NCBI GenBank assembly: GCA_025059775.1
Contig: JANXCW010000003.1
Location: 80,284 to 144,283, forward strand
Direction of reading: 5' to 3'
Source: Armatimonadota bacterium
Lineage (GTDB): Bacteria; Sysuimicrobiota; Sysuimicrobiia; Sysuimicrobiales; Sysuimicrobiaceae
Length of the DNA stretch: 64,000 bases
Below, piece after piece: positions 1 through 64,000 of the stretch (the first letter of the stretch is position 1; every line of letters begins with the position of its first letter). The position numbers and the translations under genes were made by a program. The notes under the pieces were generated by a model. It made no database searches and had not been told where the DNA came from. It was given only the letters and a program-made list of their open reading frames with translations.

Positions 1-1
1 A

Positions 2-292
2 AACGGATGGCGGACCTTCTGGGGTGTGGTGGCGCGGCTGGTGTGGCCCTCCGTGGCGGTGGGTTGGATCCTCAGCTTCGTGCTCATCGTGCGGGAGGTG
101 AGTGCCTCCATCATGCTGGCCGCTCCAGGGGCCCAGGTGCTCTCCGTGAGCATCGTGTACCTGTGGGGACAGGGAAGGCTGGAGGAGGTGTGTGTGGTGG
201 CGGTGCTCATGCTCGTGCCGGTTTTCCTCGGGAGGTACTTGGTGGGGCGACTGCAGCGGGCCGAGCTGCAGCGCGGGAGCGCCGGAGGATAG
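2..292 (+). CDS. ABC transporter permease, C-terminal fragment (5' end outside window)
   Basis: Frame-2 ORF ends TAG 290-292. Hydrophobic C-terminal segment typical of binding-protein-dependent permease tails. A strong RBS for the next gene follows immediately. Confidence 0.5.
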   Translation, partial: NGWRTFWGVVARLVWPSVAVGWILSFVLIVREVSASIMLAAPGAQVLSVSIVYLWGQGRLEEVCVVAVLMLVPVFLGRYLVGRLQRAELQRGSAGG

Positions 293-303
293 GAGGTGAG
301 GAG

Positions 304-1989
304 ATGCGCGGCACGGAGACGGGGCAGGTGAGGGCTGCGTACGCCTTGCTGGGGGTTCTGCGAGCCCGGGGCGTGCGGTTCCTCTTCGGCCTGCCGGGCA
401 GCACGGAGGCTGCGGTGCTGGATGCCCTGCGGGAGGTGCCGGACATCCGGTACGTGCTGGCCCTGCAGGAGGGGATCGCGGTGGCCATGGCGGACGGATA
501 CGCCCGGGCGAGTGGAGGTGTGAGCGTGGTGAACCTGCACACCACGGTGGGGACCCTGGGGGGCTTGAGCCTGCTGTACAACGCGTGGCGGGATCGGGTT
601 CCCGTGGTGGTCCTGGCGTGCCACAAGGACACCCGGATCTTGGGACGCGGCGGGTTCACCACGCTTCCGGACACCACGGCCCTGGTACGTCCCCTGACGA
701 AGTGGGCGCACCAGACCCTGAATCCGGAGCAGGTGGCGGAAGATGTGGAACGGGCCTTCCAGCAGGCCCTGGCCTGGCCTCGGGGCCCCGCGTACGTGAT
801 CGTGCCCGAGAACCTGCTCGCCGCGCCGGTCTCCGTGGATCCTCCACGTCCTGCGCCCCTTCCGTTCCCTTCCCGCCCGCACCCGGAGGCGGTACGGGAG
901 ATCGTGGGGCATCTGAGCCGGTCGGAGCGGGCCGTGCTCGTGGTGGGGACGGAGGTGGCGCGCCGGGGGGCGGTGGAGCACGCGGTGCAGCTCGCGCATG
1001 CGCTGGAACTTCCCGTCCTGTGGGAGTCGCGGCGCACCCTGCTCGAGCCCTCGTATCCCGTGGAGGATCCGCACTTCGTGGGGATCTACGATCCCAGGCA
1101 CCCCGCGGTGGCGGAAGCGGAGGTACTGCTGGTGGTGGGAGCGATCCTGTTCGTGGAGTTCGCCCCCGCTCCTGCTCAGGAGGTCCCGCCTCGGGCTTTC
1201 CTCATCCATGTGCACCCCGATGCCGGGGAACTGGGCCGTCTGTATCCGCCGAATCTGGCGGTCCAGGCGGACGTGGGGCTGCTGTTGCGGGACCTGGTGG
1301 AGGCGGGGCGTTTGGAACGCTCCTCCCTGGAGGACCGCAGGGCCTCCCGGAGGAGGTGGGTGGCGGAGTTGCGGGCCCGGTGGGAAGCGCAGCGGGCGGA
1401 GCAGCGCCGCCGGGAAGCCGGGATGCGGCCCCTCACGGCGTTCCAGGTGGGCGAGGTCCTAGGCCGGGTCCTCCCCCAGGAGGCGGTGGTGGTGGAGGAA
1501 GCCGTCCGCTCATGCTGGGCGTTTCTGGCGGGATTTCCCGTGCGCTTGGGCGGGCTGTTCCGGACAGCCGGGGGGTCGCTCGGGTGGGGAGTCCCGGCGG
1601 CCCTGGGGGCGCAGATGGCACTGGGGGATCGGCCGGTGGTGGCCGTGGTAGGGGACGGAAGCCTGCACTTCACTCCTCAAGCCCTGTGGACGGGGGTCCA
1701 GCAACGCCTACCGGTGCTGGTGGTGGTTCTCAACAACCGCAAATACCTCGCGGTGGAGGTCGGGGTCCGGGAGCTCCTGAGGACCTCGGAGTCCCTCCCT
1801 GGACTTCCCGGCATCGAGCTTCCGGGCCTCGATCATGCGACCGTGGCCCGGGGATACGGCGCGGGGGGGGTTCGAGTGGAGGAGCCGGGTACCCTCGGGG
1901 ATGTGGTGGGTGATGCCTTTCGGAAGGCCCGGGAGGAGGGACGGCCATACCTCGTGGACGTGCCCATCCGGGAGGAGTGGGGAAGGTAG
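304..1989 (+). CDS. Thiamine-pyrophosphate-dependent enzyme (acetolactate synthase large subunit / benzoylformate decarboxylase family)
   Basis: ATG 304 preceded by GGAGGATAGGAGGTGAGGAG. N-terminal TPP-enzyme Pyr domain (GLPGSTEAAVLDAL...), central domain and C-terminal GDGS..N TPP-binding motif (VVGDGSLHFT...VVVLNN). The 7..1989 ORF is an upstream extension of this frame. Confidence 0.85.
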   Translation: MRGTETGQVRAAYALLGVLRARGVRFLFGLPGSTEAAVLDALREVPDIRYVLALQEGIAVAMADGYARASGGVSVVNLHTTVGTLGGLSLLYNAWRDRVPVVVLACHKDTRILGRGGFTTLPDTTALVRPLTKWAHQTLNPEQVAEDVERAFQQALAWPRGPAYVIVPENLLAAPVSVDPPRPAPLPFPSRPHPEAVREIVGHLSRSERAVLVVGTEVARRGAVEHAVQLAHALELPVLWESRRTLLEPSYPVEDPHFVGIYDPRHPAVAEAEVLLVVGAILFVEFAPAPAQEVPPRAFLIHVHPDAGELGRLYPPNLAVQADVGLLLRDLVEAGRLERSSLEDRRASRRRWVAELRARWEAQRAEQRRREAGMRPLTAFQVGEVLGRVLPQEAVVVEEAVRSCWAFLAGFPVRLGGLFRTAGGSLGWGVPAALGAQMALGDRPVVAVVGDGSLHFTPQALWTGVQQRLPVLVVVLNNRKYLAVEVGVRELLRTSESLPGLPGIELPGLDHATVARGYGAGGVRVEEPGTLGDVVGDAFRKAREEGRPYLVDVPIREEWGR

Positions 1990-2385
1990 CGAATGGCTTG
2001 CCCTTCCCCGGACGGTGAACCGGAAAAGCCCCCTGGCCACGTATCCGTCATCCGCGGAGACCGCGACCCACCGGACCGTGTAGGTTCCCGGGGCCAGACG
2101 CCGCACCCGGACCATGAGACTCCGCCGATCCAGGTCCTCCAGGTCCACGCCACCCCGGGCAACTAGGCGTCCCCGCGGATCCAGGACCTCGATCCGACTC
2201 CTGGAGGGATCTAGCTCCTCGTTGAACCAGGCGCGGACCACGGAAGGGGGAATGAAGAGCACGGCCCCATTCTGAGGGGTCGACCCCACCAATCGGGCGT
2301 GGGCGGACAGCGGGAGATGGTAGACTCCCACCAGCAGCAGGAGGAAAAGAGCTCGTCCGATTCCCTTCCTGATCGGTTCGCTCAC
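1708..2385 (-). CDS. CopC-domain copper-binding protein with a low-complexity C-terminal extension
   Basis: GTG start overlaps the TGA of the upstream gene (GTGA). N-terminal hydrophobic signal, then CopC hallmarks (HARLVGSTPQNGAVL ... YTVRWVAVSADDGY..GLFRFTV). The last ~100 aa are P/G/R-rich and overlap the 3' end of the convergent TPP gene. Confidence 0.6.
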   Translation of the reverse strand: MSEPIRKGIGRALFLLLLVGVYHLPLSAHARLVGSTPQNGAVLFIPPSVVRAWFNEELDPSRSRIEVLDPRGRLVARGGVDLEDLDRRSLMVRVRRLAPGTYTVRWVAVSADDGYVARGLFRFTVRGRASHSLPSPLLPDGHVHEVWPSLLPGLPKGITHHIPEGTRLLHSNPPRAVSPGHGRMIEARKLDAGKSREGLRGPQELPDPDLHREVFAVVENHHQHR

Positions 2386-4235
2386 GGGGACAGCAGCAGG
2401 AGGGCGTCGCTCACGGGGCGCTCTCCCGTCTCATCGGATGGCCGGTTCCACACCCGGCCGTGGACCACGAGGGTGGTGGAGCCGCCGCCATCGAGGTTCA
2501 AGGCTTCTACGGCACCCAACCGCCGCATCTCCGCGGCGAGCTCTGGAATGGTCATCCCCAGGCTGTGCTCGGGGGCGCGCCCGTCCACCACGAGGAGGAT
2601 CACGGTACCGTCCGGATCCACCCCGATCGCGGTCCGCGGATGCCTCCGGTAGAGGAACGCCTCCGGAAACCCTTCCGGATCCGGTACCGGTTGGCCCCGT
2701 CTCAGCAGCCTCGGACCTCCGCACAGGATGTCCCGTACCTGTTGCCAGCGGGGATCTCCGGAGGAGGGCTCCGCGCGAATCCGCACGTGCACGGGATCCC
2801 CGACTCGGAGTCTGGCGAGCAACGCCCCGGGAGCCCCGTGACCGGAGAGGACAAATCCGTCAGGGGGGACCCAGGCCGGCGGCGCCTCTCGGACCTCCTG
2901 GACCATCCCCCCAGAAACCACCACCTCCACACCCCTCACCTGGACCCGGGGGGTTCCGCCGAACCGGGGGGTAAACAGCACCACCTCACCGGATCCCCGC
3001 GTGCGGTTGAGTCCTTGGATCGGGATGGTTGCCCAAGCGGTCACCGCTTCCGCCCTCCACTCCAGCGTGTCGAACACCACCTCCTGCGTGTCCGTGATCC
3101 CGAGGCACGAACGGCCGGGGAGGGGTTCGCTCGCCCATTCCCTTTGGATCATCACCCCTCCCACCGGATCTCCCTCCGGAGCGAAGTACCCGCCGTTCAC
3201 CGCGGCCACGGCTCCGGATCGCTGCGCGATGGCGGAGGTTCGCTCCCGCCCCATTACCCGGTCCTGGGCAAGGGCCACCCGAAGCCTTCCGCTTCCCCTC
3301 GTGATCCGGAGGGTGGCCGTCCACTGGGGTCCGGGCAGGGAGTCGAAGTCACGCAGGGTGGAGATGACCCACGTAGGATAGCCTTCCTCCGCGAGACGGG
3401 TACGAAGGAATTCCGCCTCCACCCGGCTCCCAAACGACCCCACCCGCACCTTCGCGAGCCCGTCGAGGAGGTCCACGAAAACGGGAAGTCCCCGCTTCCG
3501 GATCTCCTGGGCCAGACGGTGAGCGTTCTGGAGGGACGCAAAAGCCCCCACCTGCACCCGCCAGACGGGCAGCGTCCGCAACGCTCCCCGTTTCTCCACC
3601 GTCAGCAGCACGCCGGGGCGAAGGAGGTGCAGTACGCGCAGACGGGTGCCGTTCTCCAGGGCCTGGAGTAGGGTCCAGATCAGGAAGGCTCCTTCCGTCC
3701 GGCTGACGTGGGCCAGGGGGCGGAACCTGCGGGAGGAGGGGTCTGGGAGGAGGGAGGGACGGCTGAGGAGGGCTACCGCTACTGCTCCTCGGTAGGAGGG
3801 AGAGATCCGATCGAGATCCTCGAACGGGAGCGGATGGTCCGCGAGGGCGGCGGCCTCCCACGCGTGTCCCAGGGCCCGCACCGTCCACAGGATCGCGTCC
3901 TGTCGGGTAAGGGGGGCGTGCGGCCGGAACAGCCCCTGCACGTTGAGGATTCCGTGAGCCAGGGCCGCGTGCACGAAGGGCGCCATCTCCCGAGGCACGT
4001 CCGGGAGCGGTGTGCGGACTCCGGAATCCAGCGGCAGGCCCTTCGCGCGCACCAGCCACCGCACGTACTCTCCCCGCAGCACGGGGCGGAGGTGCTTCTC
4101 CTCGGCGGATTCCAGAATCCCGCGCTCCGCGAGGAGGGCCAGAGGATCCCCGGTCCGGAGGGATTTCTCCGTCGGCCCCGGGAAGGAACCCGTCCCAAGC
4201 GCAATGGCCAACGCGAGCGCCACGGGAATCCGCAT
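2382..4235 (-). CDS. SLH-domain / SPOR-domain phosphodiester glycosidase family protein (cell-wall anchored)
   Basis: Signal peptide, three SLH-like repeats (..FVHAALAHGILNVQGLFRPHAPLTRQDAILW..; FEDLDRISPSYRGAVAVALL), a SPOR-like segment (RVQVGAFASLQNAHRLAQEIRKRGLPVFV..VRVGSFGSRVEAEFLR) and a C-terminal phosphodiester-glycosidase/NAGPA motif (ALNLDGGGSTTLVV). Confidence 0.8.
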   Translation of the reverse strand: MRIPVALALAIALGTGSFPGPTEKSLRTGDPLALLAERGILESAEEKHLRPVLRGEYVRWLVRAKGLPLDSGVRTPLPDVPREMAPFVHAALAHGILNVQGLFRPHAPLTRQDAILWTVRALGHAWEAAALADHPLPFEDLDRISPSYRGAVAVALLSRPSLLPDPSSRRFRPLAHVSRTEGAFLIWTLLQALENGTRLRVLHLLRPGVLLTVEKRGALRTLPVWRVQVGAFASLQNAHRLAQEIRKRGLPVFVDLLDGLAKVRVGSFGSRVEAEFLRTRLAEEGYPTWVISTLRDFDSLPGPQWTATLRITRGSGRLRVALAQDRVMGRERTSAIAQRSGAVAAVNGGYFAPEGDPVGGVMIQREWASEPLPGRSCLGITDTQEVVFDTLEWRAEAVTAWATIPIQGLNRTRGSGEVVLFTPRFGGTPRVQVRGVEVVVSGGMVQEVREAPPAWVPPDGFVLSGHGAPGALLARLRVGDPVHVRIRAEPSSGDPRWQQVRDILCGGPRLLRRGQPVPDPEGFPEAFLYRRHPRTAIGVDPDGTVILLVVDGRAPEHSLGMTIPELAAEMRRLGAVEALNLDGGGSTTLVVHGRVWNRPSDETGERPVSDALLLLSP

Positions 4236-4239
4236 CAGG

Positions 4240-4815
4240 CTAACGGAGCTCCAGGGACTCTACGCGAAGTTCAAGTTCCTCGAGTACAACGCGGAGTTCG
4301 TAGTGGCCTATGGGAACCTGGGAGAAGGCGAACTGCCCGAGGTCGTCCAGGGGAGCCGAGAAGGAGAACGAGGCCGAGGAGAGGATCACCTCTCCTCGAG
4401 GAGGGGTCCTGTACCCTCCGAGGATTCCGAACACGGATCTGCAAGCGGGATCTCGGGGGTCTCCGGCCACCTCCAGGGTGAGCGTGTATCCCTCTTCCGC
4501 GTATGCGGCTCGGGAGGGGGACGTTTCTCCCCGGAAGGCGAAGGCAGGGGGAAGGGAGGGGATCGGGCGAAGCAGAAGGATTCGACGCCCGAGCTGGGGG
4601 ACGCCCGTTGCCAACAGAGCGTCCAGCCACCGGAGCTCCTCCCGGCAGTAGGGGCAGACGGTCAGGTGGTCCGGGATCTCCGGAGCCTCAAGGAGGCCGA
4701 GACGCCACTCCCCCAACCGCTCCGGGGGAGGGCAGTGGAGACGGTACAGCCGTCGGTGGAGGGTGTCCTCCAGGGGATCCGGGGGGTGGGCAGGTTGCGC
4801 CGGACGCTCCGACAT
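4240..4815 (-). CDS. Putative zinc-finger (zf-HC2 / ZAS-type) anti-sigma-factor-like protein
   Basis: ATG at 4815..4813, 4 nt upstream of the SLH gene start. Contains the H-x3-C-x2-C motif (DHLTVCPYCREELRWL) characteristic of zinc-binding anti-sigma factors. The rest has no recognisable domain. Confidence 0.55.
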   Translation of the reverse strand: MSERPAQPAHPPDPLEDTLHRRLYRLHCPPPERLGEWRLGLLEAPEIPDHLTVCPYCREELRWLDALLATGVPQLGRRILLLRPIPSLPPAFAFRGETSPSRAAYAEEGYTLTLEVAGDPRDPACRSVFGILGGYRTPPRGEVILSSASFSFSAPLDDLGQFAFSQVPIGHYELRVVLEELELRVESLELR

Positions 4816-4941
4816 AAATCCCCCAATCGAGACAAATGGTTTTCGATTGCCTATTCGAACTCAATGAGCGGGATCCTGCGAACCTGGCAAGGAAGTTGCT
4901 GGAATTCCGACAGCGGATCTGGAAAACATTTGATCGCATTA

Positions 4942-4962
4942 TTGCACGGTTTAACCGTGCAA
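4942..4962. promoter_or_regulatory. 21-bp near-perfect palindrome TTGCACGGTT-T-AACCGTGCAA (candidate operator)
   Basis: Seen directly in an AT-rich divergent intergenic region between the minus-strand operon (start 4815) and the XRE regulator gene. 10-bp arms around one central base. Confidence 0.45.
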
Positions 4963-5008
4963 ATTTCTCGGTCTAATTCGATGTACTGTCAGGTAAAGTT
5001 AGCCATTT

Positions 5009-5017
5009 TGATAGAAT
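5009..5017 (+). promoter_or_regulatory. Extended -10-like element TGATAGAAT upstream of the XRE regulator gene
   Basis: TG-n-TAGAAT lies ~20 nt upstream of the GAGGAGGGG RBS. No good -35 is seen. The AT-rich context fits a promoter. Confidence 0.3.
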
Positions 5018-5037
5018 AGATCGTGAGGAGGGGATGG

Positions 5038-5607
5038 ATGGGCCGGCTGGTGGCGGAGGTTCTGCGCACGTTCGGATTACGGGTTTACGAGGCCCGCACG
5101 GCCGCGGGGCTCTCGCAGCGGGCGCTGGCGAGGCTGCTGGGCTTGCGGAGCGCGGTAGCGGTGGGAGACTGGGAACGGGGTAAGGCCTTCCCCAAGTTCC
5201 TCACCTTCCTTCGCTTGTGTGAGGTCCTCAACCGGCCCCCGGCGTATTTTCTGGAGGGCTATACGGAAGCCCCCGCTCAGGAGGGGACCGTGGAGGCGCT
5301 GGAGCGCCTGGAGGCGAAGCTGCACCAGCGTCATCTGGAGCTCCTCCACCGGCTGGAGCAGTTGCCCGCGGAAATCAGTGGGTGCATACCTCCCGACGAA
5401 ATCCTCTCCTTCCTGCAGAAGATGGACTTCGAGCGGGATGTGCTCCCACACCTCCCCCTCGACCTCCGCGCCGCCCTTCGGGCCCGGAAGCTTCCCCCCG
5501 AATTCGAGGAGGCCGCTTACAGCATCGCCCGCAACGCCGCCTGGCATGCCTGGGAGGTGACCCGTGAGGAGGTTCGGGATTGGGTCCGGAAGCGGAGAAG
5601 GGTCTGA
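5038..5607 (+). CDS. XRE-family helix-turn-helix transcriptional regulator with uncharacterised C-terminal domain
   Basis: ATG 5038 after GAGGAGGGG. N-terminal HTH_XRE signature (RTAAGLSQRALARLLGLRSAVAVGDWERGKAFPKFLTFLRLCEVL). A GTG at 5023 is possible but has a worse RBS. Confidence 0.75.
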   Translation: MGRLVAEVLRTFGLRVYEARTAAGLSQRALARLLGLRSAVAVGDWERGKAFPKFLTFLRLCEVLNRPPAYFLEGYTEAPAQEGTVEALERLEAKLHQRHLELLHRLEQLPAEISGCIPPDEILSFLQKMDFERDVLPHLPLDLRAALRARKLPPEFEEAAYSIARNAAWHAWEVTREEVRDWVRKRRRV

Positions 5608-5697
5608 AAACCGTCAGCGGCTGCGCTTCCAAAGTGACCTCGGTCGGTTCCCCGGCCTCGACCCCTCTGGATCGCTTGCCGCTGACGGTTTTCTTTT
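5607..5697 (+). terminator. Long stem (15 bp) with structured loop and U-tract, candidate terminator for the XRE gene
   Basis: AAAACCGTCAGCGGC (5607-5621) pairs with GCCGCTGACGGTTTT (5678-5692) and is followed by CTTTT. The loop contains an internal GGTCGG/CCGGCC hairpin. Lies between convergent genes. Confidence 0.35.
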
Positions 5698-5700
5698 ACC

Positions 5701-5743
5701 ACGGATTTAAAGCAAAAAGCAATGGGGAACATATGTTCCCCAT
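5701..5743 (-). terminator. Rho-independent terminator of the minus-strand DUF402 gene
   Basis: 22-nt perfect palindrome ATGGGGAACATATGTTCCCCAT (5722-5743) directly after the DUF402 stop (5745-5747). On the minus strand it is followed by UGCUUUUUGCUUUAAAU. Confidence 0.55.
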
Positions 5744-5744
5744 C

Positions 5745-6239
5745 TCACCAGGCCCCCCTCTCTGCGGCGGAGAGCAGGCGGTGGGTGGCGGCGGTCACCT
5801 CCTTCACGATGGAGGGCCAGCGAGCAAGGATCTCCGCAAGCGCCTGCTGCGCCTGGACCCTCAGGGTTTCCGGGAGGGATCCCATCTCCTCCTCGTCCAG
5901 CACCTTCGGCTGTGCATTGGGCAGAACAAGCACGTCGGCTGCCAGGTCGAGCCAGGCGATCCGATCCGCCTCCAGCCGTACCTCCCCGCTCAGATTGATG
6001 TACCACCCCAGGGTTTCCCCGTGCGGTGTGACCCAGTGGTACACGTTGTACGGACGGTCCACCCAGAAATGGCCATAGGTGACCGTGCCGGGATCCAAGG
6101 ATAGGTCGTCCACCCGCCAGGGGTGCGTGATCACGTAACGGAGCACCACGCGGTCTGCGTCCCGGAGGAGGAGTTCGCACGGGAACACCTCCTCGCGGCC
6201 GTCCGGTCGCCGTTTGATCTCCAGGAACAGGACCCCCAT
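5745..6239 (-). CDS. DUF402-family protein (nucleoside di/triphosphatase-like fold)
   Basis: ORF 5745..6419, but the conserved part starts at the internal ATG at 6239 (MGVLFLEIKRRPDGREEVFP...). The upstream 60 codons are S/R/P-rich read-through, so I prefer the 6239 start. DUF402-like core (YGHFWVDRPYNVYHWVTPHGETLGWYINL). Confidence 0.65.
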   Translation of the reverse strand: MGVLFLEIKRRPDGREEVFPCELLLRDADRVVLRYVITHPWRVDDLSLDPGTVTYGHFWVDRPYNVYHWVTPHGETLGWYINLSGEVRLEADRIAWLDLAADVLVLPNAQPKVLDEEEMGSLPETLRVQAQQALAEILARWPSIVKEVTAATHRLLSAAERGAW

Positions 6240-6381
6240 GGCGCCGATCCCAGGGTCCCTTCGACGTCTCCTGCTCGAACTCCTAGTACAATGGGGGTAC
6301 CCGGAACGGTCTTGGGGCCTTTGGGGAACCCCGGGGCTTACCGGAGACGGCAGGGAAGGGATTCCTGAGCGGGAGTGCACG

Positions 6382-6945
6382 ATGAACATCGTCCTCACGG
6401 CCAAGAACGTGACGCTCAACGAGCATCTGCGCCAGTATGCAACGAAGAAAATCGAACGGCTGGCCCGGTTCTTTGACCACGTTCAGGAGGCAAAGGTGGT
6501 CCTCCGGACCAGCCGGGATCGCAACCAGGGACGCGAATCCCTCGTGGAGGTCACGGTGTACGGAGACGGTTTTGTGCTGCGGGGGGAGGAGGCCGCGCCG
6601 GACTTCTTCGCGGCCGTGGACCTGGTGTCCGAAAAACTGGAGCGGCAGATCCAGAAGGTACGGGACCGCTGGATCCACAAGCGCCGTCTGGACGAGGCCC
6701 GCCGGCGGCGCCAGGAGGAGGTGGAGGCGGAGGAGGCGCGAAGGGCCGAGGAGTTCCCGGAACCCCTTCCGCAGATCGTGCGCCGCAAGCAGCTCACCAC
6801 CAAACCCATGACGGAAGAGGAGGCCACCGTCCAGATGGAGCTGCTGGGCCACAGCTTCTTCGTGTACCGGGACGCGGACACGGGACACGTTCGGGTGCTG
6901 TACCGTCGGCGGGACGGGCAGCTGGGCCTCCTCGAGGTGGAATGA
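6382..6945 (+). CDS. hpf: Ribosome hibernation-promoting factor, long form
   Basis: MNIVLTAKNVTLNEHLRQYATKKIERLARFFDHVQEAKVVLRTS... (RaiA/HPF N-domain) plus the C-terminal dimerisation domain of long HPFs (TEEEATVQMELLGHSFFVYRDADTGHVRVLYRRRDGQLGLLE). GGGAG RBS 6 nt upstream. Confidence 0.9.
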   Translation: MNIVLTAKNVTLNEHLRQYATKKIERLARFFDHVQEAKVVLRTSRDRNQGRESLVEVTVYGDGFVLRGEEAAPDFFAAVDLVSEKLERQIQKVRDRWIHKRRLDEARRRRQEEVEAEEARRAEEFPEPLPQIVRRKQLTTKPMTEEEATVQMELLGHSFFVYRDADTGHVRVLYRRRDGQLGLLEVE

Positions 6946-7967
6946 GGCGGGTGGCGTGGGCCTGCGCATGGGCCGCGCTCCTCGCGGGGTGCGCGGTCCG
7001 GCCCGATCTCTCCCGCCTGCCTCCCCTGCGCCTGCGGGCGCCGGGGGATATGGTCCGGCAGGTGAAGCCGGGCTACACCCTCTCCGGGAGTCTAGTGACC
7101 GCCTGTGCCCCCACCCACGACGGACGGCTGGTGGGGGTGGTCGTGGACAACGACCCGCGCGCCCGGCCGCAGAGCGGACTGAGCTTCGCGTGCCTCCTCT
7201 ACGAGATCCCTACGGAGGCTCGGATTCCCCGCTTCCTCGCGGTGTTCAACGGCCAGGAACCGGCCCGTGTGGGACCCGTGCGCAGCGTGCGGCCCGCGTT
7301 CCTGGAGATCGCCCAGGAGCTGGATGCCGTGGTGGCCCACGCAGGGCAGAGCCTCCCCGCCTTCCAGTGGATCCGCGCCCACCGTTACCCCGTGGTCAAC
7401 GAGTTCTGGACTCCGCAGCCATTCTGGCGCAGCCGGGACCGGCGCATGCCCCACAACCTCTACGGAGCCGTTCCCCGGATCCGGGAGGTCATGCGGCGTC
7501 GGGGCTATGACCGTCCTCCCGTGCTTCCGCGGCCCGCTGCCCTCACCTACACGGAGCCTTACGGTCCCGCCGCGGGTCACATCCGGATCGGGGTTATGAA
7601 GGGGTTCCAGGCCGAGTTCGTCTACCAGGACGGCCGCTACCTCCGGACCACCGCGGGCCGGCCACATCTCGATGCCCTCACCGGGGCGCCGGTGTGGGCT
7701 CGGGCCGTGTTGGTCCAGTTCGTCACGTGGCGGGGGGGGCGGTCGGGGAGGGTGGACGTCTCGGAAGTCGGGGTGGTGGGACAGGGGAGGGCCCTGATCT
7801 TTGCCTACGGACGCGCGGTGGAGGGTCGATGGGAGAGAGCCTCCGAGGAAACTCCTACGGCGTTCACGGATTCCCAGGGCCGGGGCCTGTTGCTCCCGTC
7901 CGGCCCTCTCTGGGTGGTCCTTGTACCCCTCGGCACTCCGGTCACGTACGTCCCGAGAGGGCTCTGA
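6942..7967 (+). CDS. DUF3048-domain lipoprotein (YerB-like)
   Basis: ATGA overlap with the hpf stop. Lipobox LLAGC after a signal peptide. Body resembles DUF3048 proteins (..[36 protein letters not shown]..). Confidence 0.65.
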
Positions 7968-8016
7968 CGGAACCCCCGGCCTCATCCGGCGGTTTATACT
8001 GAAAGGGAGTGAGCCC

Positions 8017-10680
8017 ATGCTGAAGACTCTGGCGAGGCTGTTCGGGCGGGGAGAGGACGCGGCGGTGCGCCGCTACCTGCCTGCGGTGCAACGCATCAAC
8101 GGGCTGGAACCGGAGTTCGAGCGCCTCTCGGACGAGGCCCTGCGGGCCAAGACGGAGGAGTTCCGGACCCGCCTGCGCTCCGGCGAGACCCTGGATGATC
8201 TCCTCCCCGAGGCCTTTGCCGCGGTGCGGGAGGCCAGCAAGCGCACCCTCGGGCTCAGACACTTTGACGTCCAGCTCATCGGCGGCATCGTGCTGCACGA
8301 GGGCAAGGTGGCGGAGATGAAAACGGGGGAAGGGAAGACCCTGGTGGCCACCCTGCCCGTCTACCTCAACGCGCTTTTAGGCCGCGGGGTGCACGTGGTC
8401 ACCGTCAACGACTACCTGAGCCGCCGGGACGCGGGCTGGATGGGGCCCATCTACCATACCCTGGGGCTGCGGGTGGCGGCCATTGCGCATGAGTTCAGTG
8501 GCCTCTACGATCCCGCCTACCAGGACCCCAAGCCCCATGCGGACGACCGCCTGAACCACTTCCGTCCCATCTCCCGACGGGAGGCCTACCTGGCGGACGT
8601 CACCTACGGTACCAACAACGAGTTCGGATTCGACTACCTCCGGGACAACATGGCCCTGCGTCCAGAGGACATCGTGCAGCGGGAGCTCTACTACGCCATC
8701 GTGGACGAGGTGGACTTCATCCTCATCGACGAGGCCCGTACCCCCCTCATCATCTCCGGGCAGTTGGAGGAATCCACCCGCAAGTACTACGAGTTTGCAC
8801 GCTTGGTGCGTCGACTGCGCCTCGGTGAGGACTACACCGTGGACGAGAAGCTGAAGACCGCCACCCTCACGGAAGCGGGGATTCGGAAGGTGGAGCAGAT
8901 GCTGGGGGTGGACAACCTCACAGACCCGGAGCACCTGGACCTCATGCATCACGTCCACCAGGCCCTGCGGGCCCATGCCTGCTACAAGCGGGACGTGGAC
9001 TACGTGGTGAAGGATGGCCAGGTGATCATCGTGGACGAGTTCACGGGCCGGCTCATGTTCGGCCGGCGGTACGCGGATGGACTGCACCAGGCCATCGAGG
9101 CCAAGGAGGGCGTGCGGATCGAGCGGGAGACCCAGACCCTAGCTACCATCACCCTCCAGAACTACTTCCGCATGTACGAGAAGCTGGCGGGCATGACGGG
9201 GACCGCGAAGACGGAGGAGGAGGAGCTCCGAAAGATCTACGGTCTCGAGGTGGTGGTGATCCCTACCCACAAGCCCATGATCCGAGTGGATCTCCCGGAC
9301 CTGGTGTTCAAGACGGAGGCGGCCAAGTGGCGGGCCGTGGTGCAGGAGATCAAGGAGTGCTACCAGAAGGGCCGTCCCGTGCTGGTGGGGACCCGGTCCA
9401 TCGAGAAGAGCGAAATGCTGTCCCGGATGCTGCGTCAGGAGGGGGTTCCGCACCAGGTGCTCAACGCCAAGTACCACGAGAGGGAGGCGGAGATCATCGC
9501 CCAGGCCGGACGCCTGGGAGCCGTCACCATCGCCACCAATATGGCGGGCCGCGGGGTGGACATCCTCCTCGGCGGCAATCCCCCGGATCCGGAGGAAGCA
9601 GAGAAGGTCCGGCAGCTCGGGGGGCTGCACGTGATCGGCACGGAGCGACACGAGGCCCGGCGCATCGACAACCAGCTGCGAGGGCGCTCCGGCCGCCAGG
9701 GGGATCCCGGCAGCAGCCGGTTCTATGTCTCCGCGGAGGACGAGCTCCTGCGCCTGTTCGGAGGCGAACGCATCGCGGCCATCATGGATCGGTTCCGCAT
9801 CGACGAGGATACCCCTATCGAGAGCCCGTTGCTTACCCGACAGATTGAGGCGGCGCAGAAGCGGGTGGAGCAGTATCACTTCGACATCCGCAAGCACCTT
9901 CTGGAGTACGACGATGTGATGAACGTGCAGCGGCAGACCCTCTACCGGGAGCGCCGCAAGGTGCTCTTCGGCGAGAACCTCCGAGAGAACGTGCTGGACA
10001 TGATGGAGCGGGTCGTGGCGGAGGTGGTGGAGACCTACTGCCCCGCCTCCCTTCCCCGCGAGGAGTGGGATCTGGAGGGCATGCTCCAGGAGCTGGAGCA
10101 GCTGGCACCTGTTCCGGAGATCCTGGCCATTTCCCTCCAGGACCTGGCGGGCCGTTCCCGGGAGGAGACTCAGGAGATCCTCACCACAGCCGTGCTCCGG
10201 GCCTATGAAGCCAAGGAGGAGGCGGTGGGCCCGGAGGTGATGCGGGAGGTGGAGCGGATAGTACTCCTCTCCCACATCGATCGCAAGTGGATAGACCACC
10301 TGTATGCCATGGACGAGTTGCGGGAGGGGATCGGGCTAAGGGCCTACGGACAGGTAAGCCCGCTGGTGGAGTACCAGCGGGAGGCGTACGAGATGTTCCA
10401 GCAGATGCTGCGGGCCATCCAATCCGACACCGTCCGGGACCTCCTCCGGGTGCGGGTGGAGCGCGAGATCCCCCGCGTCCTCCGACCCGTGGCCCGCATT
10501 ACTGCCCAGGCGGGTCCGGACGCGGACCGCATCCTGGGAGCCCTCCCGGCCTCCACCGACCGCGCGGCGACTCCCCCCAAGCCCCAGCCTGTGGTGGTGG
10601 GGGCCAAGGTGGGGCGCAACGACCCCTGCCCCTGCGGCAGCGGTAAGAAATACAAGAAGTGCTGCGGCCGGGAATCCTGA
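8017..10680 (+). CDS. secA: Preprotein translocase ATPase SecA
   Basis: ATG 8017 after AAAGGGAGTGAG. Full-length SecA signatures throughout (Walker [31 protein letters not shown]). C-terminal zinc-binding [14 protein letters not shown] tail. Confidence 0.95.
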
Positions 10681-10753
10681 TCCCCTCCCACCGGTTTGCG
10701 GTTTTGCGGGGATTCCGCAGCGGATACCATGATCGCGGAGAGGTGAGGGAAGG

Positions 10754-11879
10754 ATGACGTATGCTACCCTGGACGAACTGCGGGCCCAGGTAGGTGAGGA
10801 CCTGGCGCGACTCCGGGAGATCAGGGGGCACCTTTGACCTGGATCGCATCCGGCGCCGCATCCAGGAGCTGGAGGAGGCAGCTGCCCGCCCCGAGGTGTG
10901 GTCGGATCCGGAGCGGGCCCGGGAGGTAGGCCGGGAGCTGGGGCGCCTCCGCGCGCAGCTGGTGGCCTTCGAGGCGCTGGAACGGGGGCTCCTGGACCTG
11001 GAGGAGCTGCTGATCCGGGGGCCGGAGGATCCTGAGGAGCTCGGGCTTTTATGGGAGGAGGCCCAGACCCTACACGCCCGGCTGGAGCGGCTGGAGATCG
11101 AGACCCTGCTCTCCGGTGAGCACGATCCCTCCAACGCCATCCTCTCCATCCACGCGGGCGCGGGAGGGACGGACTCCCAGGACTGGGCGGAGATGCTCCT
11201 CCGGATGTACCTGCGGTGGGCTGTCTCCAAGGGGTACGAGGCAGAGGTGGTGGACCTCTCCTTGGGCGAGGAGGCGGGGATTAAGAGCGCCACGGTGATG
11301 GTGCGGGGGCCGTATGCCTACGGGTACCTGAAGGCGGAACGGGGGACCCATCGCCTGGTGCGCATCTCGCCCTTTGACGCGGCCCACCGGCGTCACACCT
11401 CCTTCGCCCTGGTGGAGGTTCTCCCAGAGGTGGAGCCCGTGACGGTGGACATTCGGCCGGAGGATTTGCGGATAGAGACCTTCCGGTCCCGGGGGGCCGG
11501 CGGGCAGAACGTGAACAAGGTGGAGACCGCGGTCCGCATTACGCACCTGCCCACGGGGATCGTGGTGCAGTGTCAGAACGAGCGCAGCCAGCACGCCAAC
11601 CGGGAGACCGCCCTTCGCCTCCTCGCCGCCCGCCTATACGAGCACTACCGACGGGAGCAGGAGAGGAAATTGCAGCAGCTGCGGGGGGAACACCGCGATG
11701 CCTCCTGGGGGAACCAGATCCGTTCATACGTCCTCCATCCATATACCCTCGTGAAGGACCACCGGACGGGCGTGGAGACGGGGAACGTGCAGGCGGTGCT
11801 CGAGGGCGAGCTGGATCCCTTCATCTACGCCTACCTGCGGGCTCAGGCGGCCACAGACCGGGTTCGGGCAAGAGGATAG
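10754..11879 (+). CDS. prfB: Peptide chain release factor 2, expressed via programmed +1 ribosomal frameshift
   Basis: Frame 0 runs from ATG 10754 ([27 protein letters not shown]) into an in-frame UGA at 10835-10837 within AGGGGGCAC-CUU-UGA-C. The +1 frame from GAC 10836 continues [14 protein letters not shown]... through SPF and GGQ ([23 protein letters not shown]) to TAG 11877-11879. Confidence 0.9.
10821..10838 (+). promoter_or_regulatory. RF2 autoregulatory +1 frameshift site (internal SD-like AGGGGG, then CUU UGA C)
   Basis: Canonical arrangement. The SD-like AGGGGG sits 3 nt before the CUU slippery codon, followed by UGA and C. Confidence 0.85.
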
Positions 11880-11881
11880 GG

Positions 11882-13900
11882 GTGCGGCTTCTTCCCCCCT
11901 TGATCCTCCTGGGTCTTTTCGCCTCCCTCGCGGTAGTCTGGGAGCGCCACGGGGTGGAAGCTCCCTACCGCACCGTGGAGCTCGTCCTCGACAGCGAGGG
12001 CTGGCGGCTCGTGGCCAGGCGGGAGGGCCTGGAGGAGGAGGGGTTCTGGCGGACGCTGCGGGAGGCGGGAGCCACCAGCGTGGCGGTGTACGAGCAGACC
12101 CTGCGGCGCCTGGAGGATGCGGGGTTGGTGGCGGTCCTCGATGGCCCGGAACTGCTGGCGCAGGCGCGGACCGGCCGCCTCTCTGCGGCTCTCTCCGCCC
12201 TGACGCGTCGGCCGGACCTCCTCCGGTCCGTATACGTACTGCCACTTCGACCCGACGTGGCCACCCTGGTGGAGCAGGGCTTTCGGAACGCCCTGGGAGC
12301 CCACCGGATCCGCCTCGTGCTCCGGAATCCCCTCGTGTACGAGCTCCTCGGGTGGCGCAAGGATCTGGAGGAGGTCGGCCTCGGGTTCCTTCCCTGGGAG
12401 GTCCGGCGATGGGAGCGGCGGGGGTTCTGGGTGGTCCTGCGGCCCCGGAACGTGCGGACCCTGGATGCGGAACGCCTGCGGGAACGGGTCCGGGCATACG
12501 GAACGCTGGGACATGGTCTCACCCTGATCTTCGAGGGGGTGGAGGTTCTCGGGTACGAACACCTGATCCCTCAGGCGGCCGCGGTCCTCCGGGAGATCGG
12601 CGCGGTCTACGGACGGGTGGAGGTCCTCACCGCGGCGCGCCGGATGCGGGGAGAGCAGAGCCTGGCGGTCCGGATGATGCCTCGGGTGGTGCGGGTGTTC
12701 AGCATCGGACAGGACGAACTAGATCGCATGAACCCTCCGGCGGCCCGGGAGCGGTTCCTGCGGGCGGCCCGGGAGCGCAACCTCCGGATCCTCTACATTC
12801 GGCCGTTCCAGTCTGTGCCCGGAGGCGTGGATCCCGTGGCGTACAACCTCCACTACCTCCGATCCCTCGTCGCCGACCTGCAGACCGCCGGTTTCCAGCG
12901 CGGACGGGCGGCTCCGCTTCCGATGCTGCGGCTTCCGCGCCCCGTGCTGTACGCCGCGGGGTTAGGGGCCGTAGCGGCGGGTGTGCTCTCGCTCGTCCTC
13001 CTCGTCGGGAGGACTTGCTCTCCCCTCGGAGCGGTGGTCCTGGTGGGCGCGGGATGGGTTGGACTTTTGGGGCTGGGTATGGTCTCCGAGCTGTGGGCGC
13101 GCAAGCTCACGGCCCTCCTGAGTGCCGTGGTCATCCCCCCCCTCGCGATCCACGCAGGTCTACCCCGGGGCGGACCGCGGGCGGTCTCCGGAGGTCGGGT
13201 GCTGCTGGAGGCCGTGGGCCGGCTGTGGCTTATCTCCCTGGGATCCACCGCGGGGGGATTCCTGGTGGCCGCGCTGCTCACGGACTGGCCCTTCCTGCTG
13301 GCCTTCGAGGTCTTCTTCGGGGTGAAGGCGGCCACCGTCCTCCCCCTCGTCCTGATCCTGCTGTTGGAGCTCTCGGAGCCGACAACCGCCGACCCTCCGT
13401 GGCGGAGGCTGTGGCGGGCCATGGACCGGCCCCTCTCCCTTCGAACAGCCCTGATCCTGGTGGTGCTGGGATCCGCGGGCTTGCTGTTGGTGCTGCGTAC
13501 CGGCAACGTGAGCCTGCCCATGCTCGATCTGGAGGAGCGACTGCGTACGGCGTTGGAGACGGCCATGGGAGCCCGGCCCCGCACGAAAGAGTACCTGGTG
13601 GGCCACCCCGCCCTGCTGCTCGGCGTTGCCGCGTATCTCGTGGGTATGCGGCGATGGGGCCTCCCCCTGGTCGTGGTGGGAGCCGTCGGGCAGGCGGGAC
13701 TCGTGAACTCCTTCGCCCACCTCCACACCCCCATCCTCTATACCCTCTGGCGCACCGCCAACGGTCTGCTGCTGGGAACCGTGATCGGGGTGGCGGTCTG
13801 GGTAGTGGCGTGGTTCCTCCTCCGGCCCCGGGGGCTCCTTCCCGCCCCCGGGCATCCTGTGCTGGTGCAGGCCGCGATTCGCGAACAGCTCCCTCCCTAG
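11882..13900 (+). CDS. Large membrane protein (N-terminal anchor, extracytoplasmic domain, C-terminal polytopic domain); resembles the DUF5693-type proteins that precede csaB
   Basis: GTG 11882, 3 nt after the prfB stop. N-terminal hydrophobic anchor (LLPPLILLGLFASLAVVW). The last ~250 aa hold multiple predicted TM helices. Family assignment is tentative, by gene neighbourhood (immediately upstream of csaB). Confidence 0.55.
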   Translation: MRLLPPLILLGLFASLAVVWERHGVEAPYRTVELVLDSEGWRLVARREGLEEEGFWRTLREAGATSVAVYEQTLRRLEDAGLVAVLDGPELLAQARTGRLSAALSALTRRPDLLRSVYVLPLRPDVATLVEQGFRNALGAHRIRLVLRNPLVYELLGWRKDLEEVGLGFLPWEVRRWERRGFWVVLRPRNVRTLDAERLRERVRAYGTLGHGLTLIFEGVEVLGYEHLIPQAAAVLREIGAVYGRVEVLTAARRMRGEQSLAVRMMPRVVRVFSIGQDELDRMNPPAARERFLRAARERNLRILYIRPFQSVPGGVDPVAYNLHYLRSLVADLQTAGFQRGRAAPLPMLRLPRPVLYAAGLGAVAAGVLSLVLLVGRTCSPLGAVVLVGAGWVGLLGLGMVSELWARKLTALLSAVVIPPLAIHAGLPRGGPRAVSGGRVLLEAVGRLWLISLGSTAGGFLVAALLTDWPFLLAFEVFFGVKAATVLPLVLILLLELSEPTTADPPWRRLWRAMDRPLSLRTALILVVLGSAGLLLVLRTGNVSLPMLDLEERLRTALETAMGARPRTKEYLVGHPALLLGVAAYLVGMRRWGLPLVVVGAVGQAGLVNSFAHLHTPILYTLWRTANGLLLGTVIGVAVWVVAWFLLRPRGLLPAPGHPVLVQAAIREQLPP

Positions 13901-13903
13901 CCC

Positions 13904-14947
13904 ATGCGGGCGGTGGTCCTGGGCTACTATGGCTTCGGCAACGTAGGAGACGAGGCGGTGCTGTGGGCCATGCGCCAGCACCTGCGGGAGGTTCTTCCGA
14001 ACCTCCGGCTCTGTGTGCTCTCCGCGGACCCTGAGGCCACATCCGCCCTGCACGGCACGGAGAGCGTCCTGCGCACGGATCCCAAAGGGGTGCGGCGGGC
14101 CATGCGGGAAAGTGTGGTGGTCCTGAGCGGCGGAGGTAGCCTCTTCCAGGACGCCACCAGCTGGCGGAGCCCACTCTACTACGCCTGGCTGCACGAGCTC
14201 GCCGCCAGGGAACGCAGGCCCCTGGTGGTGTACGCGCAGGGCATAGGCCCCCTCCGGCGGCGCCTCAGTCGGTGGACGACCCGACGGGCCATGGGACACG
14301 CCGCGCGCCTCACGGTGCGGGATGCCCCAAGCGCCCGACTCCTCAGACACCTCGGCGTGCGGGACCCCGTCGAGGTAGTCTGCGATCCCGTCCTCGGGTT
14401 GCCGACTCCCGGGCCCGGAGAGGGCTCCCCGTGGATCGGCGTCTCCCTCCGTCCCTGGCCGGGGGTATCCCTAGATCCCATCGTCGAGGCCATCGCGAGG
14501 CTTCAGGACGAGGTCGGAATTCCGGTACGGGTGGTGTGCTTCCACGAAAGCATGGATCGGGGGCTGAACGAAGTCCTGGCCCGCCGGGTGCGGGCCGAGG
14601 ACCTCGTGGTGGTGCGCTCGCCCCAGGAGGCTTGGCGGGTCTTCTGCGGCGCGGGTCTCGTGGTGGCCATGCGGCTCCATGCCCTCCTCTTCGCGGCCCT
14701 GGCAGGGGCCGTTCCCGTGGGTATTGCGTACGATCCGAAGGTTCAGGCCCTGGCGGACCAGCTCCCCGGCTTGGAGGTGGTTTCCCTGGAGGAACTCTCC
14801 CGCGGCCTGTGGGGGGCCGTGGAGCGCGCGTGGCGGGATCGGGAGTCCAGAGTGGAGCAGCTGCGGAAGGCGGTTCCCCCGCTTTCAGCCCGGGCCCGGC
14901 TCCCCGCCCGGGCCGTCGCCGCCTTGTTGGGGGGTGTACCCCTCTAG
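13904..14947 (+). CDS. csaB: Polysaccharide pyruvyl transferase CsaB
   Basis: MRAVVLGYYGFGNVGDEAVLWAMRQHL..SGGGSLFQDATSW.. typical of CsaB/PS_pyruv_trans. Starts 4 nt after the upstream stop. Confidence 0.85.
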   Translation: MRAVVLGYYGFGNVGDEAVLWAMRQHLREVLPNLRLCVLSADPEATSALHGTESVLRTDPKGVRRAMRESVVVLSGGGSLFQDATSWRSPLYYAWLHELAARERRPLVVYAQGIGPLRRRLSRWTTRRAMGHAARLTVRDAPSARLLRHLGVRDPVEVVCDPVLGLPTPGPGEGSPWIGVSLRPWPGVSLDPIVEAIARLQDEVGIPVRVVCFHESMDRGLNEVLARRVRAEDLVVVRSPQEAWRVFCGAGLVVAMRLHALLFAALAGAVPVGIAYDPKVQALADQLPGLEVVSLEELSRGLWGAVERAWRDRESRVEQLRKAVPPLSARARLPARAVAALLGGVPL

Positions 14948-14953
14948 GGACGG

Positions 14954-15724
14954 ATGGGCGGACGGGTGTGGGTCCTGGGAGTTCCCTTCGACCCTGTAGA
15001 TCTGGAGGGTGCGGTGGCGGCGTGCATCCGCATGGTGGCCGACGGGCGGCCGCACCTGGCGGTCACCGCCAATCCCGAGGCGGTGGTCCGGGCCCAGGAC
15101 GATCCGGAGTTTGCGGAGATACTCCGGAGGGCGGATCTCGTGGTCGCGGATGGAATCGGCGTGGTGTGGGCGTCCCGGAGGCTGGGGCAGCCGCTGCCCA
15201 TGCGGGTCCCCGGCATCGAGCTCATGGAGGCCCTCTGCGCCCACGCGGCGCGCGCAGGGCTGAGGGTGTTCCTGCTGGGCGGAGCCGAGGGAGTGGCAGA
15301 GCAGGCAGCCCGCACCCTCCTCCGAAATCACCCCGGCCTGCGGATTGCGGGCACCCACCACGGGTACTTCCCGGACGACGGACCGGTGGTCGAGCGGATC
15401 GCGGAGAGCCGCGCGGACCTGCTGTTCGTGGGGATGGGGATGCCCCGGCAGGAGAAGTGGTTGAGCCGCCACCTTCCCGAGCTCGGGGTACGGCTGGCCA
15501 TGGGGGTGGGCGGGAGCCTGGATGTGCTCGCGGGCCGGGTCCGCCGGGCACCGGGCTTTGTACAGCGGGTGCACCTGGAGTGGCTGTACCGCCTCCTGCA
15601 GGAACCCCGCCGGTGGCGCCGCCAACTCGCCCTGGTGCGTTTCGTGTGGCTGGTCCTCCGGAGGGGAGAGGAGAAGCCAGGGGGAAGGCGGAATACAAAC
15701 ACGCGACAGGACACGCGGGGGTGA
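14954..15724 (+). CDS. WecB/TagA/CpsF-family glycosyltransferase (N-acetylmannosaminyltransferase-like)
   Basis: VLGVPFDPVDLEGAV...ANPEAVV...DLVVADGIGVVWASRRLG..PRQEKWL... matches the TagA/WecG family. Confidence 0.85.
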   Translation: MGGRVWVLGVPFDPVDLEGAVAACIRMVADGRPHLAVTANPEAVVRAQDDPEFAEILRRADLVVADGIGVVWASRRLGQPLPMRVPGIELMEALCAHAARAGLRVFLLGGAEGVAEQAARTLLRNHPGLRIAGTHHGYFPDDGPVVERIAESRADLLFVGMGMPRQEKWLSRHLPELGVRLAMGVGGSLDVLAGRVRRAPGFVQRVHLEWLYRLLQEPRRWRRQLALVRFVWLVLRRGEEKPGGRRNTNTRQDTRG

Positions 15725-15728
15725 GTCG

Positions 15729-16031
15729 GTGCCGGAGGTGCTGAAGGTCTCTGCGGAGTCAAACCCGAAGGCGGTGGCCGGAGCCATCGCGGCGATCCTG
15801 CGGGAGCACGGATCCGTGGAGCTGCAGGCGATCGGAGCCGGTGCCGTGAACCAAGCGGTGAAGGCCATCGCCATCGCACGGGGGTTCGTGGCGCCCAACG
15901 GCCTGGAGATCGTGGTGGTCCCCGCCTTCACCAAGGTCCTCATCAACGGCGAGGAGCGGACCGCCATCCGGTTCCTGGTGGAGGCGCGGCGGTCGGGCCG
16001 GGCGAGCGCACCCCCGTCGGACCGCGCCTAA
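15729..16031 (+). CDS. spoVS: Stage V sporulation protein S homologue
   Basis: GTG 15729 after GGGGGTGAG, 4 nt after the tagA-like stop. VLKVSAESNPKAVAGAIAAILREHGSVELQAIGAGAVNQAVKAIAIARGFVAPNGLEIVVVPAFTKVLINGEERTAIRFLVE is a near-textbook SpoVS sequence. Confidence 0.85.
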   Translation: MPEVLKVSAESNPKAVAGAIAAILREHGSVELQAIGAGAVNQAVKAIAIARGFVAPNGLEIVVVPAFTKVLINGEERTAIRFLVEARRSGRASAPPSDRA

Positions 16032-16061
16032 GAGCCGCCACGTGGTAGGATCCGGTTGGGG

Positions 16062-17003
16062 ATGGACTACGGACCCCTGAAGGTCTTCTCCGGAACCGCG
16101 AACCCTGGTCTGGCACAGGAGATCGTGGACTACCTGGAGATCCCCATGGGCCGGGTCTACATCCGACGGTTCGCGGATGGGGAGATCTACGTGCGGTACG
16201 AGGAGAACGCCCGGGGGGTGGACGCCTTCGTGGTCCAGCCCCTGTGCCATCCCGTGAACGAGAACCTGATGGAGCTCCTCATCATGCTCGACGCCCTCCG
16301 CCGGGCCAGCGCGGGGCGGATCACCGCGGTGATCCCGTACTACGCGTACGCGCGGCAGGACCGGAAGTCCGCACCCCGGGAGCCGATCTCCGCGCGCCTG
16401 GTGGCCGACCTGCTCACGGTGGCGGGGATCCATCGGGTGCTCACCATGGACCTGGATGCGGACCAGATCGAGGGGTTCTTTACCGTCCCCGTGGACCACC
16501 TGCGGGCCCTCCCCCTGTTCGCGGAGGCCCTCCGGCAGCGTCAGATCTCGGACGGGGTGGTGGTGGCGCCGGACGACGGCGCAGTGAAGCAGGCCAAGCG
16601 CCTCGCGGATCGTCTCGGCCTGCCACTTGCGGTGGTGTTCCAGCGCAGGGCCGAGGGCGGCAAGACGCCGGTGCAGCTGGTGGGCGAGGTGGAGGGGCGC
16701 ACGCCCATCCTCATCGACCGGATGATCGCCACGGCGGAGACGGTGGAGGTGGCGGTAGAGGCGCTGCTGCGGGCAGGGGCGCGGCCGGAGGTGTACCTGT
16801 GTGCCACGCATCCCATCCTGGCTCCGGGAGCCCTGGAACGGCTCGCCCGCCCGGAGATCCGGGAACTCCTGGTGACGAACACCATTCCGGTGGCCGAGGA
16901 GAAGCGGCGAGCCAACATCACAGTGCTTTCCGCAGCACCGTTGCTGGCGGAGGCCATCCGCCGCATCCACGCGGATCAGTCCGTGAGCGCCCTGTTCACG
17001 TAA
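16062..17003 (+). CDS. prs: Ribose-phosphate pyrophosphokinase
   Basis: LKVFSGTANPGLAQEIVDYLEIPMG...DGEIYVRYEENARGVDAFVVQ..VNENLMELLIMLDALRRASAGRITAVIPYYAYARQDRK.. is the canonical PRPP synthetase. A TTG at 16056 is also possible. Confidence 0.95.
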   Translation: MDYGPLKVFSGTANPGLAQEIVDYLEIPMGRVYIRRFADGEIYVRYEENARGVDAFVVQPLCHPVNENLMELLIMLDALRRASAGRITAVIPYYAYARQDRKSAPREPISARLVADLLTVAGIHRVLTMDLDADQIEGFFTVPVDHLRALPLFAEALRQRQISDGVVVAPDDGAVKQAKRLADRLGLPLAVVFQRRAEGGKTPVQLVGEVEGRTPILIDRMIATAETVEVAVEALLRAGARPEVYLCATHPILAPGALERLARPEIRELLVTNTIPVAEEKRRANITVLSAAPLLAEAIRRIHADQSVSALFT

Positions 17004-17027
17004 TCCGGTTAGCCCCGGGAGGAGGAC

Positions 17028-18545
17028 ATGAGCGTTCGGACGCGGTACGCGCCGAGCCCCACGGGGTTCCTGCACGTGGGCGGAGCGTGGAACGCCTTCT
17101 TCAACTGGCTGTTCAGCCGCCACCACGGAGGTGTCTTCGTACTCCGCATCGAGGACACGGACCGCTCCCGCTCCACCGTGGAATACGAGCAGGCCATCTG
17201 TGAGGATCTGCGGTGGCTGGGGATCGACTGGGACGAGGGTCCGGACGTGGGCGGACCCTACGGTCCTTACCGCCAGACGGAGCGGAGGGAGCTCTACGCC
17301 CGCTACGCGGAGGAGTTCCTGCGCCGGGGAGTCGCCTACCCGTGTTACTGCACCCCCGAGGAACTCCTGGCGGAACGACGGCGGGCGGAGGCAGAGCGCC
17401 GACCTCCTCGATACTCCGGCCGGTGCCGGAACCTGGACGATGCGGAACGTGCGAGGCTGCAGGCGGAGGGCCGGCGGCCGGCGCTGCGGTTTCACGTGGA
17501 GCAGTTCCGAAATCCCTCCCTCGGAGATCCCGGGTGGCTGCAGGAACGGGAAGGGCGGAGGGCGGTGGTGGTCCAGGACCTCATCCGAGGGGAGGTCGTG
17601 TTTGACCTCGCGGAGCTCGATGACTTCCTCATCGTGCGTTCGGACGGTACCCCGCTGTACAACTTCGCGAACGTGGTGGACGACCACACCATGGCCATCA
17701 CCCACGTCCTGCGGGGCGTGGAGCACCTGGGGAACACCCCCCGTCAGCTTCTCATGTACCACGCCCTGGGCTGGACTCCCCCCGCCTTCGCCCACCTCCC
17801 CGTCCTCCTGGGGCCGGACCGGAAGAAGCTCAGCAAGCGACACGGGGATACCGCCCTCCGGGAGTACCGGGACGAGCTCTTCCTGCCGGAGGCCCTGCGG
17901 AACTTCTTCGCCCTCCTGGCCTGGTATCCGGAGGACGGCCGGGAGCTCTTCCCCACAGAGGAGCTCATCGAGCGGTTCGACATCCGGGAGCTCAAGGGTG
18001 CGAGCCCCGTGTTCGACCGGCAGAAGCTCGTGTGGATGAACGGAGAGTACCTGCGTCAGTTGCGGCAATCTGACCCTGATCGGCTCGTGGACCTAGCGAC
18101 CGCCTACCTGGTCCGACGGGGACTGCTGGAAGAGCCGGTGACGGAGGCGGAGCGAAGCCTGGTGCGGCGGGTGATCGGGATCCTGGGTGACCGGCTGAAG
18201 GTGGGATCCGATCTAGTGCTCTACGCGGATTTCTTCTTCCTGGACCGACCCCGCTACGACCCTCAGGCGGTGGCCAGGTATCTCGCGGGCGCGTCCGAGC
18301 TCCTGGCCGAGGTGCGGGCGACCCTGGAGCCCGTGGACCCCTTCCACGCGGACCGCATCGAGCAGGCCCTCCGGGCGTTCGCAGAGGCTTCCGGGCTCGG
18401 GATGCGGGCGGTGGTGCATCCGGTGCGGGTAGCCCTGACCGGACGGACGGTGGGCCCCGGGCTGTTCGAGCTCATGGAGGTACTGGGAAAGGAGCGGGTG
18501 CTGCGACGGCTGGAAGAGGCCCGAGCCCTGGCAGGGGTGGCGTAG
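17028..18545 (+). CDS. gltX: Glutamate--tRNA ligase
   Basis: RYAPSPTGFLHVGGAWNAFFNW (HIGH region) and KLSKRHG (KMSKS). Zinc-binding CYC..C motif region. GGGAGGAGGA RBS. Confidence 0.95.
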   Translation: MSVRTRYAPSPTGFLHVGGAWNAFFNWLFSRHHGGVFVLRIEDTDRSRSTVEYEQAICEDLRWLGIDWDEGPDVGGPYGPYRQTERRELYARYAEEFLRRGVAYPCYCTPEELLAERRRAEAERRPPRYSGRCRNLDDAERARLQAEGRRPALRFHVEQFRNPSLGDPGWLQEREGRRAVVVQDLIRGEVVFDLAELDDFLIVRSDGTPLYNFANVVDDHTMAITHVLRGVEHLGNTPRQLLMYHALGWTPPAFAHLPVLLGPDRKKLSKRHGDTALREYRDELFLPEALRNFFALLAWYPEDGRELFPTEELIERFDIRELKGASPVFDRQKLVWMNGEYLRQLRQSDPDRLVDLATAYLVRRGLLEEPVTEAERSLVRRVIGILGDRLKVGSDLVLYADFFFLDRPRYDPQAVARYLAGASELLAEVRATLEPVDPFHADRIEQALRAFAEASGLGMRAVVHPVRVALTGRTVGPGLFELMEVLGKERVLRRLEEARALAGVA

Positions 18546-18548
18546 CGG

Positions 18549-18594
18549 GCCGGAGGCGTTTGACAGAGGAGGCCGGAGGCGTTTGACAGAGGAG
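18549..18594. repeat. Tandem 23-bp direct repeat x2 (GCCGGAGGCGTTTGACAGAGGAG), each copy containing TTGACA
   Basis: Two adjacent identical copies seen directly, right after the gltX stop and upstream of the tRNA genes. Confidence 0.8.
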
Positions 18595-18612
18595 GCGGAG
18601 TTCGGGAATAAT
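18583..18612 (+). promoter_or_regulatory. Sigma-A-type promoter for the tRNA-Gln/tRNA-Glu genes (-35 TTGACA, 18-nt spacer, -10 AATAAT)
   Basis: TTGACA at 18583-18588 (a second copy at 18560-18565 in the upstream repeat unit), AATAAT at 18607-18612, tRNA-Gln starts at 18626. Confidence 0.5.
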
Positions 18613-18625
18613 GATGGGCGGCCGG

Positions 18626-18699
18626 TGGGGGATCGTCTAACGGTAGGACAACGGGCTCTGGACCCGTTAGTGGAGGTTCGAATCCTCCTCCCCCAGCCA
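18626..18699 (+). tRNA. tRNA-Gln (anticodon CUG), CCA encoded
   Basis: Acceptor stem TGGGGGA/TCCCCCA, anticodon loop CTCTGGA (CTG), T-arm GGAGGTTCGAATCCTCC, discriminator G, then genomic CCA. Confidence 0.9.
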
Positions 18700-18714
18700 G
18701 CGGCAGCGGTGGGT

Positions 18715-18790
18715 GGCCCCATCGTCTAGAGGCCTAGGATACCGCCCTCTCAAGGCGGAGACGGGGATTCGAATTCCCCTGGGGCCACCA
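18715..18790 (+). tRNA. tRNA-Glu (anticodon CUC), CCA encoded
   Basis: Acceptor stem GGCCCCA/TGGGGCC, anticodon stem CCGCC/GGCGG with loop CTCTCAA (CTC), T-loop ATTCGAAT, discriminator A, then CCA. Confidence 0.9.
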
Positions 18791-18828
18791 AGCTCCAGGT
18801 TCCCGTCCTGGGACGCGGGAAGGATTCC

Positions 18829-20076
18829 GTGGACAAAGCCGACGTGGTCGTGGTGGGTGGGGGTGCCATAGGCCTGTGCTGCGCGTGCGCGTTGGCGCGC
18901 GATGGGCTGCGGGTGCTCCTCCTGGAACGCAAACACCCCGGGGCAGGCGCCTCCTGGGGGAATGCAGGGTTGGTGGCGCCCTCGCACAGCCTCCCCCTCG
19001 CGGAGCCCGGTGTCGTGCGGCGCGGCCTGCGGTGGATGCTGGACCCCGAAAGCCCCCTGTACGTGCCTCTGCGGCCGGACAGAAACCTGTGGACCTGGCT
19101 ATGGCGCTTCCTAAGGTCCGGTACGGACGCGCACGTACGCCTTGCCGTCCCCCTGCTGGTGCGGTTGCAGCGCCGGAGCCTGGAACTGTACGAGCAGCTG
19201 GCGGCGGAGGGACTGGACTTCGGATGGCACCGGGCCGGCTCGCTTTCTGTCTTCCTGGACGAGCGGGAGTACCGGGCCTTCCTGCACGAGGTCAATCGGC
19301 TCCGCCGAGAGGGGATGGTCGCGGAGGTGCTGGACGGCGAGGCCGCGCGGGAGCGGGAGCCCTTGCTGCGACCTGAGGTGGCCGGTGCGGTGTACTTTCC
19401 CCACGACGCCCACCTGGATCCCGCGGCCCTGGTGCAGGCCCTGGCGCAGCGCGCCCTGTGCCTCGGCGTGGAGGTGCGGGCGGGTTGCCCCGCGCGCCTT
19501 CAGCGGCGCGGCAGGATGGTGGCGGTGCAATGGAACGGGCAGGAGATCCGGCCGGCGGCGGTGGTGGTGGCCGCGGGCGCGTGGAGCGGGCCATTGTTGT
19601 GCCCTGTGGGGGTGCGCCTCCCTGTCCTCCCCGCCAAGGGATACAGCGTGACCCTGGCCGGTGGGTCCCTACCGGGAAGCCCCCTGATGCTCAGCGAGGC
19701 CCGGGTGGCTGTGACTCCGCTTTGGAGTCGTGCGGAGGGGCCCCGGGTGCGACTGGCGGGCACCCTGGAGTTGGGGATAGGGGAGGACGCCGCCAACCCC
19801 CGGCGCGTGAGGGCCATCCGCAGGGCTACCTCCCGGTACCTGCGGCTGGAGCCGGAGGGAGGGGTGGTTTGGTCCGGGCTCCGGCCGTGCACGCCGGATG
19901 GCCTCCCCGTAGTGGGTAGGCCGCGGGGTCTGGACAACCTGGTGGTAGCAACCGGCCACGGGACCCTGGGCATCTCCCTGGCCCCGGTGACCGGGGAGCT
20001 GGTAGCGCAGCTCGTGGCGGGGGAAGAACCCGAAGACCTGGTGCCCCTGAGCCCTGACCGGTTCAGCCCGCTCTGA
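18829..20076 (+). CDS. FAD-dependent oxidoreductase, DAO family (D-amino-acid dehydrogenase-like)
   Basis: GTG 18829. N-terminal dinucleotide-binding fold VVVVGGGAIGLCCACALARDGLRVLLLER. C-terminal GHG..G DAO-type motif (VVATGHGTLGISLAP). Confidence 0.8.
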   Translation: MDKADVVVVGGGAIGLCCACALARDGLRVLLLERKHPGAGASWGNAGLVAPSHSLPLAEPGVVRRGLRWMLDPESPLYVPLRPDRNLWTWLWRFLRSGTDAHVRLAVPLLVRLQRRSLELYEQLAAEGLDFGWHRAGSLSVFLDEREYRAFLHEVNRLRREGMVAEVLDGEAAREREPLLRPEVAGAVYFPHDAHLDPAALVQALAQRALCLGVEVRAGCPARLQRRGRMVAVQWNGQEIRPAAVVVAAGAWSGPLLCPVGVRLPVLPAKGYSVTLAGGSLPGSPLMLSEARVAVTPLWSRAEGPRVRLAGTLELGIGEDAANPRRVRAIRRATSRYLRLEPEGGVVWSGLRPCTPDGLPVVGRPRGLDNLVVATGHGTLGISLAPVTGELVAQLVAGEEPEDLVPLSPDRFSPL

Positions 20077-20241
20077 CCCGTCCGGGAAACCGCCGTGGAG
20101 CCGTCGAGAAGCCGGCGGTAGACCGCCCGACAGCGGTCGGGGCCCACGCGTTGGCAGGAAGGGGGATCCTGTTCGTAGAAGTCCCGCATCCAGACGGATT
20201 CCATGCCTCGGAGGCGAGAGGTGCGGGCACACCGGGTGGTG

Positions 20242-20769
20242 ATGACGGGGCTGCTCGTGGCGGTGGCCTTCCTGCTCATGGCTACGGTGCAGCTCCCGAT
20301 CCTACCTCAGGCCCCCTTTCTGAAGTACGATCCCAGCGACGCCGCCGCCTTGGTGGCCGGGGTCCTCTACGGTCCCGGCACCGGGGTGCTGGTGGTGTTC
20401 CTGAAGGACGTGCTTTTCCTCCTGTTCCGGGCAAAAGGACCCTTCGGGCCCCTCGCGGACTTCATTGCCGCGGGCACGTTCGTGGCCGTGACCGCATGGG
20501 CCTACCGGCGCATGGGCGGTGCCTTCCCCTGGCGGCTCCTGGCCGCGGCCCTGGTGGGGATGGGTGCCCGGGTGCTGGTGATGATCCCCGCTAACTTCGT
20601 GATCCTGTACCTGGAGTTCGGGATGCCACCGGCTCGGGTGGCGGGGCTGCTGCTTCCAGCCATCGTTCCCTTCAACGCGGTGAAGGCGGCCCTCAATGCC
20701 CTCCTGGCCCTGGTGGTGGCGGAACCCTTGGGCCGCTACCTGCCCGTGCCGGAGTTTCCCGACCGATAG
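20242..20769 (+). CDS. ECF-type transporter S (substrate-capture) component, substrate unknown
   Basis: ~175-aa all-helical membrane protein with the ECF_trnsprt hallmark (FLKYDPSDAAALVAGVLYGPGTGVLVVFLKDVLFLLF ... IPANFVILYL). Sits alone with no EcfA/EcfT adjacent. Confidence 0.7.
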   Translation: MTGLLVAVAFLLMATVQLPILPQAPFLKYDPSDAAALVAGVLYGPGTGVLVVFLKDVLFLLFRAKGPFGPLADFIAAGTFVAVTAWAYRRMGGAFPWRLLAAALVGMGARVLVMIPANFVILYLEFGMPPARVAGLLLPAIVPFNAVKAALNALLALVVAEPLGRYLPVPEFPDR

Positions 20770-20834
20770 GTTGAGCAGGGTTGCGCGGCCCCGTGGCCAA
20801 TTCTCGTCCTGGAGGATGCCCAGGAGGACTTTCC

Positions 20835-21611
20835 TTGCGGGTTGCGGTCAATCTCTCCATCCTGTTCACGGAGTTCCCTTTCCTGGAACGGTTCGAGCAC
20901 GCCCGCCGGGCGGGGTTTTCCGCGGTGGAGTTCTGGTTCCCCTACGGGGAGGATCTGGGGGCCATCGCCCGGGAGCTGCGACGGCTACGGCTGGAACTCG
21001 TGCTCTTCAACCTGGAAGTGGGGAACTTCGCCGCTGGGGAACGGGGGTACGCATGTCACCCAGACCGGCGGGAGCGCTTCCGGGAAACGGTGGAGCTGGG
21101 GATCGAGGTGGCGCAGCATCTGGGATGCCGCCGCCTGAACGTACTGGTGGGAAACGCCCTCCCGGACATCCCCCGGGCGGACCAGCGCCGGGTTCTGGTG
21201 GAGAACCTCCGGGAGGCGGCCCGGGCCATTGAGCGCTGGGGAATCCTGCTGCTCTTCGAGGCCCTCAACCCCCACGATGCTCCCGACTACTTCCTGCACA
21301 CCTCCGCGGAAGCCTTCGCGATCCTGGAGGAGGTGGCGGAGCCCAACCTGAAGTTCCAGTACGACGTCTACCACATGCAGCGCAGCGAGGGGAACCTCAC
21401 CGACACCATCACCCGGCACGTGGACAGGATCGGCCACATCCAGATTGCGGATTCCCCGGATCGCGGACCGCCCGGCACCGGTGAGATCAACTTTCGCTAC
21501 CTGCTGCGCCGGATTGCGGCAAGCGGGTACACGGGATATGTAAGTGCGGAGTACCGGCCTCAGGGACCGAGCGCGGAGTCCTTCGGGTGGATGCGGGAGG
21601 TGCTTCCTTGA
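20835..21611 (+). CDS. Hydroxypyruvate isomerase-like TIM-barrel sugar-phosphate isomerase/epimerase (Hyi/OtnI family)
   Basis: TTG 20835, 7 nt after AGGAGG. LRVAVNLSILFTEFPFLERFEHARRAGFSAVEFWFPY... matches the Hyi N-terminus. ~258 aa. Confidence 0.75.
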   Translation: MRVAVNLSILFTEFPFLERFEHARRAGFSAVEFWFPYGEDLGAIARELRRLRLELVLFNLEVGNFAAGERGYACHPDRRERFRETVELGIEVAQHLGCRRLNVLVGNALPDIPRADQRRVLVENLREAARAIERWGILLLFEALNPHDAPDYFLHTSAEAFAILEEVAEPNLKFQYDVYHMQRSEGNLTDTITRHVDRIGHIQIADSPDRGPPGTGEINFRYLLRRIAASGYTGYVSAEYRPQGPSAESFGWMREVLP

Positions 21612-22387
21612 TGGAAAACCGGGTCAAACGCCGGCTGCAGCGGGGCCTTCCCGTGATCGGACACTGGCTGAGCTTTCCGTGCCCGGCGGTGGCGGAGCTG
21701 CTGAGTGCCTTCGAACCGGACTGGCTCGTGGTGGACACGGAGCACGGGCCCGCCAGCTGGGAGACGGTGGAGCACCAGCTGCGGGCCATGCGGGGGACCG
21801 GCGTGACCCCCATCGTGCGGGTGGCGGCCAACGACGCCGCCCTCATCAAGCTGGCCCTGGATCGGGGCGCCATGGGCGTGATCGTTCCCCTGGTGAGTTC
21901 TCCGGAGGAGGCCCGGAGGGCCGTCCTAGCCTCCCGCTACCCTCCCGAGGGGATTCGAGGGGTCGCGGGCACCCGGGCGAGCCGATACGGCCTGGACCTC
22001 CCGGCGTACTTCGCCGCCTGGAACCGGGAGGCCTTGGTGATCTGCCAAGTGGAGACGGTGCAGGGACTGGAGCAGGCGGAGGAGATTGCGGCCGTGGAGG
22101 GGGTGGACGTCCTCTTTGTGGGGCCCAACGATCTCTCCGCGAGCGTAGGGTGCTTCCGGCGGTTCGAGGCACCGGAGTACGAGGAGGCGGTGCAGAAGGT
22201 GCTCTCCGCGGCCCTGGGGCACGGCAAGGCCGCCGGGTACCTGGCCTCAGATCCGGAGGAGGCGCTCCGCCGCATCGCGCAGGGATTCCGGTTCGTGGGC
22301 ATCGCCAGCGACAGCCGCCTTCTGGCGGCTGCGGCCTCCTCAGCCCTGCAGCGGGTGCGGGCACACCTCCAGGAGGGAACGTCATGA
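21611..22387 (+). CDS. HpcH/HpaI-family 2-keto-3-deoxy-acid aldolase
   Basis: Start overlaps the upstream stop (TGATG). GHWLSFPCPAVAELL...VVDTEHGP...PIVRVAANDAALIKLALDRGAMGVIVPLV matches the HpcH family. Confidence 0.85.
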   Translation: MENRVKRRLQRGLPVIGHWLSFPCPAVAELLSAFEPDWLVVDTEHGPASWETVEHQLRAMRGTGVTPIVRVAANDAALIKLALDRGAMGVIVPLVSSPEEARRAVLASRYPPEGIRGVAGTRASRYGLDLPAYFAAWNREALVICQVETVQGLEQAEEIAAVEGVDVLFVGPNDLSASVGCFRRFEAPEYEEAVQKVLSAALGHGKAAGYLASDPEEALRRIAQGFRFVGIASDSRLLAAAASSALQRVRAHLQEGTS

Positions 22388-23301
22388 GGGTGACCCCGGA
22401 GACCACCCGGGTGGGCGTGATCGGCCTCGGGATCATGGGCAGACCCATGGCCCGCAACCTCCTGCGGGCCGGGTACCGCCTGGTGGTGCACAACCGGAGC
22501 CGGGCGCCCGTGGAGGAACTGGTGGCCCTGGGAGCCACGGATGGGGGATCCCCGAAGGGCGTCGGACAGGCCTCGGATGTGGTGATCACCGTCCTTCCGG
22601 ACACCCCGGACGTGGAGCGGGTGCTCTTCGGGCCAGAGGGACTCGTGGAGGGGATGCGGCCGGGCTCGGTGCTCATCGACATGAGCACCATATCGCCCGA
22701 GGCCACCCGGAGCTTCGCGAAACGGTTGCACGAGCGCGGGATCGAGATGCTGGATGCACCCGTCAGCGGTGGACAGCGGGGTGCGGAGGAGGGAACCCTC
22801 GCCATCATGGTGGGAGGGCCCGCGGAGGTCTTCCAGCGATGCCGTCCCCTCTTCGAGATCCTGGGGCGGCACGTCGTGCACCTGGGACCCCATGGAGCGG
22901 GGCAGGTGTGCAAGGCCTGCAACCAGATCGTGGTAGCCCTCACCCTCCAGGCGGTCTCCGAGGCCTTGGTGCTGGCGGAGCGGGCAGGGGTGGATCCCGC
23001 AAAGGTGCGGGAGGCTCTGCTCGGGGGCTTCGCCTATAGCCGCATCCTGGAGGTGCACGGGCAGCGCATGCTGGAGGGCAACTTCGTCCCGGGCTTTCGG
23101 GTGGAGCTGCACCACAAGGATCTGCGCCTTGCCCTGGAGGCCGGACGGGCCTACGGGGTGCCCCTTCCCGGAACCGCCATCACCCACGAGCTCCTGGGAG
23201 CCCTGGTGGCCACGGGCCGCGGAAAGCTGGACCACTCGGCCCTGGTCCTGCTCGCGCGGCAGCTCGCGGGTGGGGGCGGGCTTGACGCGGGGTCCGTATA
23301 A
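22384..23301 (+). CDS. 2-hydroxy-3-oxopropionate (tartronate semialdehyde) reductase / beta-hydroxyacid dehydrogenase family
   Basis: ATGA overlap. VGVIGLGIMGRPMARNLLRAGYRLVVHNRS (NAD-binding) and the 6-PGDH-like C-terminal domain. The 21544..23301 ORF is an artefactual upstream extension. Confidence 0.85.
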   Translation: MRVTPETTRVGVIGLGIMGRPMARNLLRAGYRLVVHNRSRAPVEELVALGATDGGSPKGVGQASDVVITVLPDTPDVERVLFGPEGLVEGMRPGSVLIDMSTISPEATRSFAKRLHERGIEMLDAPVSGGQRGAEEGTLAIMVGGPAEVFQRCRPLFEILGRHVVHLGPHGAGQVCKACNQIVVALTLQAVSEALVLAERAGVDPAKVREALLGGFAYSRILEVHGQRMLEGNFVPGFRVELHHKDLRLALEAGRAYGVPLPGTAITHELLGALVATGRGKLDHSALVLLARQLAGGGGLDAGSV

Positions 23302-23376
23302 TTAAGGCGGATCGGGGGCGGTGATAGGGGCGGCCTTGCGCAGGAGGGTCTACAGAATAGGCGCGGAGAGGGCCGG

Positions 23377-24318
23377 ATGAGGTCGTCCACTGCTGCTGTC
23401 CGGCCCTGGGTGAGCTTCCTCACGCGGGGGGGCCGCTGGCTTCGGAGGGAGCGGGTGTTCGCGCCCCTGCTCGTTTTGCCCGCCTTCCTGTACGTAGTCC
23501 TCCTCGTAGGTCTGCCCTTCCTCTATGCGCTCTACCTGAGCCTCACGGACGCCACCACCGGGAACCCCTACGGGAGCTTCATCGGGTTGCGGAACTTCTC
23601 AGAGGTGGTCCAGGACCGGGTCTTCCGCACGGCCCTCAAGAACACCTTCGTCTTCACCCTCTCCGCACAGGGGGCGGTGATCCTGCTCTCCAATGTCCTC
23701 GCCCGGGCCCTGAGTACGGAGTTCCGGGGCAAGGGGTTCGTGCTCTTTCTCCTCCTGCTCCCCTGGGTGGCCCCGGTCTCGCTCTCCACCATCGGCTGGC
23801 TGTGGATCCTCCACGCCCGGTTCAGCGTCCTGGACTGGGTGGCCTGGCAGCTGGGATTGCTGCCCCACGGCCAGAACACCTTCTGGCTTGGGAAACCGAA
23901 TCTGGCTATGTTCTCCGTGGTGATGGTGCACGTGTGGCGGATGCTGCCCTTCGCCACCGTGGTCCTCCTGGCTGGCCTTACCTCCCTGCCCCGGGACCTG
24001 CTGGACCAGGCGGAGGTGGATGGGGCGAGGTTCTGGCGGAAGCTCTTCCAGATCGAGCTCCCCCTGCTGCTTCCCATCATGAGCGTGGCGGTTCTGTTCG
24101 GCACTATCTTCACCTTCACGGACATGGCGGTGGTGTATGTGCTCACCCGGGGCGGGCCCTTTGACACCACCCAGGTGCTCAGCAGCCTCGCCTTCTTCAA
24201 GGGGATCGTGGGCGGAAACCTCAGCGTAGGGGCGGCCATCTCCCTCTTCCTGTTCCCCGTGCTCCTTGTGGCGGCGGTCCTCATCCTGCGAGCCGCCCGG
24301 CGGGCGGAGGTGACGTAG
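23377..24318 (+). CDS. Carbohydrate ABC transporter permease (MalF/UgpA-type)
   Basis: Six-TM permease with the EAA-like motif region (..LDQAEVDGARFWRKLFQIELPLLLP..). Confidence 0.85.
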   Translation: MRSSTAAVRPWVSFLTRGGRWLRRERVFAPLLVLPAFLYVVLLVGLPFLYALYLSLTDATTGNPYGSFIGLRNFSEVVQDRVFRTALKNTFVFTLSAQGAVILLSNVLARALSTEFRGKGFVLFLLLLPWVAPVSLSTIGWLWILHARFSVLDWVAWQLGLLPHGQNTFWLGKPNLAMFSVVMVHVWRMLPFATVVLLAGLTSLPRDLLDQAEVDGARFWRKLFQIELPLLLPIMSVAVLFGTIFTFTDMAVVYVLTRGGPFDTTQVLSSLAFFKGIVGGNLSVGAAISLFLFPVLLVAAVLILRAARRAEVT

Positions 24319-25172
24319 TGCGGAAGCGCGGAAACTGGCAGAGAGCTCTGCGGGTCGGCGGGCGTGCCCTGATCCTGGTGGCCTTCTGCACCTTCACCTC
24401 CTTCCCCTTTGCCTGGATGCTCATCACCGCCTTCAAGCGGAATTCCGACCTCTACAACCCCGTGAACAACCCCTTTTGGTTTAACGAACCTCCCACCCTG
24501 GAGCACCTGGAGTACGTGTTCACCAAGACCCTGTATGCCAACTGGATCGTGAACACCGCCCTGGTGGGGGTGGTGGTGGTGGCCATCACCCTCCTGCTGG
24601 CCCTGCCCGCGGGCTACAGCCTCAGCCGGTTTTTGGGACCGTGGGGCACGCAGCTGGGGATCGGGATGTTCCTCGTGTACCTGGTTCCTCCCACCCTGCT
24701 CTTCATCCCTCTCGCCCGGGTGGTGAGTGAACTGCGGCTGCACAACACCCTCTGGTCCCTCATCCTGATCTACCCCACCATCACCGTGCCCTTCGCCACC
24801 TGGCTGCTGATGGGGTTCTTCAAGTCCATCCCTCCGGAGCTGGAGGAGCAGGCCCTGGTGGACGGGTACAGCCGACTGGGCGCCTTCTGGCGGGTCACCC
24901 TGCCCCTCGCGGTTCCGGGTATCATCGCGGTGGTGATCTTCAGCTTTACCATCTCCGCTCAGGAGTTCGTCTACGCCCTCTCCTTCGTCACCAACGTGGC
25001 CCGCAAGACGGTGAGTGTGGGGGTCCCCGCGGACATGGTCCGCGGGGATATCTTCGACTGGGGGCCGCTCATGGCGAGCGCGTTCCTGGCGAGTGTGCCC
25101 GTGGCTATCCTGTACTACTTCGTGATAGACAAGTTCGTGCGTGGGTTCACCACGGCGGGAGCGATCCGATGA
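24318..25172 (+). CDS. Carbohydrate ABC transporter permease (MalG/UgpE-type)
   Basis: GTG start overlaps the upstream TAG by 1 nt. EQALVDGYSRLGAFWRVTLPLAVPG signature. Confidence 0.85.
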   Translation: MRKRGNWQRALRVGGRALILVAFCTFTSFPFAWMLITAFKRNSDLYNPVNNPFWFNEPPTLEHLEYVFTKTLYANWIVNTALVGVVVVAITLLLALPAGYSLSRFLGPWGTQLGIGMFLVYLVPPTLLFIPLARVVSELRLHNTLWSLILIYPTITVPFATWLLMGFFKSIPPELEEQALVDGYSRLGAFWRVTLPLAVPGIIAVVIFSFTISAQEFVYALSFVTNVARKTVSVGVPADMVRGDIFDWGPLMASAFLASVPVAILYYFVIDKFVRGFTTAGAIR

Positions 25173-26743
25173 GAAGGGGGGTGCACGAGGACATGTCGGA
25201 CGAGAGGCAGGAACTGCGGTGGGTACGGGTCGCGGAGGGGAGGTGGCGCCTCGTGACCCGGAGGGAGTTCTTGCGGCTTGTGGGCGCGGGGCTCACCGCG
25301 GCCAGTTTCGGACCGTTCATCTTTACGGAGAAGACCGCGGCTCAGCCCGTGACCCTGCGCATCCTGCAGTGGAGACACTTCGTTCCACCCTACGACGAAT
25401 GGTTCAACAAGGTGTTCGCGCCCCGGTGGGGGGAGAAGAACGGCGTACGGGTGGTGGTGGAGAACGTGGGACTGGCGGAAATCCCCGCCATTGCCGCGGG
25501 GGAGGCGGCCCGGGTGGCCGCGGGTGCGGATCCGGGGCACGACATGATCCAGTACCTCACCCCGCCCGCCACCCTGGAGCGGCAGGTGGACACGGACGCC
25601 CACCGGGAGGTCATCGAGGAGCTCAAGCGCAAGGTAGGACCGTACATCCCGCTTGCGGAGAAGAGCACCTACAACCCCGTGACCCGGCGGTACTTCGGGA
25701 TCTCAGACAACTTCGTGCCGGACCCCATGCACTACCGGGGGTGGATGTGGCGGGAAGCCTCCGGTAAGGCCCTGGGGCGCTCCACACCGGGACCGGTGAC
25801 GTGGGACGACGTCCGCAAGGTGGGGCGGGAGCTGCGACGCATGGGCCACCCCGTGGGCCTGGGGCTGAGCCAGGAGATCGACACGGGGATGTGGCTGCGC
25901 AGCCTCCTCTACTCCTGGGGCACCGGCGAGCAGGACGAGGGCGGCAACGTGATCCTGGATGTCCCGCCCTACCGACAGCGGACCCTGGACGCCCTGAAGT
26001 TCGTGCGGGATCTCTACAACGAGACCATGTTTGCGGGGGTCTTCGCGTGGACCGCGGCCTCCAACAACGAGGAATTCCTGGCAGGCCGTATCTCCATCGC
26101 CATGAACGCCATCTCCATCACCCGGACCGCCCAGGCCCTGGCCGCCCAGGCCCTCAAGCGGGGAGAGGATCCCAAGACCAGCAAGGCCGTGCTCCTCGCG
26201 CGGGATACCCTGATCACGGAGCGGGCGCCGCAGGGACCGGCAGGAGCCCGCGGGCTGGAGCACGTCATGGGGGTTTACTTCATCTGGAAGAACCGGCCCC
26301 GTCCCGTGCGGGAGGCGGCGAAGAAGCTGCTCATCGACCTCATCCTGAGCTACGATCCCGACGTGGCAGCCCGGGAGGGTTGGGCCCCCGGGAAGTTCCA
26401 GGCTTCCCAGGCCTACGACTACCCCACCTTCGAGAACGCCATCCCCAAGGCCAAGCGGCTCGCATACCTGCGCAACGATCCCGTGAGCCGGGCCGCGGGA
26501 GACCGTCCGGATAAGCTGGTGACCATCGAGACCGCATACGAGTGGGCACACAACGTGGGGTGGCCCGGGCCCTCGAGTGCGGCCATCGACGAGGTGTTCA
26601 ACACGTGGATCCTCAACGTGATGTTCGCCCGGGTGGCCCAGGGGATCGACACGCCCGAGCAGGCCCTGGACGCCGCGGCCCGTCAGATCCGCCGGGTGTT
26701 CCAGAAGTGGCGGGAGCAGGGGCTGGTGGGCGGTCGGCGGTGA
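25169..26743 (+). CDS. ABC transporter extracellular solute-binding protein (family 1) with Tat-type signal
   Basis: ATGA overlap with the permease. TRREFLRLVGAGLTAASF twin-arginine signal. An alternative GTG start at 25253 (M-TRREFL) has a strong GGAGGGGAGGTGG RBS and may be the true start. Confidence 0.8.
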   Translation: MRRGVHEDMSDERQELRWVRVAEGRWRLVTRREFLRLVGAGLTAASFGPFIFTEKTAAQPVTLRILQWRHFVPPYDEWFNKVFAPRWGEKNGVRVVVENVGLAEIPAIAAGEAARVAAGADPGHDMIQYLTPPATLERQVDTDAHREVIEELKRKVGPYIPLAEKSTYNPVTRRYFGISDNFVPDPMHYRGWMWREASGKALGRSTPGPVTWDDVRKVGRELRRMGHPVGLGLSQEIDTGMWLRSLLYSWGTGEQDEGGNVILDVPPYRQRTLDALKFVRDLYNETMFAGVFAWTAASNNEEFLAGRISIAMNAISITRTAQALAAQALKRGEDPKTSKAVLLARDTLITERAPQGPAGARGLEHVMGVYFIWKNRPRPVREAAKKLLIDLILSYDPDVAAREGWAPGKFQASQAYDYPTFENAIPKAKRLAYLRNDPVSRAAGDRPDKLVTIETAYEWAHNVGWPGPSSAAIDEVFNTWILNVMFARVAQGIDTPEQALDAAARQIRRVFQKWREQGLVGGRR

Positions 26744-27567
26744 GTCCGGCGAGCACCGCAGGGGTCAAGCTCCGGGGGGGCGCGCGGCGGAGCCAGGGAA
26801 TCGTTCCCTCCGTCCTTCGGGCCATCCGGATCCTGGAGGCCGTGGGCAGCGCCGCGCACCCCCCGACCCTGGGAGAACTCGCGCGGATCCTGGGAATCCC
26901 CAAGAGCAGCCTACACGATCTCTGCACCACCCTCCTGCAGGAGCGCCTGCTGGAGCGCACGGACGGAGGGGGCTTCCGGATCGGGGTGCGGGTGTTGGAC
27001 TTCTACAGGGCGTACGACGCCGCCACCCACCTGGGCACGGAGTTCCACCGGGTATGCGAGGAGCTGGTTCCCCGACACGAGGAGACCATTGTGCTCTCCG
27101 TGCTGGATGGACGGGAGGTGGTGTACGTGGCCTGCCGGAACGGCACCCAGCCCATCGCGGTGAACTACCGGATCGGCCTGCGCCTTCCGGCCCACACCAC
27201 AGCCACGGGAAAGGCCATTCTGAGCACCCTCCGGGAGGAGGAGGTGCGCGCCCTGTTCTCCGGCCAGCCCCTGGTACGCCCCACCCGGCGCAGCATCGGG
27301 CAGGTGGAGGAACTCCTCGAGGAGCTGCGAACGACCCGGGCCCGGGGATACTCCGTGGACGACGAGGAGACGGTGGAAGGGATGTGCTGCGTGGGAGCTC
27401 CCCTGTGCGTATCCGGAGACGTACGCGCGGGAGTCGCCTTCAGCATGGTGAAGGCCAGAACCCGGCGGGATCGCCTCCAGGATCTCGGCGGGAAAATCCG
27501 ACACCTCGCCACCGTGCTGTCCGAACGGCTGGGAGGACGGGTTCCGGTCTGCCGTCCGCGGGGATAA
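26740..27567 (+). CDS. IclR-family transcriptional regulator
   Basis: GTGA overlap with the binding-protein gene. N-terminal wHTH (SVLRAIRILEAVGSAAHPPTLGELARILGIPKSSLHDLCTTLLQERLL) and C-terminal IclR effector domain. Confidence 0.85.
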   Translation: MSPASTAGVKLRGGARRSQGIVPSVLRAIRILEAVGSAAHPPTLGELARILGIPKSSLHDLCTTLLQERLLERTDGGGFRIGVRVLDFYRAYDAATHLGTEFHRVCEELVPRHEETIVLSVLDGREVVYVACRNGTQPIAVNYRIGLRLPAHTTATGKAILSTLREEEVRALFSGQPLVRPTRRSIGQVEELLEELRTTRARGYSVDDEETVEGMCCVGAPLCVSGDVRAGVAFSMVKARTRRDRLQDLGGKIRHLATVLSERLGGRVPVCRPRG

Positions 27568-27574
27568 CAGCCAG

Positions 27575-27650
27575 TTGACAAAATTCCAGGGGGTTTGCTG
27601 TACTGAAGCCGATTGTTCTAAATATCGGATAATGTCCGGATATCCGAACA
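27575..27650 (+). promoter_or_regulatory. AT-rich promoter/operator region: TTGACA -35-like box plus clustered CGGATA / TATCCG repeats
   Basis: TTGACA at 27575-27580, followed by ATCGGATAATGTCCGGATATCCGAAC containing the palindrome CGGATATCCG and a direct CGGATA repeat. Lies between the IclR stop and the ALDH start. Confidence 0.35.
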
Positions 27651-27698
27651 CCCCCCAGGGGAAGGTACCCCGGGGAGGATGGGTGGGAGGATCACGGG

Positions 27699-29159
27699 AT
27701 GCGGGGCGTGGAGGTCCAGGAGGTTCTGAACTGCGTGGGTGGGGTGTGGAAGCGGCCCCAGGGGCAGGAGGTCCTGCCCGTGTACAACCCCGCCACCGGG
27801 GAGGTCATCGCGCGGGTGGTGACGAGCAGCCCGGAGGACGTGGACCGGGCGGCCCTGGCCGCGGCCCGCGCGGGTGCGGAGTGGCGCCGAACTCCGCCCA
27901 CGGAGCGGGTGCAATACCTGTTCCGGTTGAAACACCTGCTGGAGGAGAACCTGGAGGACCTCGCCCGCACCATCACGGAGGAATGCGGGAAAACGTATGC
28001 GGAGGCCGTAGGGGAGCTGCGGCGGGGCATCGAGAACGTGGAGGTGGCCTGCGGGATCCCCAGCCTCATGCAGGGGTACAACAACGAGGACATCGCCCGG
28101 GGTATCGACGAGTACATGTTTCGGCAGCCCGTGGGCGTGGTGGCCGCCATCACCCCGTTCAACTTCCCTGGGATGATCCCCCTGTGGTTTTTGCCGTACG
28201 CCATCGCGTGCGGCAACACGTTTATCGTGAAACCGTCTGAGAAGACGCCGCTGACGATGCAGAAGCTCATGCGCCTGGTGGAGCAGACAGGGCTTCCGCC
28301 GGGCGTGGTGAACGTGGTGAACGGGGCGAAGGAGACGGTAGACGCCCTCCTGGATCACCCGCTGATCCGGGCCATCAGCTTCGTGGGCTCCACCCCCGTG
28401 GCGAAGTATGTGTACGCACGGGCCGCCGCGGGGGGCAAGCGCGCCCAGTGCCAGGGTGGAGCGAAGAACCCCGTGATCGTGCTCCCGGACGCGGATCTGG
28501 AGTGGGTACCCCGGGCCGTGGCCGATTCCGCCTTCGGGTGCGCGGGGCAGCGGTGCCTGGCGAGCTCGCTGGCGGTGGTGGTGGGCGAAGCGCAGGGGCG
28601 GTTTCGGGAGGCCATCGCAGACCTGGCCGCCTCCCGCCGGGTGGGGTACGGGCTGGATCCGGGAGTGGAGATGGGGCCGGTGATCCGGCGGGAGAGCAAG
28701 GAGCGCATCGAGGGACTCATCGGCAAAGGCGCGGAGGAAGGAGCCCGGATCCTGGTGGACGGACGGGGCGCTCGGATCCCTGGATATGAGGGCGGCTTCT
28801 TCGTGCGGCCCACGGTGCTGGAGGACGTCCCGCCGGAAGGTCTAGTTGCCCGCACGGAGATCTTCGGACCGGTGCTGGGCCTGATCTATGTGCGGGACCT
28901 GGACGAGGCCATTCAGCTGGTGAACCGGGGCCAGTACGGGAACATGGCCTGCCTGTTCACCCGCAGCGGGGCCGCGGCCCGGAAGTTCCGCTATGAGGCG
29001 CAGGTGGGCAACATCGGGATCAACGTGGGGGTGGCCCAGCCCATCGCCTTCTACCCCTTCGGGGGCATGAAGGAGAGCTTCTTCGGCGACCTCCACGGCC
29101 AGGGGCGGGACGCGGTGGAGTTCTACACGGAGAAGAAGATCGTGGTGGAGCGGTGGTAG
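27699..29159 (+). CDS. CoA-acylating methylmalonate-semialdehyde dehydrogenase-like aldehyde dehydrogenase
   Basis: GGGAGGA RBS. ALDH catalytic region ([12 protein letters not shown]..., [11 protein letters not shown] with catalytic Cys) and an MmsA-like overall pattern. Confidence 0.85.
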
Positions 29160-29182
29160 TTCCCCGTTGACGGCACCCGAGG

Positions 29183-30046
29183 ATGAAACCGGCGCCGTTT
29201 CGGTACGTACGGCCGCAGACCCGCATGGAGGCCATGGAGGCGCTTGCCCGCTACGGGGAGGACGCCAAGGTGCTGGCGGGGGGGCAGAGTTTGGTGCCTC
29301 TGATGAATCTGCGGCTCGCCCGCCCCAAGGTGTTGGTGGACATCAACCGCGTCGCGGAGCTGGGAACCCTGGAGCGGCGGGATGGAGTGCTGATCCTGGG
29401 AGCCCTCGTCCGGCACCGGCAGGTGGAGCGGGATGTGAGGGTAACGGAAGCCTGTCCCATCCTGAGTCGGGCCGCAGCCCACATCGGGTTTCCCGCCGTC
29501 CGGAACCGCGGGACCGTGGGAGGAAGTCTCGCCCATGCGGATCCCGCGGCAGAACTCGGTTGCGTGCTTCTCGCCACGGGGGCCGTGGTGGTGCTGGAGT
29601 CCACAGACGGCCGACGGGAAGTGCCGATCGAAGATCTGTTCGTGGGTCCCTACACCACCTGCATCCGCCCTGAGGAACTCCTGGTGGAGGTCCGGGTACC
29701 CGTGTTCGGAGAGACCACCCGCTGGGGATTTGCGGAGTTCACCCGCCACGAGGGTGGGTTCGCCCTAGCCCTGGCCGCCTGCGTACTCCACCTGGACGGG
29801 CAGGGCAGGGTGGCTGCTGCCCGGGTGGCGGTGGGCGGTGCAGGACCCGTTCCGGTAAGGCTTCGCGAGGCCGAGCAGGTCCTACAGGGCGCTCCCCTCT
29901 CGGAGGAGCGGGTGGCCGAGGCTGCCTCCTTCGCCTGCGCCGTGGAGGGCTACGACGACGTCCACGCGCCCGCCTGGTACCGCCAGCGGCTGGCAGGCTG
30001 GCTCGTACGCCGGGTGCTTCAACAGGCCGTGGGAGAGGAGATGTAA
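29183..30046 (+). CDS. Molybdopterin dehydrogenase FAD-binding subunit (CoxM/XdhB-like medium subunit)
   Basis: MKPAPFRYVRPQT..VLAGGQSLVPLMNLRLARP...AVRNRGTVGGSLAHADPAAE matches the FAD_binding_5/CO_deh_flav_C family. Confidence 0.85.
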   Translation: MKPAPFRYVRPQTRMEAMEALARYGEDAKVLAGGQSLVPLMNLRLARPKVLVDINRVAELGTLERRDGVLILGALVRHRQVERDVRVTEACPILSRAAAHIGFPAVRNRGTVGGSLAHADPAAELGCVLLATGAVVVLESTDGRREVPIEDLFVGPYTTCIRPEELLVEVRVPVFGETTRWGFAEFTRHEGGFALALAACVLHLDGQGRVAAARVAVGGAGPVPVRLREAEQVLQGAPLSEERVAEAASFACAVEGYDDVHAPAWYRQRLAGWLVRRVLQQAVGEEM

Positions 30047-30540
30047 TGGACCGTATCTCCATCGCCCTGTCGGTCAACGGCAAGCCCTACCAGTTGGCGG
30101 TAGAGCCGCGCCGCCTGTTGGCGGACGTCCTGCGCCGCGATCTGGGGTTCACGGGCGTGCATCTGGGGTGCGAGCACGGGGTGTGCGGCGCGTGCACCGT
30201 GCTCCTGGATGGGGAGGTGGTGCGTTCCTGCCTGATGTTCGCGGTGCAGGCGGACGGATATGAGATCCTTACGGTGGAGGGGCTGAACACCTCCGGGGAA
30301 CTTCACCCCGTCCAGCGGGCGTTCATCGAGGAGTTCGGGTTCCAGTGTGGGTTCTGCACGCCCGGCATGATCCTCTCCGCATACCGCCTGCTGCAGGAGC
30401 ATCCGAATCCCTCGGAGTACGAGATCCGTCGTGCTCTTGCGGGCAACCTGTGCCGCTGCACGGGATACGTGGATATTGTGCGGTCCGTTCAGCGCGCTGC
30501 TGTGCTCCTCACGCAGAGGGAGGCATACCGTGCTCCCTAG
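30046..30540 (+). CDS. (2Fe-2S)-binding small subunit of a molybdenum hydroxylase (CoxS-like)
   Basis: [15 protein letters not shown] (plant-type ferredoxin cluster) and QCGFCTPGM...CRCTGY (second cluster). Start overlaps the upstream TAA by 1 nt. Confidence 0.9.
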
Positions 30541-32887
30541 CGGCCGGTACGTGGGCCAGCGCGTCCCCCGTTGGGAGGACCGTCGGTTCGTGGAGGGCCG
30601 GGGACGGTACCTGGATGACCTCAGTCTTCCGGATCAGGTAGAGGTCGCTTTCGCCCGCAGTCCTTACGCCCATGCGCGCATTCGGCGCATCGACCTACAG
30701 GCCGCCCGGAGCCATCCGGAGGCGATCGGGGTGTATGCGTGGGAGGATCTGCGGGACCTCCTGCGTCCCTACTGGACCATGCCGCGGGGTCCTATCCGGC
30801 AGGCGCGCGTCACACCCCTGGCTAGCGAAAAAGTGCGGTGGGTCGGAGAACCGGTGGCCGTGGTGGTGGCGCGGGATCGGTATGTGGCGGAGGACCTGTG
30901 TGAGCTCGTGACGGTGGAGTACGAGCCGCTTGCCCCGGTGGTAGACGCGCTGGAGGCGATGAAGCCCGACAGCCCCCGGCTGTACGAGGAGTGGCCGGAC
31001 AACGTGGTCTCCCACCAGACCTTCCAGGCGGGGAATCCCGAAGCAGAGCTCAGGGGCTGTGCCGTAGTGGTCCGGAAGCGCTTCCGCAGCAATCGGGTCA
31101 CCGCGGTGCCCCTGGAGGGCCGGGGAGTTCTGGCTCGCTGGGACCCGCGGGAGGAAACCCTCACGGTGTGGATGGGGCACCAGGATGTGCACCTCGCCCG
31201 GGCAGTGCTCTCCGAGATCCTGGGCTTGCCCCTGAGCCGGATCCGCGTGGTCAGCCCGGACGTGGGGGGAGCCTTCGGAATCAAGTTGCCCATCTATCCG
31301 GAGGAGATGGTGGTGTGCGCCCTCTCAAGGCTTTTGGGGCGGCCCGTGAAGTGGGTGCAGGATCGACGGGAGAGCCTGCTGGGCGACACGCACGCGCGGG
31401 AAGCCGTGGTGGATGTGGAGGCGGGCTTCGACGCCGCGGGGAAGCTCCGGGCCATGCGGATCCACGTGATCAGCGATGCGGGCGCCTACGCGGTGGCGGG
31501 GCGGGGTCCCATCATCGAGGGCAGCATGCTGGCCCGGGAGCTCCCGGGACCGTACGATCTGCGCCACTACGCCTACACCCTGGACGTGGTGATGACCAAT
31601 AAGGCACCCGTGGCCGTGTACCGGGGCGTGGCCATCCCCGTGAGTACCTTTGTCATGGAACGGGTGATGGACCTCGCCGCGGACGCCCTCCAGATGGACC
31701 CCGCGGAGATCCGGCGCCGGAACCTCATCCGCACGTTCCCCTACGCGACGGTCACCGGGCACGTCTACGACGCGGGTCAGTACCTGGAGGGCCTGGAGAA
31801 GCTGCTGGAACTCGTGGACTACGGAAGGTGGAGGGCGGAGCAGGCGCGGCTGCGGGAGCAGGGGCGCTACCTGGGCGTGGGGATCTGCTGTCTTGTGGAC
31901 GCCACCGCCCGGGGAGGCGGGTTCTACGGTCGGCTGGGGCTGAAGGCGGCCACCCAGGAGGGCTGCATCCTCCGGGTGGATCCCTCCGGCGGGATCATCG
32001 CGGCTTTGGGGACCACCACGCAAGGGCAGGGGCTGCACACGGCGCTCGCGCAGCTCATCGCGGACACCCTCGGGGTTCCCCTGGAGCGGGTCACCGTGGT
32101 GATGGGGGATACCGCCACCACCCCATATGGCGGAGGAGCCTGGGCCAGCCGGGGGGCCGTGGCGGGTGGAGCCGTGGCCCTGCTGGCGGCCCGGAGGTTG
32201 CGGGAGAAAATCCAGCACATCGCGGCCCACCTGCTGGAAGCCGCGCCGGAGGACATCGAACTGGCGGAGGGACGTGCCTTTGTGCGGGGTACCACGGCCC
32301 GCAGTCTGTCGCTGGAGGAGATCGCCCACACCGCCTACTTCGTGGCCGTGGACCTGCCCGCTAGAATGGAGCCAGGCCTGGAGGTGATGGTCCACTGGGA
32401 GCCGGAGATCCCCGCCACCTTTGCATATACGGCGCAGGCCATGGTGGTGGAGGTGCAGCCCGAGACGGGGGCCGTGAACATTTTGAAATACGTCGTGGTG
32501 GAGGATTGCGGCCCCATCATCAACCCGGGGCTCGTGGACGGGCAGCTGCGGGGCGGAATCCTGCAGGGCCTGGGCCAGGCCCTCTACGAGGACCTCGTGT
32601 ACGACGCCCAGGGGCAGCTGCTCACCTCCACCCTCCTGGACTACCTCCTTCCCGGGTTCTGTGAGGCGCCGGAAGTGGAGATCCACCACCTCTCGACCCC
32701 GTCCACGCGGACCGTGGGGGGGCTGCGGGGGATGGCGGAGAGTGGGACCGCTGGTGCGCCCGCGGTGCTGGCGAATGCGGTGGCGGATGCCCTCAAGCCG
32801 TTCGGAGCGGAAGTCACCGCCCTTCCGCTCAGTCCCGCGCGGGTGGCGGAGCTGATACGGGGTCAGAAACCGACGAAAGGAGGGTGA
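30530..32887 (+). CDS. Molybdopterin-binding large subunit of a xanthine-dehydrogenase-family hydroxylase (not a canonical CO dehydrogenase)
   Basis: GTG 30530 after GAGGGAGG. Ald_Xan_dh_C/C2 architecture. The active-site loop reads AVYRGVAIP, not the CODH form I AYRCSFR or form II AYRGAGR. Confidence 0.8.
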   Translation: MLPSGRYVGQRVPRWEDRRFVEGRGRYLDDLSLPDQVEVAFARSPYAHARIRRIDLQAARSHPEAIGVYAWEDLRDLLRPYWTMPRGPIRQARVTPLASEKVRWVGEPVAVVVARDRYVAEDLCELVTVEYEPLAPVVDALEAMKPDSPRLYEEWPDNVVSHQTFQAGNPEAELRGCAVVVRKRFRSNRVTAVPLEGRGVLARWDPREETLTVWMGHQDVHLARAVLSEILGLPLSRIRVVSPDVGGAFGIKLPIYPEEMVVCALSRLLGRPVKWVQDRRESLLGDTHAREAVVDVEAGFDAAGKLRAMRIHVISDAGAYAVAGRGPIIEGSMLARELPGPYDLRHYAYTLDVVMTNKAPVAVYRGVAIPVSTFVMERVMDLAADALQMDPAEIRRRNLIRTFPYATVTGHVYDAGQYLEGLEKLLELVDYGRWRAEQARLREQGRYLGVGICCLVDATARGGGFYGRLGLKAATQEGCILRVDPSGGIIAALGTTTQGQGLHTALAQLIADTLGVPLERVTVVMGDTATTPYGGGAWASRGAVAGGAVALLAARRLREKIQHIAAHLLEAAPEDIELAEGRAFVRGTTARSLSLEEIAHTAYFVAVDLPARMEPGLEVMVHWEPEIPATFAYTAQAMVVEVQPETGAVNILKYVVVEDCGPIINPGLVDGQLRGGILQGLGQALYEDLVYDAQGQLLTSTLLDYLLPGFCEAPEVEIHHLSTPSTRTVGGLRGMAESGTAGAPAVLANAVADALKPFGAEVTALPLSPARVAELIRGQKPTKGG

Positions 32888-32892
32888 GGCGG

Positions 32893-34119
32893 ATGAAAAT
32901 CACACGGCGGGAGTTCCTGAGAGGTGCGCTGGCAGGAGGGGCAGCCCTGGCTGTCCCGGAGGCTCTGCGCTCCATCGCCCATGCGGCACCCCGGGAGCCC
33001 ATCCGCATTGGGTTCCCCGCCCCGCTCACGGGAGCCTTTGCGGACGAGGCGAACTACATGGTACAGGGAGCCACCCTGGCGGTGGAGGAGTTCAACCGGG
33101 CCGGGGGTGTGCTGGGCCGGCAGGTGGAGCTCCTCGTGCGGGACGATAGGCTCAGCCCAGATGAGGGAGCCCGGCGTGCGCTGGAGCTCATCGAGCGGGA
33201 GCGGGTGCACTTCCTGGCGGGCGTGCTCTCCGCCGCGGTGCAGCTCGCGGTGAACGAGGTGGCCAAGCGCCACCGCCGGATCTTCGTCTCCACCAGCCAG
33301 TCGGACAAGATCGTCATGCCTCCGGATTTCAGCCCGTGGACCTTCCACGAGGCCCTCACACCCTGGATGACCTCCACCGCCCTGGCCCGGTATGTCCTGC
33401 GGGAGGGCCGCGGAAAGCGGGTGTACATCCTCTATGCAGACTACGCCTACGGACAGGAGCACACCGCCGCCTGGCGCCGCGTGATCGGGGAGGTGGGAGC
33501 GACCCTGGTGGGGGTGGATCCACACCCCCTCGGTACCACGGACTACTCCGCATACCTGCCGAAGATCGTGGCAGCCCGTCCTGACGTGCTGGTGCTGAAC
33601 AACTTCGGAAGGGACATCGTGAATTCCGCCAAGCAGGCGGTGGAACTGGGCCTCAAGCAACGGGCGCAGATCGCGGTTCCCATCATCCCTACCGCCGCAG
33701 CCCTGGAGGCGGGTCCGGAGGTGCTCGGAGACGTGGTGTGTGCCTCAAGCTACTGGTGGGAGGTCCAGGAGCGGATTCCCAAGGCGAAGGAGTTCAACAC
33801 GAAGTTCAGCCGGCGCTTCAACCGGGTGCCCTCGGACTACGCGGCCTACGCCTACAGCGGCGTGCGGGAGCTACTGGAGGCCGTGCAGCGGACCGGAACC
33901 ACGGACAGCGACCGGGTGGCAAAGGCCATGGAGGGACGCCGCTACGCCCACTACAAGGACACCCAGTACTGGCGCGCGTGCGACCACCAGTCCGTCCAGA
34001 CCATCTTCCTCCTGCGGGGACGGGAGCGGCCGCGGGGGCCTTATGGGCTCTTCGACATCATCGCCACTGTGGAGGGGGAGCGCGTGATCCCCAGCTGCGA
34101 GGCCCTGGGACACCGCTAG
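32893..34119 (+). CDS. Branched-chain-amino-acid-type (Liv-family) ABC transporter substrate-binding protein, Tat signal
   Basis: MKITRREFLRGALAGGAALAVPEA signal, then the periplasmic binding fold of the LivJ/LivK family (..IRIGFPAPLTGAFADEANYMVQGATLAVEEFN..). Confidence 0.85.
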   Translation: MKITRREFLRGALAGGAALAVPEALRSIAHAAPREPIRIGFPAPLTGAFADEANYMVQGATLAVEEFNRAGGVLGRQVELLVRDDRLSPDEGARRALELIERERVHFLAGVLSAAVQLAVNEVAKRHRRIFVSTSQSDKIVMPPDFSPWTFHEALTPWMTSTALARYVLREGRGKRVYILYADYAYGQEHTAAWRRVIGEVGATLVGVDPHPLGTTDYSAYLPKIVAARPDVLVLNNFGRDIVNSAKQAVELGLKQRAQIAVPIIPTAAALEAGPEVLGDVVCASSYWWEVQERIPKAKEFNTKFSRRFNRVPSDYAAYAYSGVRELLEAVQRTGTTDSDRVAKAMEGRRYAHYKDTQYWRACDHQSVQTIFLLRGRERPRGPYGLFDIIATVEGERVIPSCEALGHR

Positions 34120-34141
34120 GGGAGGAGACGAGGCGGTCCCC

Positions 34142-35005
34142 GTGAGCGGGCAAGCCCTGTTGCTGCAGCTCGTGACGGGCGTGGTGGTAGGTGCCATCTG
34201 GGTGATCGTGGCCATTGGGCTTTCCCTTATTTTCGGGATCCTGCGCATTGTGAACTTCGCCCACGGCGCCTTCTACATGCTCGGAGCATACCTGGCCGCC
34301 TTCGCCGTCGGCTGGACCGGACACTTCTGGATTGCTCTCCTCGTGGCTCCCTTGAGCATGGCTGCCTTCGGCGTGCTGGTGGAGCGGGGACTGATCGGGC
34401 GGCTCTACGGCCGGGGCCTTGTTTACAGCGTGCTGGCCACCTACGCGGTCAGCCTGGTCGTGATCGAGGGGGTCAAGATCCTGTGGGGAACCGTGGGCCC
34501 TCAGTTCCGGGTGCCCGCGGAACTGGCGGGCATGGTGAACCTGGGGTTCAGTCTCTTCCCCAAATACCGGTTGTTCGTGCTCCTGGCTACAGCCCTCACG
34601 GTGTTGGGCGTGTGGTGGTGGCTGCACCGCACGCCCATGGGGCTCTTTGTCCGGGCCGCGAGCCAGGACCCTCTGATGACGCAGGCTCTGGGGGTGGACA
34701 TCGCCCGGGTGCTGGCCGGCGCCTTCGGCGCAGGGGTCGCCCTGGCGGGGCTAGGAGGGACTCTGGCGGGGCCCCTGCGGGGCGTCTTCCCGGAAATGGG
34801 GCTCGATATCCTCGTGGAGTCCTTCGTGGTCGTGGTCATCGGAGGGATGGGGAGCCTGCTGGGCGCGGTGGTGGCAGGGCTGCTGGTGGGTGTGGTTCAA
34901 AGCTTCACCTTCCTCCTGGCCCCGGTGTTCGCGCACGTGGTCCTCTTCCTCCTCATGATCGCCACCCTGCTGGTTCGGCCCCAGGGTCTGTTCGGCACGG
35001 AGTGA
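34142..35005 (+). CDS. Branched-chain amino acid ABC transporter permease (LivH-type)
   Basis: GTG 34142. Polytopic LivH-like permease (..IVNFAHGAFYMLGAYLA..). Confidence 0.85.
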   Translation: MSGQALLLQLVTGVVVGAIWVIVAIGLSLIFGILRIVNFAHGAFYMLGAYLAAFAVGWTGHFWIALLVAPLSMAAFGVLVERGLIGRLYGRGLVYSVLATYAVSLVVIEGVKILWGTVGPQFRVPAELAGMVNLGFSLFPKYRLFVLLATALTVLGVWWWLHRTPMGLFVRAASQDPLMTQALGVDIARVLAGAFGAGVALAGLGGTLAGPLRGVFPEMGLDILVESFVVVVIGGMGSLLGAVVAGLLVGVVQSFTFLLAPVFAHVVLFLLMIATLLVRPQGLFGTE

Positions 35006-35014
35006 GGGGTAGGC

Positions 35015-36031
35015 ATGGAGCTGAAGGTCCCGTCTGAATTGCTCATGACCCGCCGGCCCCTGCAGGCCCTGGCCTTTCCCGCGGCCCTGGTCGCCTTCCT
35101 CGTCCTCCTTCCCGTGGGGCTCCCCTACGAGGCCCTGGCAGCCCAGATCCTCGTATACGCCCTGTTCAGCCTGGGTTACAACCTGCTCTTTGGGTACACG
35201 GGGCTACTGTCCTTCGGGCACGCGGCCTTCTTCGGACTGGGAGGCTACACCGCGGGGCTGCTGGCCCGGAGGATCACCGCGAACGTGCTGTGGACCCTCC
35301 CCGCCGCCGTCGTCGTCGGTGCGGTGGCGGGAGCGGTGGTGGGGTTTTTCTGTCTCCGCCGGCGGGGGGACTACTTCTCCCTCATGACCCTGGCCTTCGG
35401 GCAGCTTCTGTACTTCATCGCGCACCAGTGGCGGGAGCTGACGGGGGGTGATGACGGTCTGCGTGGGATCCCCACGGCCTACCTGCAACTGGGACCGTGG
35501 ACGTTCCCGCTGGAGAGCTCCCGGGACGTCTACGTCCTCATCGCCACGCTGACCTTCGCGGGGTTCCTAGGCTTCCGGAGGTTGCTCCGCTCCCCCTTTG
35601 GCAGCGCCCTGCAGGCCATCCGGGAGAACGAGCTCCGGGCGGAGGCCGTGGGCTACGACACCTTTCGTCTGAAGCTGTGGGCCTTTGTGCTCTCCGCGGC
35701 CCTGAGCAGCGCCGCGGGGGCCCTGAACGTGTACCTCCTGAAGTTCGTGGGCCTCAACAGCCTGCACTGGACCACTTCCGGTTACGCGGTTCTGATCACC
35801 ATCCTGGGAGGAGCGGGGACGCTGCTGGGACCCCTCGTGGGAGCCCTAGCCTTCGTGGGGCTGCAGGACGTCCTCAGCGCCATTCCCGCCATCGTGGACC
35901 GATGGCCCTTTTTTGTGGGGCTGCTGTTCATTGTGTGCGTCCTGGTGTTCCCGCACGGGATCTGGGGGACTGTGGAGCGGCTGCAGGCCCGGCTGCGGTG
36001 GCGTGCGGTTCCAGGAGGGGTGGAGGGATGA
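35015..36031 (+). CDS. Branched-chain amino acid ABC transporter permease (LivM-type)
   Basis: LivM-like permease (..FGYTGLLSFGHAAFFGLGGYTAGLL..). Confidence 0.85.
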   Translation: MELKVPSELLMTRRPLQALAFPAALVAFLVLLPVGLPYEALAAQILVYALFSLGYNLLFGYTGLLSFGHAAFFGLGGYTAGLLARRITANVLWTLPAAVVVGAVAGAVVGFFCLRRRGDYFSLMTLAFGQLLYFIAHQWRELTGGDDGLRGIPTAYLQLGPWTFPLESSRDVYVLIATLTFAGFLGFRRLLRSPFGSALQAIRENELRAEAVGYDTFRLKLWAFVLSAALSSAAGALNVYLLKFVGLNSLHWTTSGYAVLITILGGAGTLLGPLVGALAFVGLQDVLSAIPAIVDRWPFFVGLLFIVCVLVFPHGIWGTVERLQARLRWRAVPGGVEG

Positions 36032-36777
36032 CGGCACCGGTGCTCGCAACGGAGCGGCTGACCCGGCGGTTCGGATCCCTGGCCGCGGTGGACGAGGTGA
36101 GCCTAGCCTTGTGGCCCGGGGAGATCCGGGGGATCATCGGACCGAACGGGGCCGGCAAGAGTACCCTCCTCCGCTTGATGGCGGGAGAGATCCGGCCGAG
36201 CGCGGGGAGGATCCTCTACCGGGGCCAGGACATAACGGGCCGGTCCATGTACCAGCTGGCGCGAAGCGGTATTGTGAAGTCCTTTCAGATCACGCAGGTG
36301 TTCCCGAACCTCACCTGCCTGGAGAACGTCCGGGTGGTGGTCCAGGGACCCGGTCGGGCGTGGAACTTCTGGCAGCGGGTGGATCTGGATCGGACCACCC
36401 TGGAGCGGGCGGAAGCCCTGCTGGCCCGGGTGGGGCTGTACGGGAAGCGGGACCTCCCCGCCTATGCGCTGTCCCACGGGGAACAGCGGCACCTGGAGAT
36501 CGCCATGGCCCTCGCCATGGATCCGGTGGTTCTGCTCCTGGACGAGCCGACCGCAGGGATGAGCGCGGAGGAGATCCAGAGCACCATGAAGCTCCTGCAG
36601 GACGTGGCACGGGAGCGGACCATCGTCATCGTGGAGCACAAGATGCCCGTCATCATGAACCTCTGTCAACGGATCACCGTGCTGCACTTCGGGCGCATCC
36701 TGGCGGAGGGGACTCCGGAGGAGATCCAGGCGTCCGAGGAGGTTCAGGCGGTGTACCTGGGGAGGGCCCGGGGATGA
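36028..36777 (+). CDS. ABC transporter ATP-binding protein (LivG-type)
   Basis: ATGA overlap. Walker A GPNGAGKSTLL, signature LSHGEQRHLEIAMAL, Walker B LLLDEPTAGM. Confidence 0.9.
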   Translation: MTAPVLATERLTRRFGSLAAVDEVSLALWPGEIRGIIGPNGAGKSTLLRLMAGEIRPSAGRILYRGQDITGRSMYQLARSGIVKSFQITQVFPNLTCLENVRVVVQGPGRAWNFWQRVDLDRTTLERAEALLARVGLYGKRDLPAYALSHGEQRHLEIAMALAMDPVVLLLDEPTAGMSAEEIQSTMKLLQDVARERTIVIVEHKMPVIMNLCQRITVLHFGRILAEGTPEEIQASEEVQAVYLGRARG

Positions 36778-37502
36778 GCCGGGAGGCACTGCGGCTGGAG
36801 GACGTTCACGCGTACTACGGGAAGAGCCATGTGCTCCAGGGCGTCTCCCTGGAGGTGGCGGAGGGGGAGTTCGTGGCCCTAGTCGGGCGCAACGGAGCGG
36901 GCAAGTCCACCATCCTCAAGAGCATCATGGGCATCGTGCCACCACGCACGGGCCGGGTGCTGCTGGGAGGGCAGGAGATCACCGGGTTCGCCCCACACGA
37001 GGTCTCCCGACGCGGGATCGCGTGGGTACCCGAAGAGCGCCGGGTGCTCCCGGAGCTCACCGTGGAGGAGAACCTGTGGCTCGCCCTGCACGCCGCGGGC
37101 ATAAGGGGGAGGGAGGCCAGCGCGCGGCTGGAGGATGCCTTCTCCCTGTTCCCCAGACTTCGGGAGCGGCTCCATCAGAAAGGCCGGACCCTCTCCGGCG
37201 GGGAGCAGCAGATGCTCGCCATCGCCCGGGCCCTGGTGGTGCGTCCCAAGGTCATGCTGGTGGACGAGCCCACCCAAGGGTTGATGCCCCGTCTGGTGAG
37301 CGCCCTGGCGGATGTCCTGCGGGAGATCCACGCCCGCGGGGTGACGGTGGTGCTGGTGGAGCAAATGGTCACGGTGGCCATGGAGCTGGCGCAACGGCTG
37401 TACATCGTGGATCAGGGAAGGGTGCGACTGTGTGCCACTCCCCAGGACATCCAGCGGGATCCACAGCTCGTGCAGTCCCTGCTGGGGGTCTCGGGGGTCT
37501 AG
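36774..37502 (+). CDS. ABC transporter ATP-binding protein (LivF-type)
   Basis: ATGA overlap. GRNGAGKSTIL, LSGGEQQMLAIARAL, MLVDEPTQGL. Confidence 0.9.
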   Translation: MSREALRLEDVHAYYGKSHVLQGVSLEVAEGEFVALVGRNGAGKSTILKSIMGIVPPRTGRVLLGGQEITGFAPHEVSRRGIAWVPEERRVLPELTVEENLWLALHAAGIRGREASARLEDAFSLFPRLRERLHQKGRTLSGGEQQMLAIARALVVRPKVMLVDEPTQGLMPRLVSALADVLREIHARGVTVVLVEQMVTVAMELAQRLYIVDQGRVRLCATPQDIQRDPQLVQSLLGVSGV

Positions 37503-37518
37503 GAACAGGAGGGAGCGC

Positions 37519-38274
37519 ATGCACCAGGAATACCGGGATCACGTGGTGGTGGAGCTCTTCGGAAAACGCATTCACGTGCTGGACCTTTCCCGGGAGATCG
37601 GGCCACACATCCCTGTCTATCCCGGCCACATGCGGGTGGCCACGTGGTGGCACCTGACCCACGAGGACGTCCGGAGGCTGCGTCTGCCGGCGGATTCCCC
37701 CTTCGGAGGATACGGGGTGTTCGGGATCGCCATGTGCGACCACATATCCACGCACGTGGACGCGGTCTACCACTTCAACCCCCAACGCCCGGAGAAGACC
37801 GTGGACCGAATCCCCCTGTCGCAGCTCATCACACCCGGAGTGTGGATCGATGTGAGCTGGGTGCCTCCCCGTCAGCACATCCGGCTTGCGGACGTGCAGC
37901 GAGCTCTGAGGGAAGCGCAGGTGGAGCTCCGCCCGGGCGTCACCCTCCTGTACTACACGGGAGCCGCACGGTACTGGGAAGATCCCTATCGGTTCCTGAC
38001 AGAGTACCCGGGCCTCGACGAGGAGGCCAGCCGCTGGATCCTGGATCAGGGAGTGGTCAACGTGTGCACGGACGCTCCCAGCACGGACAACCCCGCGGAC
38101 CTGAGCTATCCCAACCACAGGGTGCACGGGGAGCGGGAGGTGATCCACACGGAGATCGTGCACAACATCGAGCGCATCCCCCGACACGAGGGGTTCTACG
38201 TCATGTTCCTGCCCCTACGGTTCGTGGGGCTGTCGGGCTCCCCGGTGCGCGCTTTGGCCCTCTGGGAAGAGTAA
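37519..38274 (+). CDS. Cyclase-family protein (kynurenine formamidase / arylformamidase-like metal hydrolase)
   Basis: ATG 37519 after AGGAGGGAG. Cyclase-family His-rich motif region (..MCDHISTHVDAVYHF..) and later conserved HTE. Confidence 0.75.
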   Translation: MHQEYRDHVVVELFGKRIHVLDLSREIGPHIPVYPGHMRVATWWHLTHEDVRRLRLPADSPFGGYGVFGIAMCDHISTHVDAVYHFNPQRPEKTVDRIPLSQLITPGVWIDVSWVPPRQHIRLADVQRALREAQVELRPGVTLLYYTGAARYWEDPYRFLTEYPGLDEEASRWILDQGVVNVCTDAPSTDNPADLSYPNHRVHGEREVIHTEIVHNIERIPRHEGFYVMFLPLRFVGLSGSPVRALALWEE

Positions 38275-38298
38275 AATCAACGAAAGGAGGGGGTGGAG

Positions 38299-38481
38299 AT
38301 GCCTGTTATCCGCGTGAGCTCGTTCCCGCAGTCCAAGGAGACCCGCAAGGCCCTGGCGGAGGAGATCACGGAGGTAGTGCACCGCCACACCCAGGTTCCC
38401 AGGGAGTACATCTGGGTGATCTTCGATCCCGTCCCTCAGGAGAACTGGGCGGTGGCGGGTCGCCTGATCTCGGAGCAGTAA
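38299..38481 (+). CDS. 4-oxalocrotonate tautomerase-family protein (Pro-1 tautomerase)
   Basis: ATG 38299 gives an N-terminal M-PVIRVSSFP with the catalytic Pro at position 2. AAAGGAGGGGG RBS 6-8 nt upstream. ~60 aa, the family's typical size. Confidence 0.75.
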   Translation: MPVIRVSSFPQSKETRKALAEEITEVVHRHTQVPREYIWVIFDPVPQENWAVAGRLISEQ

Positions 38482-38499
38482 GCGGACTGCGCCGCGAAG

Positions 38500-39273
38500 G
38501 TGGATCCGAAAGGGACCGCGCGGTTCTCCCTGGAGGGCAAACGGGCCCTGGTGACGGGGGCGAGCCGGGGACTCGGGGAGGCCATCGCGGTGGGCCTCGC
38601 GGAGGCGGGAGCCCACGTCGCGGTAGCGGGGCGGAGTGGGGCGGACCTGGAACGGGTCGCCCGGCGGATCCAGGAGGTGGGACGACGAGCGGTGGTGGTG
38701 CAGGCGGACGTCACCAGGGTCCAGGACGTCCAGCGTATGGTGGCGGAGGCGGAGGAGCGACTGGGTCCTCTGCACATCCTGGTGAACAACGCGGGGATCA
38801 ACCTCCCGCGGCCCGCCCTGGAGGTCACGGAGGAGGAGTGGGACCTGGTCCTGGATACGAACCTCAAGGGCCTGTTCTTCGCGGCGCAGGCCGCGGGCCG
38901 GCGGATGGTGGAACGGCGCTACGGCCGCATCGTGAACATGGCCTCGCAGATGGGGTTCGTGGGATTCTACTTCCGGGCTGCGTACTGCGCCAGCAAGGCG
39001 GGGGTCGTGAACCTCACGCGGGTGCTCGCCGTAGAGTGGGCGCCGTATGGTGTGACGGTGAACGCAGTGGCGCCGACCTTTGTGGAGACCCCCATGACCC
39101 GGGGCATGCTAGAGGATCCCTGGTTCCGGGAGGAGGTGCTGCGCCGGATTCCCCTGGGCCGTTTGGCGGACCCTCAGGACGTGGTGGCCGCGGTCCTGTA
39201 TCTCGCCTCGGATGCCGCCGCCATGATTACGGGGCACACGCTCCTGGTGGATGGAGGCTGGGTCGCTTGGTGA
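38500..39273 (+). CDS. Short-chain dehydrogenase/reductase (SDR)
   Basis: KRALVTGASRGLGEAIAVGLAEAGAHV (TGxxxGxG), NNAG, catalytic YCASKAG. GTG 38500 start has a weak RBS. Confidence 0.8.
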   Translation: MDPKGTARFSLEGKRALVTGASRGLGEAIAVGLAEAGAHVAVAGRSGADLERVARRIQEVGRRAVVVQADVTRVQDVQRMVAEAEERLGPLHILVNNAGINLPRPALEVTEEEWDLVLDTNLKGLFFAAQAAGRRMVERRYGRIVNMASQMGFVGFYFRAAYCASKAGVVNLTRVLAVEWAPYGVTVNAVAPTFVETPMTRGMLEDPWFREEVLRRIPLGRLADPQDVVAAVLYLASDAAAMITGHTLLVDGGWVAW

Positions 39274-39283
39274 GGAGGAGGCC

Positions 39284-40561
39284 GTGCGGGAATACCTGAA
39301 GCGCGCTCTGCCGAAGGTGGAAGGGGACCGACGCACGGTGGAGGAGACGGTGCGCGGGATCCTGGAGGACGTGCGGCGGCGGGGGGAAGAGGCGGTGCGG
39401 GAGTACTCCCGCCGGTTCGATGGGTGGGATCCTCCGCGATTCCGGGTGACGGAGGAGGAGGTCCAGCGGGCCCGTCGGATCCTGCCGGGCCAACTTCTGG
39501 AAGACATCGAGTTCGCCGCGGAGCAGGTCCGGGCGTTTGCCCGCCTCCAACGGGAGACCCTGCAGCCCTTGGAGACCGAGATACGGCCTGGAGTGATCCT
39601 GGGACACCGACACATTCCCGTCGCTTCCGTGGGGTGCTACGTGCCAGGGGGACGGTACCCCCTCATCGCCTCCGCCCTCATGAGCATCATCACTCCCAAG
39701 GTGGCGGGGGTGGAACGGGTCGTGGCATGTGCCCCCCCACGGGGGGAGGGCATCTACCCCGCCACCCTGGTGGCCATGGCGGTGGCGGGAGCGGATGAGA
39801 TCTACTGCCTGGGCGGCGTACAGGCCCTTGCGGCCATGGCCTACGGGATCCCGGAGATCGAACCCGTGGACATGATCGTGGGCCCCGGTAACGCGTACGT
39901 GGTGGAGGCGAAGCGACAGCTGTTCGGGACCGTAGGCGTGGATCTCCTGGCGGGCCCCACGGAGATTCTCGTCATCGCGGACGATAGCGCGGACCCCCAC
40001 GTGGTGGCCGCGGATCTCCTGGGCCAGGCGGAGCACGGTCCGGACTCCCCGGCGGTGCTGGTGACCACGGATCGCCCTCTCGGCGTGCAGGTGCTGGAGG
40101 AGGTGGAGCGGCTCATTCCTCAACTGCCCACTCGCGAGATTGTCCAGGTCTCGTGGCGGGACCGCGGAGAGGTGATCTGGGTGGACTCCAGAGAGGAGGC
40201 GGTGGCGGTGGCGGACGAGTACGCACCGGAGCACCTGGAGGTTCAGACCCGCGACCCCTCCTGGTACCTGGAGCGGCTCCGGAACTACGGGACGCTCTTT
40301 TTGGGTGAGGAGTCCACGGTGGTGTACTCCGACAAGGCCATCGGCACCAACCACATCCTGCCCACGGGTCGCGCGGCCCGCTTCACGGGAGGGCTGTGGG
40401 TGGGGAAGTTCCTGAAGACGGTGACCTACCAGCGCCTGAGCCGGGAGGCCAGCGTGGAGATCGCCCGGCGGGCCGCGGGCATCTCGGAGGCGGAGGGGAT
40501 GATGGCCCACGCCTACACCGCGCGCTTGCGGATCGATCGGTACACGGAACCTGTGCCCTGA
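39284..40561 (+). CDS. Histidinol-dehydrogenase-family (HisD-like) NAD-dependent dehydrogenase, probably not in histidine biosynthesis
   Basis: GTG 39284 directly after GGTGAGGAGGAGG. HisD-fold signatures (..GCYVPGGRYPLIASALMSIITPKVAGV.., ..GPGNAYVVEAKRQLFGTVGVDLLAGPTE.., ..AEHGPDS..). An upstream in-frame ATG at 39251 would overlap the SDR by 23 nt. Confidence 0.75.
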   Translation: MREYLKRALPKVEGDRRTVEETVRGILEDVRRRGEEAVREYSRRFDGWDPPRFRVTEEEVQRARRILPGQLLEDIEFAAEQVRAFARLQRETLQPLETEIRPGVILGHRHIPVASVGCYVPGGRYPLIASALMSIITPKVAGVERVVACAPPRGEGIYPATLVAMAVAGADEIYCLGGVQALAAMAYGIPEIEPVDMIVGPGNAYVVEAKRQLFGTVGVDLLAGPTEILVIADDSADPHVVAADLLGQAEHGPDSPAVLVTTDRPLGVQVLEEVERLIPQLPTREIVQVSWRDRGEVIWVDSREEAVAVADEYAPEHLEVQTRDPSWYLERLRNYGTLFLGEESTVVYSDKAIGTNHILPTGRAARFTGGLWVGKFLKTVTYQRLSREASVEIARRAAGISEAEGMMAHAYTARLRIDRYTEPVP

Positions 40562-40588
40562 AGGCTGCATCGGGAAGGAGGGAGAGCG

Positions 40589-41029
40589 GTGGACATCCGG
40601 TCGCTGCAACACTGCAGCCTCGTGGTGCGGGACCTGGAACGCTCCCGGTGGTTCTACGGAACCGTCCTGGGGCTCGAGGAGATCCCGCGGCCCTCCACCT
40701 TCACCTTCCGGGGGGCATGGTTCCGGCGAGGGGGTGCGGAAGTACACCTCATCCTGGCGGAGGACACCACGGCTCCGCCGGGCTTTCCGGACGCGGGGAG
40801 CGCGAAGCGCACGGGTCTTGCCACCCATTTCGCCTTCGAGGTGGCGGACCTTGAGGCGGCCCGCGCGGAGCTCAGCCGGGCCGGGATCCCCATCGTGGGA
40901 GGTCCCATGCCGCGGGGCGATGGGGTGATGCAGATGTACGTGGAGGACCCGGACGGCTACCTAATTGAGCTCTTCCAGCGTACCCCCGAAGGGGTGGGAG
41001 GCCCGGAGCGGGGGGCGGTACGAGGATAG
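40589..41029 (+). CDS. VOC-family (glyoxalase/bleomycin-resistance/dioxygenase fold) protein, single domain
   Basis: GTG 40589 after GGGAAGGAGGGAGAG. LQHCSLVVRDLERSRWFYGTVLGLEEI... matches the VOC fold. Confidence 0.7.
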   Translation: MDIRSLQHCSLVVRDLERSRWFYGTVLGLEEIPRPSTFTFRGAWFRRGGAEVHLILAEDTTAPPGFPDAGSAKRTGLATHFAFEVADLEAARAELSRAGIPIVGGPMPRGDGVMQMYVEDPDGYLIELFQRTPEGVGGPERGAVRG

Positions 41030-41034
41030 GGGCC

Positions 41035-42264
41035 GTGCTCCGGAGGCCTCTGCGGGTCGCGGTCGCGGGGGGATCCCTGGGGGGACTCAACGCGGGGCTG
41101 TGGCTCCGCTCCATCGGCTGTGCGGTCACCGTTTACGAGCGCTCCTTGCACCTCCTGGAGGGTCGAGGAGTTGGGATCGTCCTGCATCCTGCCACCGTCC
41201 GGTACCTGGTGCGCCACGGGATGGCGCTTCCCTCGTTTGCGGCAGCGGTAGGTAAGCTACGGTATCTGGACCGCGCGGGTACGGTGGTCCACGAGAGTCC
41301 CTGCCGCTACTGGTTCGCCTCGTACTCCTCCCTGTACCGTGCGTTCCTTGGGTTTTTCGGGCGGGAGCGGTACCGCCTGGGCTGTGAGGTCTTGGCTTAC
41401 GAGGAACGGAGGGACGGAGTCCGGGTGCGGCTGGCGGACGGGACCGAGAAAAGCGCGGATCTTCTCGTGTGGGCGGACGGCGTCCGATCCACAGGCCGTG
41501 GGTGGATCGCGCCCGGAACTTCCTTCCGTTATGCGGGATACCTGGCCTGGCGGGGAACCGTGGGGCCGGGAGAGGTTTCTCCCCAGACCTTCGCGTGGCT
41601 GTCGGAGTCCATCACGTACTTCCTCCTGCAGCCCGGCCACGCCCTGGCTTACCCCATCGTGCAGGCGGATGAGGCCCGGGGAGCGGGCAGCCGGATCAAC
41701 TGGGTATGGTACTGGAACGTGGAGGCTGCCCATCTGGACGCGTTCATGACGGATCGGGCGGGCAATCGGCAGCCCGTCTCGGTTCCTCCGGGAAGCGTTC
41801 GGGAGAACTTGGTGGAGCAGCTGCGGGAGCGGGCGCGTTTGGAGCTCCCGCCGCAGCTGGCGGAGGTGGTTGTCGGGACTGTCCGGCCGTTCCTTCAGCT
41901 CATCGGCGACGTGGAGGTCGGGCGCATGGCCGACAGACGGACCTGCCTGATCGGAGACGCGGCCTTCGTGGCCCGACCGCACATCGCCGCGGGCACCGCG
42001 AAGGCCGCGGAGGACGCGTGGCAGCTCAGCCAGTTCCTGAGCCAGTGCCGGGGGGATGTGGAGGCGGCCTTAGAGCTCTGGGAGCCCCGACAGCGGGACC
42101 TGGGTGCGCGTGTGGTGGCCCGCTCCCGGGAGGTGGGCCAGCGGATGCAGGTGGAGGGCACGTGGCCCGTGGGGGCCCCCCTGCCTTATGGTCTGTACGA
42201 GCCGGGGGATAGCGAGTTCCAGGACGGGGGGGAGTCCGGGATCCGGCAGGGGAGGGGAGCATGA
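41035..42264 (+). CDS. Class A FAD-dependent aromatic-ring monooxygenase (salicylate / hydroxypyridine hydroxylase-like)
   Basis: GTG 41035. N-terminal RVAVAGGSLGGLNAGLWLRSIGCAVTVYER (GxGxxG), DG motif (LLVWADGVRS), C-terminal GD..H FAD contact (LIGDAAFVARPHIAAGTAKAAEDA). Confidence 0.8.
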   Translation: MLRRPLRVAVAGGSLGGLNAGLWLRSIGCAVTVYERSLHLLEGRGVGIVLHPATVRYLVRHGMALPSFAAAVGKLRYLDRAGTVVHESPCRYWFASYSSLYRAFLGFFGRERYRLGCEVLAYEERRDGVRVRLADGTEKSADLLVWADGVRSTGRGWIAPGTSFRYAGYLAWRGTVGPGEVSPQTFAWLSESITYFLLQPGHALAYPIVQADEARGAGSRINWVWYWNVEAAHLDAFMTDRAGNRQPVSVPPGSVRENLVEQLRERARLELPPQLAEVVVGTVRPFLQLIGDVEVGRMADRRTCLIGDAAFVARPHIAAGTAKAAEDAWQLSQFLSQCRGDVEAALELWEPRQRDLGARVVARSREVGQRMQVEGTWPVGAPLPYGLYEPGDSEFQDGGESGIRQGRGA

Positions 42265-43094
42265 GCGCACGGCGGTTCTCCCCAGTGACGCGGCTGGTGG
42301 GTCTGGTGTTCGCAAGCCCGGATCCTGCCAGACAGGTGCGGTTCTACCGCACCGTGATGGGCTTCGCCGCCCTCGGACCGAACCGGGTAGCGGCCGGCCC
42401 TGCACCCTGCTTTCTGGAGTTCCAGCCCGCTCCGGAGCCCGCCCTCCTGTGCACGGTGTATGAGGTGGAGGATCTGCGGGAGGCCCGCGGGCACCTAGAG
42501 GCCGCGGGGGTTCCCTACGAGGAGAGACCGGAGGGCCTGGCCCTGGAGGACGTGGAGGGGCGTCGGTTGGTACTGCAGCCCCCGCAGGAGGTTCCGGATC
42601 CTACCCCGCTGGCCTATCCGGGGCCATATCTACAGCACGTGACCTACACCACCCGGAACCCCGTGGGGGTGGCGGAGTGGTACGAGCGGGCTTTGGGGTT
42701 CCGGGTGTCCGACTGGCAGGGTCGCAACTTCGTGTGGCTCCGCTGCGGCCCCCCGCACCACGTGATGGCCGCGGTACGTGGACCGGAGGTGGGCCTGGAC
42801 CACTATGCCCTCGAGGTGGCTAGTTGGGAGGACATGAAGCGGTGGGCGGACCACCTGGCGACCCGTGGGATTCCCCTCATCTGGGGACCGGGCCGCCACG
42901 GGCCCGGTAACAACCTCTTCCTGTTCTTCCACGACGCGGACCGGAACCGGGTGGAGCTGTCCGCGGAGCTGGAGCGGTTCTACGACGAGCGGGCCCACTA
43001 CCCGCCCCGGGAGTGGCCTGATAGCCGCTGGGCCGCCAACCAGTGGGGCCCGCAGCCGGATTGGCGAAGGCCGGAGGGAGGCCCGGTGGAGTAG
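42261..43094 (+). CDS. Two-domain VOC-family extradiol ring-cleavage dioxygenase-like protein
   Basis: ATGA overlap. Two tandem VOC modules, the second with the HHVMAAV...HYALEV...GPGRHGPGNNLFLFFHDADRNRVELS pattern of catechol-2,3-dioxygenase-like enzymes. Confidence 0.7.
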   Translation: MSARRFSPVTRLVGLVFASPDPARQVRFYRTVMGFAALGPNRVAAGPAPCFLEFQPAPEPALLCTVYEVEDLREARGHLEAAGVPYEERPEGLALEDVEGRRLVLQPPQEVPDPTPLAYPGPYLQHVTYTTRNPVGVAEWYERALGFRVSDWQGRNFVWLRCGPPHHVMAAVRGPEVGLDHYALEVASWEDMKRWADHLATRGIPLIWGPGRHGPGNNLFLFFHDADRNRVELSAELERFYDERAHYPPREWPDSRWAANQWGPQPDWRRPEGGPVE

Positions 43095-43136
43095 GAGCAT
43101 CGGAGCGTAACGAGGACGTCGACCTAGCGTGGTAGG

Positions 43137-43658
43137 ATGACAGGAGTAAACGGGGAACGGTCGATGGATGCTCCCACCTTCCGTCGGATCATGGGGCAGT
43201 TCGCCACGGGGGTGACCATCCTCGCGGCGAGAGCGGGGAACGTGATACACGGCATGACCGCCAATGCCTTTACCTCCGTGTCCCTCCATCCCCCTCTCGT
43301 GCTCGTGTGCGTGGCGAACGCCTCCCGGACAAAGCAGGTGCTGGACAGGGCGGGCTGGTTTGCGGTAAGCATTCTGGCCGGTGACCAGGGGGAGGTGGCG
43401 CGGATCTTCTCGAACCCGGACCTGGACGGAACGCAGCGCTTCGCCCGGGTGCGGTGGCGGGCAGGGCAGAGCGGGGCCCCTATCATCGAGGATTGTCTCG
43501 CCTACCTGGAGTCCCGGGTCGTGGCCACCTACGAGGCCGGTGACCACACCGTGTACCTGGGGGAGGTGGAGCGGGGGGAGGTCGTCCGGCCGGAGGGAGC
43601 GCCCCTCGTCTTCTTTCGCGGGGACTACGGGATCCTGAACGGGAGGGGGGAAGCATGA
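43137..43658 (+). CDS. NAD(P)H-dependent flavin reductase (HpaC/RutF-like)
   Basis: FRRIMGQFATGVTILAARAGNVIHGMTANAFTSVSLHPPLVLVCV matches Flavin_Reduct. An alternative ATG at 43164 is in frame. Confidence 0.8.
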   Translation: MTGVNGERSMDAPTFRRIMGQFATGVTILAARAGNVIHGMTANAFTSVSLHPPLVLVCVANASRTKQVLDRAGWFAVSILAGDQGEVARIFSNPDLDGTQRFARVRWRAGQSGAPIIEDCLAYLESRVVATYEAGDHTVYLGEVERGEVVRPEGAPLVFFRGDYGILNGRGEA

Positions 43659-44878
43659 AGGTGTTCGTCTTCGATCTCCTGCCCTATGCGGAGCACCTGG
43701 ACCATCTGAAGAGAGGAGACGAGCTGCCGTGGCCGCTGCCGAGGAGGTACTTTAAGCCTGAAGTGGCGGTCCGCACGTACGAGGAGCACCTGGAGGCGTG
43801 GGAGGAGATGGAGCGGCTGGGCTACGACGGGGTGGGGTTCAACGAGCACCACACCTCCCCGTACGGCCTCATGAACTCTCCCAACCTCATGGCCGCGGCC
43901 CTGAGCCAGCGCACCAAGCGCCTACGCATGCTGATCTACGCGAACCTCCTGCCCCTCCACAACCCCCTCCGGCTCGCGGAGGAGATCGCCATGCTCGATT
44001 GCCTCACAAACGGCCGGATCATCGCGGGGATCGCCCGAGGTATTCCCCGGGAGTACCGGGTGTACAACATCCCCTATGCGGAGTCCCGGGAGCGGTTCGA
44101 GGAGGCGTGGGAGATCCTGCGGGGCCTGTGGACGGAGGAGATCTTCAGCTACGAGGGGAAGTACTGGACCTTCAAGGATGTGGCCATCTGGCCGAGGCCG
44201 GTCCAGCAGCCTCACCCTCCCGTGTGGGTGCCCGTGACCACCAGCAAGGAGACCATCGAATTCGCGGCCAAGTACAACCTGCCCATTACCCCGGGGCTTG
44301 GGGGCCGCGGGAGTCGGGGGCTACAACAGGACATCATCCGGTACTACGCGGCCCAACTGGCGGTCCACGGGCGTCGGATCACCCCGGAGCACCTGGTCAT
44401 TAGCGTGGACGTGTACGTAGCCGACAGCAAGGAACAGGCCTTCCGGGAGGCGGCACCGTACGCCCTGTACTTCTACCGGACGCTCTTCAGCCACGGGAAC
44501 GTGACGGACACCCGGGTGCAGCGGGAGATGGGGTACGTGAGCAAACATGCCCACGACTACATCCGGCCCGAGAACCGGACAGCGGCCCTCATGGAGCGGG
44601 AGTGGTACCGGGGGATGACCCCCGAGCGGCTCCGGCAGCATGTGGAGCACCTCCCCTGGGGAAGTCCGGAGGAGGTGCGGGAACGGATCCTCGAGGAGGC
44701 GGAGGCCCTGGGGGCGAACACCGTCCTCGTGCACATGAACCGGGGGGCCATGCCCCACGAGATGTTCTTAAACCAGCTCCGGCGTTTCGCCCGGGAGGTG
44801 CTGCCCGCCCTCCACGCCCATGAGGTACAGAAGGTGCCGTTGGAGGAAGAAGAAGTACCGGCCTCACGAAGGGAATAG
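43655..44878 (+). CDS. LLM-class (luciferase-like) flavin-dependent monooxygenase
   Basis: ATGA overlap with the flavin reductase. GYDGVGFNEHHTSPYGLMNSPNLMAAAL... matches the bacterial-luciferase-like TIM barrel. Confidence 0.85.
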   Translation: MKVFVFDLLPYAEHLDHLKRGDELPWPLPRRYFKPEVAVRTYEEHLEAWEEMERLGYDGVGFNEHHTSPYGLMNSPNLMAAALSQRTKRLRMLIYANLLPLHNPLRLAEEIAMLDCLTNGRIIAGIARGIPREYRVYNIPYAESRERFEEAWEILRGLWTEEIFSYEGKYWTFKDVAIWPRPVQQPHPPVWVPVTTSKETIEFAAKYNLPITPGLGGRGSRGLQQDIIRYYAAQLAVHGRRITPEHLVISVDVYVADSKEQAFREAAPYALYFYRTLFSHGNVTDTRVQREMGYVSKHAHDYIRPENRTAALMEREWYRGMTPERLRQHVEHLPWGSPEEVRERILEEAEALGANTVLVHMNRGAMPHEMFLNQLRRFAREVLPALHAHEVQKVPLEEEEVPASRRE

Positions 44879-44905
44879 CGAACAAACCCATAGGGGGTGA
44901 GGGGG

Positions 44906-46429
44906 ATGCGGAAGCGAATAATGGCCATTGCCGTCCTGCTCCCGCTCGCGTTGGGGGCGGTCAGTTTCGGGGGTCCGGCGGAGCCGGACACCCTCGTGAT
45001 CGTCTTTCCTTCCCATCAGACCACCCTGGACGGCCACTTCGCGGTCACCACCCAGGACATGCTGGTGGTCCGCAACGTGTACAACGCCCTCCTGAAGTAC
45101 AAGCCGGATAGCACGGAGCTTACGGGGGATCTGGCGGAGCGGTGGGAGGTCTCCCCGGACGGGCTTGTGTACACCTTCCGGCTGCGGCGGAACGTGACCT
45201 GGCAGAAGGGGTACGGACGCCTGACCGCGCAGGATGTGAAGGCCTCCTTCGACCGGCTGCGGGATCCGGAGACCCGATCCCCCTTCGCGGGGCTGCTTTC
45301 CATGGTGCGGGAGATCCGGATCCTCGACCCCTATACCGTCCGGTTCGTGCTGAGCGAGCCGTATGCCCCATTCCTGCACCTACTGACCAATTACCGGGTG
45401 GGTCCCGTGGTGAACGCCCGGGCGGCCCGGGAGCGGGGCACGGCCTTCGCGTGGGATCCCGTGGGCACCGGACCGTATGAGGTGGAGCGAGCTGTCCCCC
45501 GCACGGAGGTGGTCCTCCGGGCCTTCGACCAGCACTTCGGCGGACGCCCCCGCATCCGACGCATCATCACCCGAACGGTCCCGGATCTGAACGCCATGGT
45601 GGTGGGGCTGGAGAACGGGCAGTACCACATGCTGTACAGCATCCAGGCCCTGGACGAGACGGTGATCAAGCGCCTGCGGGAGCGGGGGTTCGCGGTGACC
45701 TACTACAGCCGGAACCTCCCCCGGGTGATCCTCATGAACGTCACAAAAAAGCCCCTGGACGACCTACGGGTACGACGGGCCATCGCCCACGCCATCAACC
45801 GGCAGCAGATCATCGCCCTCAGCATGGCGGGCTACGGCCGGCCGTGGTACTCGCCCGTTCCGGAGGGGTACTTCGCAGCCACCACGCAGGTGCCGCGGTA
45901 TGAGTACAGCCCGGACAAGGCCCGGCAGCTGTTGGCGGAGGCCGGCTACCGGGACGGCCTGGATCTCCCCATGCAGGTCTTCGACGTCATGAAGGTGACC
46001 TCGGATGTGATCGCGGAGCAGCTGCGGCGGGTGGGCATCCGGGTCCAGCAGGAGGTCCTGGATCAGCCCACCTTCATCCAGCGGGTCCTGCGGCGGGACG
46101 GCAGCATCTCCTTCGCGGTGCACTGCTGCGTGCGCCAGCCGGATCCGGACTTCTACCTCTCGGACGTCTTCAGCCGGTCCAAGGGCGGCGCCATCTACAT
46201 CAGCGGCCTGGATCTGGAGCCGGAGCTGGCGGCCGCGCGGCGGGAGACGAACGTGGAGAAGCGGCGGCAGATGTACGTGGCCCTCCAACGGAAGATCATG
46301 GAGAACGTGTGGATGATCCCGCTCGTGATGGAGTTCGACCGCAACGTGCACGTGCCCAATCTCCGGGGCCTACCGCGCAGGGTGGAGGCCCTGTGGGGCC
46401 TGGATCTCTCGCGGCTGTTCTTCGAGTGA
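44906..46429 (+). CDS. ABC transporter substrate-binding protein, family 5 (oligopeptide/nickel/opine type)
   Basis: ATG 44906 after GGGGGTGAGGGGG. Signal peptide (IMAIAVLLPLALGAVSF). SBP_bac_5 pattern (..YTFRLRRNVTWQKGYG.. DVKASFDRLRDP..). Confidence 0.85.
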   Translation: MRKRIMAIAVLLPLALGAVSFGGPAEPDTLVIVFPSHQTTLDGHFAVTTQDMLVVRNVYNALLKYKPDSTELTGDLAERWEVSPDGLVYTFRLRRNVTWQKGYGRLTAQDVKASFDRLRDPETRSPFAGLLSMVREIRILDPYTVRFVLSEPYAPFLHLLTNYRVGPVVNARAARERGTAFAWDPVGTGPYEVERAVPRTEVVLRAFDQHFGGRPRIRRIITRTVPDLNAMVVGLENGQYHMLYSIQALDETVIKRLRERGFAVTYYSRNLPRVILMNVTKKPLDDLRVRRAIAHAINRQQIIALSMAGYGRPWYSPVPEGYFAATTQVPRYEYSPDKARQLLAEAGYRDGLDLPMQVFDVMKVTSDVIAEQLRRVGIRVQQEVLDQPTFIQRVLRRDGSISFAVHCCVRQPDPDFYLSDVFSRSKGGAIYISGLDLEPELAAARRETNVEKRRQMYVALQRKIMENVWMIPLVMEFDRNVHVPNLRGLPRRVEALWGLDLSRLFFE

Positions 46430-46435
46430 CCGAGG

Positions 46436-47368
46436 ATGGCCAGGCGCCTCCTCCGCCGGATCGTGCAGATCCTGCCCACGGTCCTTGGGGCGGTGGTCAT
46501 CGCTTTCGTTCTCCTGCGGGTGGTCCCCGGGGATCCCGCGGCGGCCATGCTGGGCGTGAGCGCGACCCCTGAATCCGTGCAGGCCCTGCGGGCCCAGCTG
46601 GGCCTGGATCGGCCCCTGTGGCGGCAGTTCCTGGAGTACCTGGGCGGGCTGGTCCGGCTAGACCTGGGCACCTCTCTCGCGTTCCGGACCCCCGTGGCCC
46701 ACCTCCTGGCCCAGGCCCTGGGCCCGACCCTGCTGCTGGCCCTGGGAGGGACTGTGGTGAGCGTGCTCATCGGTGTCCCCACGGGGGTTGTGGCGGCCTT
46801 GAACCGGGGCAAGCCCGTGGACCAGCTGGTGAGCATCCTCGCCCTCGTGGGCGTGTCCCTTCCCGTGTTCGTGTGGGGGGTGGTGCTCCTCGTGGCCTTC
46901 ACCCTCCACTGGCGGATCTTCCCAGCTTCGGGGTTGGGGGAGGGGATCGGGGGAACCCTGAAGGCCCTGGTGCTTCCCTCCCTGGCCACGGGGATGTTCC
47001 TTGCGGGCTTGGTGAGCCGGATCACCCGGTCCAGCGTGCTGGGCGTCCTGAGCCAGGACTACGTGCGCACCGCCTGGGCCAAGGGCCTCGAGCCCTTCCA
47101 CGTGTTCCGGAGGCACGTCCTGCGGAACGCGCTCATCCCCGTGGTGACCGTGGTGGGCCTGAACATGGGGACCCTCCTGGGCGGCGTGGTGGTGGTGGAG
47201 GGGATCTTTGCTCGGCCGGGCCTGGGACGGCTGCTGCTGGACGCCATCTATGCCCGGGACTATCCCCTGATCCAGGGGATCGTGCTGGTCTCCGTCCTCC
47301 TCACCATCCTCCTCAACCAACTCGTGGATCTCCTCTACACCATCCTGGACCCCAGGGTGACGGCTTGA
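46436..47368 (+). CDS. ABC transporter permease (DppB/OppB-type)
   Basis: Polytopic BPD_transp_1 permease with the typical N-terminal RRIVQILPTVLGAVVIAFVLLRVVPGDP. Confidence 0.85.
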   Translation: MARRLLRRIVQILPTVLGAVVIAFVLLRVVPGDPAAAMLGVSATPESVQALRAQLGLDRPLWRQFLEYLGGLVRLDLGTSLAFRTPVAHLLAQALGPTLLLALGGTVVSVLIGVPTGVVAALNRGKPVDQLVSILALVGVSLPVFVWGVVLLVAFTLHWRIFPASGLGEGIGGTLKALVLPSLATGMFLAGLVSRITRSSVLGVLSQDYVRTAWAKGLEPFHVFRRHVLRNALIPVVTVVGLNMGTLLGGVVVVEGIFARPGLGRLLLDAIYARDYPLIQGIVLVSVLLTILLNQLVDLLYTILDPRVTA

Positions 47369-47376
47369 GGGGGGAG

Positions 47377-48327
47377 ATGGCGCAAGGCGGGTACTCCGGA
47401 GGCTGGGAGACCTCGGCGGTACGGCGGCTCCGGCGCACCATCCAGGGAAGCTGGATCCTCTGGCTGGCCTCCGGGTTCGTGGTCCTCCTGGTGGGGGTGG
47501 CGATTCTCGTCCCCTACCTGCGTTTGGCGGATCCCTTCGCGCAGAGCCTGGAGCGTCTGGCTCCTCCGACTCCGGAGCACCCCTTCGGGACGGATCGGCT
47601 GGGTCGGGACGTGCTCAGCCGTACGGTGTGGGCCACCCGGTACGCCCTGGTGGTGGGGATCGGGACCGTGGTGGTAGGGGGCGCCGTGGGAACGGTGTGG
47701 GGCATGGCCGCGGGCTTCTCCGGCCCCTTCGCCCAGGAGGTTCTCTCCAGGCTGGTGGATGTCTTCTTGGCCTTTCCTCCCCTGATCCTCGCCATGGTGG
47801 TGGTCACCCTGCTCGGAAACGGTGTTCTCCCCGTGGTGGTGGCCCTGAGCTTCGGAGTGGCGCCCCGGTTCGCGCGGGTGGCGAGGGCCGTGGTCCTGGC
47901 GATCCGTGTGCAGAGTTACGTGGAGGCGGCCCGCGCCATCGGAGCCTCCTCACCCCGCATCCTCCTGCGCCACATCCTGCCCAACACCCTGGACTCCCTC
48001 ATCGTGCTGGGAACCCTCACCATCCCCACCGCCATCCTCACGGAGGCCCTCCTGAGCTTCTTGGGGATCGGCATCGTGGAACCCACTCCCACCTGGGGCA
48101 ACATCGCCAGCATGGGGCAGATGGTGCTCCGGGAAGCGCCCTGGGTCGTGCTCTGCCCGAGCCTCGCGCTGCTGTGCACGGTGCTCTCCTTCAACCTGCT
48201 GGGAGACGCGGTGCGGGACGCCCTGGACCCCACCACCTCCCGGGGTGTTTGGATGCGGCGGGCGGAGCGGGCGGAACTGGAGACGGAGCCCGCCCGGCTT
48301 GCCTCCCGCAGGATCCCCGCGGGCTAG
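47377..48327 (+). CDS. ABC transporter permease (DppC/OppC-type)
   Basis: ATG 47377 after TGAGGGGGGAG. The 46618..48327 ORF is an upstream frame extension. Conserved LGTDRLGRDVLSR and a polytopic body. Confidence 0.8.
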   Translation: MAQGGYSGGWETSAVRRLRRTIQGSWILWLASGFVVLLVGVAILVPYLRLADPFAQSLERLAPPTPEHPFGTDRLGRDVLSRTVWATRYALVVGIGTVVVGGAVGTVWGMAAGFSGPFAQEVLSRLVDVFLAFPPLILAMVVVTLLGNGVLPVVVALSFGVAPRFARVARAVVLAIRVQSYVEAARAIGASSPRILLRHILPNTLDSLIVLGTLTIPTAILTEALLSFLGIGIVEPTPTWGNIASMGQMVLREAPWVVLCPSLALLCTVLSFNLLGDAVRDALDPTTSRGVWMRRAERAELETEPARLASRRIPAG

Positions 48328-48334
48328 GGAGATA

Positions 48335-49147
48335 ATGAAGGGGAGGGTGGCCGTCTTCACCGGAGCCGCCAAGCCCAGGAGCATCGGGTTCGCCGCGGCC
48401 GTGCGGCTTGCTCAGGAAGGCGCCTGCGTGGTGGTCGCGGATCTCTACGAGGCCGGGTTCGGAGCGCTCCGGTCCGCGGTGGAGGCCTTCGGTGTGCCGT
48501 GCGCGTGCGTGCGGGCGGACGTCAGCCGTCTGGAGGAGGTGGAGGCGGTAGCGGAGACGGTGGCGCGCCGGTTCGGGCGGGTCGACATCCTCGTGAACGC
48601 CGCGGGCGGGAGCTGGGCCATCGGACCGGAGGATCTGGAGGGGGGACCCCCCTCTGCCTTCCTGGGGATCACGAACTGTTCAAGGGAAGCCTGGCGCCGG
48701 ATTCTGGGCGTGAACCTGGAGGGGACCTTTTTCGCCTGCAGGACTTTTGCCCCGTGGATGATGCGGCAGGGATGGGGCCGGATCGTGAACTTCGCTTCCG
48801 TGACGGGACGGGCGGGCACGAGGCCCGCGGAGGTCTTCAGCAGCGGACCCTACGCGGTGGCGAAGGCGGGGGTCATCGGCCTCACCAAGCAGCTCGCTCT
48901 GGAGCTCGCACCCTACGGCATCACCGTGAACGCCATCGCCCCCGGGCTCGTGGCCAGCTGGCGGGGAAGGCGGGGGATGGAGGCCCTCCCGGAGGGCCAT
49001 CGGGAAGCGCTGATCGCCCAGATTCCCCTGCGCCGGCCTGGAACGCCGGAGGAGATGGCGGAGCTGGTAGCCGCCCTGTGCGCCGAGGAGATGGGGTATC
49101 TCACGGGCGTGGTGGTGGACGCAAACGGAGGGATCTACCGCGCGTGA
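48335..49147 (+). CDS. SDR-family oxidoreductase
   Basis: ATG 48335. KGRVAVFTGAA.., NAAG, YAVAKAG catalytic motif. Confidence 0.85.
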   Translation: MKGRVAVFTGAAKPRSIGFAAAVRLAQEGACVVVADLYEAGFGALRSAVEAFGVPCACVRADVSRLEEVEAVAETVARRFGRVDILVNAAGGSWAIGPEDLEGGPPSAFLGITNCSREAWRRILGVNLEGTFFACRTFAPWMMRQGWGRIVNFASVTGRAGTRPAEVFSSGPYAVAKAGVIGLTKQLALELAPYGITVNAIAPGLVASWRGRRGMEALPEGHREALIAQIPLRRPGTPEEMAELVAALCAEEMGYLTGVVVDANGGIYRA

Positions 49148-49908
49148 GGTTTACAGGAATCGCGGGGCGAGTGGCGGTGGTCACGGGCGCCGCGGGTGTG
49201 ATCGGCCAGGCCGTGGTGCGCCGGTTCCTGGAGGAGGGAGCCGCGGTGGCCGCGGTGGATCTCGATGAAAGGGGCCTGCAGAGCTTGGAGGAGGCGCTTT
49301 CCCACCCGCATCTGAAGGTCTACCCGGCGGATCTCACCTGCGAGGCGCACGTGGCTGGATTGGCGGAGCGGGTGGTGGAGGCCTGGGATCGGGTGGACTT
49401 CCTCGCGGGGCTCGCGGGCGGGATCCCGGGCCAACCGTGGATGGAGCGGGGATTCGAGCCGTTTGAGACCATAGATCTGGCCCGATGGCGGTTCGTGCTG
49501 GACGCCAACCTCACCACCGCGTTCCTGTGCTGCCGGGCCTTCGTGCCCGTGATGCGGCGGCAGCGGTTCGGCCGCATCGTCCTCTTCTCCTCCATCGCGG
49601 CCCGGCAGGGGAGCGTGCGGGTGGGGGCGCACTACGCCGCCGCGAAAGGAGGGATCCTCGGTCTCGTGAAGACCCTCGCCCTGGAACTTGCGCCCCACGG
49701 CATCACCGTCAATGCCCTGGCCCCGGGCTTCGTCCCGCACGGGGAGGTCCGGGGAGATCTGGAGGCCTTGGTCCAGAGGATTCCGCTTGGACGTCCGGGA
49801 ACCCCGGAGGAGATGGCCGCGGCGGTCCTGATGCTGTGTTCGGAGGCGGGCAACTACATCACGGGAGCCACCCTGGACGTGAACGGAGGCCTGTACCTCG
49901 CACCCTGA
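49144..49908 (+). CDS. SDR-family oxidoreductase (paralogue of the preceding gene)
   Basis: GTGA overlap. GRVAVVTGAAGVIGQAV, NAGG.., YAAAKGG. The C-terminal 40 aa are nearly identical in pattern to the upstream SDR. Confidence 0.85.
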   Translation: MRFTGIAGRVAVVTGAAGVIGQAVVRRFLEEGAAVAAVDLDERGLQSLEEALSHPHLKVYPADLTCEAHVAGLAERVVEAWDRVDFLAGLAGGIPGQPWMERGFEPFETIDLARWRFVLDANLTTAFLCCRAFVPVMRRQRFGRIVLFSSIAARQGSVRVGAHYAAAKGGILGLVKTLALELAPHGITVNALAPGFVPHGEVRGDLEALVQRIPLGRPGTPEEMAAAVLMLCSEAGNYITGATLDVNGGLYLAP

Positions 49909-49926
49909 GGAAAGGAGGTGGGGGAA

Positions 49927-50712
49927 GTGGAACCGACCTGGGAACGCGTCTCCGTGGCAGGGGTAGAAATCCGGATGTGGCAGGTCGGGGAGGGGCCACC
50001 CCTGGTGTTCCTCCACGGGGCCGGGGGCCCTGCATGGAGTCCGGGCATGGATCTTTTGGCCCGTCGGTACACCGTCCTCTACCCGGAGCACCCGGGATAC
50101 GGGGAGAGCGGGCGGCCGGGGTGGGTGGAGACGGTGCACGACTTGGGCATCTTCTACCTGGAGTTCCTGGAGGCGCAGGGCCTGCGGGATGCGGTACTCG
50201 TGGGCCACTCCCTGGGCGGTTGGATTGCCTCAGAGCTCGCGAGCGTGTGCACGCACCCGCTTCGGGCTCTCATCCTGGTGGCCCCCGTCGGGATCAACCT
50301 GGGAGCGGCGCAGGTGGACATCTTCGCTACCCCGCCCGATGAGCTCGCCCCCCTGGCATACTATGACAAGTCCCTGGCCGCGGCCCGGCCCCCCTTGGGG
50401 CGAGAGGAGGTGCGGATCCTGTACCGAAACCGGGCCACCTCCGCCCGCCTCTCCTGGGCCTCCGCGCCGACGGCTCCGAAGCTCGCGGCGCGGTTGTTCC
50501 GGATCCGCATCCCCACCCTGATCCTGTGGGGCCGGCAGGACGAGCTCATCCCCGCCAGCAGCGCGCAGATGTTCCTGGACCGGATCCCGCACGCCCAGCT
50601 TGTGACCCTCGATGCCTGCGGGCACGTTCCGCAGGTGGAACAGCCGGAGGCCTTCGCGCGGGCCATCACGGAGTTCCTGGACGCCGTGGTGGGGGTGGGA
50701 GGTCCGCGGTGA
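49927..50712 (+). CDS. Alpha/beta-hydrolase fold protein
   Basis: GTG 49927, 8 nt after AGGAGG. Nucleophile elbow GHSLGG, late DACGH His region. Confidence 0.75.
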   Translation: MEPTWERVSVAGVEIRMWQVGEGPPLVFLHGAGGPAWSPGMDLLARRYTVLYPEHPGYGESGRPGWVETVHDLGIFYLEFLEAQGLRDAVLVGHSLGGWIASELASVCTHPLRALILVAPVGINLGAAQVDIFATPPDELAPLAYYDKSLAAARPPLGREEVRILYRNRATSARLSWASAPTAPKLAARLFRIRIPTLILWGRQDELIPASSAQMFLDRIPHAQLVTLDACGHVPQVEQPEAFARAITEFLDAVVGVGGPR

Positions 50713-51809
50713 GGGCGGCAGTCCTTCCCGAAGTGGGCCAGCCCCTGCGTACGGAGATCCTGCGGGACCCTCGCCCGAAGGCCGGGGAGGTCCTGGTCCG
50801 CGTGAAGGCCTGCGGCGTGTGCCACACGGACCTCCACGTGCTCAAGGGGGAGGTGGTCTTTCCCACGCCGTGCGTGCTGGGCCACGAGATCAGCGGGATC
50901 GTGGAGGAGGTAGCAAGCGGGGTGGAGGAGCTCCGGCGGGGCCAGCCCGTGGTGTGCACCTTCATCCTTCCCTGCGGGCGATGCACGTACTGCGTGCGGG
51001 GGGAGGAGGACCTGTGCGAGCGGTTCTTCCAGTACAACCGCCTGCGGGGAACCCTCTACGATGGCGAGACGCGTCTGTTTCGTCCCGACGGGTCCCCCGT
51101 GTGGATGTACTCCATGGGAGGCCTCGCGGAGTACGCGGTGGTCCCGGCCACCGCCGTCTTCCCGCTGCCCCCCGCCATCCCCCTGGAGCCCGCCGCGGTG
51201 CTGGGGTGCGCGGTGTTCACCGCCTTCGGCGCGGTGCGCCACGCGGCCCGGCTGCGCTTCGGGGAGTCCGTGGCGGTGTTCGCGGTGGGCGGAGTGGGAT
51301 CCGCCCTCGTGACCCTGGCGCGGCTGTTTGGAGCCTACCCCGTCATCGCGGTGGATGTGCGGGAGGAGAAACTGGAGGCCGCGCGGCGTCTGGGAGCTAC
51401 CCACACCGTGGACGCCAGGCGGCAAAGCCCGCAGGAGGCCATCCGGGAGCTCACGGGGGAGCGGGGGGTGGACGTGGCCTTCGAGGCCCTCGGGCGGCCC
51501 GAGACCTTCGTGCAGGCGGTGGAGTCCGTGCGGGACGGCGGGCGGGCGGTGATGGTGGGGATCGCGCCTGCGGGGGTGACAGCTCCCGTGGAGGTCACCC
51601 GTCTGGTGCGGCGGAAGCTCCAGGTCGTGGGGTCCTACGGGGGCCGGGCCCGCTCGGATATGCCGCTCCTGGTGGAGTTGGTGGCCCGCGGCGCGTTCCC
51701 GCTTTCCCAGCTGATCTCCCGCACCTACCCCCTGGAGGAGGCGGACGCCGCCTATCGGGCCCTGGACCGGGGAGAGATCGTGGGACGGGCGGTGGTGGTT
51801 CCGGATTGA
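50709..51809 (+). CDS. Zinc-dependent alcohol dehydrogenase (MDR family)
   Basis: GTGA overlap. GVCHTDLHV, GHEISG, C..C..C..C structural-zinc cluster (CGRCTYCVRGEEDLC), GVGSA Rossmann. Confidence 0.85.
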   Translation: MRAAVLPEVGQPLRTEILRDPRPKAGEVLVRVKACGVCHTDLHVLKGEVVFPTPCVLGHEISGIVEEVASGVEELRRGQPVVCTFILPCGRCTYCVRGEEDLCERFFQYNRLRGTLYDGETRLFRPDGSPVWMYSMGGLAEYAVVPATAVFPLPPAIPLEPAAVLGCAVFTAFGAVRHAARLRFGESVAVFAVGGVGSALVTLARLFGAYPVIAVDVREEKLEAARRLGATHTVDARRQSPQEAIRELTGERGVDVAFEALGRPETFVQAVESVRDGGRAVMVGIAPAGVTAPVEVTRLVRRKLQVVGSYGGRARSDMPLLVELVARGAFPLSQLISRTYPLEEADAAYRALDRGEIVGRAVVVPD

Positions 51810-51810
51810 T

Positions 51811-51845
51811 CCCCGAGGGCCCGCAGGAAAAGCCTGCCGTCGGGG
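51811..51845 (+). terminator. GC-rich hairpin immediately after the alcohol dehydrogenase stop (weak terminator candidate, no U-tract)
   Basis: CCCCGA..GCAGG-AAAAG-CCTGC..TCGGGG nested stem seen directly. It lacks a 3' U-run. Confidence 0.25.
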
Positions 51846-51885
51846 CGTAACCGTTCCTCGAGGCTGAGGGAGGAGGTGGGTGGAG

Positions 51886-53330
51886 ATGGCAGAAGGGCGG
51901 AAAGTAGGGAACGAAGGCGGGGAGCGGATCTCCCGACGGGAGTTCCTCAGGCGGGCCGCGGTAGGCACCGCGGTGCTGTGGCTCCGTACGTGTTCGTGCG
52001 GAACTACGCCGCGGCCCAGCAGCGGGAGCTCCGGATCATGACCTGGAGCCACTTCGTGCCCGCCTTCGACGAGTGGTTCGACCCCTTCGCGGAGCGGTGG
52101 GGACGCGAGCGGGGGATCCGGGTCACCGTGGACCACATTTCGTTTGCGGACATCGTCCCGCGGGCCAACGCGGAGGTGGCCGCTCAGCAGGGCCACGACC
52201 TGTTCTTCTTCCTGGCTCCGCCCAGCGCCTTCGAGCCGCACGTCCTGGACCTGCGGGACATCAACCAGGAGGCGGAACGGCGGTACGGCCCCATGGTGCC
52301 GCTCGTGCGCAAGAGCGTGTACAACCCCAACACCCGGAAGTTCTATGGGTTCTCCGACAACTGGGTGCCGGATCCAGGCGACTACCTGCAGAGCGTGTGG
52401 ACCGCGGTGGGCTACCCCAACGGGCCAACGACCTGGGACGACCTGATCCGGGCCGGGAACGAGATCAAGCGCCGGTTTCCGGAGATCCAGATTCCCATCG
52501 GCATCGGCTTCAGCCAGGACATCGACTCCAACATGGCCTGCCGGGCCATCCTGTGGTCCTTCGGGGCCAGCATCCAGGATGCGAACGAGAACGTTGTCCT
52601 CAACAGCGAGCAGACCATCCGGGCGGTGGAGTACGGGGTGCGGCTCTTTCGGGAGTGCATGAACCCCGCGGTCCTGAGCTGGAACGCGGCCAGCAACAAC
52701 CAGGCCCTCAACGCCCGCCAGACCGCCTACATCCTGAACTCCATCTCCGCGTACCGTACGGCTCAGGACAACCGGCTTCCCGTGGCGGACGACATCTTCT
52801 TCGTGCCCGCCCTGCGGGGACCGGGAGGGCGGTGGGCCAGCGAGCACGTGATGGGCGTGTGGGTGATCTGGCGGTTCAGCCGCAACCCCGACAACGCCAA
52901 GGAGTTCCTGCTGCACCTGTTGGAGAACTACCGGGATGCGGTGCTGGCGAGCAAGCTCTACAACTTCCCCTCCTTCGTGGGCTCCGTGGCGGATCGGCGG
53001 GTGCCCGTGGCCCAGAAGCCCGACGAGGGGCGGAAGTGGATCCGGGCTGCCTGCCTGCGGGATCCCTTCGGGTCCAGGCCCCTCAACAAGCTCGCGGTGC
53101 TCGCGGATGCGGAGCAATGGTCCACGAACATCGGCCACCCCGGCCCTGCGAACCCCGCGGAGGGTGAGATCTTCGACACCTACCTCATCCCCGACATGTT
53201 CGCGCAGGCGGCCACGGGCCGTCTCTCCGTGCGGGAGGCCGTGGCGCAGACCCACCGCTGGTGTCTGGAGATCTTCCAGAAGTGGCGGCGCCAGGGATTC
53301 GTGGGGGGTGGTGACCGGGACCGGCGGTGA
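51886..53330 (+). pseudogene. Sugar ABC transporter solute-binding protein, apparently frameshifted within the signal peptide (paralogue of 25169..26743)
   Basis: Strong RBS GAGGGAGGAGGTGGGTGGAG then ATG 51886 encoding a Tat signal (MAEGRKVGNEGGERISRREFLRRAAVGTAVLW) that runs into a stop at 52039-52041. The mature domain (APYVFVRNYAAAQQRELRIMTWSHFVP...) lies in the other frame (51876..53330) and aligns along its length with the 25169 protein. The frames differ by one nucleotide near 51979-51983. Confidence 0.6.
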
Positions 53331-53361
53331 GCGAAAATGGCGATGTGTGGGAGCGGTGGCC

Positions 53362-54420
53362 ATGGGGTATGTGGAGATCCGAGACCTCCATAAGCACTTC
53401 GGGGACGTCCGGGCCGTGAACGGGGTGAACCTGTCGGTCGAGGAGGGTGAGCTGCTCGTCCTCCTCGGCCCCTCCGGTTGCGGCAAGACTACCCTCATGC
53501 GCATGATTGCGGGCCTGGAGGTGCCCACCCGCGGTGAGATCTACATCGGCGGGCAGCTGGTGGACGAGAACGTGCCGCCCCGGGCCCGGGGCATCGCCAT
53601 GGTCTTCCAGAGCTACGCCCTCTATCCCCACAAGACCGCGTTCGAGAACATCGCGTTTCCCCTGGAGGCCATGCGCCTGGCCCGGGAGAGCATCCGGGAG
53701 CGGGTGGTTCGCAGCGCCCAGATGTTCGGAATCGAGCGGCTGCTGGGCCGCAGGCCGCGGCAGCTGTCGGGTGGGGAGCGGCAGCGGGTGGCCCTGGCCC
53801 GGGCCGTGGTGCGGGACCCGAAGCTCTTTCTGCTCGACGAGCCCCTCAGCAACCTTGATGCGAAGCTGCGGGCGGTGGCACGGTTCGAGCTGAAGCAGCT
53901 GCAGCGACACCTGGGGACCACCACCATCTACGTAACCCACGATCAGGTGGAGGCCATGGGACTCGGAGATCGCATCGCGGTTATGGACGCGGGCCGGATC
54001 CGCCAGATCGGGAAGCCCCAGGAAGTCTACGACGATCCCGCGGACACCTTTGTGGCCACCTTCCTCGGCTCTCCGCCCATGAACCTCATCGAGCAGGATT
54101 CCCATACCCTCGTGGGGTTCCGGCCGGAGGCGTTTTTGCCCCGCAGCGTGTTCGATCCCGGGGAGGACGTGGTCACCTACTCCCTTCGGGTGCGGGAGGT
54201 GGAGTACCTGGGCTCGGACCGCTTGGTGTACGGGTACCTGGAGGAGGAACAGCGCACGGACCAGCCCGTGATCGCCGCGGTCCCCGCCACCATCACCGTG
54301 CCCATCGCGGAGGGGGAGGTGTACGCGTTCGCGGTTCCCCGACGGGCCCTCCGGTTTTTCGATCGGAACACGGGCCGCCGGCTGGAGCGGGCGGGAGCGG
54401 TGCGCCTCTCCACCCCCTAG
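53362..54420 (+). CDS. Sugar ABC transporter ATP-binding protein (MalK/UgpC-type)
   Basis: ATG 53362. GPSGCGKTT, LSGGERQRVALARA, LLDEPLSNLD and the C-terminal TOBE-like regulatory domain. The 52936..54420 ORF is an upstream extension. Confidence 0.9.
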   Translation: MGYVEIRDLHKHFGDVRAVNGVNLSVEEGELLVLLGPSGCGKTTLMRMIAGLEVPTRGEIYIGGQLVDENVPPRARGIAMVFQSYALYPHKTAFENIAFPLEAMRLARESIRERVVRSAQMFGIERLLGRRPRQLSGGERQRVALARAVVRDPKLFLLDEPLSNLDAKLRAVARFELKQLQRHLGTTTIYVTHDQVEAMGLGDRIAVMDAGRIRQIGKPQEVYDDPADTFVATFLGSPPMNLIEQDSHTLVGFRPEAFLPRSVFDPGEDVVTYSLRVREVEYLGSDRLVYGYLEEEQRTDQPVIAAVPATITVPIAEGEVYAFAVPRRALRFFDRNTGRRLERAGAVRLSTP

Positions 54421-54428
54421 GCGGGCCC

Positions 54429-55373
54429 ATGGCCCTGCGGCGCTCCGCGGAGTTCCCGGTTCCTGCCCCCGTGGCGCAGGCCCGACGCCGTACCCTGGCG
54501 GACCGGGAATCCGTCCTCGGTCCCCTTCTGCTCGCACCGGCCCTGCTCTACGTGATCCTTCTGGTGGGGGTCCCCTTCGTCCTCGCCATCCTCCTCAGCT
54601 TCTCCTCCGCGGTGGCGGGAGGGCTGGAGTTCTCCTGGGTGGGATTCCGGAACTTCCAGGTACTGCTCTCCGACAGCCAGTTCCACCGGGCCCTGCAGAA
54701 CACCCTGCGGTTCATGGTCGTCTCGCAGCTGCTGGTGATGGTGCTCGCCACCGTGGCGGCCCACGTACTGGATGCTGCCTTTGTGGGCAAGCGACTGGTG
54801 CGCTCCCTGCTCCTCCTGCCCTGGGCGGCTCCCGTGGCGCTGTCCTCCATGGCCTGGGTGTGGATCTTCGACTCCACCTTCAGCGTGATCAACTGGACCG
54901 CGAAGAAGCTGGGCCTCCTGCAGGGGTGGTGGTACTGGTTCGGAGACCCCGGGCTCGCCACCGTTGCCATCACCACCGTGCACGTGTGGCGCACCTTCCC
55001 CTTCGCCACCGTGGTGATCCTGGCAGGCATGGCCGCCATTCCCCAGGAGATCCGGGAGGCGGCCCTGATGGACGGAGCAGGGTTCTGGCGCAGGCTGTTT
55101 CACGTGAACCTGCCCATGCTGCTCCCGGTGGTGGCGGTGGCGGTGCTCTTCGGCCTTGTGTTCACCGCCACGGACTTCAGCGTGGTGTGGCTCCTGACCC
55201 GGGGAGGGCCCTACAACAGCACCCACGTGCTCAGCACCCTCGCCTTCCAGAGGGGAATCCTGGGCGCGAGCCTGGGCCAGGGGGCCGCGGTGGCCATCTT
55301 CCTCCTGCCCATCCTTCTGGTGGTGGCGGTGCTCCTGCTGCGGGTGGCCCGGAGGGCGGAGGTGGGGACTTGA
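54429..55373 (+). CDS. Carbohydrate ABC transporter permease (MalF/UgpA-type), paralogue of 23377..24318
   Basis: Same motifs as 23377 (..EIREAALMDGAGFWRRLFHVNLPMLLP..). Confidence 0.85.
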   Translation: MALRRSAEFPVPAPVAQARRRTLADRESVLGPLLLAPALLYVILLVGVPFVLAILLSFSSAVAGGLEFSWVGFRNFQVLLSDSQFHRALQNTLRFMVVSQLLVMVLATVAAHVLDAAFVGKRLVRSLLLLPWAAPVALSSMAWVWIFDSTFSVINWTAKKLGLLQGWWYWFGDPGLATVAITTVHVWRTFPFATVVILAGMAAIPQEIREAALMDGAGFWRRLFHVNLPMLLPVVAVAVLFGLVFTATDFSVVWLLTRGGPYNSTHVLSTLAFQRGILGASLGQGAAVAIFLLPILLVVAVLLLRVARRAEVGT

Positions 55374-56233
55374 AAGCCCGCAGGCTCGCCAAGTTCCTTC
55401 GGCGGGCGCTCCTGTACGCCGCGGCCCTGGCCTTCACCCTGTTCGCCGTCTTCCCTTTCTACTGGATGCTCATCACCGCCTTCAAACAGAACCGGGATCT
55501 GTACGTGGGGGCCACGAACCTGCAGCACATCCCCTGGATCTTCAACGAACCGCCCACCCTGCACCACGTGCGGCTCCTGTTCCTCAACACCCCCTACCTC
55601 CTGTGGCTTCGGAACACCGCCCTGGTGGGCGCCCTGGTGGTCCTCATCACCCTGCTGGTGGCGGTCCCCGCGGGCTACAGCCTCGCTCGCCTCGCGGGCC
55701 GGTGGGGGGAGCGGCTAGGGATCGGGATCTTCCTCACCTACCTCGTCCCGCCCACCCTGCTCTTCCTTCCCTTCGCCCGGGTGGTCTCGTGGCTCGGACT
55801 CCAGAACTCTCCTTGGGCCCTGGTGCTCGTCTATCCCACCTTCACCGTCCCGTTCTGCACTTGGCTCATGATGGGCTTCTTCCGATCCGTGCCCCGGGAG
55901 CTGGAGGAGCAGGGACTCGTGGACGGCTACAGCCGGCTCGCGGTGATCGGGAGGGTGGTGCTCCCCCTGGCGGTGCCCGGAATGCTCACCGTGGTCATCT
56001 TCGCCTTCACCCTGGTCCTGCAGGAATTCGTCTACGCCCTCACCTTCATCAGCCAGGTAGATCGCATGACCATCAGCCTGGGGGTTCCCGTGGCCCTGGT
56101 CCGGGGGGATGTGTTCTACTGGGGATCCCTCATGGCTGCCTGCTTTCTGACCAGCGTCCCCATTGCCGTGGTCTACTCTGCCTTCATGGACCGGTTCATC
56201 GCGGGCCTCACCGCGGGGGCCGTGAAAGGGTAG
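55370..56233 (+). CDS. Carbohydrate ABC transporter permease (MalG/UgpE-type), paralogue of 24318..25172
   Basis: TTG 55370 overlaps the upstream TGA. FPFYWMLITAFK, EQGLVDGYSRLAVIGRVVLPLAVPG. Confidence 0.8.
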   Translation: MKARRLAKFLRRALLYAAALAFTLFAVFPFYWMLITAFKQNRDLYVGATNLQHIPWIFNEPPTLHHVRLLFLNTPYLLWLRNTALVGALVVLITLLVAVPAGYSLARLAGRWGERLGIGIFLTYLVPPTLLFLPFARVVSWLGLQNSPWALVLVYPTFTVPFCTWLMMGFFRSVPRELEEQGLVDGYSRLAVIGRVVLPLAVPGMLTVVIFAFTLVLQEFVYALTFISQVDRMTISLGVPVALVRGDVFYWGSLMAACFLTSVPIAVVYSAFMDRFIAGLTAGAVKG

Positions 56234-56265
56234 GAGGTCTGTCACGGGGGTATGAAGCTCCCGCG

Positions 56266-56294
56266 TTGACCCCTCCCGTGGCCGGCGGTACCAT
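56266..56294 (+). promoter_or_regulatory. Candidate sigma-A promoter (TTGACC, 17-nt spacer, TACCAT) upstream of the MoxR operon
   Basis: TTGACC 56266-56271 and TACCAT 56289-56294, ~30 nt upstream of ATG 56324. Confidence 0.4.
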
Positions 56295-56323
56295 CGGATC
56301 AAACAGAGCCCCGGGAGGTCGGG

Positions 56324-57361
56324 ATGCCCCTTGCCACGGAAGTCTATGGGCAGGCGGCCAGCACCCTGCGCAACGTGCTCTTTGAGGTCAAGAAGGTCAT
56401 CGTGGGCCAGGACCTCATGCTGGAGCGGCTCCTGGTGGCCCTCCTTGCCCGAGGCCATGTGCTCATCGAGGGGGTCCCGGGGCTCGCGAAGACCCTCACG
56501 GTGAAGACCCTGGCCCGGGTCATCGGTGGAGAGTTCAAGCGGATCCAGTTCACCCCGGACCTCGTGCCCGCGGACCTCATCGGCACCCGCATCTACAACC
56601 AAGCCCGGGGGACCTTCGAGACGGAGCTGGGACCCATCTTTGCCAACCTGGTGCTGGCAGACGAGATCAACCGGGCTCCCGCCAAGGTGCAGTCGGCGCT
56701 TCTGGAGGCCATGCAGGAGCGGCAGGTCACCATCGGCAAGCAGACGTTTAAGCTTCCGGATCCCTTCCTCGTCATGGCGACCCAGAACCCCATCGAGAGC
56801 GAGGGAACGTACCCCCTGCCGGAGGCGCAGCTGGACCGGTTCATGTTCAAGGTGGTGATCGGGTATCCCTCCGTGCACGAGGAGATCGAGGTGGTGGAGC
56901 GGGGCACCGGAGAGCGCCCTCCGGAGGCGAACCAGGTGATCGACACGGAGCAGCTGCGGGAGCTGCAGCGGATTACGGACACCGTGTACGTGCCCCCGCG
57001 GGTGATGGAGTACGCGGTCTCCCTGGCGGTGGCTACCCGGGACCCGGGCGGCGTGGGGCTGCCGGAGCTGCGCCGGTACATCTCCTTCGGGGCAAGCCCC
57101 CGGGCCCCCCTGAACCTGGTGCTGGGTGGGAAGGCCCTGGCAGTCCTGCGGGGGCGGGAGTACGTGCTGCCCGAGGACGTGCGGGATCTGAGCTTTGAGG
57201 TCCTGCGGCACCGTATGGTGCTCTCCTACGAGGCCCTGGCGGAGGAGGTGAGCCCCGACCAGATCATCACCCGCATCCTGGAGCGGGTGCCCCTTCCCAA
57301 GGTGCACATCGGGGATCCGTATGGAGACACCCGAGCAGATCTTGAGGCGCCTCGAGTTTAA
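56324..57361 (+). CDS. MoxR-family AAA+ ATPase
   Basis: VIVGQDLMLERLLVALLARGHVLIEGVPGLAKT (Walker A), LADEINRAPAKVQSALLEAMQE, ATQNPIE matches MoxR/AAA_3. Confidence 0.9.
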   Translation: MPLATEVYGQAASTLRNVLFEVKKVIVGQDLMLERLLVALLARGHVLIEGVPGLAKTLTVKTLARVIGGEFKRIQFTPDLVPADLIGTRIYNQARGTFETELGPIFANLVLADEINRAPAKVQSALLEAMQERQVTIGKQTFKLPDPFLVMATQNPIESEGTYPLPEAQLDRFMFKVVIGYPSVHEEIEVVERGTGERPPEANQVIDTEQLRELQRITDTVYVPPRVMEYAVSLAVATRDPGGVGLPELRRYISFGASPRAPLNLVLGGKALAVLRGREYVLPEDVRDLSFEVLRHRMVLSYEALAEEVSPDQIITRILERVPLPKVHIGDPYGDTRADLEAPRV

Positions 57362-58211
57362 GGTCGTCCGGCGGCTGGACGGGTTCCTGTTCGGCGACTA
57401 CACGGGAATCTTCTACGGCCCCAGCCTCGACCTCGCGGAGGTCCGGGAGTACATCCCGGGGGACGAAGTCCGGCGCATCGACTGGAACGTCACCGCCCGC
57501 ACCGCCCGCCTGCATGTCCGCCAGTACCTGGAGGAGAAGGAGCTCACCGCGTGGTTCCTCGTGGACCTCTCCCCCTCCATGGGCTTCGGCACCCGGAGGG
57601 TCCTCAAGCGGGAGTTGGCCGCGGAGTTCTGCGGGGCCGCCGCCTACATCGTGGCACGGCACGGGGACAAGGTGGGGGCTTTGCTCTTCCCGAACCGGAT
57701 CCTGCTCCCACCCCGGACTGGCCGGCGACACGTCCTGCGGCTGGTGCACGCCCTCACCCGGACGGAGAAGGTTCCAAACGGAGGCCGCACGGACCTCGCG
57801 GAGGCCCTCCGCTCCCTGCACCGAATGCTGCGGCGGCGGTCGCTGTTGTTTCTGGTCTCCGATTTTCTGGCCCCGGACGGGTGGGAGGGACCGTTGCGGC
57901 ACCTGGCCCACCGGCATGACGTGATCGCGGTGCACATCACGGACCCCGCGGAACGGGAACTGCCAGACGTGGGCGTGGTGACCTTCGAGGATCCAGAGAC
58001 CGCGGAGCAGGTGCGGGTGGACACCTCAGATCCCGCGGTGCGCAAGGCCTACCGGGAGCTCGTGGCCGCGCGGGAGGAGCGGCTGCGGAGGGTCTTCCGG
58101 AGTGCGGGCGTGGACGTGCTTACCCTCTCCACCCACACCAGCATCGTGGAGCCCCTGGTGCGGTTCGTGGCGTTCCGGAGGAGGCGGCGGTGGAGTTCAC
58201 GTGGCCGGTGA
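57321..58211 (+). CDS. DUF58-domain protein (MoxR partner)
   Basis: ATG 57321, overlapping the MoxR gene by 41 nt. RRLDGFLFGDYTGIFYGPSLDLAEVREYIPGDEVRRIDWNVTART is the typical DUF58 core. Confidence 0.8.
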   Translation: METPEQILRRLEFKVVRRLDGFLFGDYTGIFYGPSLDLAEVREYIPGDEVRRIDWNVTARTARLHVRQYLEEKELTAWFLVDLSPSMGFGTRRVLKRELAAEFCGAAAYIVARHGDKVGALLFPNRILLPPRTGRRHVLRLVHALTRTEKVPNGGRTDLAEALRSLHRMLRRRSLLFLVSDFLAPDGWEGPLRHLAHRHDVIAVHITDPAERELPDVGVVTFEDPETAEQVRVDTSDPAVRKAYRELVAAREERLRRVFRSAGVDVLTLSTHTSIVEPLVRFVAFRRRRRWSSRGR

Positions 58212-59203
58212 TGCTGGTGGGGTTGGCGGGTGTGCCTCTGCTGGTGGCGGGGTGGTGGGCCCTGCGCCGCTACCAGGCCAGAGCCGCCACCGCATTCGCG
58301 GACCCCCACCTGCTGCCCCTGCTGCGCCGGGGACGGAGGGTGCGGGCACCGCACCTGCCGCTCTACCTGTACCTCGGGGCCATCGTGCTGTTCGTCCTGG
58401 CCTCCGCCCGTCCCGTGGGAGCCATCCTCCTCCCCGCGAACCGGGCCGCGGTGGTGCTCGCGGTGGACATGAGCAAGAGCATGGTGGCCACCGACCTCCC
58501 GCCCAGCCGCCTGGAAGTCGCCAAGCAGGTGGCCCGGGAATTCCTGCGGACTGTACCCCGCAGCGCCAAGGTGGGACTCGTGTCCTTCAGCGACTACGCA
58601 CAGGTGCTGGTGCGGCCCACCACCCAGCATCAGGACGTGCTGGAGGCCTTAGAACGCCTGCAGCCCACCCAGGCCACCTCCATCGGCTCAGCCATCCTCA
58701 CCGCGGTGCGAGCCCTCCCTGGCCGGGAACAGGCGGGGCAGGAGCTCCTCACAGGGCAGCCGGGGATGCTCCCGATTCCGCCTCCCACGCCCGCGCCCAC
58801 CCAGGAGCCTCTTCCGCCCGGCGCCATCCTTCTGATCTCAGACGGTGTGAGCAACCTCGGTGTGGATCCCTTCCAGGCGGCCCAGGTGGCCCGGCGGTTC
58901 GAGGTGAAGATCTACACGGTGGGGGTAGGAACCCCGCAGGGCAGTGTTCAGACGGTGGACGGCCAGCTGGTCTTCATCCCCTTCGACCCCACGGGGCTGC
59001 AGCAGATCGCGGCGATCACGGGCGGCCGGTACTTCTACCCTCCCACCAGTGAGGACCTGCGGCGGGTGTACCGGGAGCTGGGCCGGTCCTTCGGATGGGA
59101 GCGGCAGCGTATGGAGCTTTCGGTCCTCTTCGCCGCGGCCGGAGCGCTCGCCATGATGGCAGGGGGAGCGCTCTCCCTCGCGTGGCATCGGAGGCTCCCG
59201 TGA
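58190..59203 (+). CDS. VWA-domain membrane protein (BatA-like)
   Basis: N-terminal TM helix, vWA/MIDAS region (VVLAVDMSKSM...S.S...), C-terminal TM. Confidence 0.75.
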   Translation: MEFTWPVMLVGLAGVPLLVAGWWALRRYQARAATAFADPHLLPLLRRGRRVRAPHLPLYLYLGAIVLFVLASARPVGAILLPANRAAVVLAVDMSKSMVATDLPPSRLEVAKQVAREFLRTVPRSAKVGLVSFSDYAQVLVRPTTQHQDVLEALERLQPTQATSIGSAILTAVRALPGREQAGQELLTGQPGMLPIPPPTPAPTQEPLPPGAILLISDGVSNLGVDPFQAAQVARRFEVKIYTVGVGTPQGSVQTVDGQLVFIPFDPTGLQQIAAITGGRYFYPPTSEDLRRVYRELGRSFGWERQRMELSVLFAAAGALAMMAGGALSLAWHRRLP

Positions 59204-60177
59204 GCTTCCAGTGGCCCGCGGCCCTGGTGAGCCTGTTTCTGCTTCCCCTCTTGACCTGGGGATACCGGGGGCTACTGCGGCGGCGAAGCGCTCGGGCGGT
59301 CATGCATCCGGACGCCGCGACCCTCCTGACCGCCGCGGCCCGGGGAAGGCGCTGGTGGCAGCACCTGGGCGCGATCCTGTTCGGCAGCGCCCTCGCGGCG
59401 GCCCTGATGGCGCTTGCCCGGCCCGTGGCGCCGCTTCCGGTCCCCGCCAGCAACGTGTACGTGGTGCTCTCCCTGGACGTGAGCCGCAGCATGCTGGCGG
59501 AGGACATCCCGCCGAACCGCCTGGAGGCCACCAAGCGGGCGGCGGTGGAGTTCGTGCGGGCCATGCCCCGGGACGCCCGGGTGGGGCTTGTGACCTTCAG
59601 CTCGTACGCCTCCCTCCTGGTGCCGCCCACCACGGACCACGAGCGGGTGATCCGCGCCATCGAGGGGCTCGTGGCGGAGTTCGCCACCGCTATCGGGGAC
59701 GGGCTGTTGGAGGCCGTCTACGCCCTCCCGGGGCGGGAGCGACCCCAGGACCTCTCCACTCCCCCCCGAGCCCCTCAGGGCAAGCTCCCCCCCGGTACCG
59801 TGGTGCTCATGAGCGACGGACAGAGCAACCGGGGCGTCCCGCCCCTGGACGCGGCCCGCATCGCCCGGGATCTCCAGGTAAAGGTGTTCACGGTGGGGGT
59901 AGGGACTCCCGAGGGCACCTTCCTGAACCTCGGCGGCCGCATGATCTGGGTGCGCCTCGATGAGGAGACGCTCAAGGAGATCGCGGCCATCACGGACGGC
60001 ACCTATCACCACGCTTCCACCGCCTCGGAGCTGCGGCGCGTTTACCGTACCCTGGGCCGGGTGATCGGGTGGGAGAAGCGACCCACAGAGGTCACCGCCC
60101 TCGCGGCGGCCGCGGCCGCCGTCCTCCTCGCAGGCTCCGTGGCCATCTCCATGCTCCAGCTCCACCGCCTGCCCTGA
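59200..60177 (+). CDS. VWA-domain membrane protein (BatB-like), paralogue of the preceding gene
   Basis: GTGA overlap. VVLSLDVSRSM MIDAS motif. Same architecture as 58190. Confidence 0.75.
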   Translation: MSFQWPAALVSLFLLPLLTWGYRGLLRRRSARAVMHPDAATLLTAAARGRRWWQHLGAILFGSALAAALMALARPVAPLPVPASNVYVVLSLDVSRSMLAEDIPPNRLEATKRAAVEFVRAMPRDARVGLVTFSSYASLLVPPTTDHERVIRAIEGLVAEFATAIGDGLLEAVYALPGRERPQDLSTPPRAPQGKLPPGTVVLMSDGQSNRGVPPLDAARIARDLQVKVFTVGVGTPEGTFLNLGGRMIWVRLDEETLKEIAAITDGTYHHASTASELRRVYRTLGRVIGWEKRPTEVTALAAAAAAVLLAGSVAISMLQLHRLP

Positions 60178-60178
60178 C

Positions 60179-60691
60179 CTACTGCGCCCACAGGCCCCTC
60201 CGGGCCTCCCGCGCCAGGCGCTGGCAGGTTCGGAACCACTCCACGTACCGGACGTTGGGCGGTACGGTGTACAGCCGCGCGTACCCGGATTCCAGCAGCT
60301 CCAGGTTGAACAGACGCCCCCCGAGCCACACATAGCCCAGGAGTCTCCTGTAGCGGTCCCGTGGCTCCACGTCCAGCTCCAAACCCACCCGACGCCCCAC
60401 GAGCCGACCGCGGGTGAACTGGGCCGCGAGACGCGCCACCTCCCGGATGGACGGGCGGGGATCCCGCATCTCCGGGGTGTCCACCCCGATGAGCCGGATG
60501 CGCTCCAGATTCCCGTGGACCTCCACCTCCACCGTATCCCCGTCCACCGCGTGCCGCACGGTGGCTTCCAGGACCGCCTCCGGACGCGGCGGGTGGGGGC
60601 AGAGGGAGGTGGAGGGGCGCTGCTGCCACAGGAAGAATGCCGCGAGGAGAAGGGCGAGGGAACCGAGGCCCAGGGCACCGCGCCGTCGCAT
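60179..60691 (-). CDS. Secreted thermonuclease (staphylococcal nuclease-like, SNase fold)
   Basis: Signal peptide, VDGDTVEV...RIRLIGVDTPE... and later YVWLGGRLFNLELLESGYA, the SNase Ca-binding/catalytic pattern. Confidence 0.8.
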   Translation of the reverse strand: MRRRGALGLGSLALLLAAFFLWQQRPSTSLCPHPPRPEAVLEATVRHAVDGDTVEVEVHGNLERIRLIGVDTPEMRDPRPSIREVARLAAQFTRGRLVGRRVGLELDVEPRDRYRRLLGYVWLGGRLFNLELLESGYARLYTVPPNVRYVEWFRTCQRLAREARRGLWAQ

Positions 60692-60694
60692 GGG

Positions 60695-62137
60695 CTACAT
60701 GGGCTCCACGTCGTGCGGGTAGCTCTCCCGCAGACCCGCGGGGGTGATCCGGATGAACTCCGCGTTTCGCTGCAGCTCCTCGATGGTCCGGGCCCCGCAA
60801 TAGCTCATCCCGCCGCGCAGCCCGCCGAGGAGCTGCGCGACCACGTCCGCCACCTTGCCCCGGTAGGGCACCCGGGCTTCGATCCCCTCCGCCACGATCT
60901 GGCTCAGCTCCTCCTCCTCCACGGGGTGGTCCAGGGATCGCCTACGGGCCGTGGCCCACAGGCTCGCCATCCCGCGGAAGAGCTTGTACTGTTGCCCTCC
61001 CTGCACCACCAGCGCCCCGGGGCTCTCCTCCGTGCCCGCGAGGAGGTTGCCGAGCATTACGGTATGCGCACCCGCGGCCAGGGCCTTGGTGATGTCCCCG
61101 GAGTTCCGGATGCCGCCGTCCGCGATCACGGGCACGTCGTACTCCCGGGCCACCCGGGCCGCGTCCAGGATGGCGGTGAGCTGCGGTACGCCCGCGCCCG
61201 TGACGATGCGGGTGGTGCAGGTGCTGCCGGGCCCCACCCCTACTTTCACCGCATCCGCGCCTGCCAGGATGAGGTCCCGGGCTCCTTCCGCGGTGGCCAC
61301 GTTGCCCGCGATGAGGGGGATCCCCGGAAACTCCTCCCGGAGCCGCTCCAGGGCCCGGAGCACGCCCTCGCTGTGTCCGTGGGCCACGTCTACCACGAGC
61401 ACATCGACGTCCTCGGCCGCCAGGGCCGCGGCCCGCTCGAGGTAATCCCCCCGGATGCCCACCGCTGCACCCACCCGCAGACGGCCCTTATTGTCCTTCG
61501 TGGCCTGGGGGTAGCGCATCCGGCTCTGGATGTCCCGCTGGGTGATGAGGCCCCGGAGCCTGCCCTGCCTGTCCACGAGCGGCAGCTTCTCCACCCGGTG
61601 CCGGTGCAGGATCTCCTTGGCCTCCTCAATCGTCACCTCAGGTGGCGCGGTCACCAGCCGCTCCCGCGGAGTCATCACGCGGGTGATGGGCTGGTCCAGG
61701 TCCTCTTCGAAGAGGAGGTCGCGGGCGGTCACGAGCCCCAGGAGCCTTCCCTCCTCGTCCACCACCAGCAGTCCCGCGGACCCGTGCTCCTCCATGAAGG
61801 CCACCGCCTCCCGCAGGGTCTGGTGTGGCCGGAAGGTATAGGGGCGGTCGATGACCACGCTTTCGGCCCGTTTCACCCGCCGCACCTCCGCGGCCTGCTG
61901 CTCGATGGGCAGGAACCGGTGGATGATACCGATCCCACCCACCCGGGCCATGGCGATGGCCATCTCGCTCTCCGTGACGGAGTCCATGTTGGCGCTCACG
62001 ATGGGGATCTCCATCTCGATCCCCCGGCACAGGCGGGTGCGGGTGCTCACCTCCGCGCGGGAGGCCACGCCGCTGCGCTTGGGCACCAACAGCACGTCGT
62101 CAAATGTGAGTCCCAACCGGAACGTGTCCTGAGGCAT
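60695..62137 (-). CDS. guaB: Inosine-5'-monophosphate dehydrogenase
   Basis: [10 protein letters not shown], tandem CBS pair, active-site loop [28 protein letters not shown]. Confidence 0.95.
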
Positions 62138-62206
62138 GATCCGCCTCCTGGTGGCCGACTTCGGGGGAAGAGTTACCCCTTACGCAGAATGAAGGAAGAA
62201 GGGATC

Positions 62207-63715
62207 ATGCGCAACGGGGCCAAGGAGCTGCTGGCCTACCACGAGGCCACCAAGCACTCCTACTGGAGCGTGCGGAGCGCTCCGGGAGGGTTGGACTGGT
62301 CCAACGAGCCCCGCCTGCGGAAGCGCTACCGGGGACCGGACCTGCTTCCGCTTCCCCGGGACCTCCCAAGGGGCGGCCTTGCCGCGGTGGAGGCAGTGGC
62401 CTCGCCCGGGAGCGAGGGGAGGGGGAGCCTCGATCTCCGCACCCTGACGGCCCTGCTGCATTACTCTGCGGGGATCCTGCGCACCCGCCGCTACCCGGGC
62501 GGCGAGATCGCCTTCCGGGCCGCTCCCTGTACCGGGGCCCTCTACCACCTCGAGGTCTATGTGGTGTGCGCGGACCTGGTGGGGCTTCCCGCGGGCGTGT
62601 ACCACTACGGGCCGCACGACCACGGGCTGCACCGACTGCGCACGGGGGACTACCGAGCCCTCCTGGCCCGGGCCGCGGGAGGGGAGGAGAGGGTGGAGCG
62701 GTGTGCGGCGGCGCTGATCGTGACCAGCATGTGGCAGCGGAATGCCTGGAAGTACCGGGCCCGGGCCTACCGGCACGTCTTCTGGGACGCGGGCACCCTG
62801 CTCAGCAACCTCCTCGCGATGTCGGCCGCCCATGAAATCCCCGCGCGGGTGCTTGTTGGGTTCGTGGATCGGGAGGTCGCGCGGCTTTTGGATCTGGATC
62901 CGGACCGGGAGCTCCCCGTGGCCCTGGTGGCCCTGGGGAGCGGAGATCCCCCTTCGCCGTCGCCCCCCGTAGGACCCCTGGACTACGCCACAGAGCCCAT
63001 CCTGCGCCGGGAGATCAGAGAGCCCCTCCTCCTCGCCGCCCACGCGGCCTCCTCGTTCAGGAGTCCGGAGGAAGTGCGGACCTGGCGCGACTTCCAGGTT
63101 GACGTCCGGCGCGGAGAGGTGTCCGGAACCCTCTACCCCCTTCGCCGCATGCCTCCGGACCAGCTGCCGAGGATCCCCGTGGAAGACGTGATCCTCCGGA
63201 GGCGATCCACCCGTCGGTTCGGGAGGACGGCGATTCCCTTCGAGGCTTTCTCGGAGATCCTCCTGCGGGCTACGGGAGCCATTCCCGCGGATTTCGTCTC
63301 GGACGATACCTCCCTTGTCGTTCCCTTCCTGATCGTGCACGCAGTGGAAGCACTCCCACAGGGTACGTACGTGTTCCATCGGGATCGAGGGGCCTTAGAG
63401 CTCCTTCGGGCAGGGGAGTTCCGGGAGGAGGCCAGCTACCTGGCCCTGGAGCAGCCCGCGGCGGGGTCGGCGGCGGTGGCGGTGTTCTGGATGACGCGGC
63501 TGGATCAGGTCCTGGGGTCCCTGGGAGCCAGGGGATATCGGGCTGCGCAGCTGGAGGGCGGGGTCCGGGGAGGGAAGGTTTACCTCCTGGCCCACGCCCT
63601 GGGCCTGCGGGCCACGGCTCTCACCTTCTACGACGACGAGGTCACGGAATTCCTCCTGCCGGCCGCTTCCGGCTACAGCCCCATGTTCCTGGTGGTGTTC
63701 GGCCCTAGGGCGTAG
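62207..63715 (+). CDS. Two-domain SagB-type dehydrogenase / nitroreductase-superfamily protein
   Basis: ATG 62207 after GAAGGAAGAAGGGATC. Two tandem nitroreductase-like halves, each with the SagB/ThcOx-type start (..LLAYHEATKHSYWS.. and ..VILRRRSTRRFGRTAIPFEAF..). The 60515..63715 ORF is an upstream extension over the divergent region. Confidence 0.7.
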   Translation: MRNGAKELLAYHEATKHSYWSVRSAPGGLDWSNEPRLRKRYRGPDLLPLPRDLPRGGLAAVEAVASPGSEGRGSLDLRTLTALLHYSAGILRTRRYPGGEIAFRAAPCTGALYHLEVYVVCADLVGLPAGVYHYGPHDHGLHRLRTGDYRALLARAAGGEERVERCAAALIVTSMWQRNAWKYRARAYRHVFWDAGTLLSNLLAMSAAHEIPARVLVGFVDREVARLLDLDPDRELPVALVALGSGDPPSPSPPVGPLDYATEPILRREIREPLLLAAHAASSFRSPEEVRTWRDFQVDVRRGEVSGTLYPLRRMPPDQLPRIPVEDVILRRRSTRRFGRTAIPFEAFSEILLRATGAIPADFVSDDTSLVVPFLIVHAVEALPQGTYVFHRDRGALELLRAGEFREEASYLALEQPAAGSAAVAVFWMTRLDQVLGSLGARGYRAAQLEGGVRGGKVYLLAHALGLRATALTFYDDEVTEFLLPAASGYSPMFLVVFGPRA

Positions 63716-63903
63716 GGATCCTGGCACGCTTCTTGCCGTCCCCCCCTGCAGGTGGGAAGGCGGATGTGCCGTGGAGGCGTGGCTGGACCGGGTTTCGGTG
63801 TCCGGGGAGGACTTCCGGGGGGTCGCCCGGAGGGGGCTCGTGGTGGTCCTGCTTGGAGGTCCCCTGGCAGCCGTCCTCGCCCTGGCCGCGCACCCCGCCT
63901 GGG

Positions 63904-64000
63904 ATGTCCCGGAGGGTGGCGGATGTGCGGGCCCTGTGGTTGGGGTTGGCGTTTCTGAGCATCTCTGGATTTTTCCTGGTCCACGCCCTTGCCACCCCGC
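63904..64000 (+). CDS. Possible start of a membrane protein (3' end outside window)
   Basis: ATG 63904 gives MSRRVADVRALWLGLAFLSISGFFLVHALATP (basic N-terminus then hydrophobic stretch). Too short for the ORF track. Weak. Confidence 0.25.
   Translation, partial: MSRRVADVRALWLGLAFLSISGFFLVHALATP

Follow-up and report, generated by a model that had tools for sequence, protein, structure and literature searches.

Conserved promoter and tRNA-Gln/tRNA-Glu genes directly behind gltX in a Sysuimicrobiota genome, with a probably recent tandem duplication around the -35 box

The locus described here belongs to a Sysuimicrobium-like bacterium of the candidate phylum CSP1-3 (Sysuimicrobiota). It lies in a window of 64 kb, i.e., the whole stretch of DNA that was analysed, where a gene for glutamyl-tRNA synthetase (GluRS) is followed on the same strand by a promoter and by the genes for tRNA-Gln(CUG) and tRNA-Glu(CUC). 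The features of the region are these:

16056 to 17003, + strand: prs, ribose-phosphate diphosphokinase (NF002320, 382.6 bits; TIGR01251, 355 bits)
17028 to 18545, + strand: gltX, bacterial-type glutamate--tRNA ligase of 505 aa (TIGR00464, gltX_bact)
18549 to 18571, + strand: copy 1 of a 23-bp repeat, the extra copy with respect to all relatives, with the distal TTGACA at 18560-18565
18572 to 18594, + strand: copy 2 of the 23-bp repeat
18583 to 18588, + strand: proximal, functional-looking -35 box TTGACA, in copy 2
18595 to 18600, + strand: GCGGAG, an incomplete third repeat (GGCGGAG where the unit begins with GGCCGGAG), from TRF
18607 to 18612, + strand: -10 hexamer AATAAT, 18 nt past the proximal -35 box
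18626 to 18699, + strand: tRNA-Gln(CUG) (ARAGORN; Rfam RF00005)
18715 to 18790, + strand: tRNA-Glu(CUC) (ARAGORN; Rfam RF00005)
18829 to 20076, + strand: FAD-dependent oxidoreductase, D-amino-acid dehydrogenase/glycine oxidase-like (context only)

All of the elements named in the original prediction (gltX, the promoter and the two tRNA genes) were found where it had placed them. The gap between the end of prs and gltX measures 24 nt and holds the ribosome-binding site GGAGGAGG, and the two genes are probably co-transcribed. The stop codon of gltX, TAG, occupies 18543-18545, and a terminator was sought between it and the tRNAs but not found. tRNA-Glu(CUC) begins 15 nt past tRNA-Gln(CUG), and these are the sole tRNA genes of the 64-kb window. 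The oxidoreductase frame starts 38 nt 3' of tRNA-Glu, with no terminator-like site in between. The flank on this side differs from relative to relative.

As for the protein, it scores 484 bits over its whole length against TIGR00464, for which the cut-off is 290, and its matches among PDB structures reach an E value of 5e-112, the closest solved homologues being the enzymes of T. maritima, T. thermophilus and M. tuberculosis. The class I motifs can be read from the translation: the HIGH motif is HVGG (residues 16-19) and the KMSKS motif is KLSKR.

Both tRNAs fold as cloverleaves with the expected anticodon (ARAGORN), and their scores against Rfam RF00005 are 64.7 bits for tRNA-Gln and 60 bits for tRNA-Glu (threshold 29). 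Both genes encode their CCA, as had been claimed: tRNA-Gln ends in CCCCCAG-CCA and tRNA-Glu in GGGGCCA-CCA. With codon counts of 373 CAG and 28 CAA, and of 811 GAG and 126 GAA, the pair decodes about 93% of the Gln codons and about 87% of the Glu codons of this G+C-rich genome.

The promoter between gltX and the tRNAs stands out from its surroundings. TTGACA(18583)-18-AATAAT is the sole promoter-like match between 16 and 20 kb, where 0.1 would be expected, and, with 11 of 12 positions, it is the best match to the sigma-70 consensus on either strand of the window, in which TTGACA occurs only five times, both strands included. A G+C-rich discriminator, GATGGGCGGCCGG, lies directly 3' of AATAAT, and transcription is predicted to start at about 18619-18620, which would put a short 5' leader, some 6 nt, ahead of tRNA-Gln. 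The proposal that a promoter is located here is borne out by the relatives, in which near-consensus -35 and -10 hexamers occur in the same place down to a GluRS identity of 57%. Of 28 Sysuimicrobiota loci, 22 have a perfect TTGACA and, after a spacer of 17-18 nt, (T/C/A)ATAAT or CACAAT; the remaining six keep TATAAT with a weaker -35. The packing can be tight: the -35 hexamer contains the stop codon of gltX, TGA, in four loci (L002, L003, L007 and L081). Judged from these alignments, the intergenic site appears to be a conserved housekeeping promoter and presumably a strong one.

The gene order is shared as well. The closest genome is a Ca. Sysuimicrobium calidum MAG (L001), whose GluRS has 93% amino acid identity; a stretch of 7.7 kb is colinear and 88.8% identical in nucleotides. 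Altogether, gltX, the promoter and tRNA-Gln(CUG) follow each other on one strand in 28 Sysuimicrobiota loci, and tRNA-Glu(CUC) comes directly after tRNA-Gln in 10 of them (L002, L003, L007, L081-L085, L106 and L109). The linkage of GluRS to both tRNAs is real and conserved in relatives. In L001, tRNA-Glu is missing, possibly by a rearrangement or a mis-join of the MAG; an element integrated at tRNA-Gln was considered and rejected, as the downstream frames correspond to a P-type ATPase fragment with no integrase.

Outside the phylum, gltX-tRNA-Gln(CUG)-tRNA-Glu(CUC) is found in five of five Actinomycetota loci (L050 and L161-L164; Mycobacteriales/Frankiaceae), each with an Rv2993c-like gene upstream of gltX. 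In four of these the tRNAs begin about 30 nt from gltX; in L164 the distance is about 640 nt, with a small ORF in between. We take the Rv2993c-Rv2992c(gltS)-glnU-gluU region of M. tuberculosis to be the same arrangement. Since Actinomycetota have this order too, the arrangement is not new; it is, on comparison of these loci, apparently an old order that is conserved within Sysuimicrobiota. A literature search on a gltX-tRNA-Gln-tRNA-Glu operon returned nothing relevant.

Another question is how these tRNAs are charged. Does one GluRS serve both of them, or only tRNA-Glu? The original prediction had taken the adjacency as a sign of a non-discriminating GluRS, and had pointed to the equivalent of Arg358 in the T. 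thermophilus enzyme as a means to check it. Alignment with 1J09 identifies this residue as Arg389. It is Arg in the window enzyme and in 15 of 15 aligned relatives, which is the "discriminating" state and goes against the prediction. M. tuberculosis is not known to have a GlnRS. Its GluRS (PDB 2JA2) has Arg at the equivalent position too, and for this reason the residue is not diagnostic; as its effect is also reported to be phylum-specific (PMC3927822), it was dropped as a criterion. At the same position, GluRS2 of T. maritima has Lys. The enzymes of B. subtilis and T. elongatus presumably have Gln or Gly there. Another marker is the HφGN form of the HIGH motif, which denotes GluRS2, the tRNA-Gln-specific paralogue (PMC3927822); the window enzyme has HVGG instead. 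HVGN is present in the GluRS of five relatives (L002, L003, L007, L081 and L084).

The D-stem of tRNA-Gln has 4 bp (G10-C25, U11-A24, C12-G23 and U13·G22), with a 5' strand, GUCU, identical to that of tRNA-Glu, and its variable region is short, nucleotide 47 being absent; actinobacterial tRNA-Gln genes likewise have a 4-bp D-stem and no nucleotide 47. In this the window tRNA is unlike E. coli tRNA-Gln, which we take to have a 3-bp D-stem. Recognition by GluRS has been linked to a 4-bp, or augmented, D-stem (PMC2777447), and by this rule the D-stem of tRNA-Gln is of the tRNA-Glu type. Bacterial GatCAB, in turn, tells tRNA-Gln, with U1-A72 and no extra D-loop base, from tRNA-Glu, with G1-C72 and one or more extra D-loop bases (PMC2811023). 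The window pair agrees with this division into substrate and non-substrate: tRNA-Gln has U1-A72 and a D-loop of 7 nt, and tRNA-Glu has G1-C72, a 4-bp D-stem and a D-loop of 9 nt. With its tRNA-Glu-like D-stem and the GatCAB identity elements, tRNA-Gln fits the indirect pathway. Because U1-A72 also occurs in bacteria that use GlnRS (PMC3927822), the GatCAB-type features are permissive and not decisive. Regarding the genes themselves, glnS is absent among the ORFs of the 64-kb window, as are GatA, GatB and GatC among those scanned, and the supplements of the Sysuimicrobiota paper have no entries for K01886, K02433, K02434, glnS or gatA/B. Most non-proteobacterial phyla combine one GluRS with gatCAB and have no GlnRS (table in PMC3927822).

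Judging by the features of the tRNAs and by phylogenetic context, the most likely course is that a single GluRS charges both tRNAs and that GatCAB converts Glu-tRNA-Gln into Gln-tRNA-Gln; a non-discriminating GluRS is plausible but unproven. The opposite reading, in which the enzyme would be specific for tRNA-Glu, a GlnRS encoded elsewhere in the genome would charge tRNA-Gln, and the adjacency would be an inherited order with no bearing on substrates, is in our opinion improbable. It can draw on the alignment of Arg389 with the Arg358 that reads C36 in the discriminating T. thermophilus enzyme, on the lack of gatCAB in the window, and on the acceptor stem of tRNA-Gln, which also bears G2-C71 and G3-C70: together with U1-A72 and G10, these elements suit GlnRS too and are kept in GlnRS-containing genomes (PMC3927822). 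However, the example of M. tuberculosis and the fact that the effect of Arg358 does not carry over from one phylum to another weaken the first of these arguments, the 4-bp D-stem shared with Actinomycetota speaks for recognition of the tRNA-Glu type, and Terrabacterial phyla are mostly without GlnRS (PMC3927822).

The last peculiarity is the repeat. The perfect tandem duplication announced by the original prediction exists: GCCGGAGGCGTTTGACAGAGGAG occurs twice in a row (18549-18594), the copies agreeing at every base, and is absent from the rest of the window; the two TTGACA boxes (18560 and 18583) are 23 bp apart. None of 100 shuffled controls matched it. TRF gives it a score of 99, with 2.3 copies and 3% indels, the runner-up among tandem repeats of the 64 kb scoring 56. 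In alignments it appears as a clean 23-nt insertion with respect to L001, L106 and L109; every relative has the 23-mer just once, and none of the 28 related loci has two TTGACA boxes. The -35 of copy 2 has the position, and the spacing to the -10, seen in single-copy L001, so that it is copy 1 that counts as the addition. The two copies are identical to one another and each is one base off the L001 unit, and L001, with its single copy, has the same flanking motif as the partial third repeat of the window. The short direct homology between GGCCGGAG and GGCGGAG is a likely substrate for slipped-strand duplication.

Does the second copy do anything? It had been suggested that a duplicated -35 might create alternative promoter phasing or a site for a regulatory protein, a view that the comparison leaves unsupported. 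The duplicated 23-mer might provide a tandem or alternative promoter, a decoy for sigma or for the alpha-CTD, or a regulator site that tunes the expression of tRNA-Gln and tRNA-Glu (and of the gltX 3' end), and the arrangement is inviting: two perfect TTGACA boxes about two helical turns apart, directly 5' of the strongest promoter-like site of the window. Yet a second copy absent even from the 88.8%-identical L001 is not a conserved element, no hexamer 16-19 nt 3' of the distal box fits as a -10 partner (10 of 12 positions were needed across both hexamers, and by eye none has both A2 and T6), and the zero divergence of the copies points to a very recent event with no sign of selection keeping them. 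We hold such a function to be very unlikely. The same degree of doubt applies to the idea that the coupling of gltX to its substrate tRNAs is functional, considered because the promoter lies against the gltX stop codon or even overlaps it, no terminator separates the genes, and the order recurs in two phyla. In that case an RNase P cut at tRNA-Gln could set the 3' end of the gltX mRNA, or GluRS could autoregulate by binding the tRNA contained in its own read-through transcript, and the duplication would shift the balance between read-through and promoter; we see only a slender chance of this. As the original -35, spacer and -10 are untouched, the second copy is absent from relatives and the distal box lacks a -10 partner, we regard a neutral or nearly neutral duplication as most likely.

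The exact GluRS protein has no other record in public assemblies, the promoter 22-mer AGGCGGAGTTCGGGAATAATGA gave 0 exact matches in metagenome contigs, and identity to the best relatives from metagenomes is only 77%; no independent assembly of the strain was found, and one sequence alone carries the duplication. Short tandem repeats tend to be collapsed by assemblers and are seldom generated by them, and a read is longer than the 46 bp of the two copies. A sequencing or assembly error on a truly single-copy genome, which these searches and the single-copy state of the closest relative would favour, is scarcely credible, given that the usual error runs the other way and that the junction is clean, in register and flanked by the short homology typical of a true slipped-strand duplication.

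The duplication is then best read as a recent, lineage-specific slipped-strand event that left the conserved promoter intact. Put together, the events at this locus could run as follows. prs and gltX would be followed by a housekeeping-sigma promoter, with no room for a terminator in between; this promoter would drive a two-gene operon of tRNA-Gln(CUG) and tRNA-Glu(CUC), into which read-through from gltX probably enters too. RNase P, along with further nucleases of tRNA processing, would free the tRNAs, GluRS would glutamylate both, and GatCAB would amidate Glu-tRNA-Gln. Slippage between GGCCGGAG and GGCGGAG would have added the second TTGACA 23 bp upstream. We are fairly confident in this joint explanation of a conserved promoter with a two-tRNA operon, one GluRS charging both tRNAs and a recent near-neutral duplication. 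The locus is, in short, an ordinary, conserved one with a trivial polymorphism.

What can be learned from it? The order gltX-tRNA-Gln(CUG)-tRNA-Glu(CUC) with a packed tRNA promoter is conserved not only in Actinomycetota but also in the uncultivated Sysuimicrobiota. Alone, this carries little weight; it is a useful anchor for annotation and hints mildly that a synthetase and its substrates may be co-regulated. For those who annotate synthetases, the Arg358 rule alone is unfit for calling a GluRS discriminating or non-discriminating. Finally, the duplicated -35 provides a natural pair of one-copy and two-copy promoter variants, in which nothing points beyond neutral polymorphism.

Among known systems, the nearest in layout is the gltX(gltS) locus of Actinomycetota, which has the same order, strand and anticodons and a tRNA-Gln that shares the 4-bp D-stem and U1-A72. 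It differs in that four of the five loci are without TTGACA and offer no more than a TAnnnT hexamer that overlaps with the stop codon, where the window has a full promoter; the actinobacterial tRNAs apparently do not encode CCA, whereas those of the window do, and the GluRS enzymes are only about 41% identical. In E. coli, gltX reportedly adjoins the valU tRNA operon, the two being read from divergent promoters a short distance apart, so that there too the regulatory region of a GluRS gene would abut the promoter of a tRNA operon. The valU tRNAs, specific for Val and Lys, are not substrates of GluRS and diverge from the 5' side of gltX; in the window, substrate tRNAs follow on the same strand at its 3' end. 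With regard to charging, the window shares a bacterial-type GluRS and tRNAs that follow the GatCAB rule with the indirect pathway of B. subtilis, T. maritima (transamidosome, PDB 3AKZ/3AL0) and M. tuberculosis. It departs from the T. maritima case by having Arg where GluRS2 has its Lys, and no GatCAB gene is among the ORFs scanned in the 64 kb.

The promoter resembles the sigma-70 promoters of stable RNAs (tRNA and rRNA) in its near-consensus hexamers, G+C-rich discriminator and short leader, the start being predicted; it differs from them by a spacer of 18 nt instead of 17 and by having no A+T-rich UP element. Lastly, the repeat is like the slipped-strand tandem duplications that make up ordinary intergenic polymorphism, i.e., identical head-to-tail copies, imperfect flanking homology and absence from sister genomes, and what sets it apart is that the copy happens to take in a -35 hexamer.

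The gene order at the centre of this analysis lies on the forward strand:

16056-17003, forward strand: prs, separated from gltX by a 24-nt gap
17028-18545, forward strand: gltX, bacterial glutamate--tRNA ligase (GluRS), 505 aa; TIGR00464, 484 bits (cut-off 290)
18543-18545, forward strand: gltX stop codon TAG
18626-18699, forward strand: tRNA-Gln(CUG), called by ARAGORN and Rfam
18715-18790, forward strand: tRNA-Glu(CUC), called by ARAGORN and Rfam

Solved GluRS structures match the gltX product (best E 5e-112), and ARAGORN and Rfam find no other tRNAs in the window. The original prediction had described this layout from gltX onward, with a promoter between gltX and the two tRNAs, and the ORF, profile and tRNA evidence agrees with it; the CCA it claimed for both tRNAs is indeed encoded. 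The two tRNAs read the dominant Gln and Glu codons: in 37 window ORFs, CAG stands at 373 vs 28 for CAA, and GAG at 811 vs 126 for GAA.

Is this order found elsewhere? Relatives were sought by scanning species-representative genomes with the GluRS protein. The closest is a Candidatus Sysuimicrobium calidum MAG (L001), whose GluRS is 93% identical in amino acids and whose DNA is 88.8% identical along 7.7 kb of colinear sequence (window 11037-18701); others, 57-77% identical, stem from MAGs and metagenomes of hot springs, soil and aquifers. Their phylum, Sysuimicrobiota, is the candidate phylum CSP1-3, placed within Terrabacteria (PMC11604079). A same-strand tRNA-Gln(CUG) lies 3' of gltX in 28 Sysuimicrobiota loci, ten of which (L002, L003, L007, L081-L085, L106, L109) carry tRNA-Glu(CUC) 14-25 nt further on, as the window does. 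Some eleven loci that are more distant, and whose flank is long enough to tell, lack this tRNA-Gln, and the arrangement is absent from the loci retrieved from Chloroflexota, Bacteroidota, Bacillota and other groups.

What follows the tRNA pair is variable. In the window, an FAD oxidoreductase (D-amino-acid dehydrogenase/ThiO-like) and an ECF-transporter S component occupy 18791-20835; in L106 and L109, ~0.85 kb of unrelated sequence takes their place, and colinearity returns at about 20835 or 21537. In L001 (7650-11251, compared with window 18700 onward), colinearity ends 2 nt past tRNA-Gln. The 3.6 kb beyond are unrelated and include a fragment of a P-type ATPase gene, but no tRNA-Glu and no integrase; either the genome was rearranged at the tRNA or the MAG is mis-joined there.

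The promoter claimed upstream of the tRNAs recurs, with the same elements at the same place, in the relatives. TTGACA (18583), 18 nt and AATAAT (18607-18612) match the sigma-70 consensus at 11/12, better than any other site on the two strands of the whole window, where TTGACA occurs only five times, and are the sole promoter-like match in 16-20 kb (0.1 expected). Just upstream of tRNA-Gln, 22 of the 28 loci have one exact TTGACA followed after 17-18 nt by TATAAT, CATAAT, AATAAT or CACAAT; in the remaining six TATAAT is kept but the -35 is weaker. In an evolutionary sense, this promoter is real. The window's only other match of at least 10/12, TTGACA-18-TGTACT (27575-27604), lies ~95 nt upstream of a methylmalonate-semialdehyde dehydrogenase gene (27699-29159).

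In four loci the -35 hexamer contains the gltX stop TGA (GTT TGA CA; L002 3109-3116, L003 7534-7541, also L007 and L081), and in the window's closest group it starts ~15 nt past the stop codon, so that no space is left for a terminator; none is predicted between gltX and the tRNAs in the window. Transcription from gltX probably continues into the tRNAs, with the internal promoter giving most of the tRNA transcription. The segment between the -10 and tRNA-Gln, GATGGGCGGCCGG, is G+C-rich, as is the same interval in stable-RNA promoters. A functional coupling, by formation of the gltX mRNA 3' end at tRNA-Gln or by GluRS autoregulation via the embedded tRNA, seems improbable.

Another question concerns the duplication around the -35. 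The 23-mer GCCGGAGGCGTTTGACAGAGGAG stands in perfect tandem between the gltX stop and tRNA-Gln (18549-18571 and 18572-18594), as predicted together with its two TTGACA boxes; exact matching and TRF both confirm it. It occurs nowhere else in the window, 0/100 shuffles gave a match, and no other tandem repeat of the 64 kb comes near it (TRF score 99 vs 56 for the next). In the alignment with L001, L106 and L109, only the window carries the extra 23 nt, as a clean insertion, and two TTGACA boxes occur in none of the 28 related loci. The copies do not differ from each other, and against the single unit of L001 both show the same one-base difference (GAGGAG vs GAGAAG), so the duplication postdates the split from L001. 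The repeat unit begins GGCCGGAG, the sequence after the repeat begins GGCGGAG, and TRF counts 2.3 copies with one indel; short imperfect direct repeats of this sort promote slipped-strand duplication.

At the proximal copy, -35, spacer and -10 are all still ancestral. From the distal TTGACA it is 41 nt to the -10. Of the hexamers 16-19 nt past this distal box, none combines A at position 2 with T at position 6; at 17 nt there is just the second TTGACA. A functional duplicated -35, as had been proposed, is not borne out, the second box being absent from all 28 related loci and the distal one having no -10 partner. Because the insertion is confined to the window, the ancestral promoter is kept and the distal box lacks a -10, the duplication is probably a recent, neutral polymorphism, and the second box a strain-level curiosity. 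The collections searched contain no independent assembly of this strain, which leaves a slim chance to a regulatory role and a slightly slimmer one to an assembly artefact.

Is this GluRS non-discriminating, as was suggested, making the Glu-tRNA-Gln that GatCAB converts to Gln-tRNA-Gln in the indirect pathway? The check set for this was Arg358 of T. thermophilus GluRS, which reads anticodon base 36 and would mark the discriminating state. In the alignment with that reference (identical to PDB 1J09_A), the window enzyme has Arg389, the opposite of what was expected, and Arg is found in 15/15 relatives, one actinobacterial and one chloroflexal enzyme included. M. tuberculosis uses GatCAB and is not known to have a GlnRS. 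Its GluRS (2JA2) also has Arg here (…VQT-R-IVV…), and the Arg358 effect did not carry over to H. pylori GluRS1 (PMC3927822); given these two cases, the residue is not diagnostic. The window enzyme has HVGG as its HIGH motif, where GluRS2-type enzymes have HφGN (PMC3927822); L002, L003, L007, L081 and L084 have HVGN. Most non-proteobacterial phyla have one GluRS and gatCAB without GlnRS (PMC3927822). Neither GlnRS nor GatA, GatB or GatC is among the roughly fifty window ORFs scanned, a negative that carries no information in a 64-kb sample of the genome.

The tRNAs offer weak positive evidence for the indirect pathway. The window tRNA-Gln has a short variable region and a tRNA-Glu-like 4-bp D-stem (GUCU/GGAC, U13·G22); in both it is exactly like actinobacterial tRNA-Gln genes, and it differs from E. 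coli tRNA-Gln with its 3-bp D-stem. The 4-bp D-stem is linked to GluRS recognition (PMC2777447). U1-A72 and a D-loop of 7 nt are found in the tRNA-Gln, G1-C72 and a D-loop of 9 nt in the tRNA-Glu; the 1-72 pair and D-loop size are the elements by which bacterial GatCAB accepts tRNA-Gln and rejects tRNA-Glu (PMC2811023). Against the pathway, tRNA-Gln also has acceptor-stem elements suiting GlnRS (PMC3927822). Judged from sequence, the indirect pathway is quite likely, and a non-discriminating GluRS plausible.

The GluRS enzymes of the window, L001, L109, L002, L003, L007, L081 and L084 share a lineage-specific stretch of 17-22 inserted residues (FRNPSLGDPGWLQEREGRR; residues ~157-180, window 17490-17570), which is absent from T. 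thermophilus GluRS and the 57-62% identical relatives. These are the loci with both tRNAs directly after gltX, bar L001, which breaks off past tRNA-Gln.

Elsewhere in the window, prfB (release factor 2, PCRF and RF-1 domains; 10754-11879) has the classic programmed +1 frameshift, a known feature: ATG at 10754, frameshift site CTTTGAC at 10832-10838, in-frame TGA at 10835 with an AGGGGG Shine-Dalgarno-like element just upstream, and the +1 frame to 11879. In L001, ARAGORN calls a 'tRNA-Ala(GGC)' of atypical length (99 nt, 3567-3665), probably a false positive; where the window is colinear with it, ARAGORN and Rfam find nothing.

As for Actinomycetota, gltX is followed by tRNA-Gln(CUG) and tRNA-Glu(CUC) in all five loci examined (L050, L161-L164), four of them (L161-L164; Mycobacteriales/Frankiaceae) fetched via actinobacterial GluRS homologues. 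Each has an Rv2993c-like gene upstream; the spacing from gltX to tRNA-Gln(CUG) is ~30 nt in four, and one small ORF intervenes in L164. In L050 and L161-L163, about 22-25 nt before tRNA-Gln, the gltX stop is overlapped by a TAnnnT hexamer (TAGAGT, TAGACT, TAAGGT), a possible -10-only promoter for the tRNAs that would parallel the Sysuimicrobiota arrangement. The actinobacterial layout is that of the gltS-glnU-gluU region of M. tuberculosis, and a literature search found no paper discussing it. The predicted GluRS-tRNA linkage holds in 28 Sysuimicrobiota loci and in Actinomycetota, and the gene order is conserved and of an already known kind. Like the Actinomycetota, the window links a synthetase gene to its substrate tRNAs; what is new is the setting, a recently named uncultivated phylum in which an unusually clear consensus promoter lies tight against the 3' end of gltX.

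Follow-up and report, generated by a model that had tools for sequence, protein, structure and literature searches.

The genes between positions 27,568 and 44,878 of the window (the whole stretch of 64,000 nucleotides that we analysed) form a genuine, closely packed and uncharacterised catabolic run, and this run consists of two or more modules side by side rather than one pathway. Only a small core of it recurs in other bacteria. We tentatively favor, at a little less than an even chance, the hypothesis that two translationally coupled catabolic modules adjoin here, the first of which would hydroxylate a (hetero)aromatic compound and then open its ring hydrolytically in a cyclase-type step assisted by a short-chain dehydrogenase/reductase (SDR). 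The DNA comes from an uncultured hot-spring bacterium, a Candidatus Sysuimicrobiota (CSP1-3) genome. An earlier, sequence-only reading had also called the locus catabolic and uncharacterised, which our analysis upholds; its interpretation as a whole is partly supported.

Gene content and packing

Profile matches placed every family named in the sequence-only reading at the coordinates given there, with strong scores. One small VOC gene had been overlooked, and the IclR gene ends just before 27,568.

26740..27567, + strand, IclR-family regulator (PF09339, PF01614)
27568..27698, + strand, leader; -35-like TTGACA at 27575-27580, candidate operator palindrome at 27634-27649 (from the sequence)
27699..29159, + strand, CoA-acylating (methyl)malonate-semialdehyde-type aldehyde dehydrogenase, ALDH (passes the TIGR01722, CoA-acylating MMSDH, cut-off: 557 bits against 448)
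29183..30046, + strand, Mo-hydroxylase FAD subunit (PF00941, PF03450)
30046..30540, + strand, Mo-hydroxylase 2Fe-2S subunit (PF00111, PF01799)
30530..32887, + strand, Mo-hydroxylase large (MoCo) subunit, MoL, of the CoxL/Qor/Kdh clade (loop AVYRGVAI)
32884..37502, + strand, HAAT/Liv-type ABC importer of five genes (family matches)
32884..34119, + strand, importer binding protein with a TAT signal
34142..35005 and 35015..36031, + strand, importer permeases
36028..36777 and 36774..37502, + strand, importer ATPases
37519..38274, + strand, cyclase-family metal hydrolase (PF04199)
38299..38481, + strand, 4-oxalocrotonate tautomerase-family protein (4-OT), 60 aa, Pro1 after Met (PF01361)
38500..39273, + strand, classical SDR that recurs with the cyclase (family matches)
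39284..40561, + strand, HisD/HpsN-like four-electron alcohol dehydrogenase of the GGRYP[LM] subfamily (HpsN, 432 bits)
40589..41029, + strand, single-domain VOC (glyoxalase-fold) protein (PF00903), the overlooked gene
41035..42264, + strand, class A FAD monooxygenase (FADMO), 2,6-dihydroxypyridine-3-hydroxylase-like (PF22607, PRK07236)
42261..43094, + strand, two-domain VOC, putative extradiol-type dioxygenase (PF00903 in the C-terminal domain)
43137..43658, + strand, flavin reductase, opening the second module
43655..44878, + strand, LLM monooxygenase, second module
44897..48327, + strand, Opp-type binding protein and two permeases, second module, beyond 44,878
48335..49147, + strand, SDR-A, second module
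49144..49908, + strand, SDR-B, second module
49918..50712, + strand, alpha/beta hydrolase, second module
50709..51809, + strand, Zn-ADH, second module

Within 27,568-44,878, five junctions are 4-base ATGA/GTGA overlaps and the remaining gaps measure 5-42 nt. The genes are co-directional and tightly coupled, as had been claimed, but both traits extend past these bounds: coupling reaches from 26,740 back to 23,377 and from 44,878 on to 51,809, and between 5 and 59 kb of the window nearly all genes, including the housekeeping genes gltX and prs, are co-directional and closely packed. Co-directionality is therefore not specific to this stretch and does not establish a single operon. In the window neither terminators nor promoters stood out, and no such signal rose above chance.

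Module 1 (27.6-43.1 kb) is probably controlled by the IclR-type regulator through a palindrome that its leader shares with a relative. The candidate operator, a 16-bp palindrome at 27634-27649 (GTCCGGATATCCGAAC), is kept in relative L001, where it is perfect (GTTCGGATATCCGAAC) and where an IclR gene occupies the same position. The IclR gene begins within a GTGA that also holds the stop codon of the ORF before it.

Conservation of the cyclase-SDR core

Of all genes in the locus, the cyclase (metal motif HISTHVDAVYH) is conserved best, with 55-70% identity over five phyla. As to the conservation of gene order, which the sequence-only reading had proposed as a check, a core of Mo hydroxylase, ABC importer and cyclase does recur in other genomes, but the full 17-kb order is limited to two near relatives, whose proteins are 82-96% identical in amino-acid sequence. 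The core MoFeS-MoL-ABC-Cyc is shared with loci L006, L087 and L090, in which MoL is 73-80% identical at the same position and the genes for MoL, importer and cyclase keep their order; in L006 an M24 creatinase-like gene stands in place of the ALDH. A second genus and unbinned contigs preserve the MoL-ABC-Cyc(-SDR) order, with identities of 73-87%. L087, from an 85%-identity relative, adds the SDR and FADMO (63%) to the core and keeps a small VOC gene; it is without the HisD-like gene, 4-OT, the two-domain dioxygenase and LLM.

We counted co-occurrence in 61 more distant loci carrying the cyclase, many of them short contigs, so that absences are lower bounds. The SDR is present together with the cyclase in 44 of these loci. 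The HisD/HpsN-like dehydrogenase accompanies it in 13, FADMO in 8 (and also in L087), Liv-type permeases in 8, and Mo-hydroxylase subunits in 5-8, although the last, at only 28-45% identity, may not be orthologues. The tautomerase, both VOC proteins, the flavin reductase and LLM occur in none of the 61; the same holds for the ALDH and for IclR. Outside this set, 4-OT is found in close relatives only and the two-domain VOC only in L001 and L005; small VOC genes near the cyclase are also present in L087, L084, L011 and L053. We read 4-OT, the ALDH and both VOC proteins as lineage-specific additions. These counts do not bear out the proposal of one supercluster acting in the order Mo hydroxylase, flavin hydroxylase, extradiol dioxygenase and formamidase. 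Nor is the cyclase a formamidase-like partner of the dioxygenase: its conserved partner is the SDR, and its kinship to arylformamidase is remote (42 bits).

The surroundings of the cyclase-SDR pair differ among lineages. In some, Fe-ADH with AOR or Fe-ADH with ALDH adjoins the pair, and these alternative alcohol- or aldehyde-to-acid systems fit the role that we propose for the HisD-like enzyme. In strict anaerobes the pair occurs without any hydroxylase, beside 4-hydroxybutyrate-type CoA-transferase and dehydratase-like genes as well as ACAD, MaoC and an HpaB/AbfD-like gene. Many C-N hydrolases (Amidohydro_1, Amidohydro_2, isochorismatase-like, M24 and RidA) are encoded in the distant loci.

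The flavin reductase and LLM, which had been assigned to the same cluster, belong to module 2 (43.1-51.8 kb), a separate set of oxygenase, hydrolase and dehydrogenase genes, presumably for a different substrate. LLM homologues of 67-72% identity occur in other contexts, and a Firmicutes MAG locus, L094, has a colinear LLM(69%)-SDR(56%)-SDR(57%) unit. The further argument that LLM pairs and "amino-acid-type" importers are foreign to pyridine-ring pathways is weak. Ring-cleaving two-component monooxygenases of the LLM type are known for pyridine and tetramethylpyrazine, and the nearest named relatives of the importer's binding protein are the urea and amide binders UrtA and AmiC, all below cut-off.

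Module 1 enzymes and comparable systems

The sequence-only reading had made its interpretation depend on the Mo enzyme not being a plain xanthine or aldehyde dehydrogenase; it is neither of these, nor is it a CO dehydrogenase. MoL groups with CoxL, quinoline 2-oxidoreductase (Qor) and the nicotine-pathway Kdh, and shares a three-subunit Mo/FAD/2Fe-2S organisation with Qor (1T3Q) and form I CO dehydrogenase (1FFU, 8UEM), at 520-550 bits over the full length. Its active-site loop, AVYRGVAI, lacks the Cu-binding Cys and the AYxCSFR copper loop of CO dehydrogenase and is close to the AYRGVGF of Qor. The best solved matches of the active-site segment are Qor (117 bits) and Kdh (107), ahead of the CO dehydrogenases (101-102), and scores against solved structures are 521 bits for Qor, 399 for Kdh and 358 for the Sulfolobus enzyme. 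Among NCBIfam models, those of archaeal glyceraldehyde (aldehyde) oxidoreductase rank first for the FAD and Fe-S subunits and second for the Mo subunit, in each case below cut-off.

FADMO passes PRK07236, and its nearest solved relative, 2,6-dihydroxypyridine 3-hydroxylase (2VOU, 244 bits), speaks for the sequence-only reading. The SDR passes a glucose-1-dehydrogenase subfamily cut-off, and the best solved relative of the two-domain VOC is the functionally unassigned protein 3b59 (82 bits). Nicotinate and picolinate clusters (nicAB-C-X-D-F-E and picA-G) likewise direct a Mo hydroxylase and then a flavin hydroxylase at the pyridine ring, but a NicX/PicD-type dioxygenase, N-formylmaleamate deformylase, maleamate amidase and maleate isomerase are absent among the genes scanned here.

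Module 1 resembles the lower nicotine/2-hydroxypyridine pathway in combining an XO-family Mo hydroxylase, a DHPH-type hydroxylase and a PF04199 cyclase in one cluster, and in the proposed sequence of hydroxylation followed by hydrolytic ring opening (PMC6214936). On pAO1, kdhC, the cyclase gene (PKC) and dhpH are adjacent and are followed by an omega-amidase gene, the Rhodococcus counterparts being HpoH and HpoI; PKC is proposed to hydrolyse trihydroxypyridine (PMC6214936). Here the omega-amidase is absent, the cyclase is flanked by the ABC importer and SDR rather than by dhpH, and identities are modest: 29% to PKC, 33% between MoL and KdhC, and about 36% between FADMO and DhpH. In Clostridium scatologenes, phloroglucinol is degraded by PGR, an SDR, and DPGC, a Mn-dependent cyclase-family C-C hydrolase that opens the ring hydrolytically (PMC10470551). 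As there, genes for an SDR and a PF04199 enzyme adjoin and are conserved together, in anaerobes and aerobes, and O2-free ring opening would follow an SDR step. By contrast, our cyclase is 24% identical to CsDPGC and, read by eye, has Tyr/Gly for its substrate residues Trp20/Tyr22; the TfD (HADH) and TAL (BKACE) genes are not nearby, and clostridial PGR does not appear in the SDR's 60 highest-ranking solved matches. With identities of only 29% and 24%, the activities of PKC and DPGC are not transferable to the cyclase.

The HisD-like protein scores 432 bits against HpsN, its best solved relative (roughly 50% identity), versus 298 against HisD. HpsN is R-2,3-dihydroxypropanesulfonate 3-dehydrogenase (PDB 8V35), with a sulfonate-binding His126 (PMC11382572). 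Both enzymes have the catalytic Glu-His pair and Asp-Lys loop, and the HisD-like protein, like HpsN, would carry out a four-electron oxidation of alcohol to acid, but the genomic partners differ and GRYAH is replaced by GRYPL, so that His126 is absent. This position is Leu or Met in every readable cyclase-linked homologue (18 of the 20 ORFs of the cluster).

Competing readings and the proposed route

That last feature bears on the idea of sulfonate (dihydroxypropanesulfonate or cysteinolate) catabolism around an HpsN orthologue. Although HpsN is the best solved relative and the neighbouring SDR recalls HpsO and HpsP, the HpsN-specific G-R-Y-A/S-H is G-R-Y-P-L here (PMC11382572) and SuyAB, Xsc and CuyA-type families are absent among the window genes scanned; we regard this reading as highly improbable. 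A single 17-kb operon for an O2-dependent, nic/pic-type pyridine pathway, with the HisD-like enzyme and LLM pair as extra steps, would account for the presence and tight coupling of all families, their identical order in two close relatives and the DHPH-like FADMO. We nevertheless consider it quite unlikely: the dioxygenase, 4-OT, ALDH, flavin reductase and LLM accompany the core in close relatives only, L087 lacks four of the supposed components, the cyclase is partnered by the SDR and scores just 42 bits to arylformamidase, NicD/NicF/NicE-type genes are absent among those scanned, and LLM-SDR-SDR is a conserved unit of its own. Marginally less probable is chance adjacency in a compact genome, with the Mo enzyme as a form II "CO dehydrogenase-like" housekeeping oxidoreductase. 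The packing and co-directionality of the 5-59 kb region, gltX and prs included, the lack of signals above chance and the poor conservation of most accessory genes with the core agree with it, but not the MoL-ABC-Cyc(-SDR) order kept in a second genus and unbinned contigs, the recurrence of Cyc-SDR, Cyc-HisD and Cyc-FADMO across phyla, or the conserved palindrome after the IclR gene.

A more serious contender, though still an unlikely one, is a lactol, lactone, alicyclic or polyol route without nitrogen. The Mo enzyme would then be an aldehyde oxidoreductase, the SDR would oxidise a lactol or secondary alcohol, the cyclase would hydrolyse a lactone or a C-C bond, the HpsN-like enzyme would convert the freed primary alcohol to a carboxylate, and the MMSDH-type ALDH would lead into CoA metabolism. 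The glyceraldehyde oxidoreductase matches of all three Mo subunits and the subfamily assignment of the SDR speak for such a route, as do the anaerobe neighbourhoods with Fe-ADH and AOR, or with the 4-hydroxybutyrate-type CoA-transferase, ACAD, MaoC and HpaB/AbfD-like gene. Against it, the glyceraldehyde models remain below cut-off and the Sulfolobus enzyme scores below Qor and Kdh; the recurrence of the DHPH-like hydroxylase with the cyclase points to an aromatic or heteroaromatic ring; C-N hydrolases abound in the distant loci; the binding protein is nearest to urea and amide binders; and PF04199 is not known to include a lactonase. HpsN oxidises a 1,2-diol (PMC11382572) and DPGC provides an instance of C-C bond cutting within the cyclase family (PMC10470551), both of which agree with the nitrogen-free route.

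Under the hydroxylation and hydrolytic ring-opening hypothesis that we prefer, the HAAT-type ABC system would import a small organic compound, to which the Qor/Kdh-like Mo hydroxylase would add a water-derived oxo or hydroxy group and the 2,6-dihydroxypyridine-hydroxylase-like flavoenzyme a further hydroxyl. The SDR may then alter the redox state of a ring carbon, and the cyclase-family metal hydrolase would open the ring hydrolytically without O2, for which there are precedents in PKC/HpoH (proposed, for 2,3,6-trihydroxypyridine) and in PGR with DPGC (demonstrated, for phloroglucinol). The HisD/HpsN-like enzyme would subsequently oxidise a terminal primary alcohol or aldehyde, yielding a carboxylate, and the MMSDH-type ALDH would turn a formyl-acid fragment into an acyl-CoA. 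Module 1 contains no omega-amidase, deformylase or other nitrogen-releasing enzyme, and given the context of the cyclase-SDR pair in anaerobes, a lactone, alicyclic or polyphenol substrate fits at least as well as an N-heterocycle. In the hypothesis that we prefer, module 1 would break a six-membered, hydroxylatable ring, most likely an N-heterocycle of the pyridine or pyridone type or else a polyhydroxy-aromatic closely related to these.

Gene content and borders of the locus

Genes were called with a GC3-based method and assigned to families by Pfam and NCBIfam scans. All of the families named in the sequence-only reading were recovered at the places given for them, although a single-domain VOC gene had been overlooked and the IclR regulator, which is indeed present, lies just before the start that had been assigned to the cluster. 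The genes are arranged as follows.

26740–27567, IclR regulator
27699–29159, aldehyde dehydrogenase (ALDH) of the CoA-acylating (methyl)malonate-semialdehyde dehydrogenase type, above the curated TIGR01722 cut-off
29183–32887, Mo hydroxylase with FAD, 2Fe-2S and MoCo subunits, by Pfam domains
32884–37502, HAAT/Liv ABC importer, five genes, binding protein with a TAT signal
37519–38274, PF04199 cyclase-family hydrolase
between cyclase and SDR, 4-OT protein of 60 aa
38500–39273, SDR
39284–40561, histidinol-dehydrogenase-family (HisD-like) protein
40589–41029, single-domain VOC protein
41035–42264, class A FAD monooxygenase, followed by a two-domain VOC protein
43137–51809, flavin reductase, LLM protein, Opp-type binding protein, two permeases, SDR-A, SDR-B, alpha/beta hydrolase and Zn-ADH, all coupled

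The tight coupling reported earlier is evident, with 4-nt overlaps or gaps of 5–42 nt at the gene junctions. The co-directional run is likewise observed, but nearly the whole window from 5 to 59 kb, gltX and prs included, is co-directional and compact. Because of this, and because the coupling extends to 23377 on the upstream side and to 51809 on the downstream side, the borders previously drawn at 27568 and 44878 are not natural ones. The 131-nt leader contains a TTGACA and a 16-bp palindrome (27634–27649), which is kept, and perfect, in one relative. A scan for promoters and terminators gave nothing above chance, and an Rfam scan returned two tRNAs only and no riboswitch.

Several features of the surrounding sequence can be recorded here. 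The genes for tRNA-Gln and tRNA-Glu (18626–18790) come after gltX, and directly behind them starts a run of transport and catabolic genes (18829–22387) encoding a DAO-type FAD oxidoreductase, an ECF S-component, a xylose-isomerase-like TIM barrel and an HpcH/HpaI aldolase. At 25169–26743, behind two ABC permeases of the sugar type, lies an ORF of 524 aa that has good codon bias and matches nothing in Pfam or NCBIfam. It shares a GTGA overlap with the start of the IclR gene and may encode a solute-binding protein that the models do not recognise. Further downstream lies an operon of a MoxR AAA+ ATPase, a DUF58 protein and a VWA/BatA protein (56324–59203). MoxR and VWA genes adjoin the Mo-hydroxylase genes on the nicotine-pathway plasmid pAO1, whereas here they are 23 kb from the Mo enzyme.

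The LLM gene (PF00296) and the flavin reductase gene (PF01613) are coupled by a 4-nt overlap and are predicted to encode a two-component LLM flavin monooxygenase; no specific LLM subfamily model reached its cut-off for the window protein. Homologs of this LLM protein (67–72% identity) are common in Chloroflexota and Firmicutes in other gene contexts, and in a Firmicutes MAG (L094) the LLM gene (69%) is followed by two SDR genes whose products are 56–57% identical to the window SDRs at 48335–49908. Given these contexts and the coupling to 51809, the LLM pair, formerly counted in the 17-kb cluster, belongs to a separate oxygenase/hydrolase/dehydrogenase module, through which the earlier end coordinate cuts. 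The Opp/Dpp-type binding protein and two permeases (44897–48327), with no ATPase genes alongside, sit between the LLM gene and the two SDRs, which follow the LLM gene directly in L094. The Rut pathway was considered for its LLM enzyme, flavin reductase and malonate-semialdehyde link and was rejected, as RutA was unmatched and RutF reached 76 bits against a cut-off of 255. A pyridine pyr-type LLM sought in a plasmid collection gave no informative match.

Closest relatives of the module 1 enzymes

The Mo hydroxylase is a three-subunit member of the xanthine oxidase family, with FAD, 2Fe-2S and MoCo domains recognized by Pfam and by solved relatives. Its large subunit scores best against Mycobacterium smegmatis CoxL (549 bits), quinoline 2-oxidoreductase (Qor, 521) and the nicotine-pathway Kdh (399), with xanthine dehydrogenases far below. 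At the position of the copper loop of CO dehydrogenase it aligns AVYRGVAI(P), against AYRCSFR/AYACSFR in CO dehydrogenase and near to AYRGVGF of Qor; furthermore, Qor and Kdh are the best matches of a 170-residue segment around this loop. Thus, the enzyme is not a plain xanthine dehydrogenase, a placement that would have counted against the sequence-only reading, and we also reject an aerobic (form I) CO dehydrogenase, since the AYxCSFR loop with its Cu-binding Cys is absent and both NCBIfam models for that enzyme fell below cut-off. Archaeal glyceraldehyde oxidoreductase models were the best or second-best NCBIfam match for all three subunits, in each case below cut-off.

The ALDH scores 556.9 bits against TIGR01722 (cut-off 448.5), by which it is predicted to be a CoA-acylating methylmalonate/malonate-semialdehyde dehydrogenase; both activity and CoA dependence are predictions from this score. 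The FAD monooxygenase passes PRK07236, and among solved structures 2,6-dihydroxypyridine 3-hydroxylase (DHPH; 244 bits, about 36% identity) is much the closest to it.

The cyclase keeps the metal motif HISTHVDAVYH and has invariant residues of its own, YPGH and WxHLxH. It is remote from isatin hydrolase (42 bits) and from arylformamidase (42 bits, against a KynB cut-off of 223), and assignment as an arylformamidase was rejected. It is 29% identical over 207 residues to the pAO1 cyclase PKC, a member of the same Pfam family, and 24% identical to DPGC, the phloroglucinol-pathway enzyme of Clostridium scatologenes. Its gene is 225 nt from that of the SDR, with the 4-OT gene alone between them.

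The HisD-like protein scores higher with HpsN (432 bits) than with histidinol dehydrogenases (298). Alignment to 8V35 indicates a HisD fold in which the catalytic Glu-His (PEHLEV) and an Asp-Lys loop (SDKAIG) are conserved. HpsN is recognized by the motif G-R-Y-A/S-H with its sulfonate-binding His126 (PMC11382572); the protein here reads GRYPL in place of GRYAH, and a role in sulfonate catabolism (DHPS/HpsN) was rejected on this ground. Leu or Met occupies the His126 position in all 18 readable cyclase-linked homologs, from a cluster of 20 ORFs. Their motif, GG[RGL][YLA]P[LM], is mostly GGRYP[LM], with the variants GGRLPM, GGRAPL, GGGYPL and GGLYPL. On these sequence motifs, the cyclase-linked HisD-like proteins form a distinct subfamily. 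An exact look-up of the window protein returned no record.

Conservation of the cyclase–SDR unit

The public loci nearest to this one belong to 'Candidatus Sysuimicrobium calidum', with a cyclase identity of 95%, to 'Candidatus Fervidifonticultor secundus', with 87%, and to a hot-spring contig from JGI (L001). The full gene order, conservation of which had been suggested as a check, recurs in L001 and a second locus, L005 (82–96% amino-acid identity), but only partly in relatives at 76–87%. The latter keep the 2Fe-2S and MoCo subunits (large subunit 73–80% identical), the importer and the cyclase and are otherwise divergent: one (L006) has an M24 creatinase-like gene in place of the ALDH, and three (L087–L089) continue past the importer with cyclase, SDR, small VOC, a second Mo hydroxylase and the FAD monooxygenase and are without the HisD-like gene, 4-OT, two-domain VOC and LLM. 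In L087 (85% cyclase identity), this second, divergent three-subunit Mo hydroxylase (12179–15992; large subunit 41% identical) has the small VOC on one side and the DHPH-like monooxygenase on the other.

We also counted the neighbors of the cyclase in 61 loci in which it is 50–75% identical, from Bacillota (including Syntrophomonas), Actinomycetota, Chloroflexota, Dormibacterota and Rokubacteria. The counts are lower bounds, since many of these loci are short contigs.

Genes found near the cyclase in the 61 distant loci
SDR, 44
HisD-like dehydrogenase, 13
DHPH-like FAD monooxygenase, 8
Liv permeases, 8
Mo-hydroxylase subunits, 5–8
ALDH, 4-OT, single-domain VOC, two-domain VOC, flavin reductase, LLM, IclR and OppA, 0

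When close relatives are included, the SDR lies less than 400 nt from the cyclase in 30 of 69 loci.

The distant loci differ in composition. An Anaerolineales MAG (L018, 4937–20328) carries a richer variant of the core, which starts with a LacI regulator and a Mo hydroxylase whose large subunit is split and continues with cyclase, SDR, UPF0261, an MBL-fold protein, a class II aldolase, the HisD-like gene, 2-oxoacid dehydrogenase E1a and E1b, a second cyclase and E2. Its MBL-fold, aldolase, SDR and HisD-like genes prompted us to consider vitamin B6 degradation, which was rejected: solved structures related to the module 1 SDR gave no sign of a pyridoxal dehydrogenase, and MHPC oxygenase reached only about 30 bits. 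In strict anaerobes (L047, 4657–15348, and similar Syntrophomonas loci; L012 and L083), the cyclase–SDR pair occurs in sigma-54-regulated operons, of which one type adds an MFS transporter, a 4-hydroxybutyrate-type CoA-transferase, ACAD, MaoC and an HpaB/AbfD-like gene and the other a tungsten AOR and Fe-ADH. At five distant cyclase–SDR–HisD loci of Actinomycetota and Paenactinomyces (L013, L020, L053, L063 and L082), Amidohydro_2, isochorismatase-like, RidA, M24 creatinase-like, CocE-type hydrolase and ALDH genes recur together with BMP- or NMT1-type ABC binding proteins, and these additions suggest a nitrogen-rich substrate there. Plasmid contexts of remote cyclase homologs (among them Bradyrhizobium, with ABC–cyclase–amidase; Arthrobacter NicSoilE8; Paracoccus; Indioceanicola) were unrelated.

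A possible hydrolytic ring-opening route

Two precedents combine a cyclase-family enzyme with comparable partners. On pAO1, kdhC, PKC and dhpH are adjacent, and PKC and its Rhodococcus homolog HpoH are proposed to open 2,3,6-trihydroxypyridine hydrolytically (PMC6214936). In C. scatologenes, the phloroglucinol ring is first reduced and then opened by hydrolysis through the action of an SDR (phloroglucinol reductase, PGR) and the adjacent Mn-dependent DPGC (PMC10470551). In the proposed PKC/HpoH reaction, as in that of PGR–DPGC, a six-membered ring with three hydroxyl groups is opened hydrolytically and without oxygen. As in the phloroglucinol system, SDR and cyclase genes are close together here, but the DPGC motif IPRWPY with substrate residues Trp20/Tyr22 reads IPVYPG. 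Unlike pAO1, which carries an omega-amidase of the nitrilase superfamily acting on 2-ketoglutaramate, the locus has no CN_hydrolase family member among the genes scanned. Neither TfD (3-hydroxyacyl-CoA dehydrogenase family) nor TAL (BKACE) occurs among the scanned genes of the window or in those related loci for which there are Pfam tables.

Since the cyclase forms a tight pair with the SDR and occurs repeatedly with a DHPH-like hydroxylase and also with Mo hydroxylases, as in these precedents, we tentatively propose a hydrolytic route for module 1 (27.6–43.1 kb), a reading we consider quite possible, if short of probable. The substrate, which we infer to be an N-heterocycle or a polyhydroxy-aromatic compound, would be imported, hydroxylated by the Mo enzyme and then by the flavoenzyme, and acted upon by the SDR; the ring would be opened by cyclase-type hydrolysis, and the ends of the product oxidized by the HisD-like enzyme and the methylmalonate-semialdehyde-type ALDH. 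In this scheme, the 4-OT and VOC proteins would be additions particular to the lineage. Other lineages have, beside the cyclase–SDR pair, a different system for turning an alcohol or aldehyde into an acid (Fe-ADH with tungsten AOR, or Fe-ADH with ALDH), which fits oxidation of the newly formed chain end by the HisD-like enzyme.

The sequence-only reading had favored a single oxygenolytic pathway like those for nicotinate and picolinate. The three-subunit Mo hydroxylase is shared with these pathways, but their deformylase, maleamate amidase and maleate isomerase are missing: a scan of all genes in 26740–44878 found no alpha/beta deformylase, isochorismatase-type amidase or isomerase, and no dedicated 2,5-dihydroxypyridine dioxygenase, the only dioxygenase candidates being of the VOC fold. 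We regard such a pathway as quite unlikely. A route through a lactol, lactone, alicyclic compound or polyol, with the Mo enzyme as an aldehyde oxidoreductase, is plausible at a low probability, mainly because the cyclase–SDR pair in strict anaerobes adjoins 4-hydroxybutyrate-type CoA-transferase and dehydratase-like genes. Chance alone is an unlikely reason for the adjacency of the core genes and a fair one for some accessory genes.

Beyond this locus, the cyclase, SDR and HisD/HpsN-like dehydrogenase lacking His126 might constitute a widespread ring-opening pathway of Bacillota, Actinomycetota, Chloroflexota, Dormibacterota, Rokubacteria and Sysuimicrobiota, aerobes and strict anaerobes alike, parallel to PGR–DPGC but for another naturally abundant ring compound, such as one resembling hydroxyhydroquinone or trihydroxypyridine; we hold this to be rather doubtful. 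Neither the families nor the general logic is new, but their combination here and the two subfamilies are uncharacterised. Literature searches returned no paper describing this cluster or its cyclase and HisD-like subfamilies, none on a cluster with cyclase, SDR and histidinol dehydrogenase, and nothing relevant on genes for hydroxyhydroquinone ring hydrolysis. Uncharacterised catabolic loci are common in MAGs, and this is one among many; the broadly conserved cyclase–SDR(–HisD-like) unit is a concrete, testable lead. If the widespread pathway is real, it would include a new hydrolase specificity in PF04199 and a third substrate class in the histidinol dehydrogenase family.

Sysuimicrobiota have so far been described mainly as chemoautotrophs (PMC11604079). 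Their description paper mentions neither aromatic compounds, coxL, xanthine nor branched-chain amino-acid transport, and carbon monoxide only in connection with CODH/ACS and in reference titles. Should the scheme proposed for the core prove right, there would be one more ring-opening route for a hydroxylated aromatic or N-heterocyclic compound, hydrolytic and independent of oxygen, and it would extend across many uncultured lineages of soils and hot springs. Functions could then also be given to two large enzyme subfamilies as yet uncharacterised, the 'YPGH/WWHLTHE' cyclases of PF04199 and the GGRYP[LM] HisD-like dehydrogenases, and the locus would point to the use of organic substrates by Sysuimicrobiota.

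Follow-up and report, generated by a model that had tools for sequence, protein, structure and literature searches.

A three-subunit molybdenum hydroxylase of the xanthine-oxidase family in an uncultured Armatimonadota lineage, putatively acting on an N-heterocycle

CoxL-like genes are still tallied as markers of CO oxidation in many metagenome surveys, and a set of three genes in the order M-S-L, found in the 64,000-nucleotide stretch of Armatimonadota DNA analysed here (the window), raises the question of whether such a locus encodes a CO dehydrogenase (CODH) at all and, if not, what its product might act upon. An initial annotation had described the set as CoxMSL-like in order but devoid of CODH active-site motifs, and had proposed a xanthine-dehydrogenase-family hydroxylase with a heterocyclic or aldehyde substrate. 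Because NCBI already gives the exact L protein the generic name 'xanthine dehydrogenase family protein molybdopterin-binding subunit', that family reading is unsurprising; what is new here is the gene context of M-S-L.

Three intact subunit genes

M (29183..30046, plus strand) runs from an ATG at 29183 to a TAA ending at 30046 and encodes a 287-aa FAD-binding flavoprotein (FAD_binding_5, 4e-49; CO_deh_flav_C, 2e-19). The S gene (30046..30540, plus strand; 164 aa; Fer2 and Fer2_2, Pfam E 5e-33) starts at an ATG at 30046 that overlaps the M stop by one base (TAATG), and its translation holds both four-cysteine motifs, CEHGVCGAC...C and CGFC...CRC, eight cysteines in all for two [2Fe-2S] clusters. 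The catalytic, molybdopterin-binding L subunit (30530..32887, plus strand; 785 aa) begins with a GTG at 30530, 11 nt inside S, whose TAG occupies 30538-30540, and ends with a TGA at 32887; it matches Ald_Xan_dh_C (PF01315, 7e-24), MoCoBD_1 (PF02738, 5e-74) and MoCoBD_2 (PF20256, 4e-84). On a public contig that encodes an identical L protein, genes called independently show these three in the same layout, in agreement with the order and the overlaps of 1 nt (M/S) and 11 nt (S/L) first annotated. All three genes are intact, and their strong Pfam E-values argue that they are not chance open reading frames. They belong to the xanthine-oxidase family and are predicted from sequence to form a complete three-subunit Mo hydroxylase of putative function. 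In an Rfam scan the window contained only two tRNAs, neither of them within or near the operon.

Active site, phylogeny and accessory genes

Residues 358-374 of L (KAPVAVYRGVAIPVSTF) include the active-site loop, A362-P370 (31613..31639, plus strand), whose translation reads AVYRGVAIP as initially annotated. In alignment this loop is free of cysteine, is two residues shorter than that of form I CoxL, and pairs without gaps with the loops of quinoline 2-oxidoreductase (Qor; AYRGVGF) and NdhL (AFRGVGY). Gln218 (codon 31181..31183, plus strand) and Glu737 (32738..32740, plus strand) fall in the alignment columns of Qor Gln224 and of the catalytic Glu743, and align with the CoxL equivalents as well; we take the roles of this active-site glutamine and catalytic glutamate near Mo to be those established by structural work. 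Upon re-translation, all six frames of the 64-kb window were free of AYxCSFR and of the form II signature AYRGAGR, as defined in PMC7645674.

Curated models point the same way. L falls below every NCBIfam cut-off, with 640 bits against 950 for the CODH model NF040766 (its top match there), 590 against 991 for the CoxL model TIGR02416, 391 against 780 for XdhA and 286 against 784 for PucD, and all NCBIfam equivalogs for M likewise score under cut-off. The ranking among these models is biased because NCBIfam holds no models of Qor or NdhL. Among PDB entries L matches Mycobacterium smegmatis CoxL best (549 bits), with Qor at 520 bits; no characterised enzyme exceeds 39% identity to L, and the 37-39% identity to form I CoxL is no higher than that to Qor or NdhL. 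In a tree of 127 sequences with 50 bootstraps, the window clade was monophyletic in 50/50 replicates and sister to form I CoxL in 0/50, so that the check on whether L belongs among true CoxL placed it outside: forms I and II group together, beyond the radiation to which the window clade, Qor and NdhL belong. L060, a form II representative, clusters with form I, apart from the window clade, and the gene order in the window is M-S-L, not coxSLM.

The claim that xdhC- or coxDEF-type maturation genes are not adjacent withstood tblastn searches with XdhC/CoxF, CoxD, CoxE and CoxG queries taken from two other loci, which returned nothing relevant in the 64 kb: no coxDEFGHI genes were found flanking M-S-L, no xdhC or mocA within the window, and no coxE or coxG homologue anywhere in it. 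The sole exception is a weak MoxR match (27% identity; 56459-57094), which sits 23 kb off in an unrelated AAA_3/DUF58/VWA operon.

Form I CoxMSL (PDB 8uem, 1ffu, 1n5w) thus shares with the window its subunit architecture, its M-S-L order and the Mo-contacting glutamine and glutamate, whereas the AYxCSFR loop with its cysteine and two extra residues, and coxDEFGHI, occur only on the CoxMSL side. One could still envision an atypical aerobic CODH able to oxidise CO despite having no Cu-binding cysteine, for which the first-ranked PDB and NCBIfam matches of L, the M-S-L order and the JGI label of relatives as CODH could be cited; but with neither signature present, scores far under 950 and 991, 50/50 bootstraps placing L outside the form I/II group and no coxD, coxE, coxF or coxG in the window, we regard such an enzyme as hardly credible. 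CODH identity was ruled out by motif, curated score, phylogeny and accessory genes, all of which agree with the assignment to the xanthine-dehydrogenase family, and we conclude that M-S-L, as far as sequence can tell, is not a CODH. The order M-S-L, although confirmed, is not specific to CODH (ndhABC and a Thermomicrobium paralogue share it), and the expectation that automated pipelines would label the locus CODH holds for JGI, which does so for relatives, but not for NCBI. The locus is therefore another case in which M-S-L order and high CoxL similarity accompany an enzyme other than CODH, with relatives so labelled by one pipeline.

A conserved linkage with an importer and a cyclase

Between 27699 and 43094 all genes run in the same direction, no gap exceeding 28 nt, and form an array of about 15 kb on the plus strand, where all genes given below also lie. 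An IclR-family gene (26782..27567; start approximate) lies 131 nt upstream and is a possible regulator of the array; it has weak, sub-cut-off NCBIfam matches to BhcR and PcaR/PcaU, and the syntenic position in the relative L002 carries HTH_IclR and IclR_C. The array opens, 24 nt upstream of M, with an aldehyde dehydrogenase of the CoA-acylating (methyl)malonate-semialdehyde dehydrogenase type (27699..29159; Aldedh 1.6e-140; TIGR01722, 557 bits, above the cut-off of 448.5), a position not conserved in L004, which has a Peptidase_M24 gene there. Downstream of L follow the genes of an importer: a Liv/HAAT-type solute-binding protein with a Tat signal (32893..34119; Peripla_BP_6 2e-82, TAT_signal), whose ATG, as read from the sequence, lies 5 nt past the L stop and agrees with a gene of 408 aa called on the identical contig, and, by Pfam gene calls on that contig and at orthologous loci, two BPD_transp_2 permeases (34142-35005 and 35015-36031) and two ABC ATPases (36028-36777 and 36774-37502).

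Next comes a cyclase-family (PF04199) metal-dependent hydrolase, presumed to be ring-opening (37519..38274; Pfam Cyclase 2e-31), with isatin hydrolase as its closest solved structure (42.6 bits) and a metal motif, H75/H79/D81/H85, that is invariant across its subfamily. It is followed by a 4-oxalocrotonate-tautomerase-family protein of about 60 aa that begins Met-Pro (38299..38481; DmpI model 55.8 bits, cut-off 70; a Tautomerase Pfam gene occupies the same place in L002 and L091), a short-chain dehydrogenase/reductase (SDR; 38500..39273; adh_short_C2 4e-69), which adjoins the cyclase in many lineages, and a histidinol-dehydrogenase-like (HisD-like) NAD oxidoreductase (39251..40561, its true start perhaps slightly downstream; Histidinol_dh 6e-145), the position of which is kept in L002, L004 and L091. 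A small VOC/glyoxalase-fold protein (40562..41029, open-frame coordinates with an approximate start) corresponds to a syntenic 146-aa Glyoxalase gene in L002 and L091 and is 91% identical to that of L002 by tblastn. The array closes with a FAD monooxygenase homologous to 2,6-dihydroxypyridine 3-hydroxylase (DHPH; 41035..42264; PDB 2vou over its full length, 244 bits, E 2e-71; PRK07236, 412 bits, above the cut-off of 333), 37% identical to the nicotine-plasmid DhpH, and with a two-domain VOC protein resembling extradiol dioxygenases (42261..43094; Glyoxalase 8e-17), whose matches to HpaD and catechol 2,3-dioxygenase models are weak and far under cut-off. The array contains no amidase gene.

S-L, the Liv-type ABC genes and the cyclase occur together at six loci, namely the window and L002, L004, L006, L090 and L091, in the last five of which L is 71-90% identical. 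The solute-binding protein and the cyclase are conserved about as much as L or more, the former at 97% in L002 and 85% in L004, exceeding the conservation of L. In the closest relatives the tautomerase, SDR, HisD-like, VOC and DHPH-like genes come next, the DHPH-like gene being seen only in these; the linkage is gone in L092 (L 75% identical) and L007 (62%).

This conservation bears on the suggestion of an aldehyde substrate. An enzyme akin to the archaeal Mo-dependent glyceraldehyde oxidoreductase (NF041018-NF041020; PDB 4zoh), also of three subunits, might turn an aldehyde into an acid, the aldehyde perhaps coming from a hydroxypyruvate isomerase / HpcH-type aldolase / tartronate-semialdehyde reductase module 6-8 kb upstream. 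Its beta and gamma models are the top NCBIfam matches of M and S, and its alpha model is second for L only to that of CODH (632 bits, against 640), yet all three miss their cut-offs (beta 241.5 against 350, gamma 231.1 against 290, alpha 632 against 790) in a ranking biased as noted above, and the Sulfolobus structure 4zoh reaches only 359 bits with L, where Qor reaches 520 and CoxL 549. The upstream sugar-acid module, moreover, is missing from L004, L006, L090 and L091, where the ABC/cyclase linkage persists, the gene context is not glycolytic, and the gene adjacent to M already supplies an NAD-dependent aldehyde dehydrogenase. An aldehyde substrate thus seems unlikely, and of the two substrate classes first suggested the gene context favours the heterocycle. 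A functional tie to the upstream sugar-acid genes was dropped, the linkage not being conserved beyond the closest relative.

Parallels and a proposed substrate

In the tree the M-S-L enzyme belongs to the same broad radiation as Qor and NdhL. QorMSL of Pseudomonas putida 86 (PDB 1t3q) likewise has three subunits, aligns with L over its full length at 520 bits, and has a loop of equal length with the same YRGV core and the catalytic glutamine and glutamate conserved; however, it is only 37.5% identical to L, lies on another sub-branch and has an unlike gene context, and where the window clade has GHQD, GGAFG, YRGVAIP and GQGL, Qor has ATQM, GGGFG, YRGVGF and GQGH. NdhABC, of the nicotine plasmid, has the M-S-L order of the window, and NdhL, though on a sub-branch other than that of the window clade, has the same loop length as L and is 39% identical to it by BLASTP (38%, or 37.9%, in the multiple alignment); KdhL is 33% identical.

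By analogy, the closest parallel to the array is the kdhL-Dabb-cyclase-dhpH operon of pAO1-type nicotine plasmids: both combine a Mo-hydroxylase large subunit, a PF04199 cyclase and a 2,6-dihydroxypyridine-hydroxylase-type monooxygenase. The plasmid cluster additionally has SRPBCC/CoxG-like, MoxR, VWA, XdhC, omega-amidase and molybdenum cofactor genes, none of which is in the window cluster, whereas the window has the ABC importer, SDR, HisD-like gene, VOC proteins and tautomerase, and the two cyclases are only 29% identical. The plasmid cyclase-family protein is nicotine-induced and has been proposed to open the 2,3,6-trihydroxypyridine ring, just as its homologue HpoH opens it in a 2-hydroxypyridine pathway of Rhodococcus (PMC6214936). 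Searching the literature, we found no cluster in which histidinol-dehydrogenase-like, cyclase-family and dihydroxypyridine genes come together, and no relevant system tying isatin hydrolase to xanthine-dehydrogenase-family clusters.

Which class of substrate is used, how the steps are ordered, whether the array is co-transcribed and where the electrons end up are matters of inference, and we hold with middling confidence that M-S-L hydroxylates an imported N-heterocycle, probably of pyridine type, before its ring is opened. The substrate would enter through the ABC importer encoded directly downstream; with Glu737 as catalytic base, the Mo-pterin centre of L would place a water-derived hydroxyl on an electron-poor C-H, most likely beside the nitrogen in the ring of a pyridine- or pyridone-type molecule, and electrons would travel by way of both [2Fe-2S] clusters in S to the FAD in M and on to a further acceptor. 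The resulting lactam or pyridone would be handled by the rest of the array, with hydrolytic ring opening by the cyclase-family metallohydrolase and other processing by the DHPH-like flavoenzyme, VOC proteins, tautomerase, SDR, HisD-like dehydrogenase and semialdehyde dehydrogenase.

Against a heterocycle, one member of the cyclase family is a C-C hydrolase whose target is a carbocyclic ring (PMC10470551). Alternatively, M-S-L could reductively dehydroxylate a phenolic or aryl-CoA compound, as do xanthine-oxidase-family enzymes of the 4-hydroxybenzoyl-CoA reductase or gut urolithin dehydroxylase type, and so feed a phenol-type pathway. In favour of this reading, the downstream module could act on carbocyclic analogues: resorcinol resembles 2,6-dihydroxypyridine, and a cyclase-family enzyme and SDR pair opens dihydrophloroglucinol (PMC10470551). 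The host lineage, moreover, has been described as facultatively anaerobic (PMC11604079). The reductase structure 1rm6 is indeed among the PDB matches of L, but at only 267 bits; the reductase models score 383 against a cut-off of 994-995 (alpha) and 90 against 405 (beta), the 287-aa M matches the 321-position beta model in two separate stretches only, and the array has no CoA ligase or ferredoxin gene, which makes a dehydroxylase quite improbable.

The neighbourhoods of the cyclase were surveyed by tblastn co-occurrence and targeted Pfam scans, ORF calling and clustering being poor in high-GC contigs (the cyclase was recovered in 32/45 loci). The cyclase subfamily is widespread, at 58-70% identity in many phyla, and outside the relatives its neighbours include SDR, HisD-like and DHPH-like genes; of 41 loci spanning 6 kb or more, only 2 have the cyclase together with a Mo enzyme, and these are close kin of the window. 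The Mo enzyme is therefore a lineage-specific addition to the cyclase module, and its substrate accordingly need not match that of the cyclase/SDR/HisD-like module. More speculatively, we suggest that in hot-spring CSP1-3/'Armatimonadota' a distinct Mo-hydroxylase clade and an ABC importer have been joined to a cyclase/SDR/HisD-like/VOC/DHPH-like module, possibly giving a thermophilic pathway for an N-heterocycle (pyridine-type or other) with an O2-independent start, a novel substrate and intermediates, and no locally encoded XdhC-type chaperone. If the heterocycle reading is true, the locus is a pointer to the catabolism of heterocycles by an uncultured thermophilic lineage and flags the widespread cyclase/SDR/HisD-like/hydroxylase module, which is uncharacterised; neither this nor the further case of a CoxL-like enzyme other than CODH overturns present understanding. 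Downstream of the nearest paralogue from a cultured organism, that of Thermomicrobium roseum (45% identity), there likewise come an ABC system and lactam-opening genes of the 5-oxoprolinase-like kind, and in L090 a second M-S-L set lies within the same operon, in the manner of multi-step heterocycle pathways.

Genes and catalytic apparatus of the Mo-hydroxylase

On the forward strand, adjoining genes encode an FAD flavoprotein (M, 287 aa; 29183–30046, ATG start and TAA stop; Pfam FAD_binding_5 and CO_deh_flav_C), a [2Fe-2S] protein (S, 164 aa; ATG at 30046, TAG stop at 30538–30540; Fer2 and Fer2_2) and a molybdopterin catalytic subunit (L, 785 aa; 30530–32887, GTG start; Ald_Xan_dh_C, MoCoBD_1 and MoCoBD_2), with Pfam E-values of 1e-10 to 4e-84 across these domains. 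Re-reading the coordinates bore out the three open reading frames and the 1-nt and 11-nt overlaps of the initial annotation: the S ATG begins on the final base of the M TAA (30046), the L GTG at 30530 overlaps the end of S by 11 nt, and the arrangement is identical in a separate gene call on a public contig with a 100% identical L. The active-site loop occupies L residues 358–374 (KAPVAVYRGVAIPVSTF). In alignment with solved structures, Gln218 and Glu737 of L match Gln224 and Glu743 of quinoline 2-oxidoreductase (Qor) and their CoxL equivalents, and GGxFG, GQG and GDT segments are found in L; translated S keeps all eight cluster cysteines. Fixed variants in the window L clade are GHQD for (S/T)TQxP, GGAFG for GGGFG, YRGVAIP for YRGVG and GQGL for GQGH. 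Judged by its residues, the catalytic apparatus is intact, and M-S-L looks like a functional hydroxylase with a distinctive pocket.

L is 100% identical to a protein of an 'Armatimonadetes bacterium' genome bin, which NCBI names 'xanthine dehydrogenase family protein molybdopterin-binding subunit'. The expectation that pipelines would label it CO dehydrogenase is thus borne out at JGI, where relatives are called 'carbon-monoxide dehydrogenase large subunit', but not at NCBI, whose name is already generic. Relatives of L form 19 clusters at ≥56% identity, after which identity drops to ≤49%; species-level genomes include a single close one, Candidatus Fervidifonticultor secundus (L 79% identical), of a genus placed in the hot-spring phylum CSP1-3, 'Sysuimicrobiota' (PMC11604079). 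Uncharacterised CoxL-like paralogues of this sort are common, and the reference annotation of window L is already generic.

Relation to CO dehydrogenase

Published criteria for form I CoxL are the AYxCSFR signature, the gene order M-S-L and flanking coxDEFGHI genes; those for form II are AYRGAGR and the order S-L-M (PMC7645674). Neither signature was found in any frame of the 64-kb window. Aligned to solved structures, the loop of window L is two residues shorter than the CoxL loop and lacks the cysteine carried by the latter, whereas the loops of Qor (AYRGVGF) and nicotine dehydrogenase (NdhL, AFRGVGY) align with it without a gap. L falls short of the curated CO dehydrogenase models NF040766 (640 bits; cut-off 950) and TIGR02416 (590 bits; cut-off 991) and of the glyceraldehyde dehydrogenase model (632 bits; cut-off 790), and misses all remaining NCBIfam equivalogs by a wider margin. 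When 127 large subunits were placed in a neighbour-joining tree (50 bootstraps), window L formed a clade with its 18 closest relatives (50/50). The form I sequences (n = 3) are likewise monophyletic (50/50) and group with one form II sequence outside the radiation to which the window clade, Qor and NdhL belong; no bootstrap (0/50) makes form I the sister of the window clade. Window L shares 37–39% identity with form I CoxL, 37.5% with Qor, 37.9% with NdhL and 33.5% with KdhL (the large subunit on the nicotine plasmid), and so is roughly equidistant from all characterised enzymes. The claim that accessory maturation genes are not adjacent also held: tblastn with queries from two other loci detected no XdhC, CoxD, CoxE or CoxG homologue in the 64 kb, the sole exception being a weak MoxR match. 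This belongs to a MoxR (AAA_3)-DUF58-VWA operon (56270–60177), which is not a cox accessory set, its likeness to CoxD/CoxE being at superfamily level only. The absent signatures, the sub-threshold scores, the tree and the lack of cox accessory genes effectively rule out an atypical CO dehydrogenase, and assignment to the xanthine dehydrogenase family is correct on motif, scores, tree and intact Mo-hydroxylase residues.

The NCBIfam ranking and an upstream aldolase module would suggest an aldehyde oxidoreductase. This separate module (20781–27567) encodes hydroxypyruvate-isomerase-like and HpcH/GarL-type aldolase proteins, a tartronate-semialdehyde reductase that passes its cut-off, an IclR regulator and a CUT1-type sugar ABC transporter whose 524-aa binding protein lacks a Pfam hit. 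However, it is non-syntenic, the glyceraldehyde dehydrogenase scores lie under their cut-offs, and Qor is closer than the archaeal enzyme of known structure.

The gene array and its conservation

M-S-L lies in an array (27699–43094) of genes in one direction with gaps of ≤28 nt. A methylmalonate-semialdehyde-type aldehyde dehydrogenase gene precedes M, S and L; a Tat-signal Liv-type binding protein (ATG 5 nt past the L stop), two permeases and two ATPases follow, then a cyclase-family hydrolase (37519–38274), a 4-OT-type tautomerase, an SDR, a HisD-like dehydrogenase (39251–40561), a small VOC protein, an FAD monooxygenase and a two-domain VOC protein. The HisD-like gene exceeds the curated hisD cut-off (TIGR00069, 477 bits versus 244) and would be annotated as histidinol dehydrogenase; its conserved place within a catabolic operon nevertheless points to a paralogue that acts on a different alcohol or aldehyde. 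Downstream, 43128–51809 holds a two-component flavin reductase and luciferase-like monooxygenase, a peptide/nickel-type ABC transporter, an alpha/beta hydrolase and a Zn-dependent alcohol dehydrogenase; the island's set of catabolic genes may extend to these.

S-L, the ABC genes and the cyclase are retained together in five homologous loci of other genomes (L002, L004, L006, L090 and L091; L 71–90% identical), and the linkage is lost in L092 (L 75%) and L007 (L 62%). The binding protein and cyclase are conserved about as well as L or better (97%, 95% and 89%, respectively, in L002; 85%, 87% and 78% in L004; 67%, 75% and 71% in L006). The upstream gene differs by locus (aldehyde dehydrogenase, Peptidase_M24 or another binding protein), S-L lacks an adjacent M in L006, L007, L090 and L092, and M, where present, is less conserved than L (80% versus 89%, 64% versus 78%); it may be that the flavoprotein is shared or can be replaced. 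The operon of L090, an 80% identical relative, encodes two Mo hydroxylases, in the order S-L-ABC-cyclase-SDR-VOC and then a second, complete M-S-L (L090 13067–16267; L 809 aa) that holds its only M gene.

The cyclase subfamily is very conserved, at 58–70% identity across Chloroflexota, Bacillota, Actinomycetota, Dormibacterota and many soil metagenomes. Among 41 cyclase loci of at least 6 kb (tblastn), an orthologous SDR co-occurred with the cyclase in 25, Liv-type ATPases in 15–16, a DHPH-like gene (homologous to 2,6-dihydroxypyridine 3-hydroxylase) in 12 and a HisD-like gene in 8. These genes, less the ATPases, together with a small VOC gene and at times a decarboxylase-type Amidohydro_2 gene, are its usual company (loci L097–L173); enoyl-CoA hydratase and 3-hydroxyisobutyrate-dehydrogenase-like genes and LysR- or PucR-type regulators also occur. 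A Mo large subunit was present in only 2 of the 41, both close relatives of the window, and one additional short locus has a distant M-S-L. Because of this rarity, the Mo enzyme and importer look like a lineage-specific front end on a widespread, uncharacterised catabolic module, no member of the cyclase subfamily appearing to have been characterised.

Candidate substrates

Oxidative substrates known for Mo enzymes of this kind are heterocycles and aldehydes. In principle the enzyme could be a reductive dehydroxylase, but the models, the size of M and the neighbouring genes lend it no support. We favour hydroxylation of an imported N-heterocycle by M-S-L, a reading to which several likenesses point. 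The FAD monooxygenase is homologous over its full length to 2,6-dihydroxypyridine 3-hydroxylase (PDB 2vou, 244 bits) and is 37% identical to DhpH of the nicotine plasmid, where the pAO1-type order is kdhL-Dabb-cyclase-dhpH followed by SRPBCC, amidase, MoxR, VWA and XdhC genes. The PF04199 protein of the nicotine system is nicotine-induced, has been proposed to open 2,3,6-trihydroxypyridine hydrolytically, and is a close homologue of HpoH from the Rhodococcus 2-hydroxypyridine pathway, which runs via 2,3,6-trihydroxypyridine (PMC6214936). The window cyclase retains the His/His/Asp/His metal motif; its identity to the plasmid cyclase is only 29%. Among cultured organisms, the closest paralogue (45%) is on the Thermomicrobium roseum megaplasmid (NC_011961.1, 744164–770512), where biotin carboxylase (accC) and PEP-utilising enzyme genes lie upstream of M, and M-S-L is followed by an ABC transporter, PxpABC-like 5-oxoprolinase (lactam-opening) genes and the gene of a biotin carboxyl carrier protein.

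In the proposed pathway, M-S-L would hydroxylate the imported N-heterocycle, the product would be hydroxylated further, and the ring would then be opened hydrolytically or dioxygenolytically. Alternatively, the module may act on a non-nitrogen ring, as one cyclase-family enzyme, a partner of an SDR, hydrolyses a C-C bond of dihydrophloroglucinol (PMC10470551). The conserved operon and its link to dihydroxypyridine-type chemistry thus give the Mo enzyme a testable, still unproven substrate class.

Elsewhere in the window, prfB (release factor 2; 10755–11879) has the classic site for programmed +1 frameshifting, CTT TGA C (10831–10837), with a Shine-Dalgarno-like AGGGGG 5′ of it and the PCRF and RF-1 domains resuming in the +1 frame. 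Two adjacent tRNA genes (18626–18787; Rfam tRNA, 64.7 and 60 bits) lie between gltX and a DAO-family FAD oxidoreductase gene.
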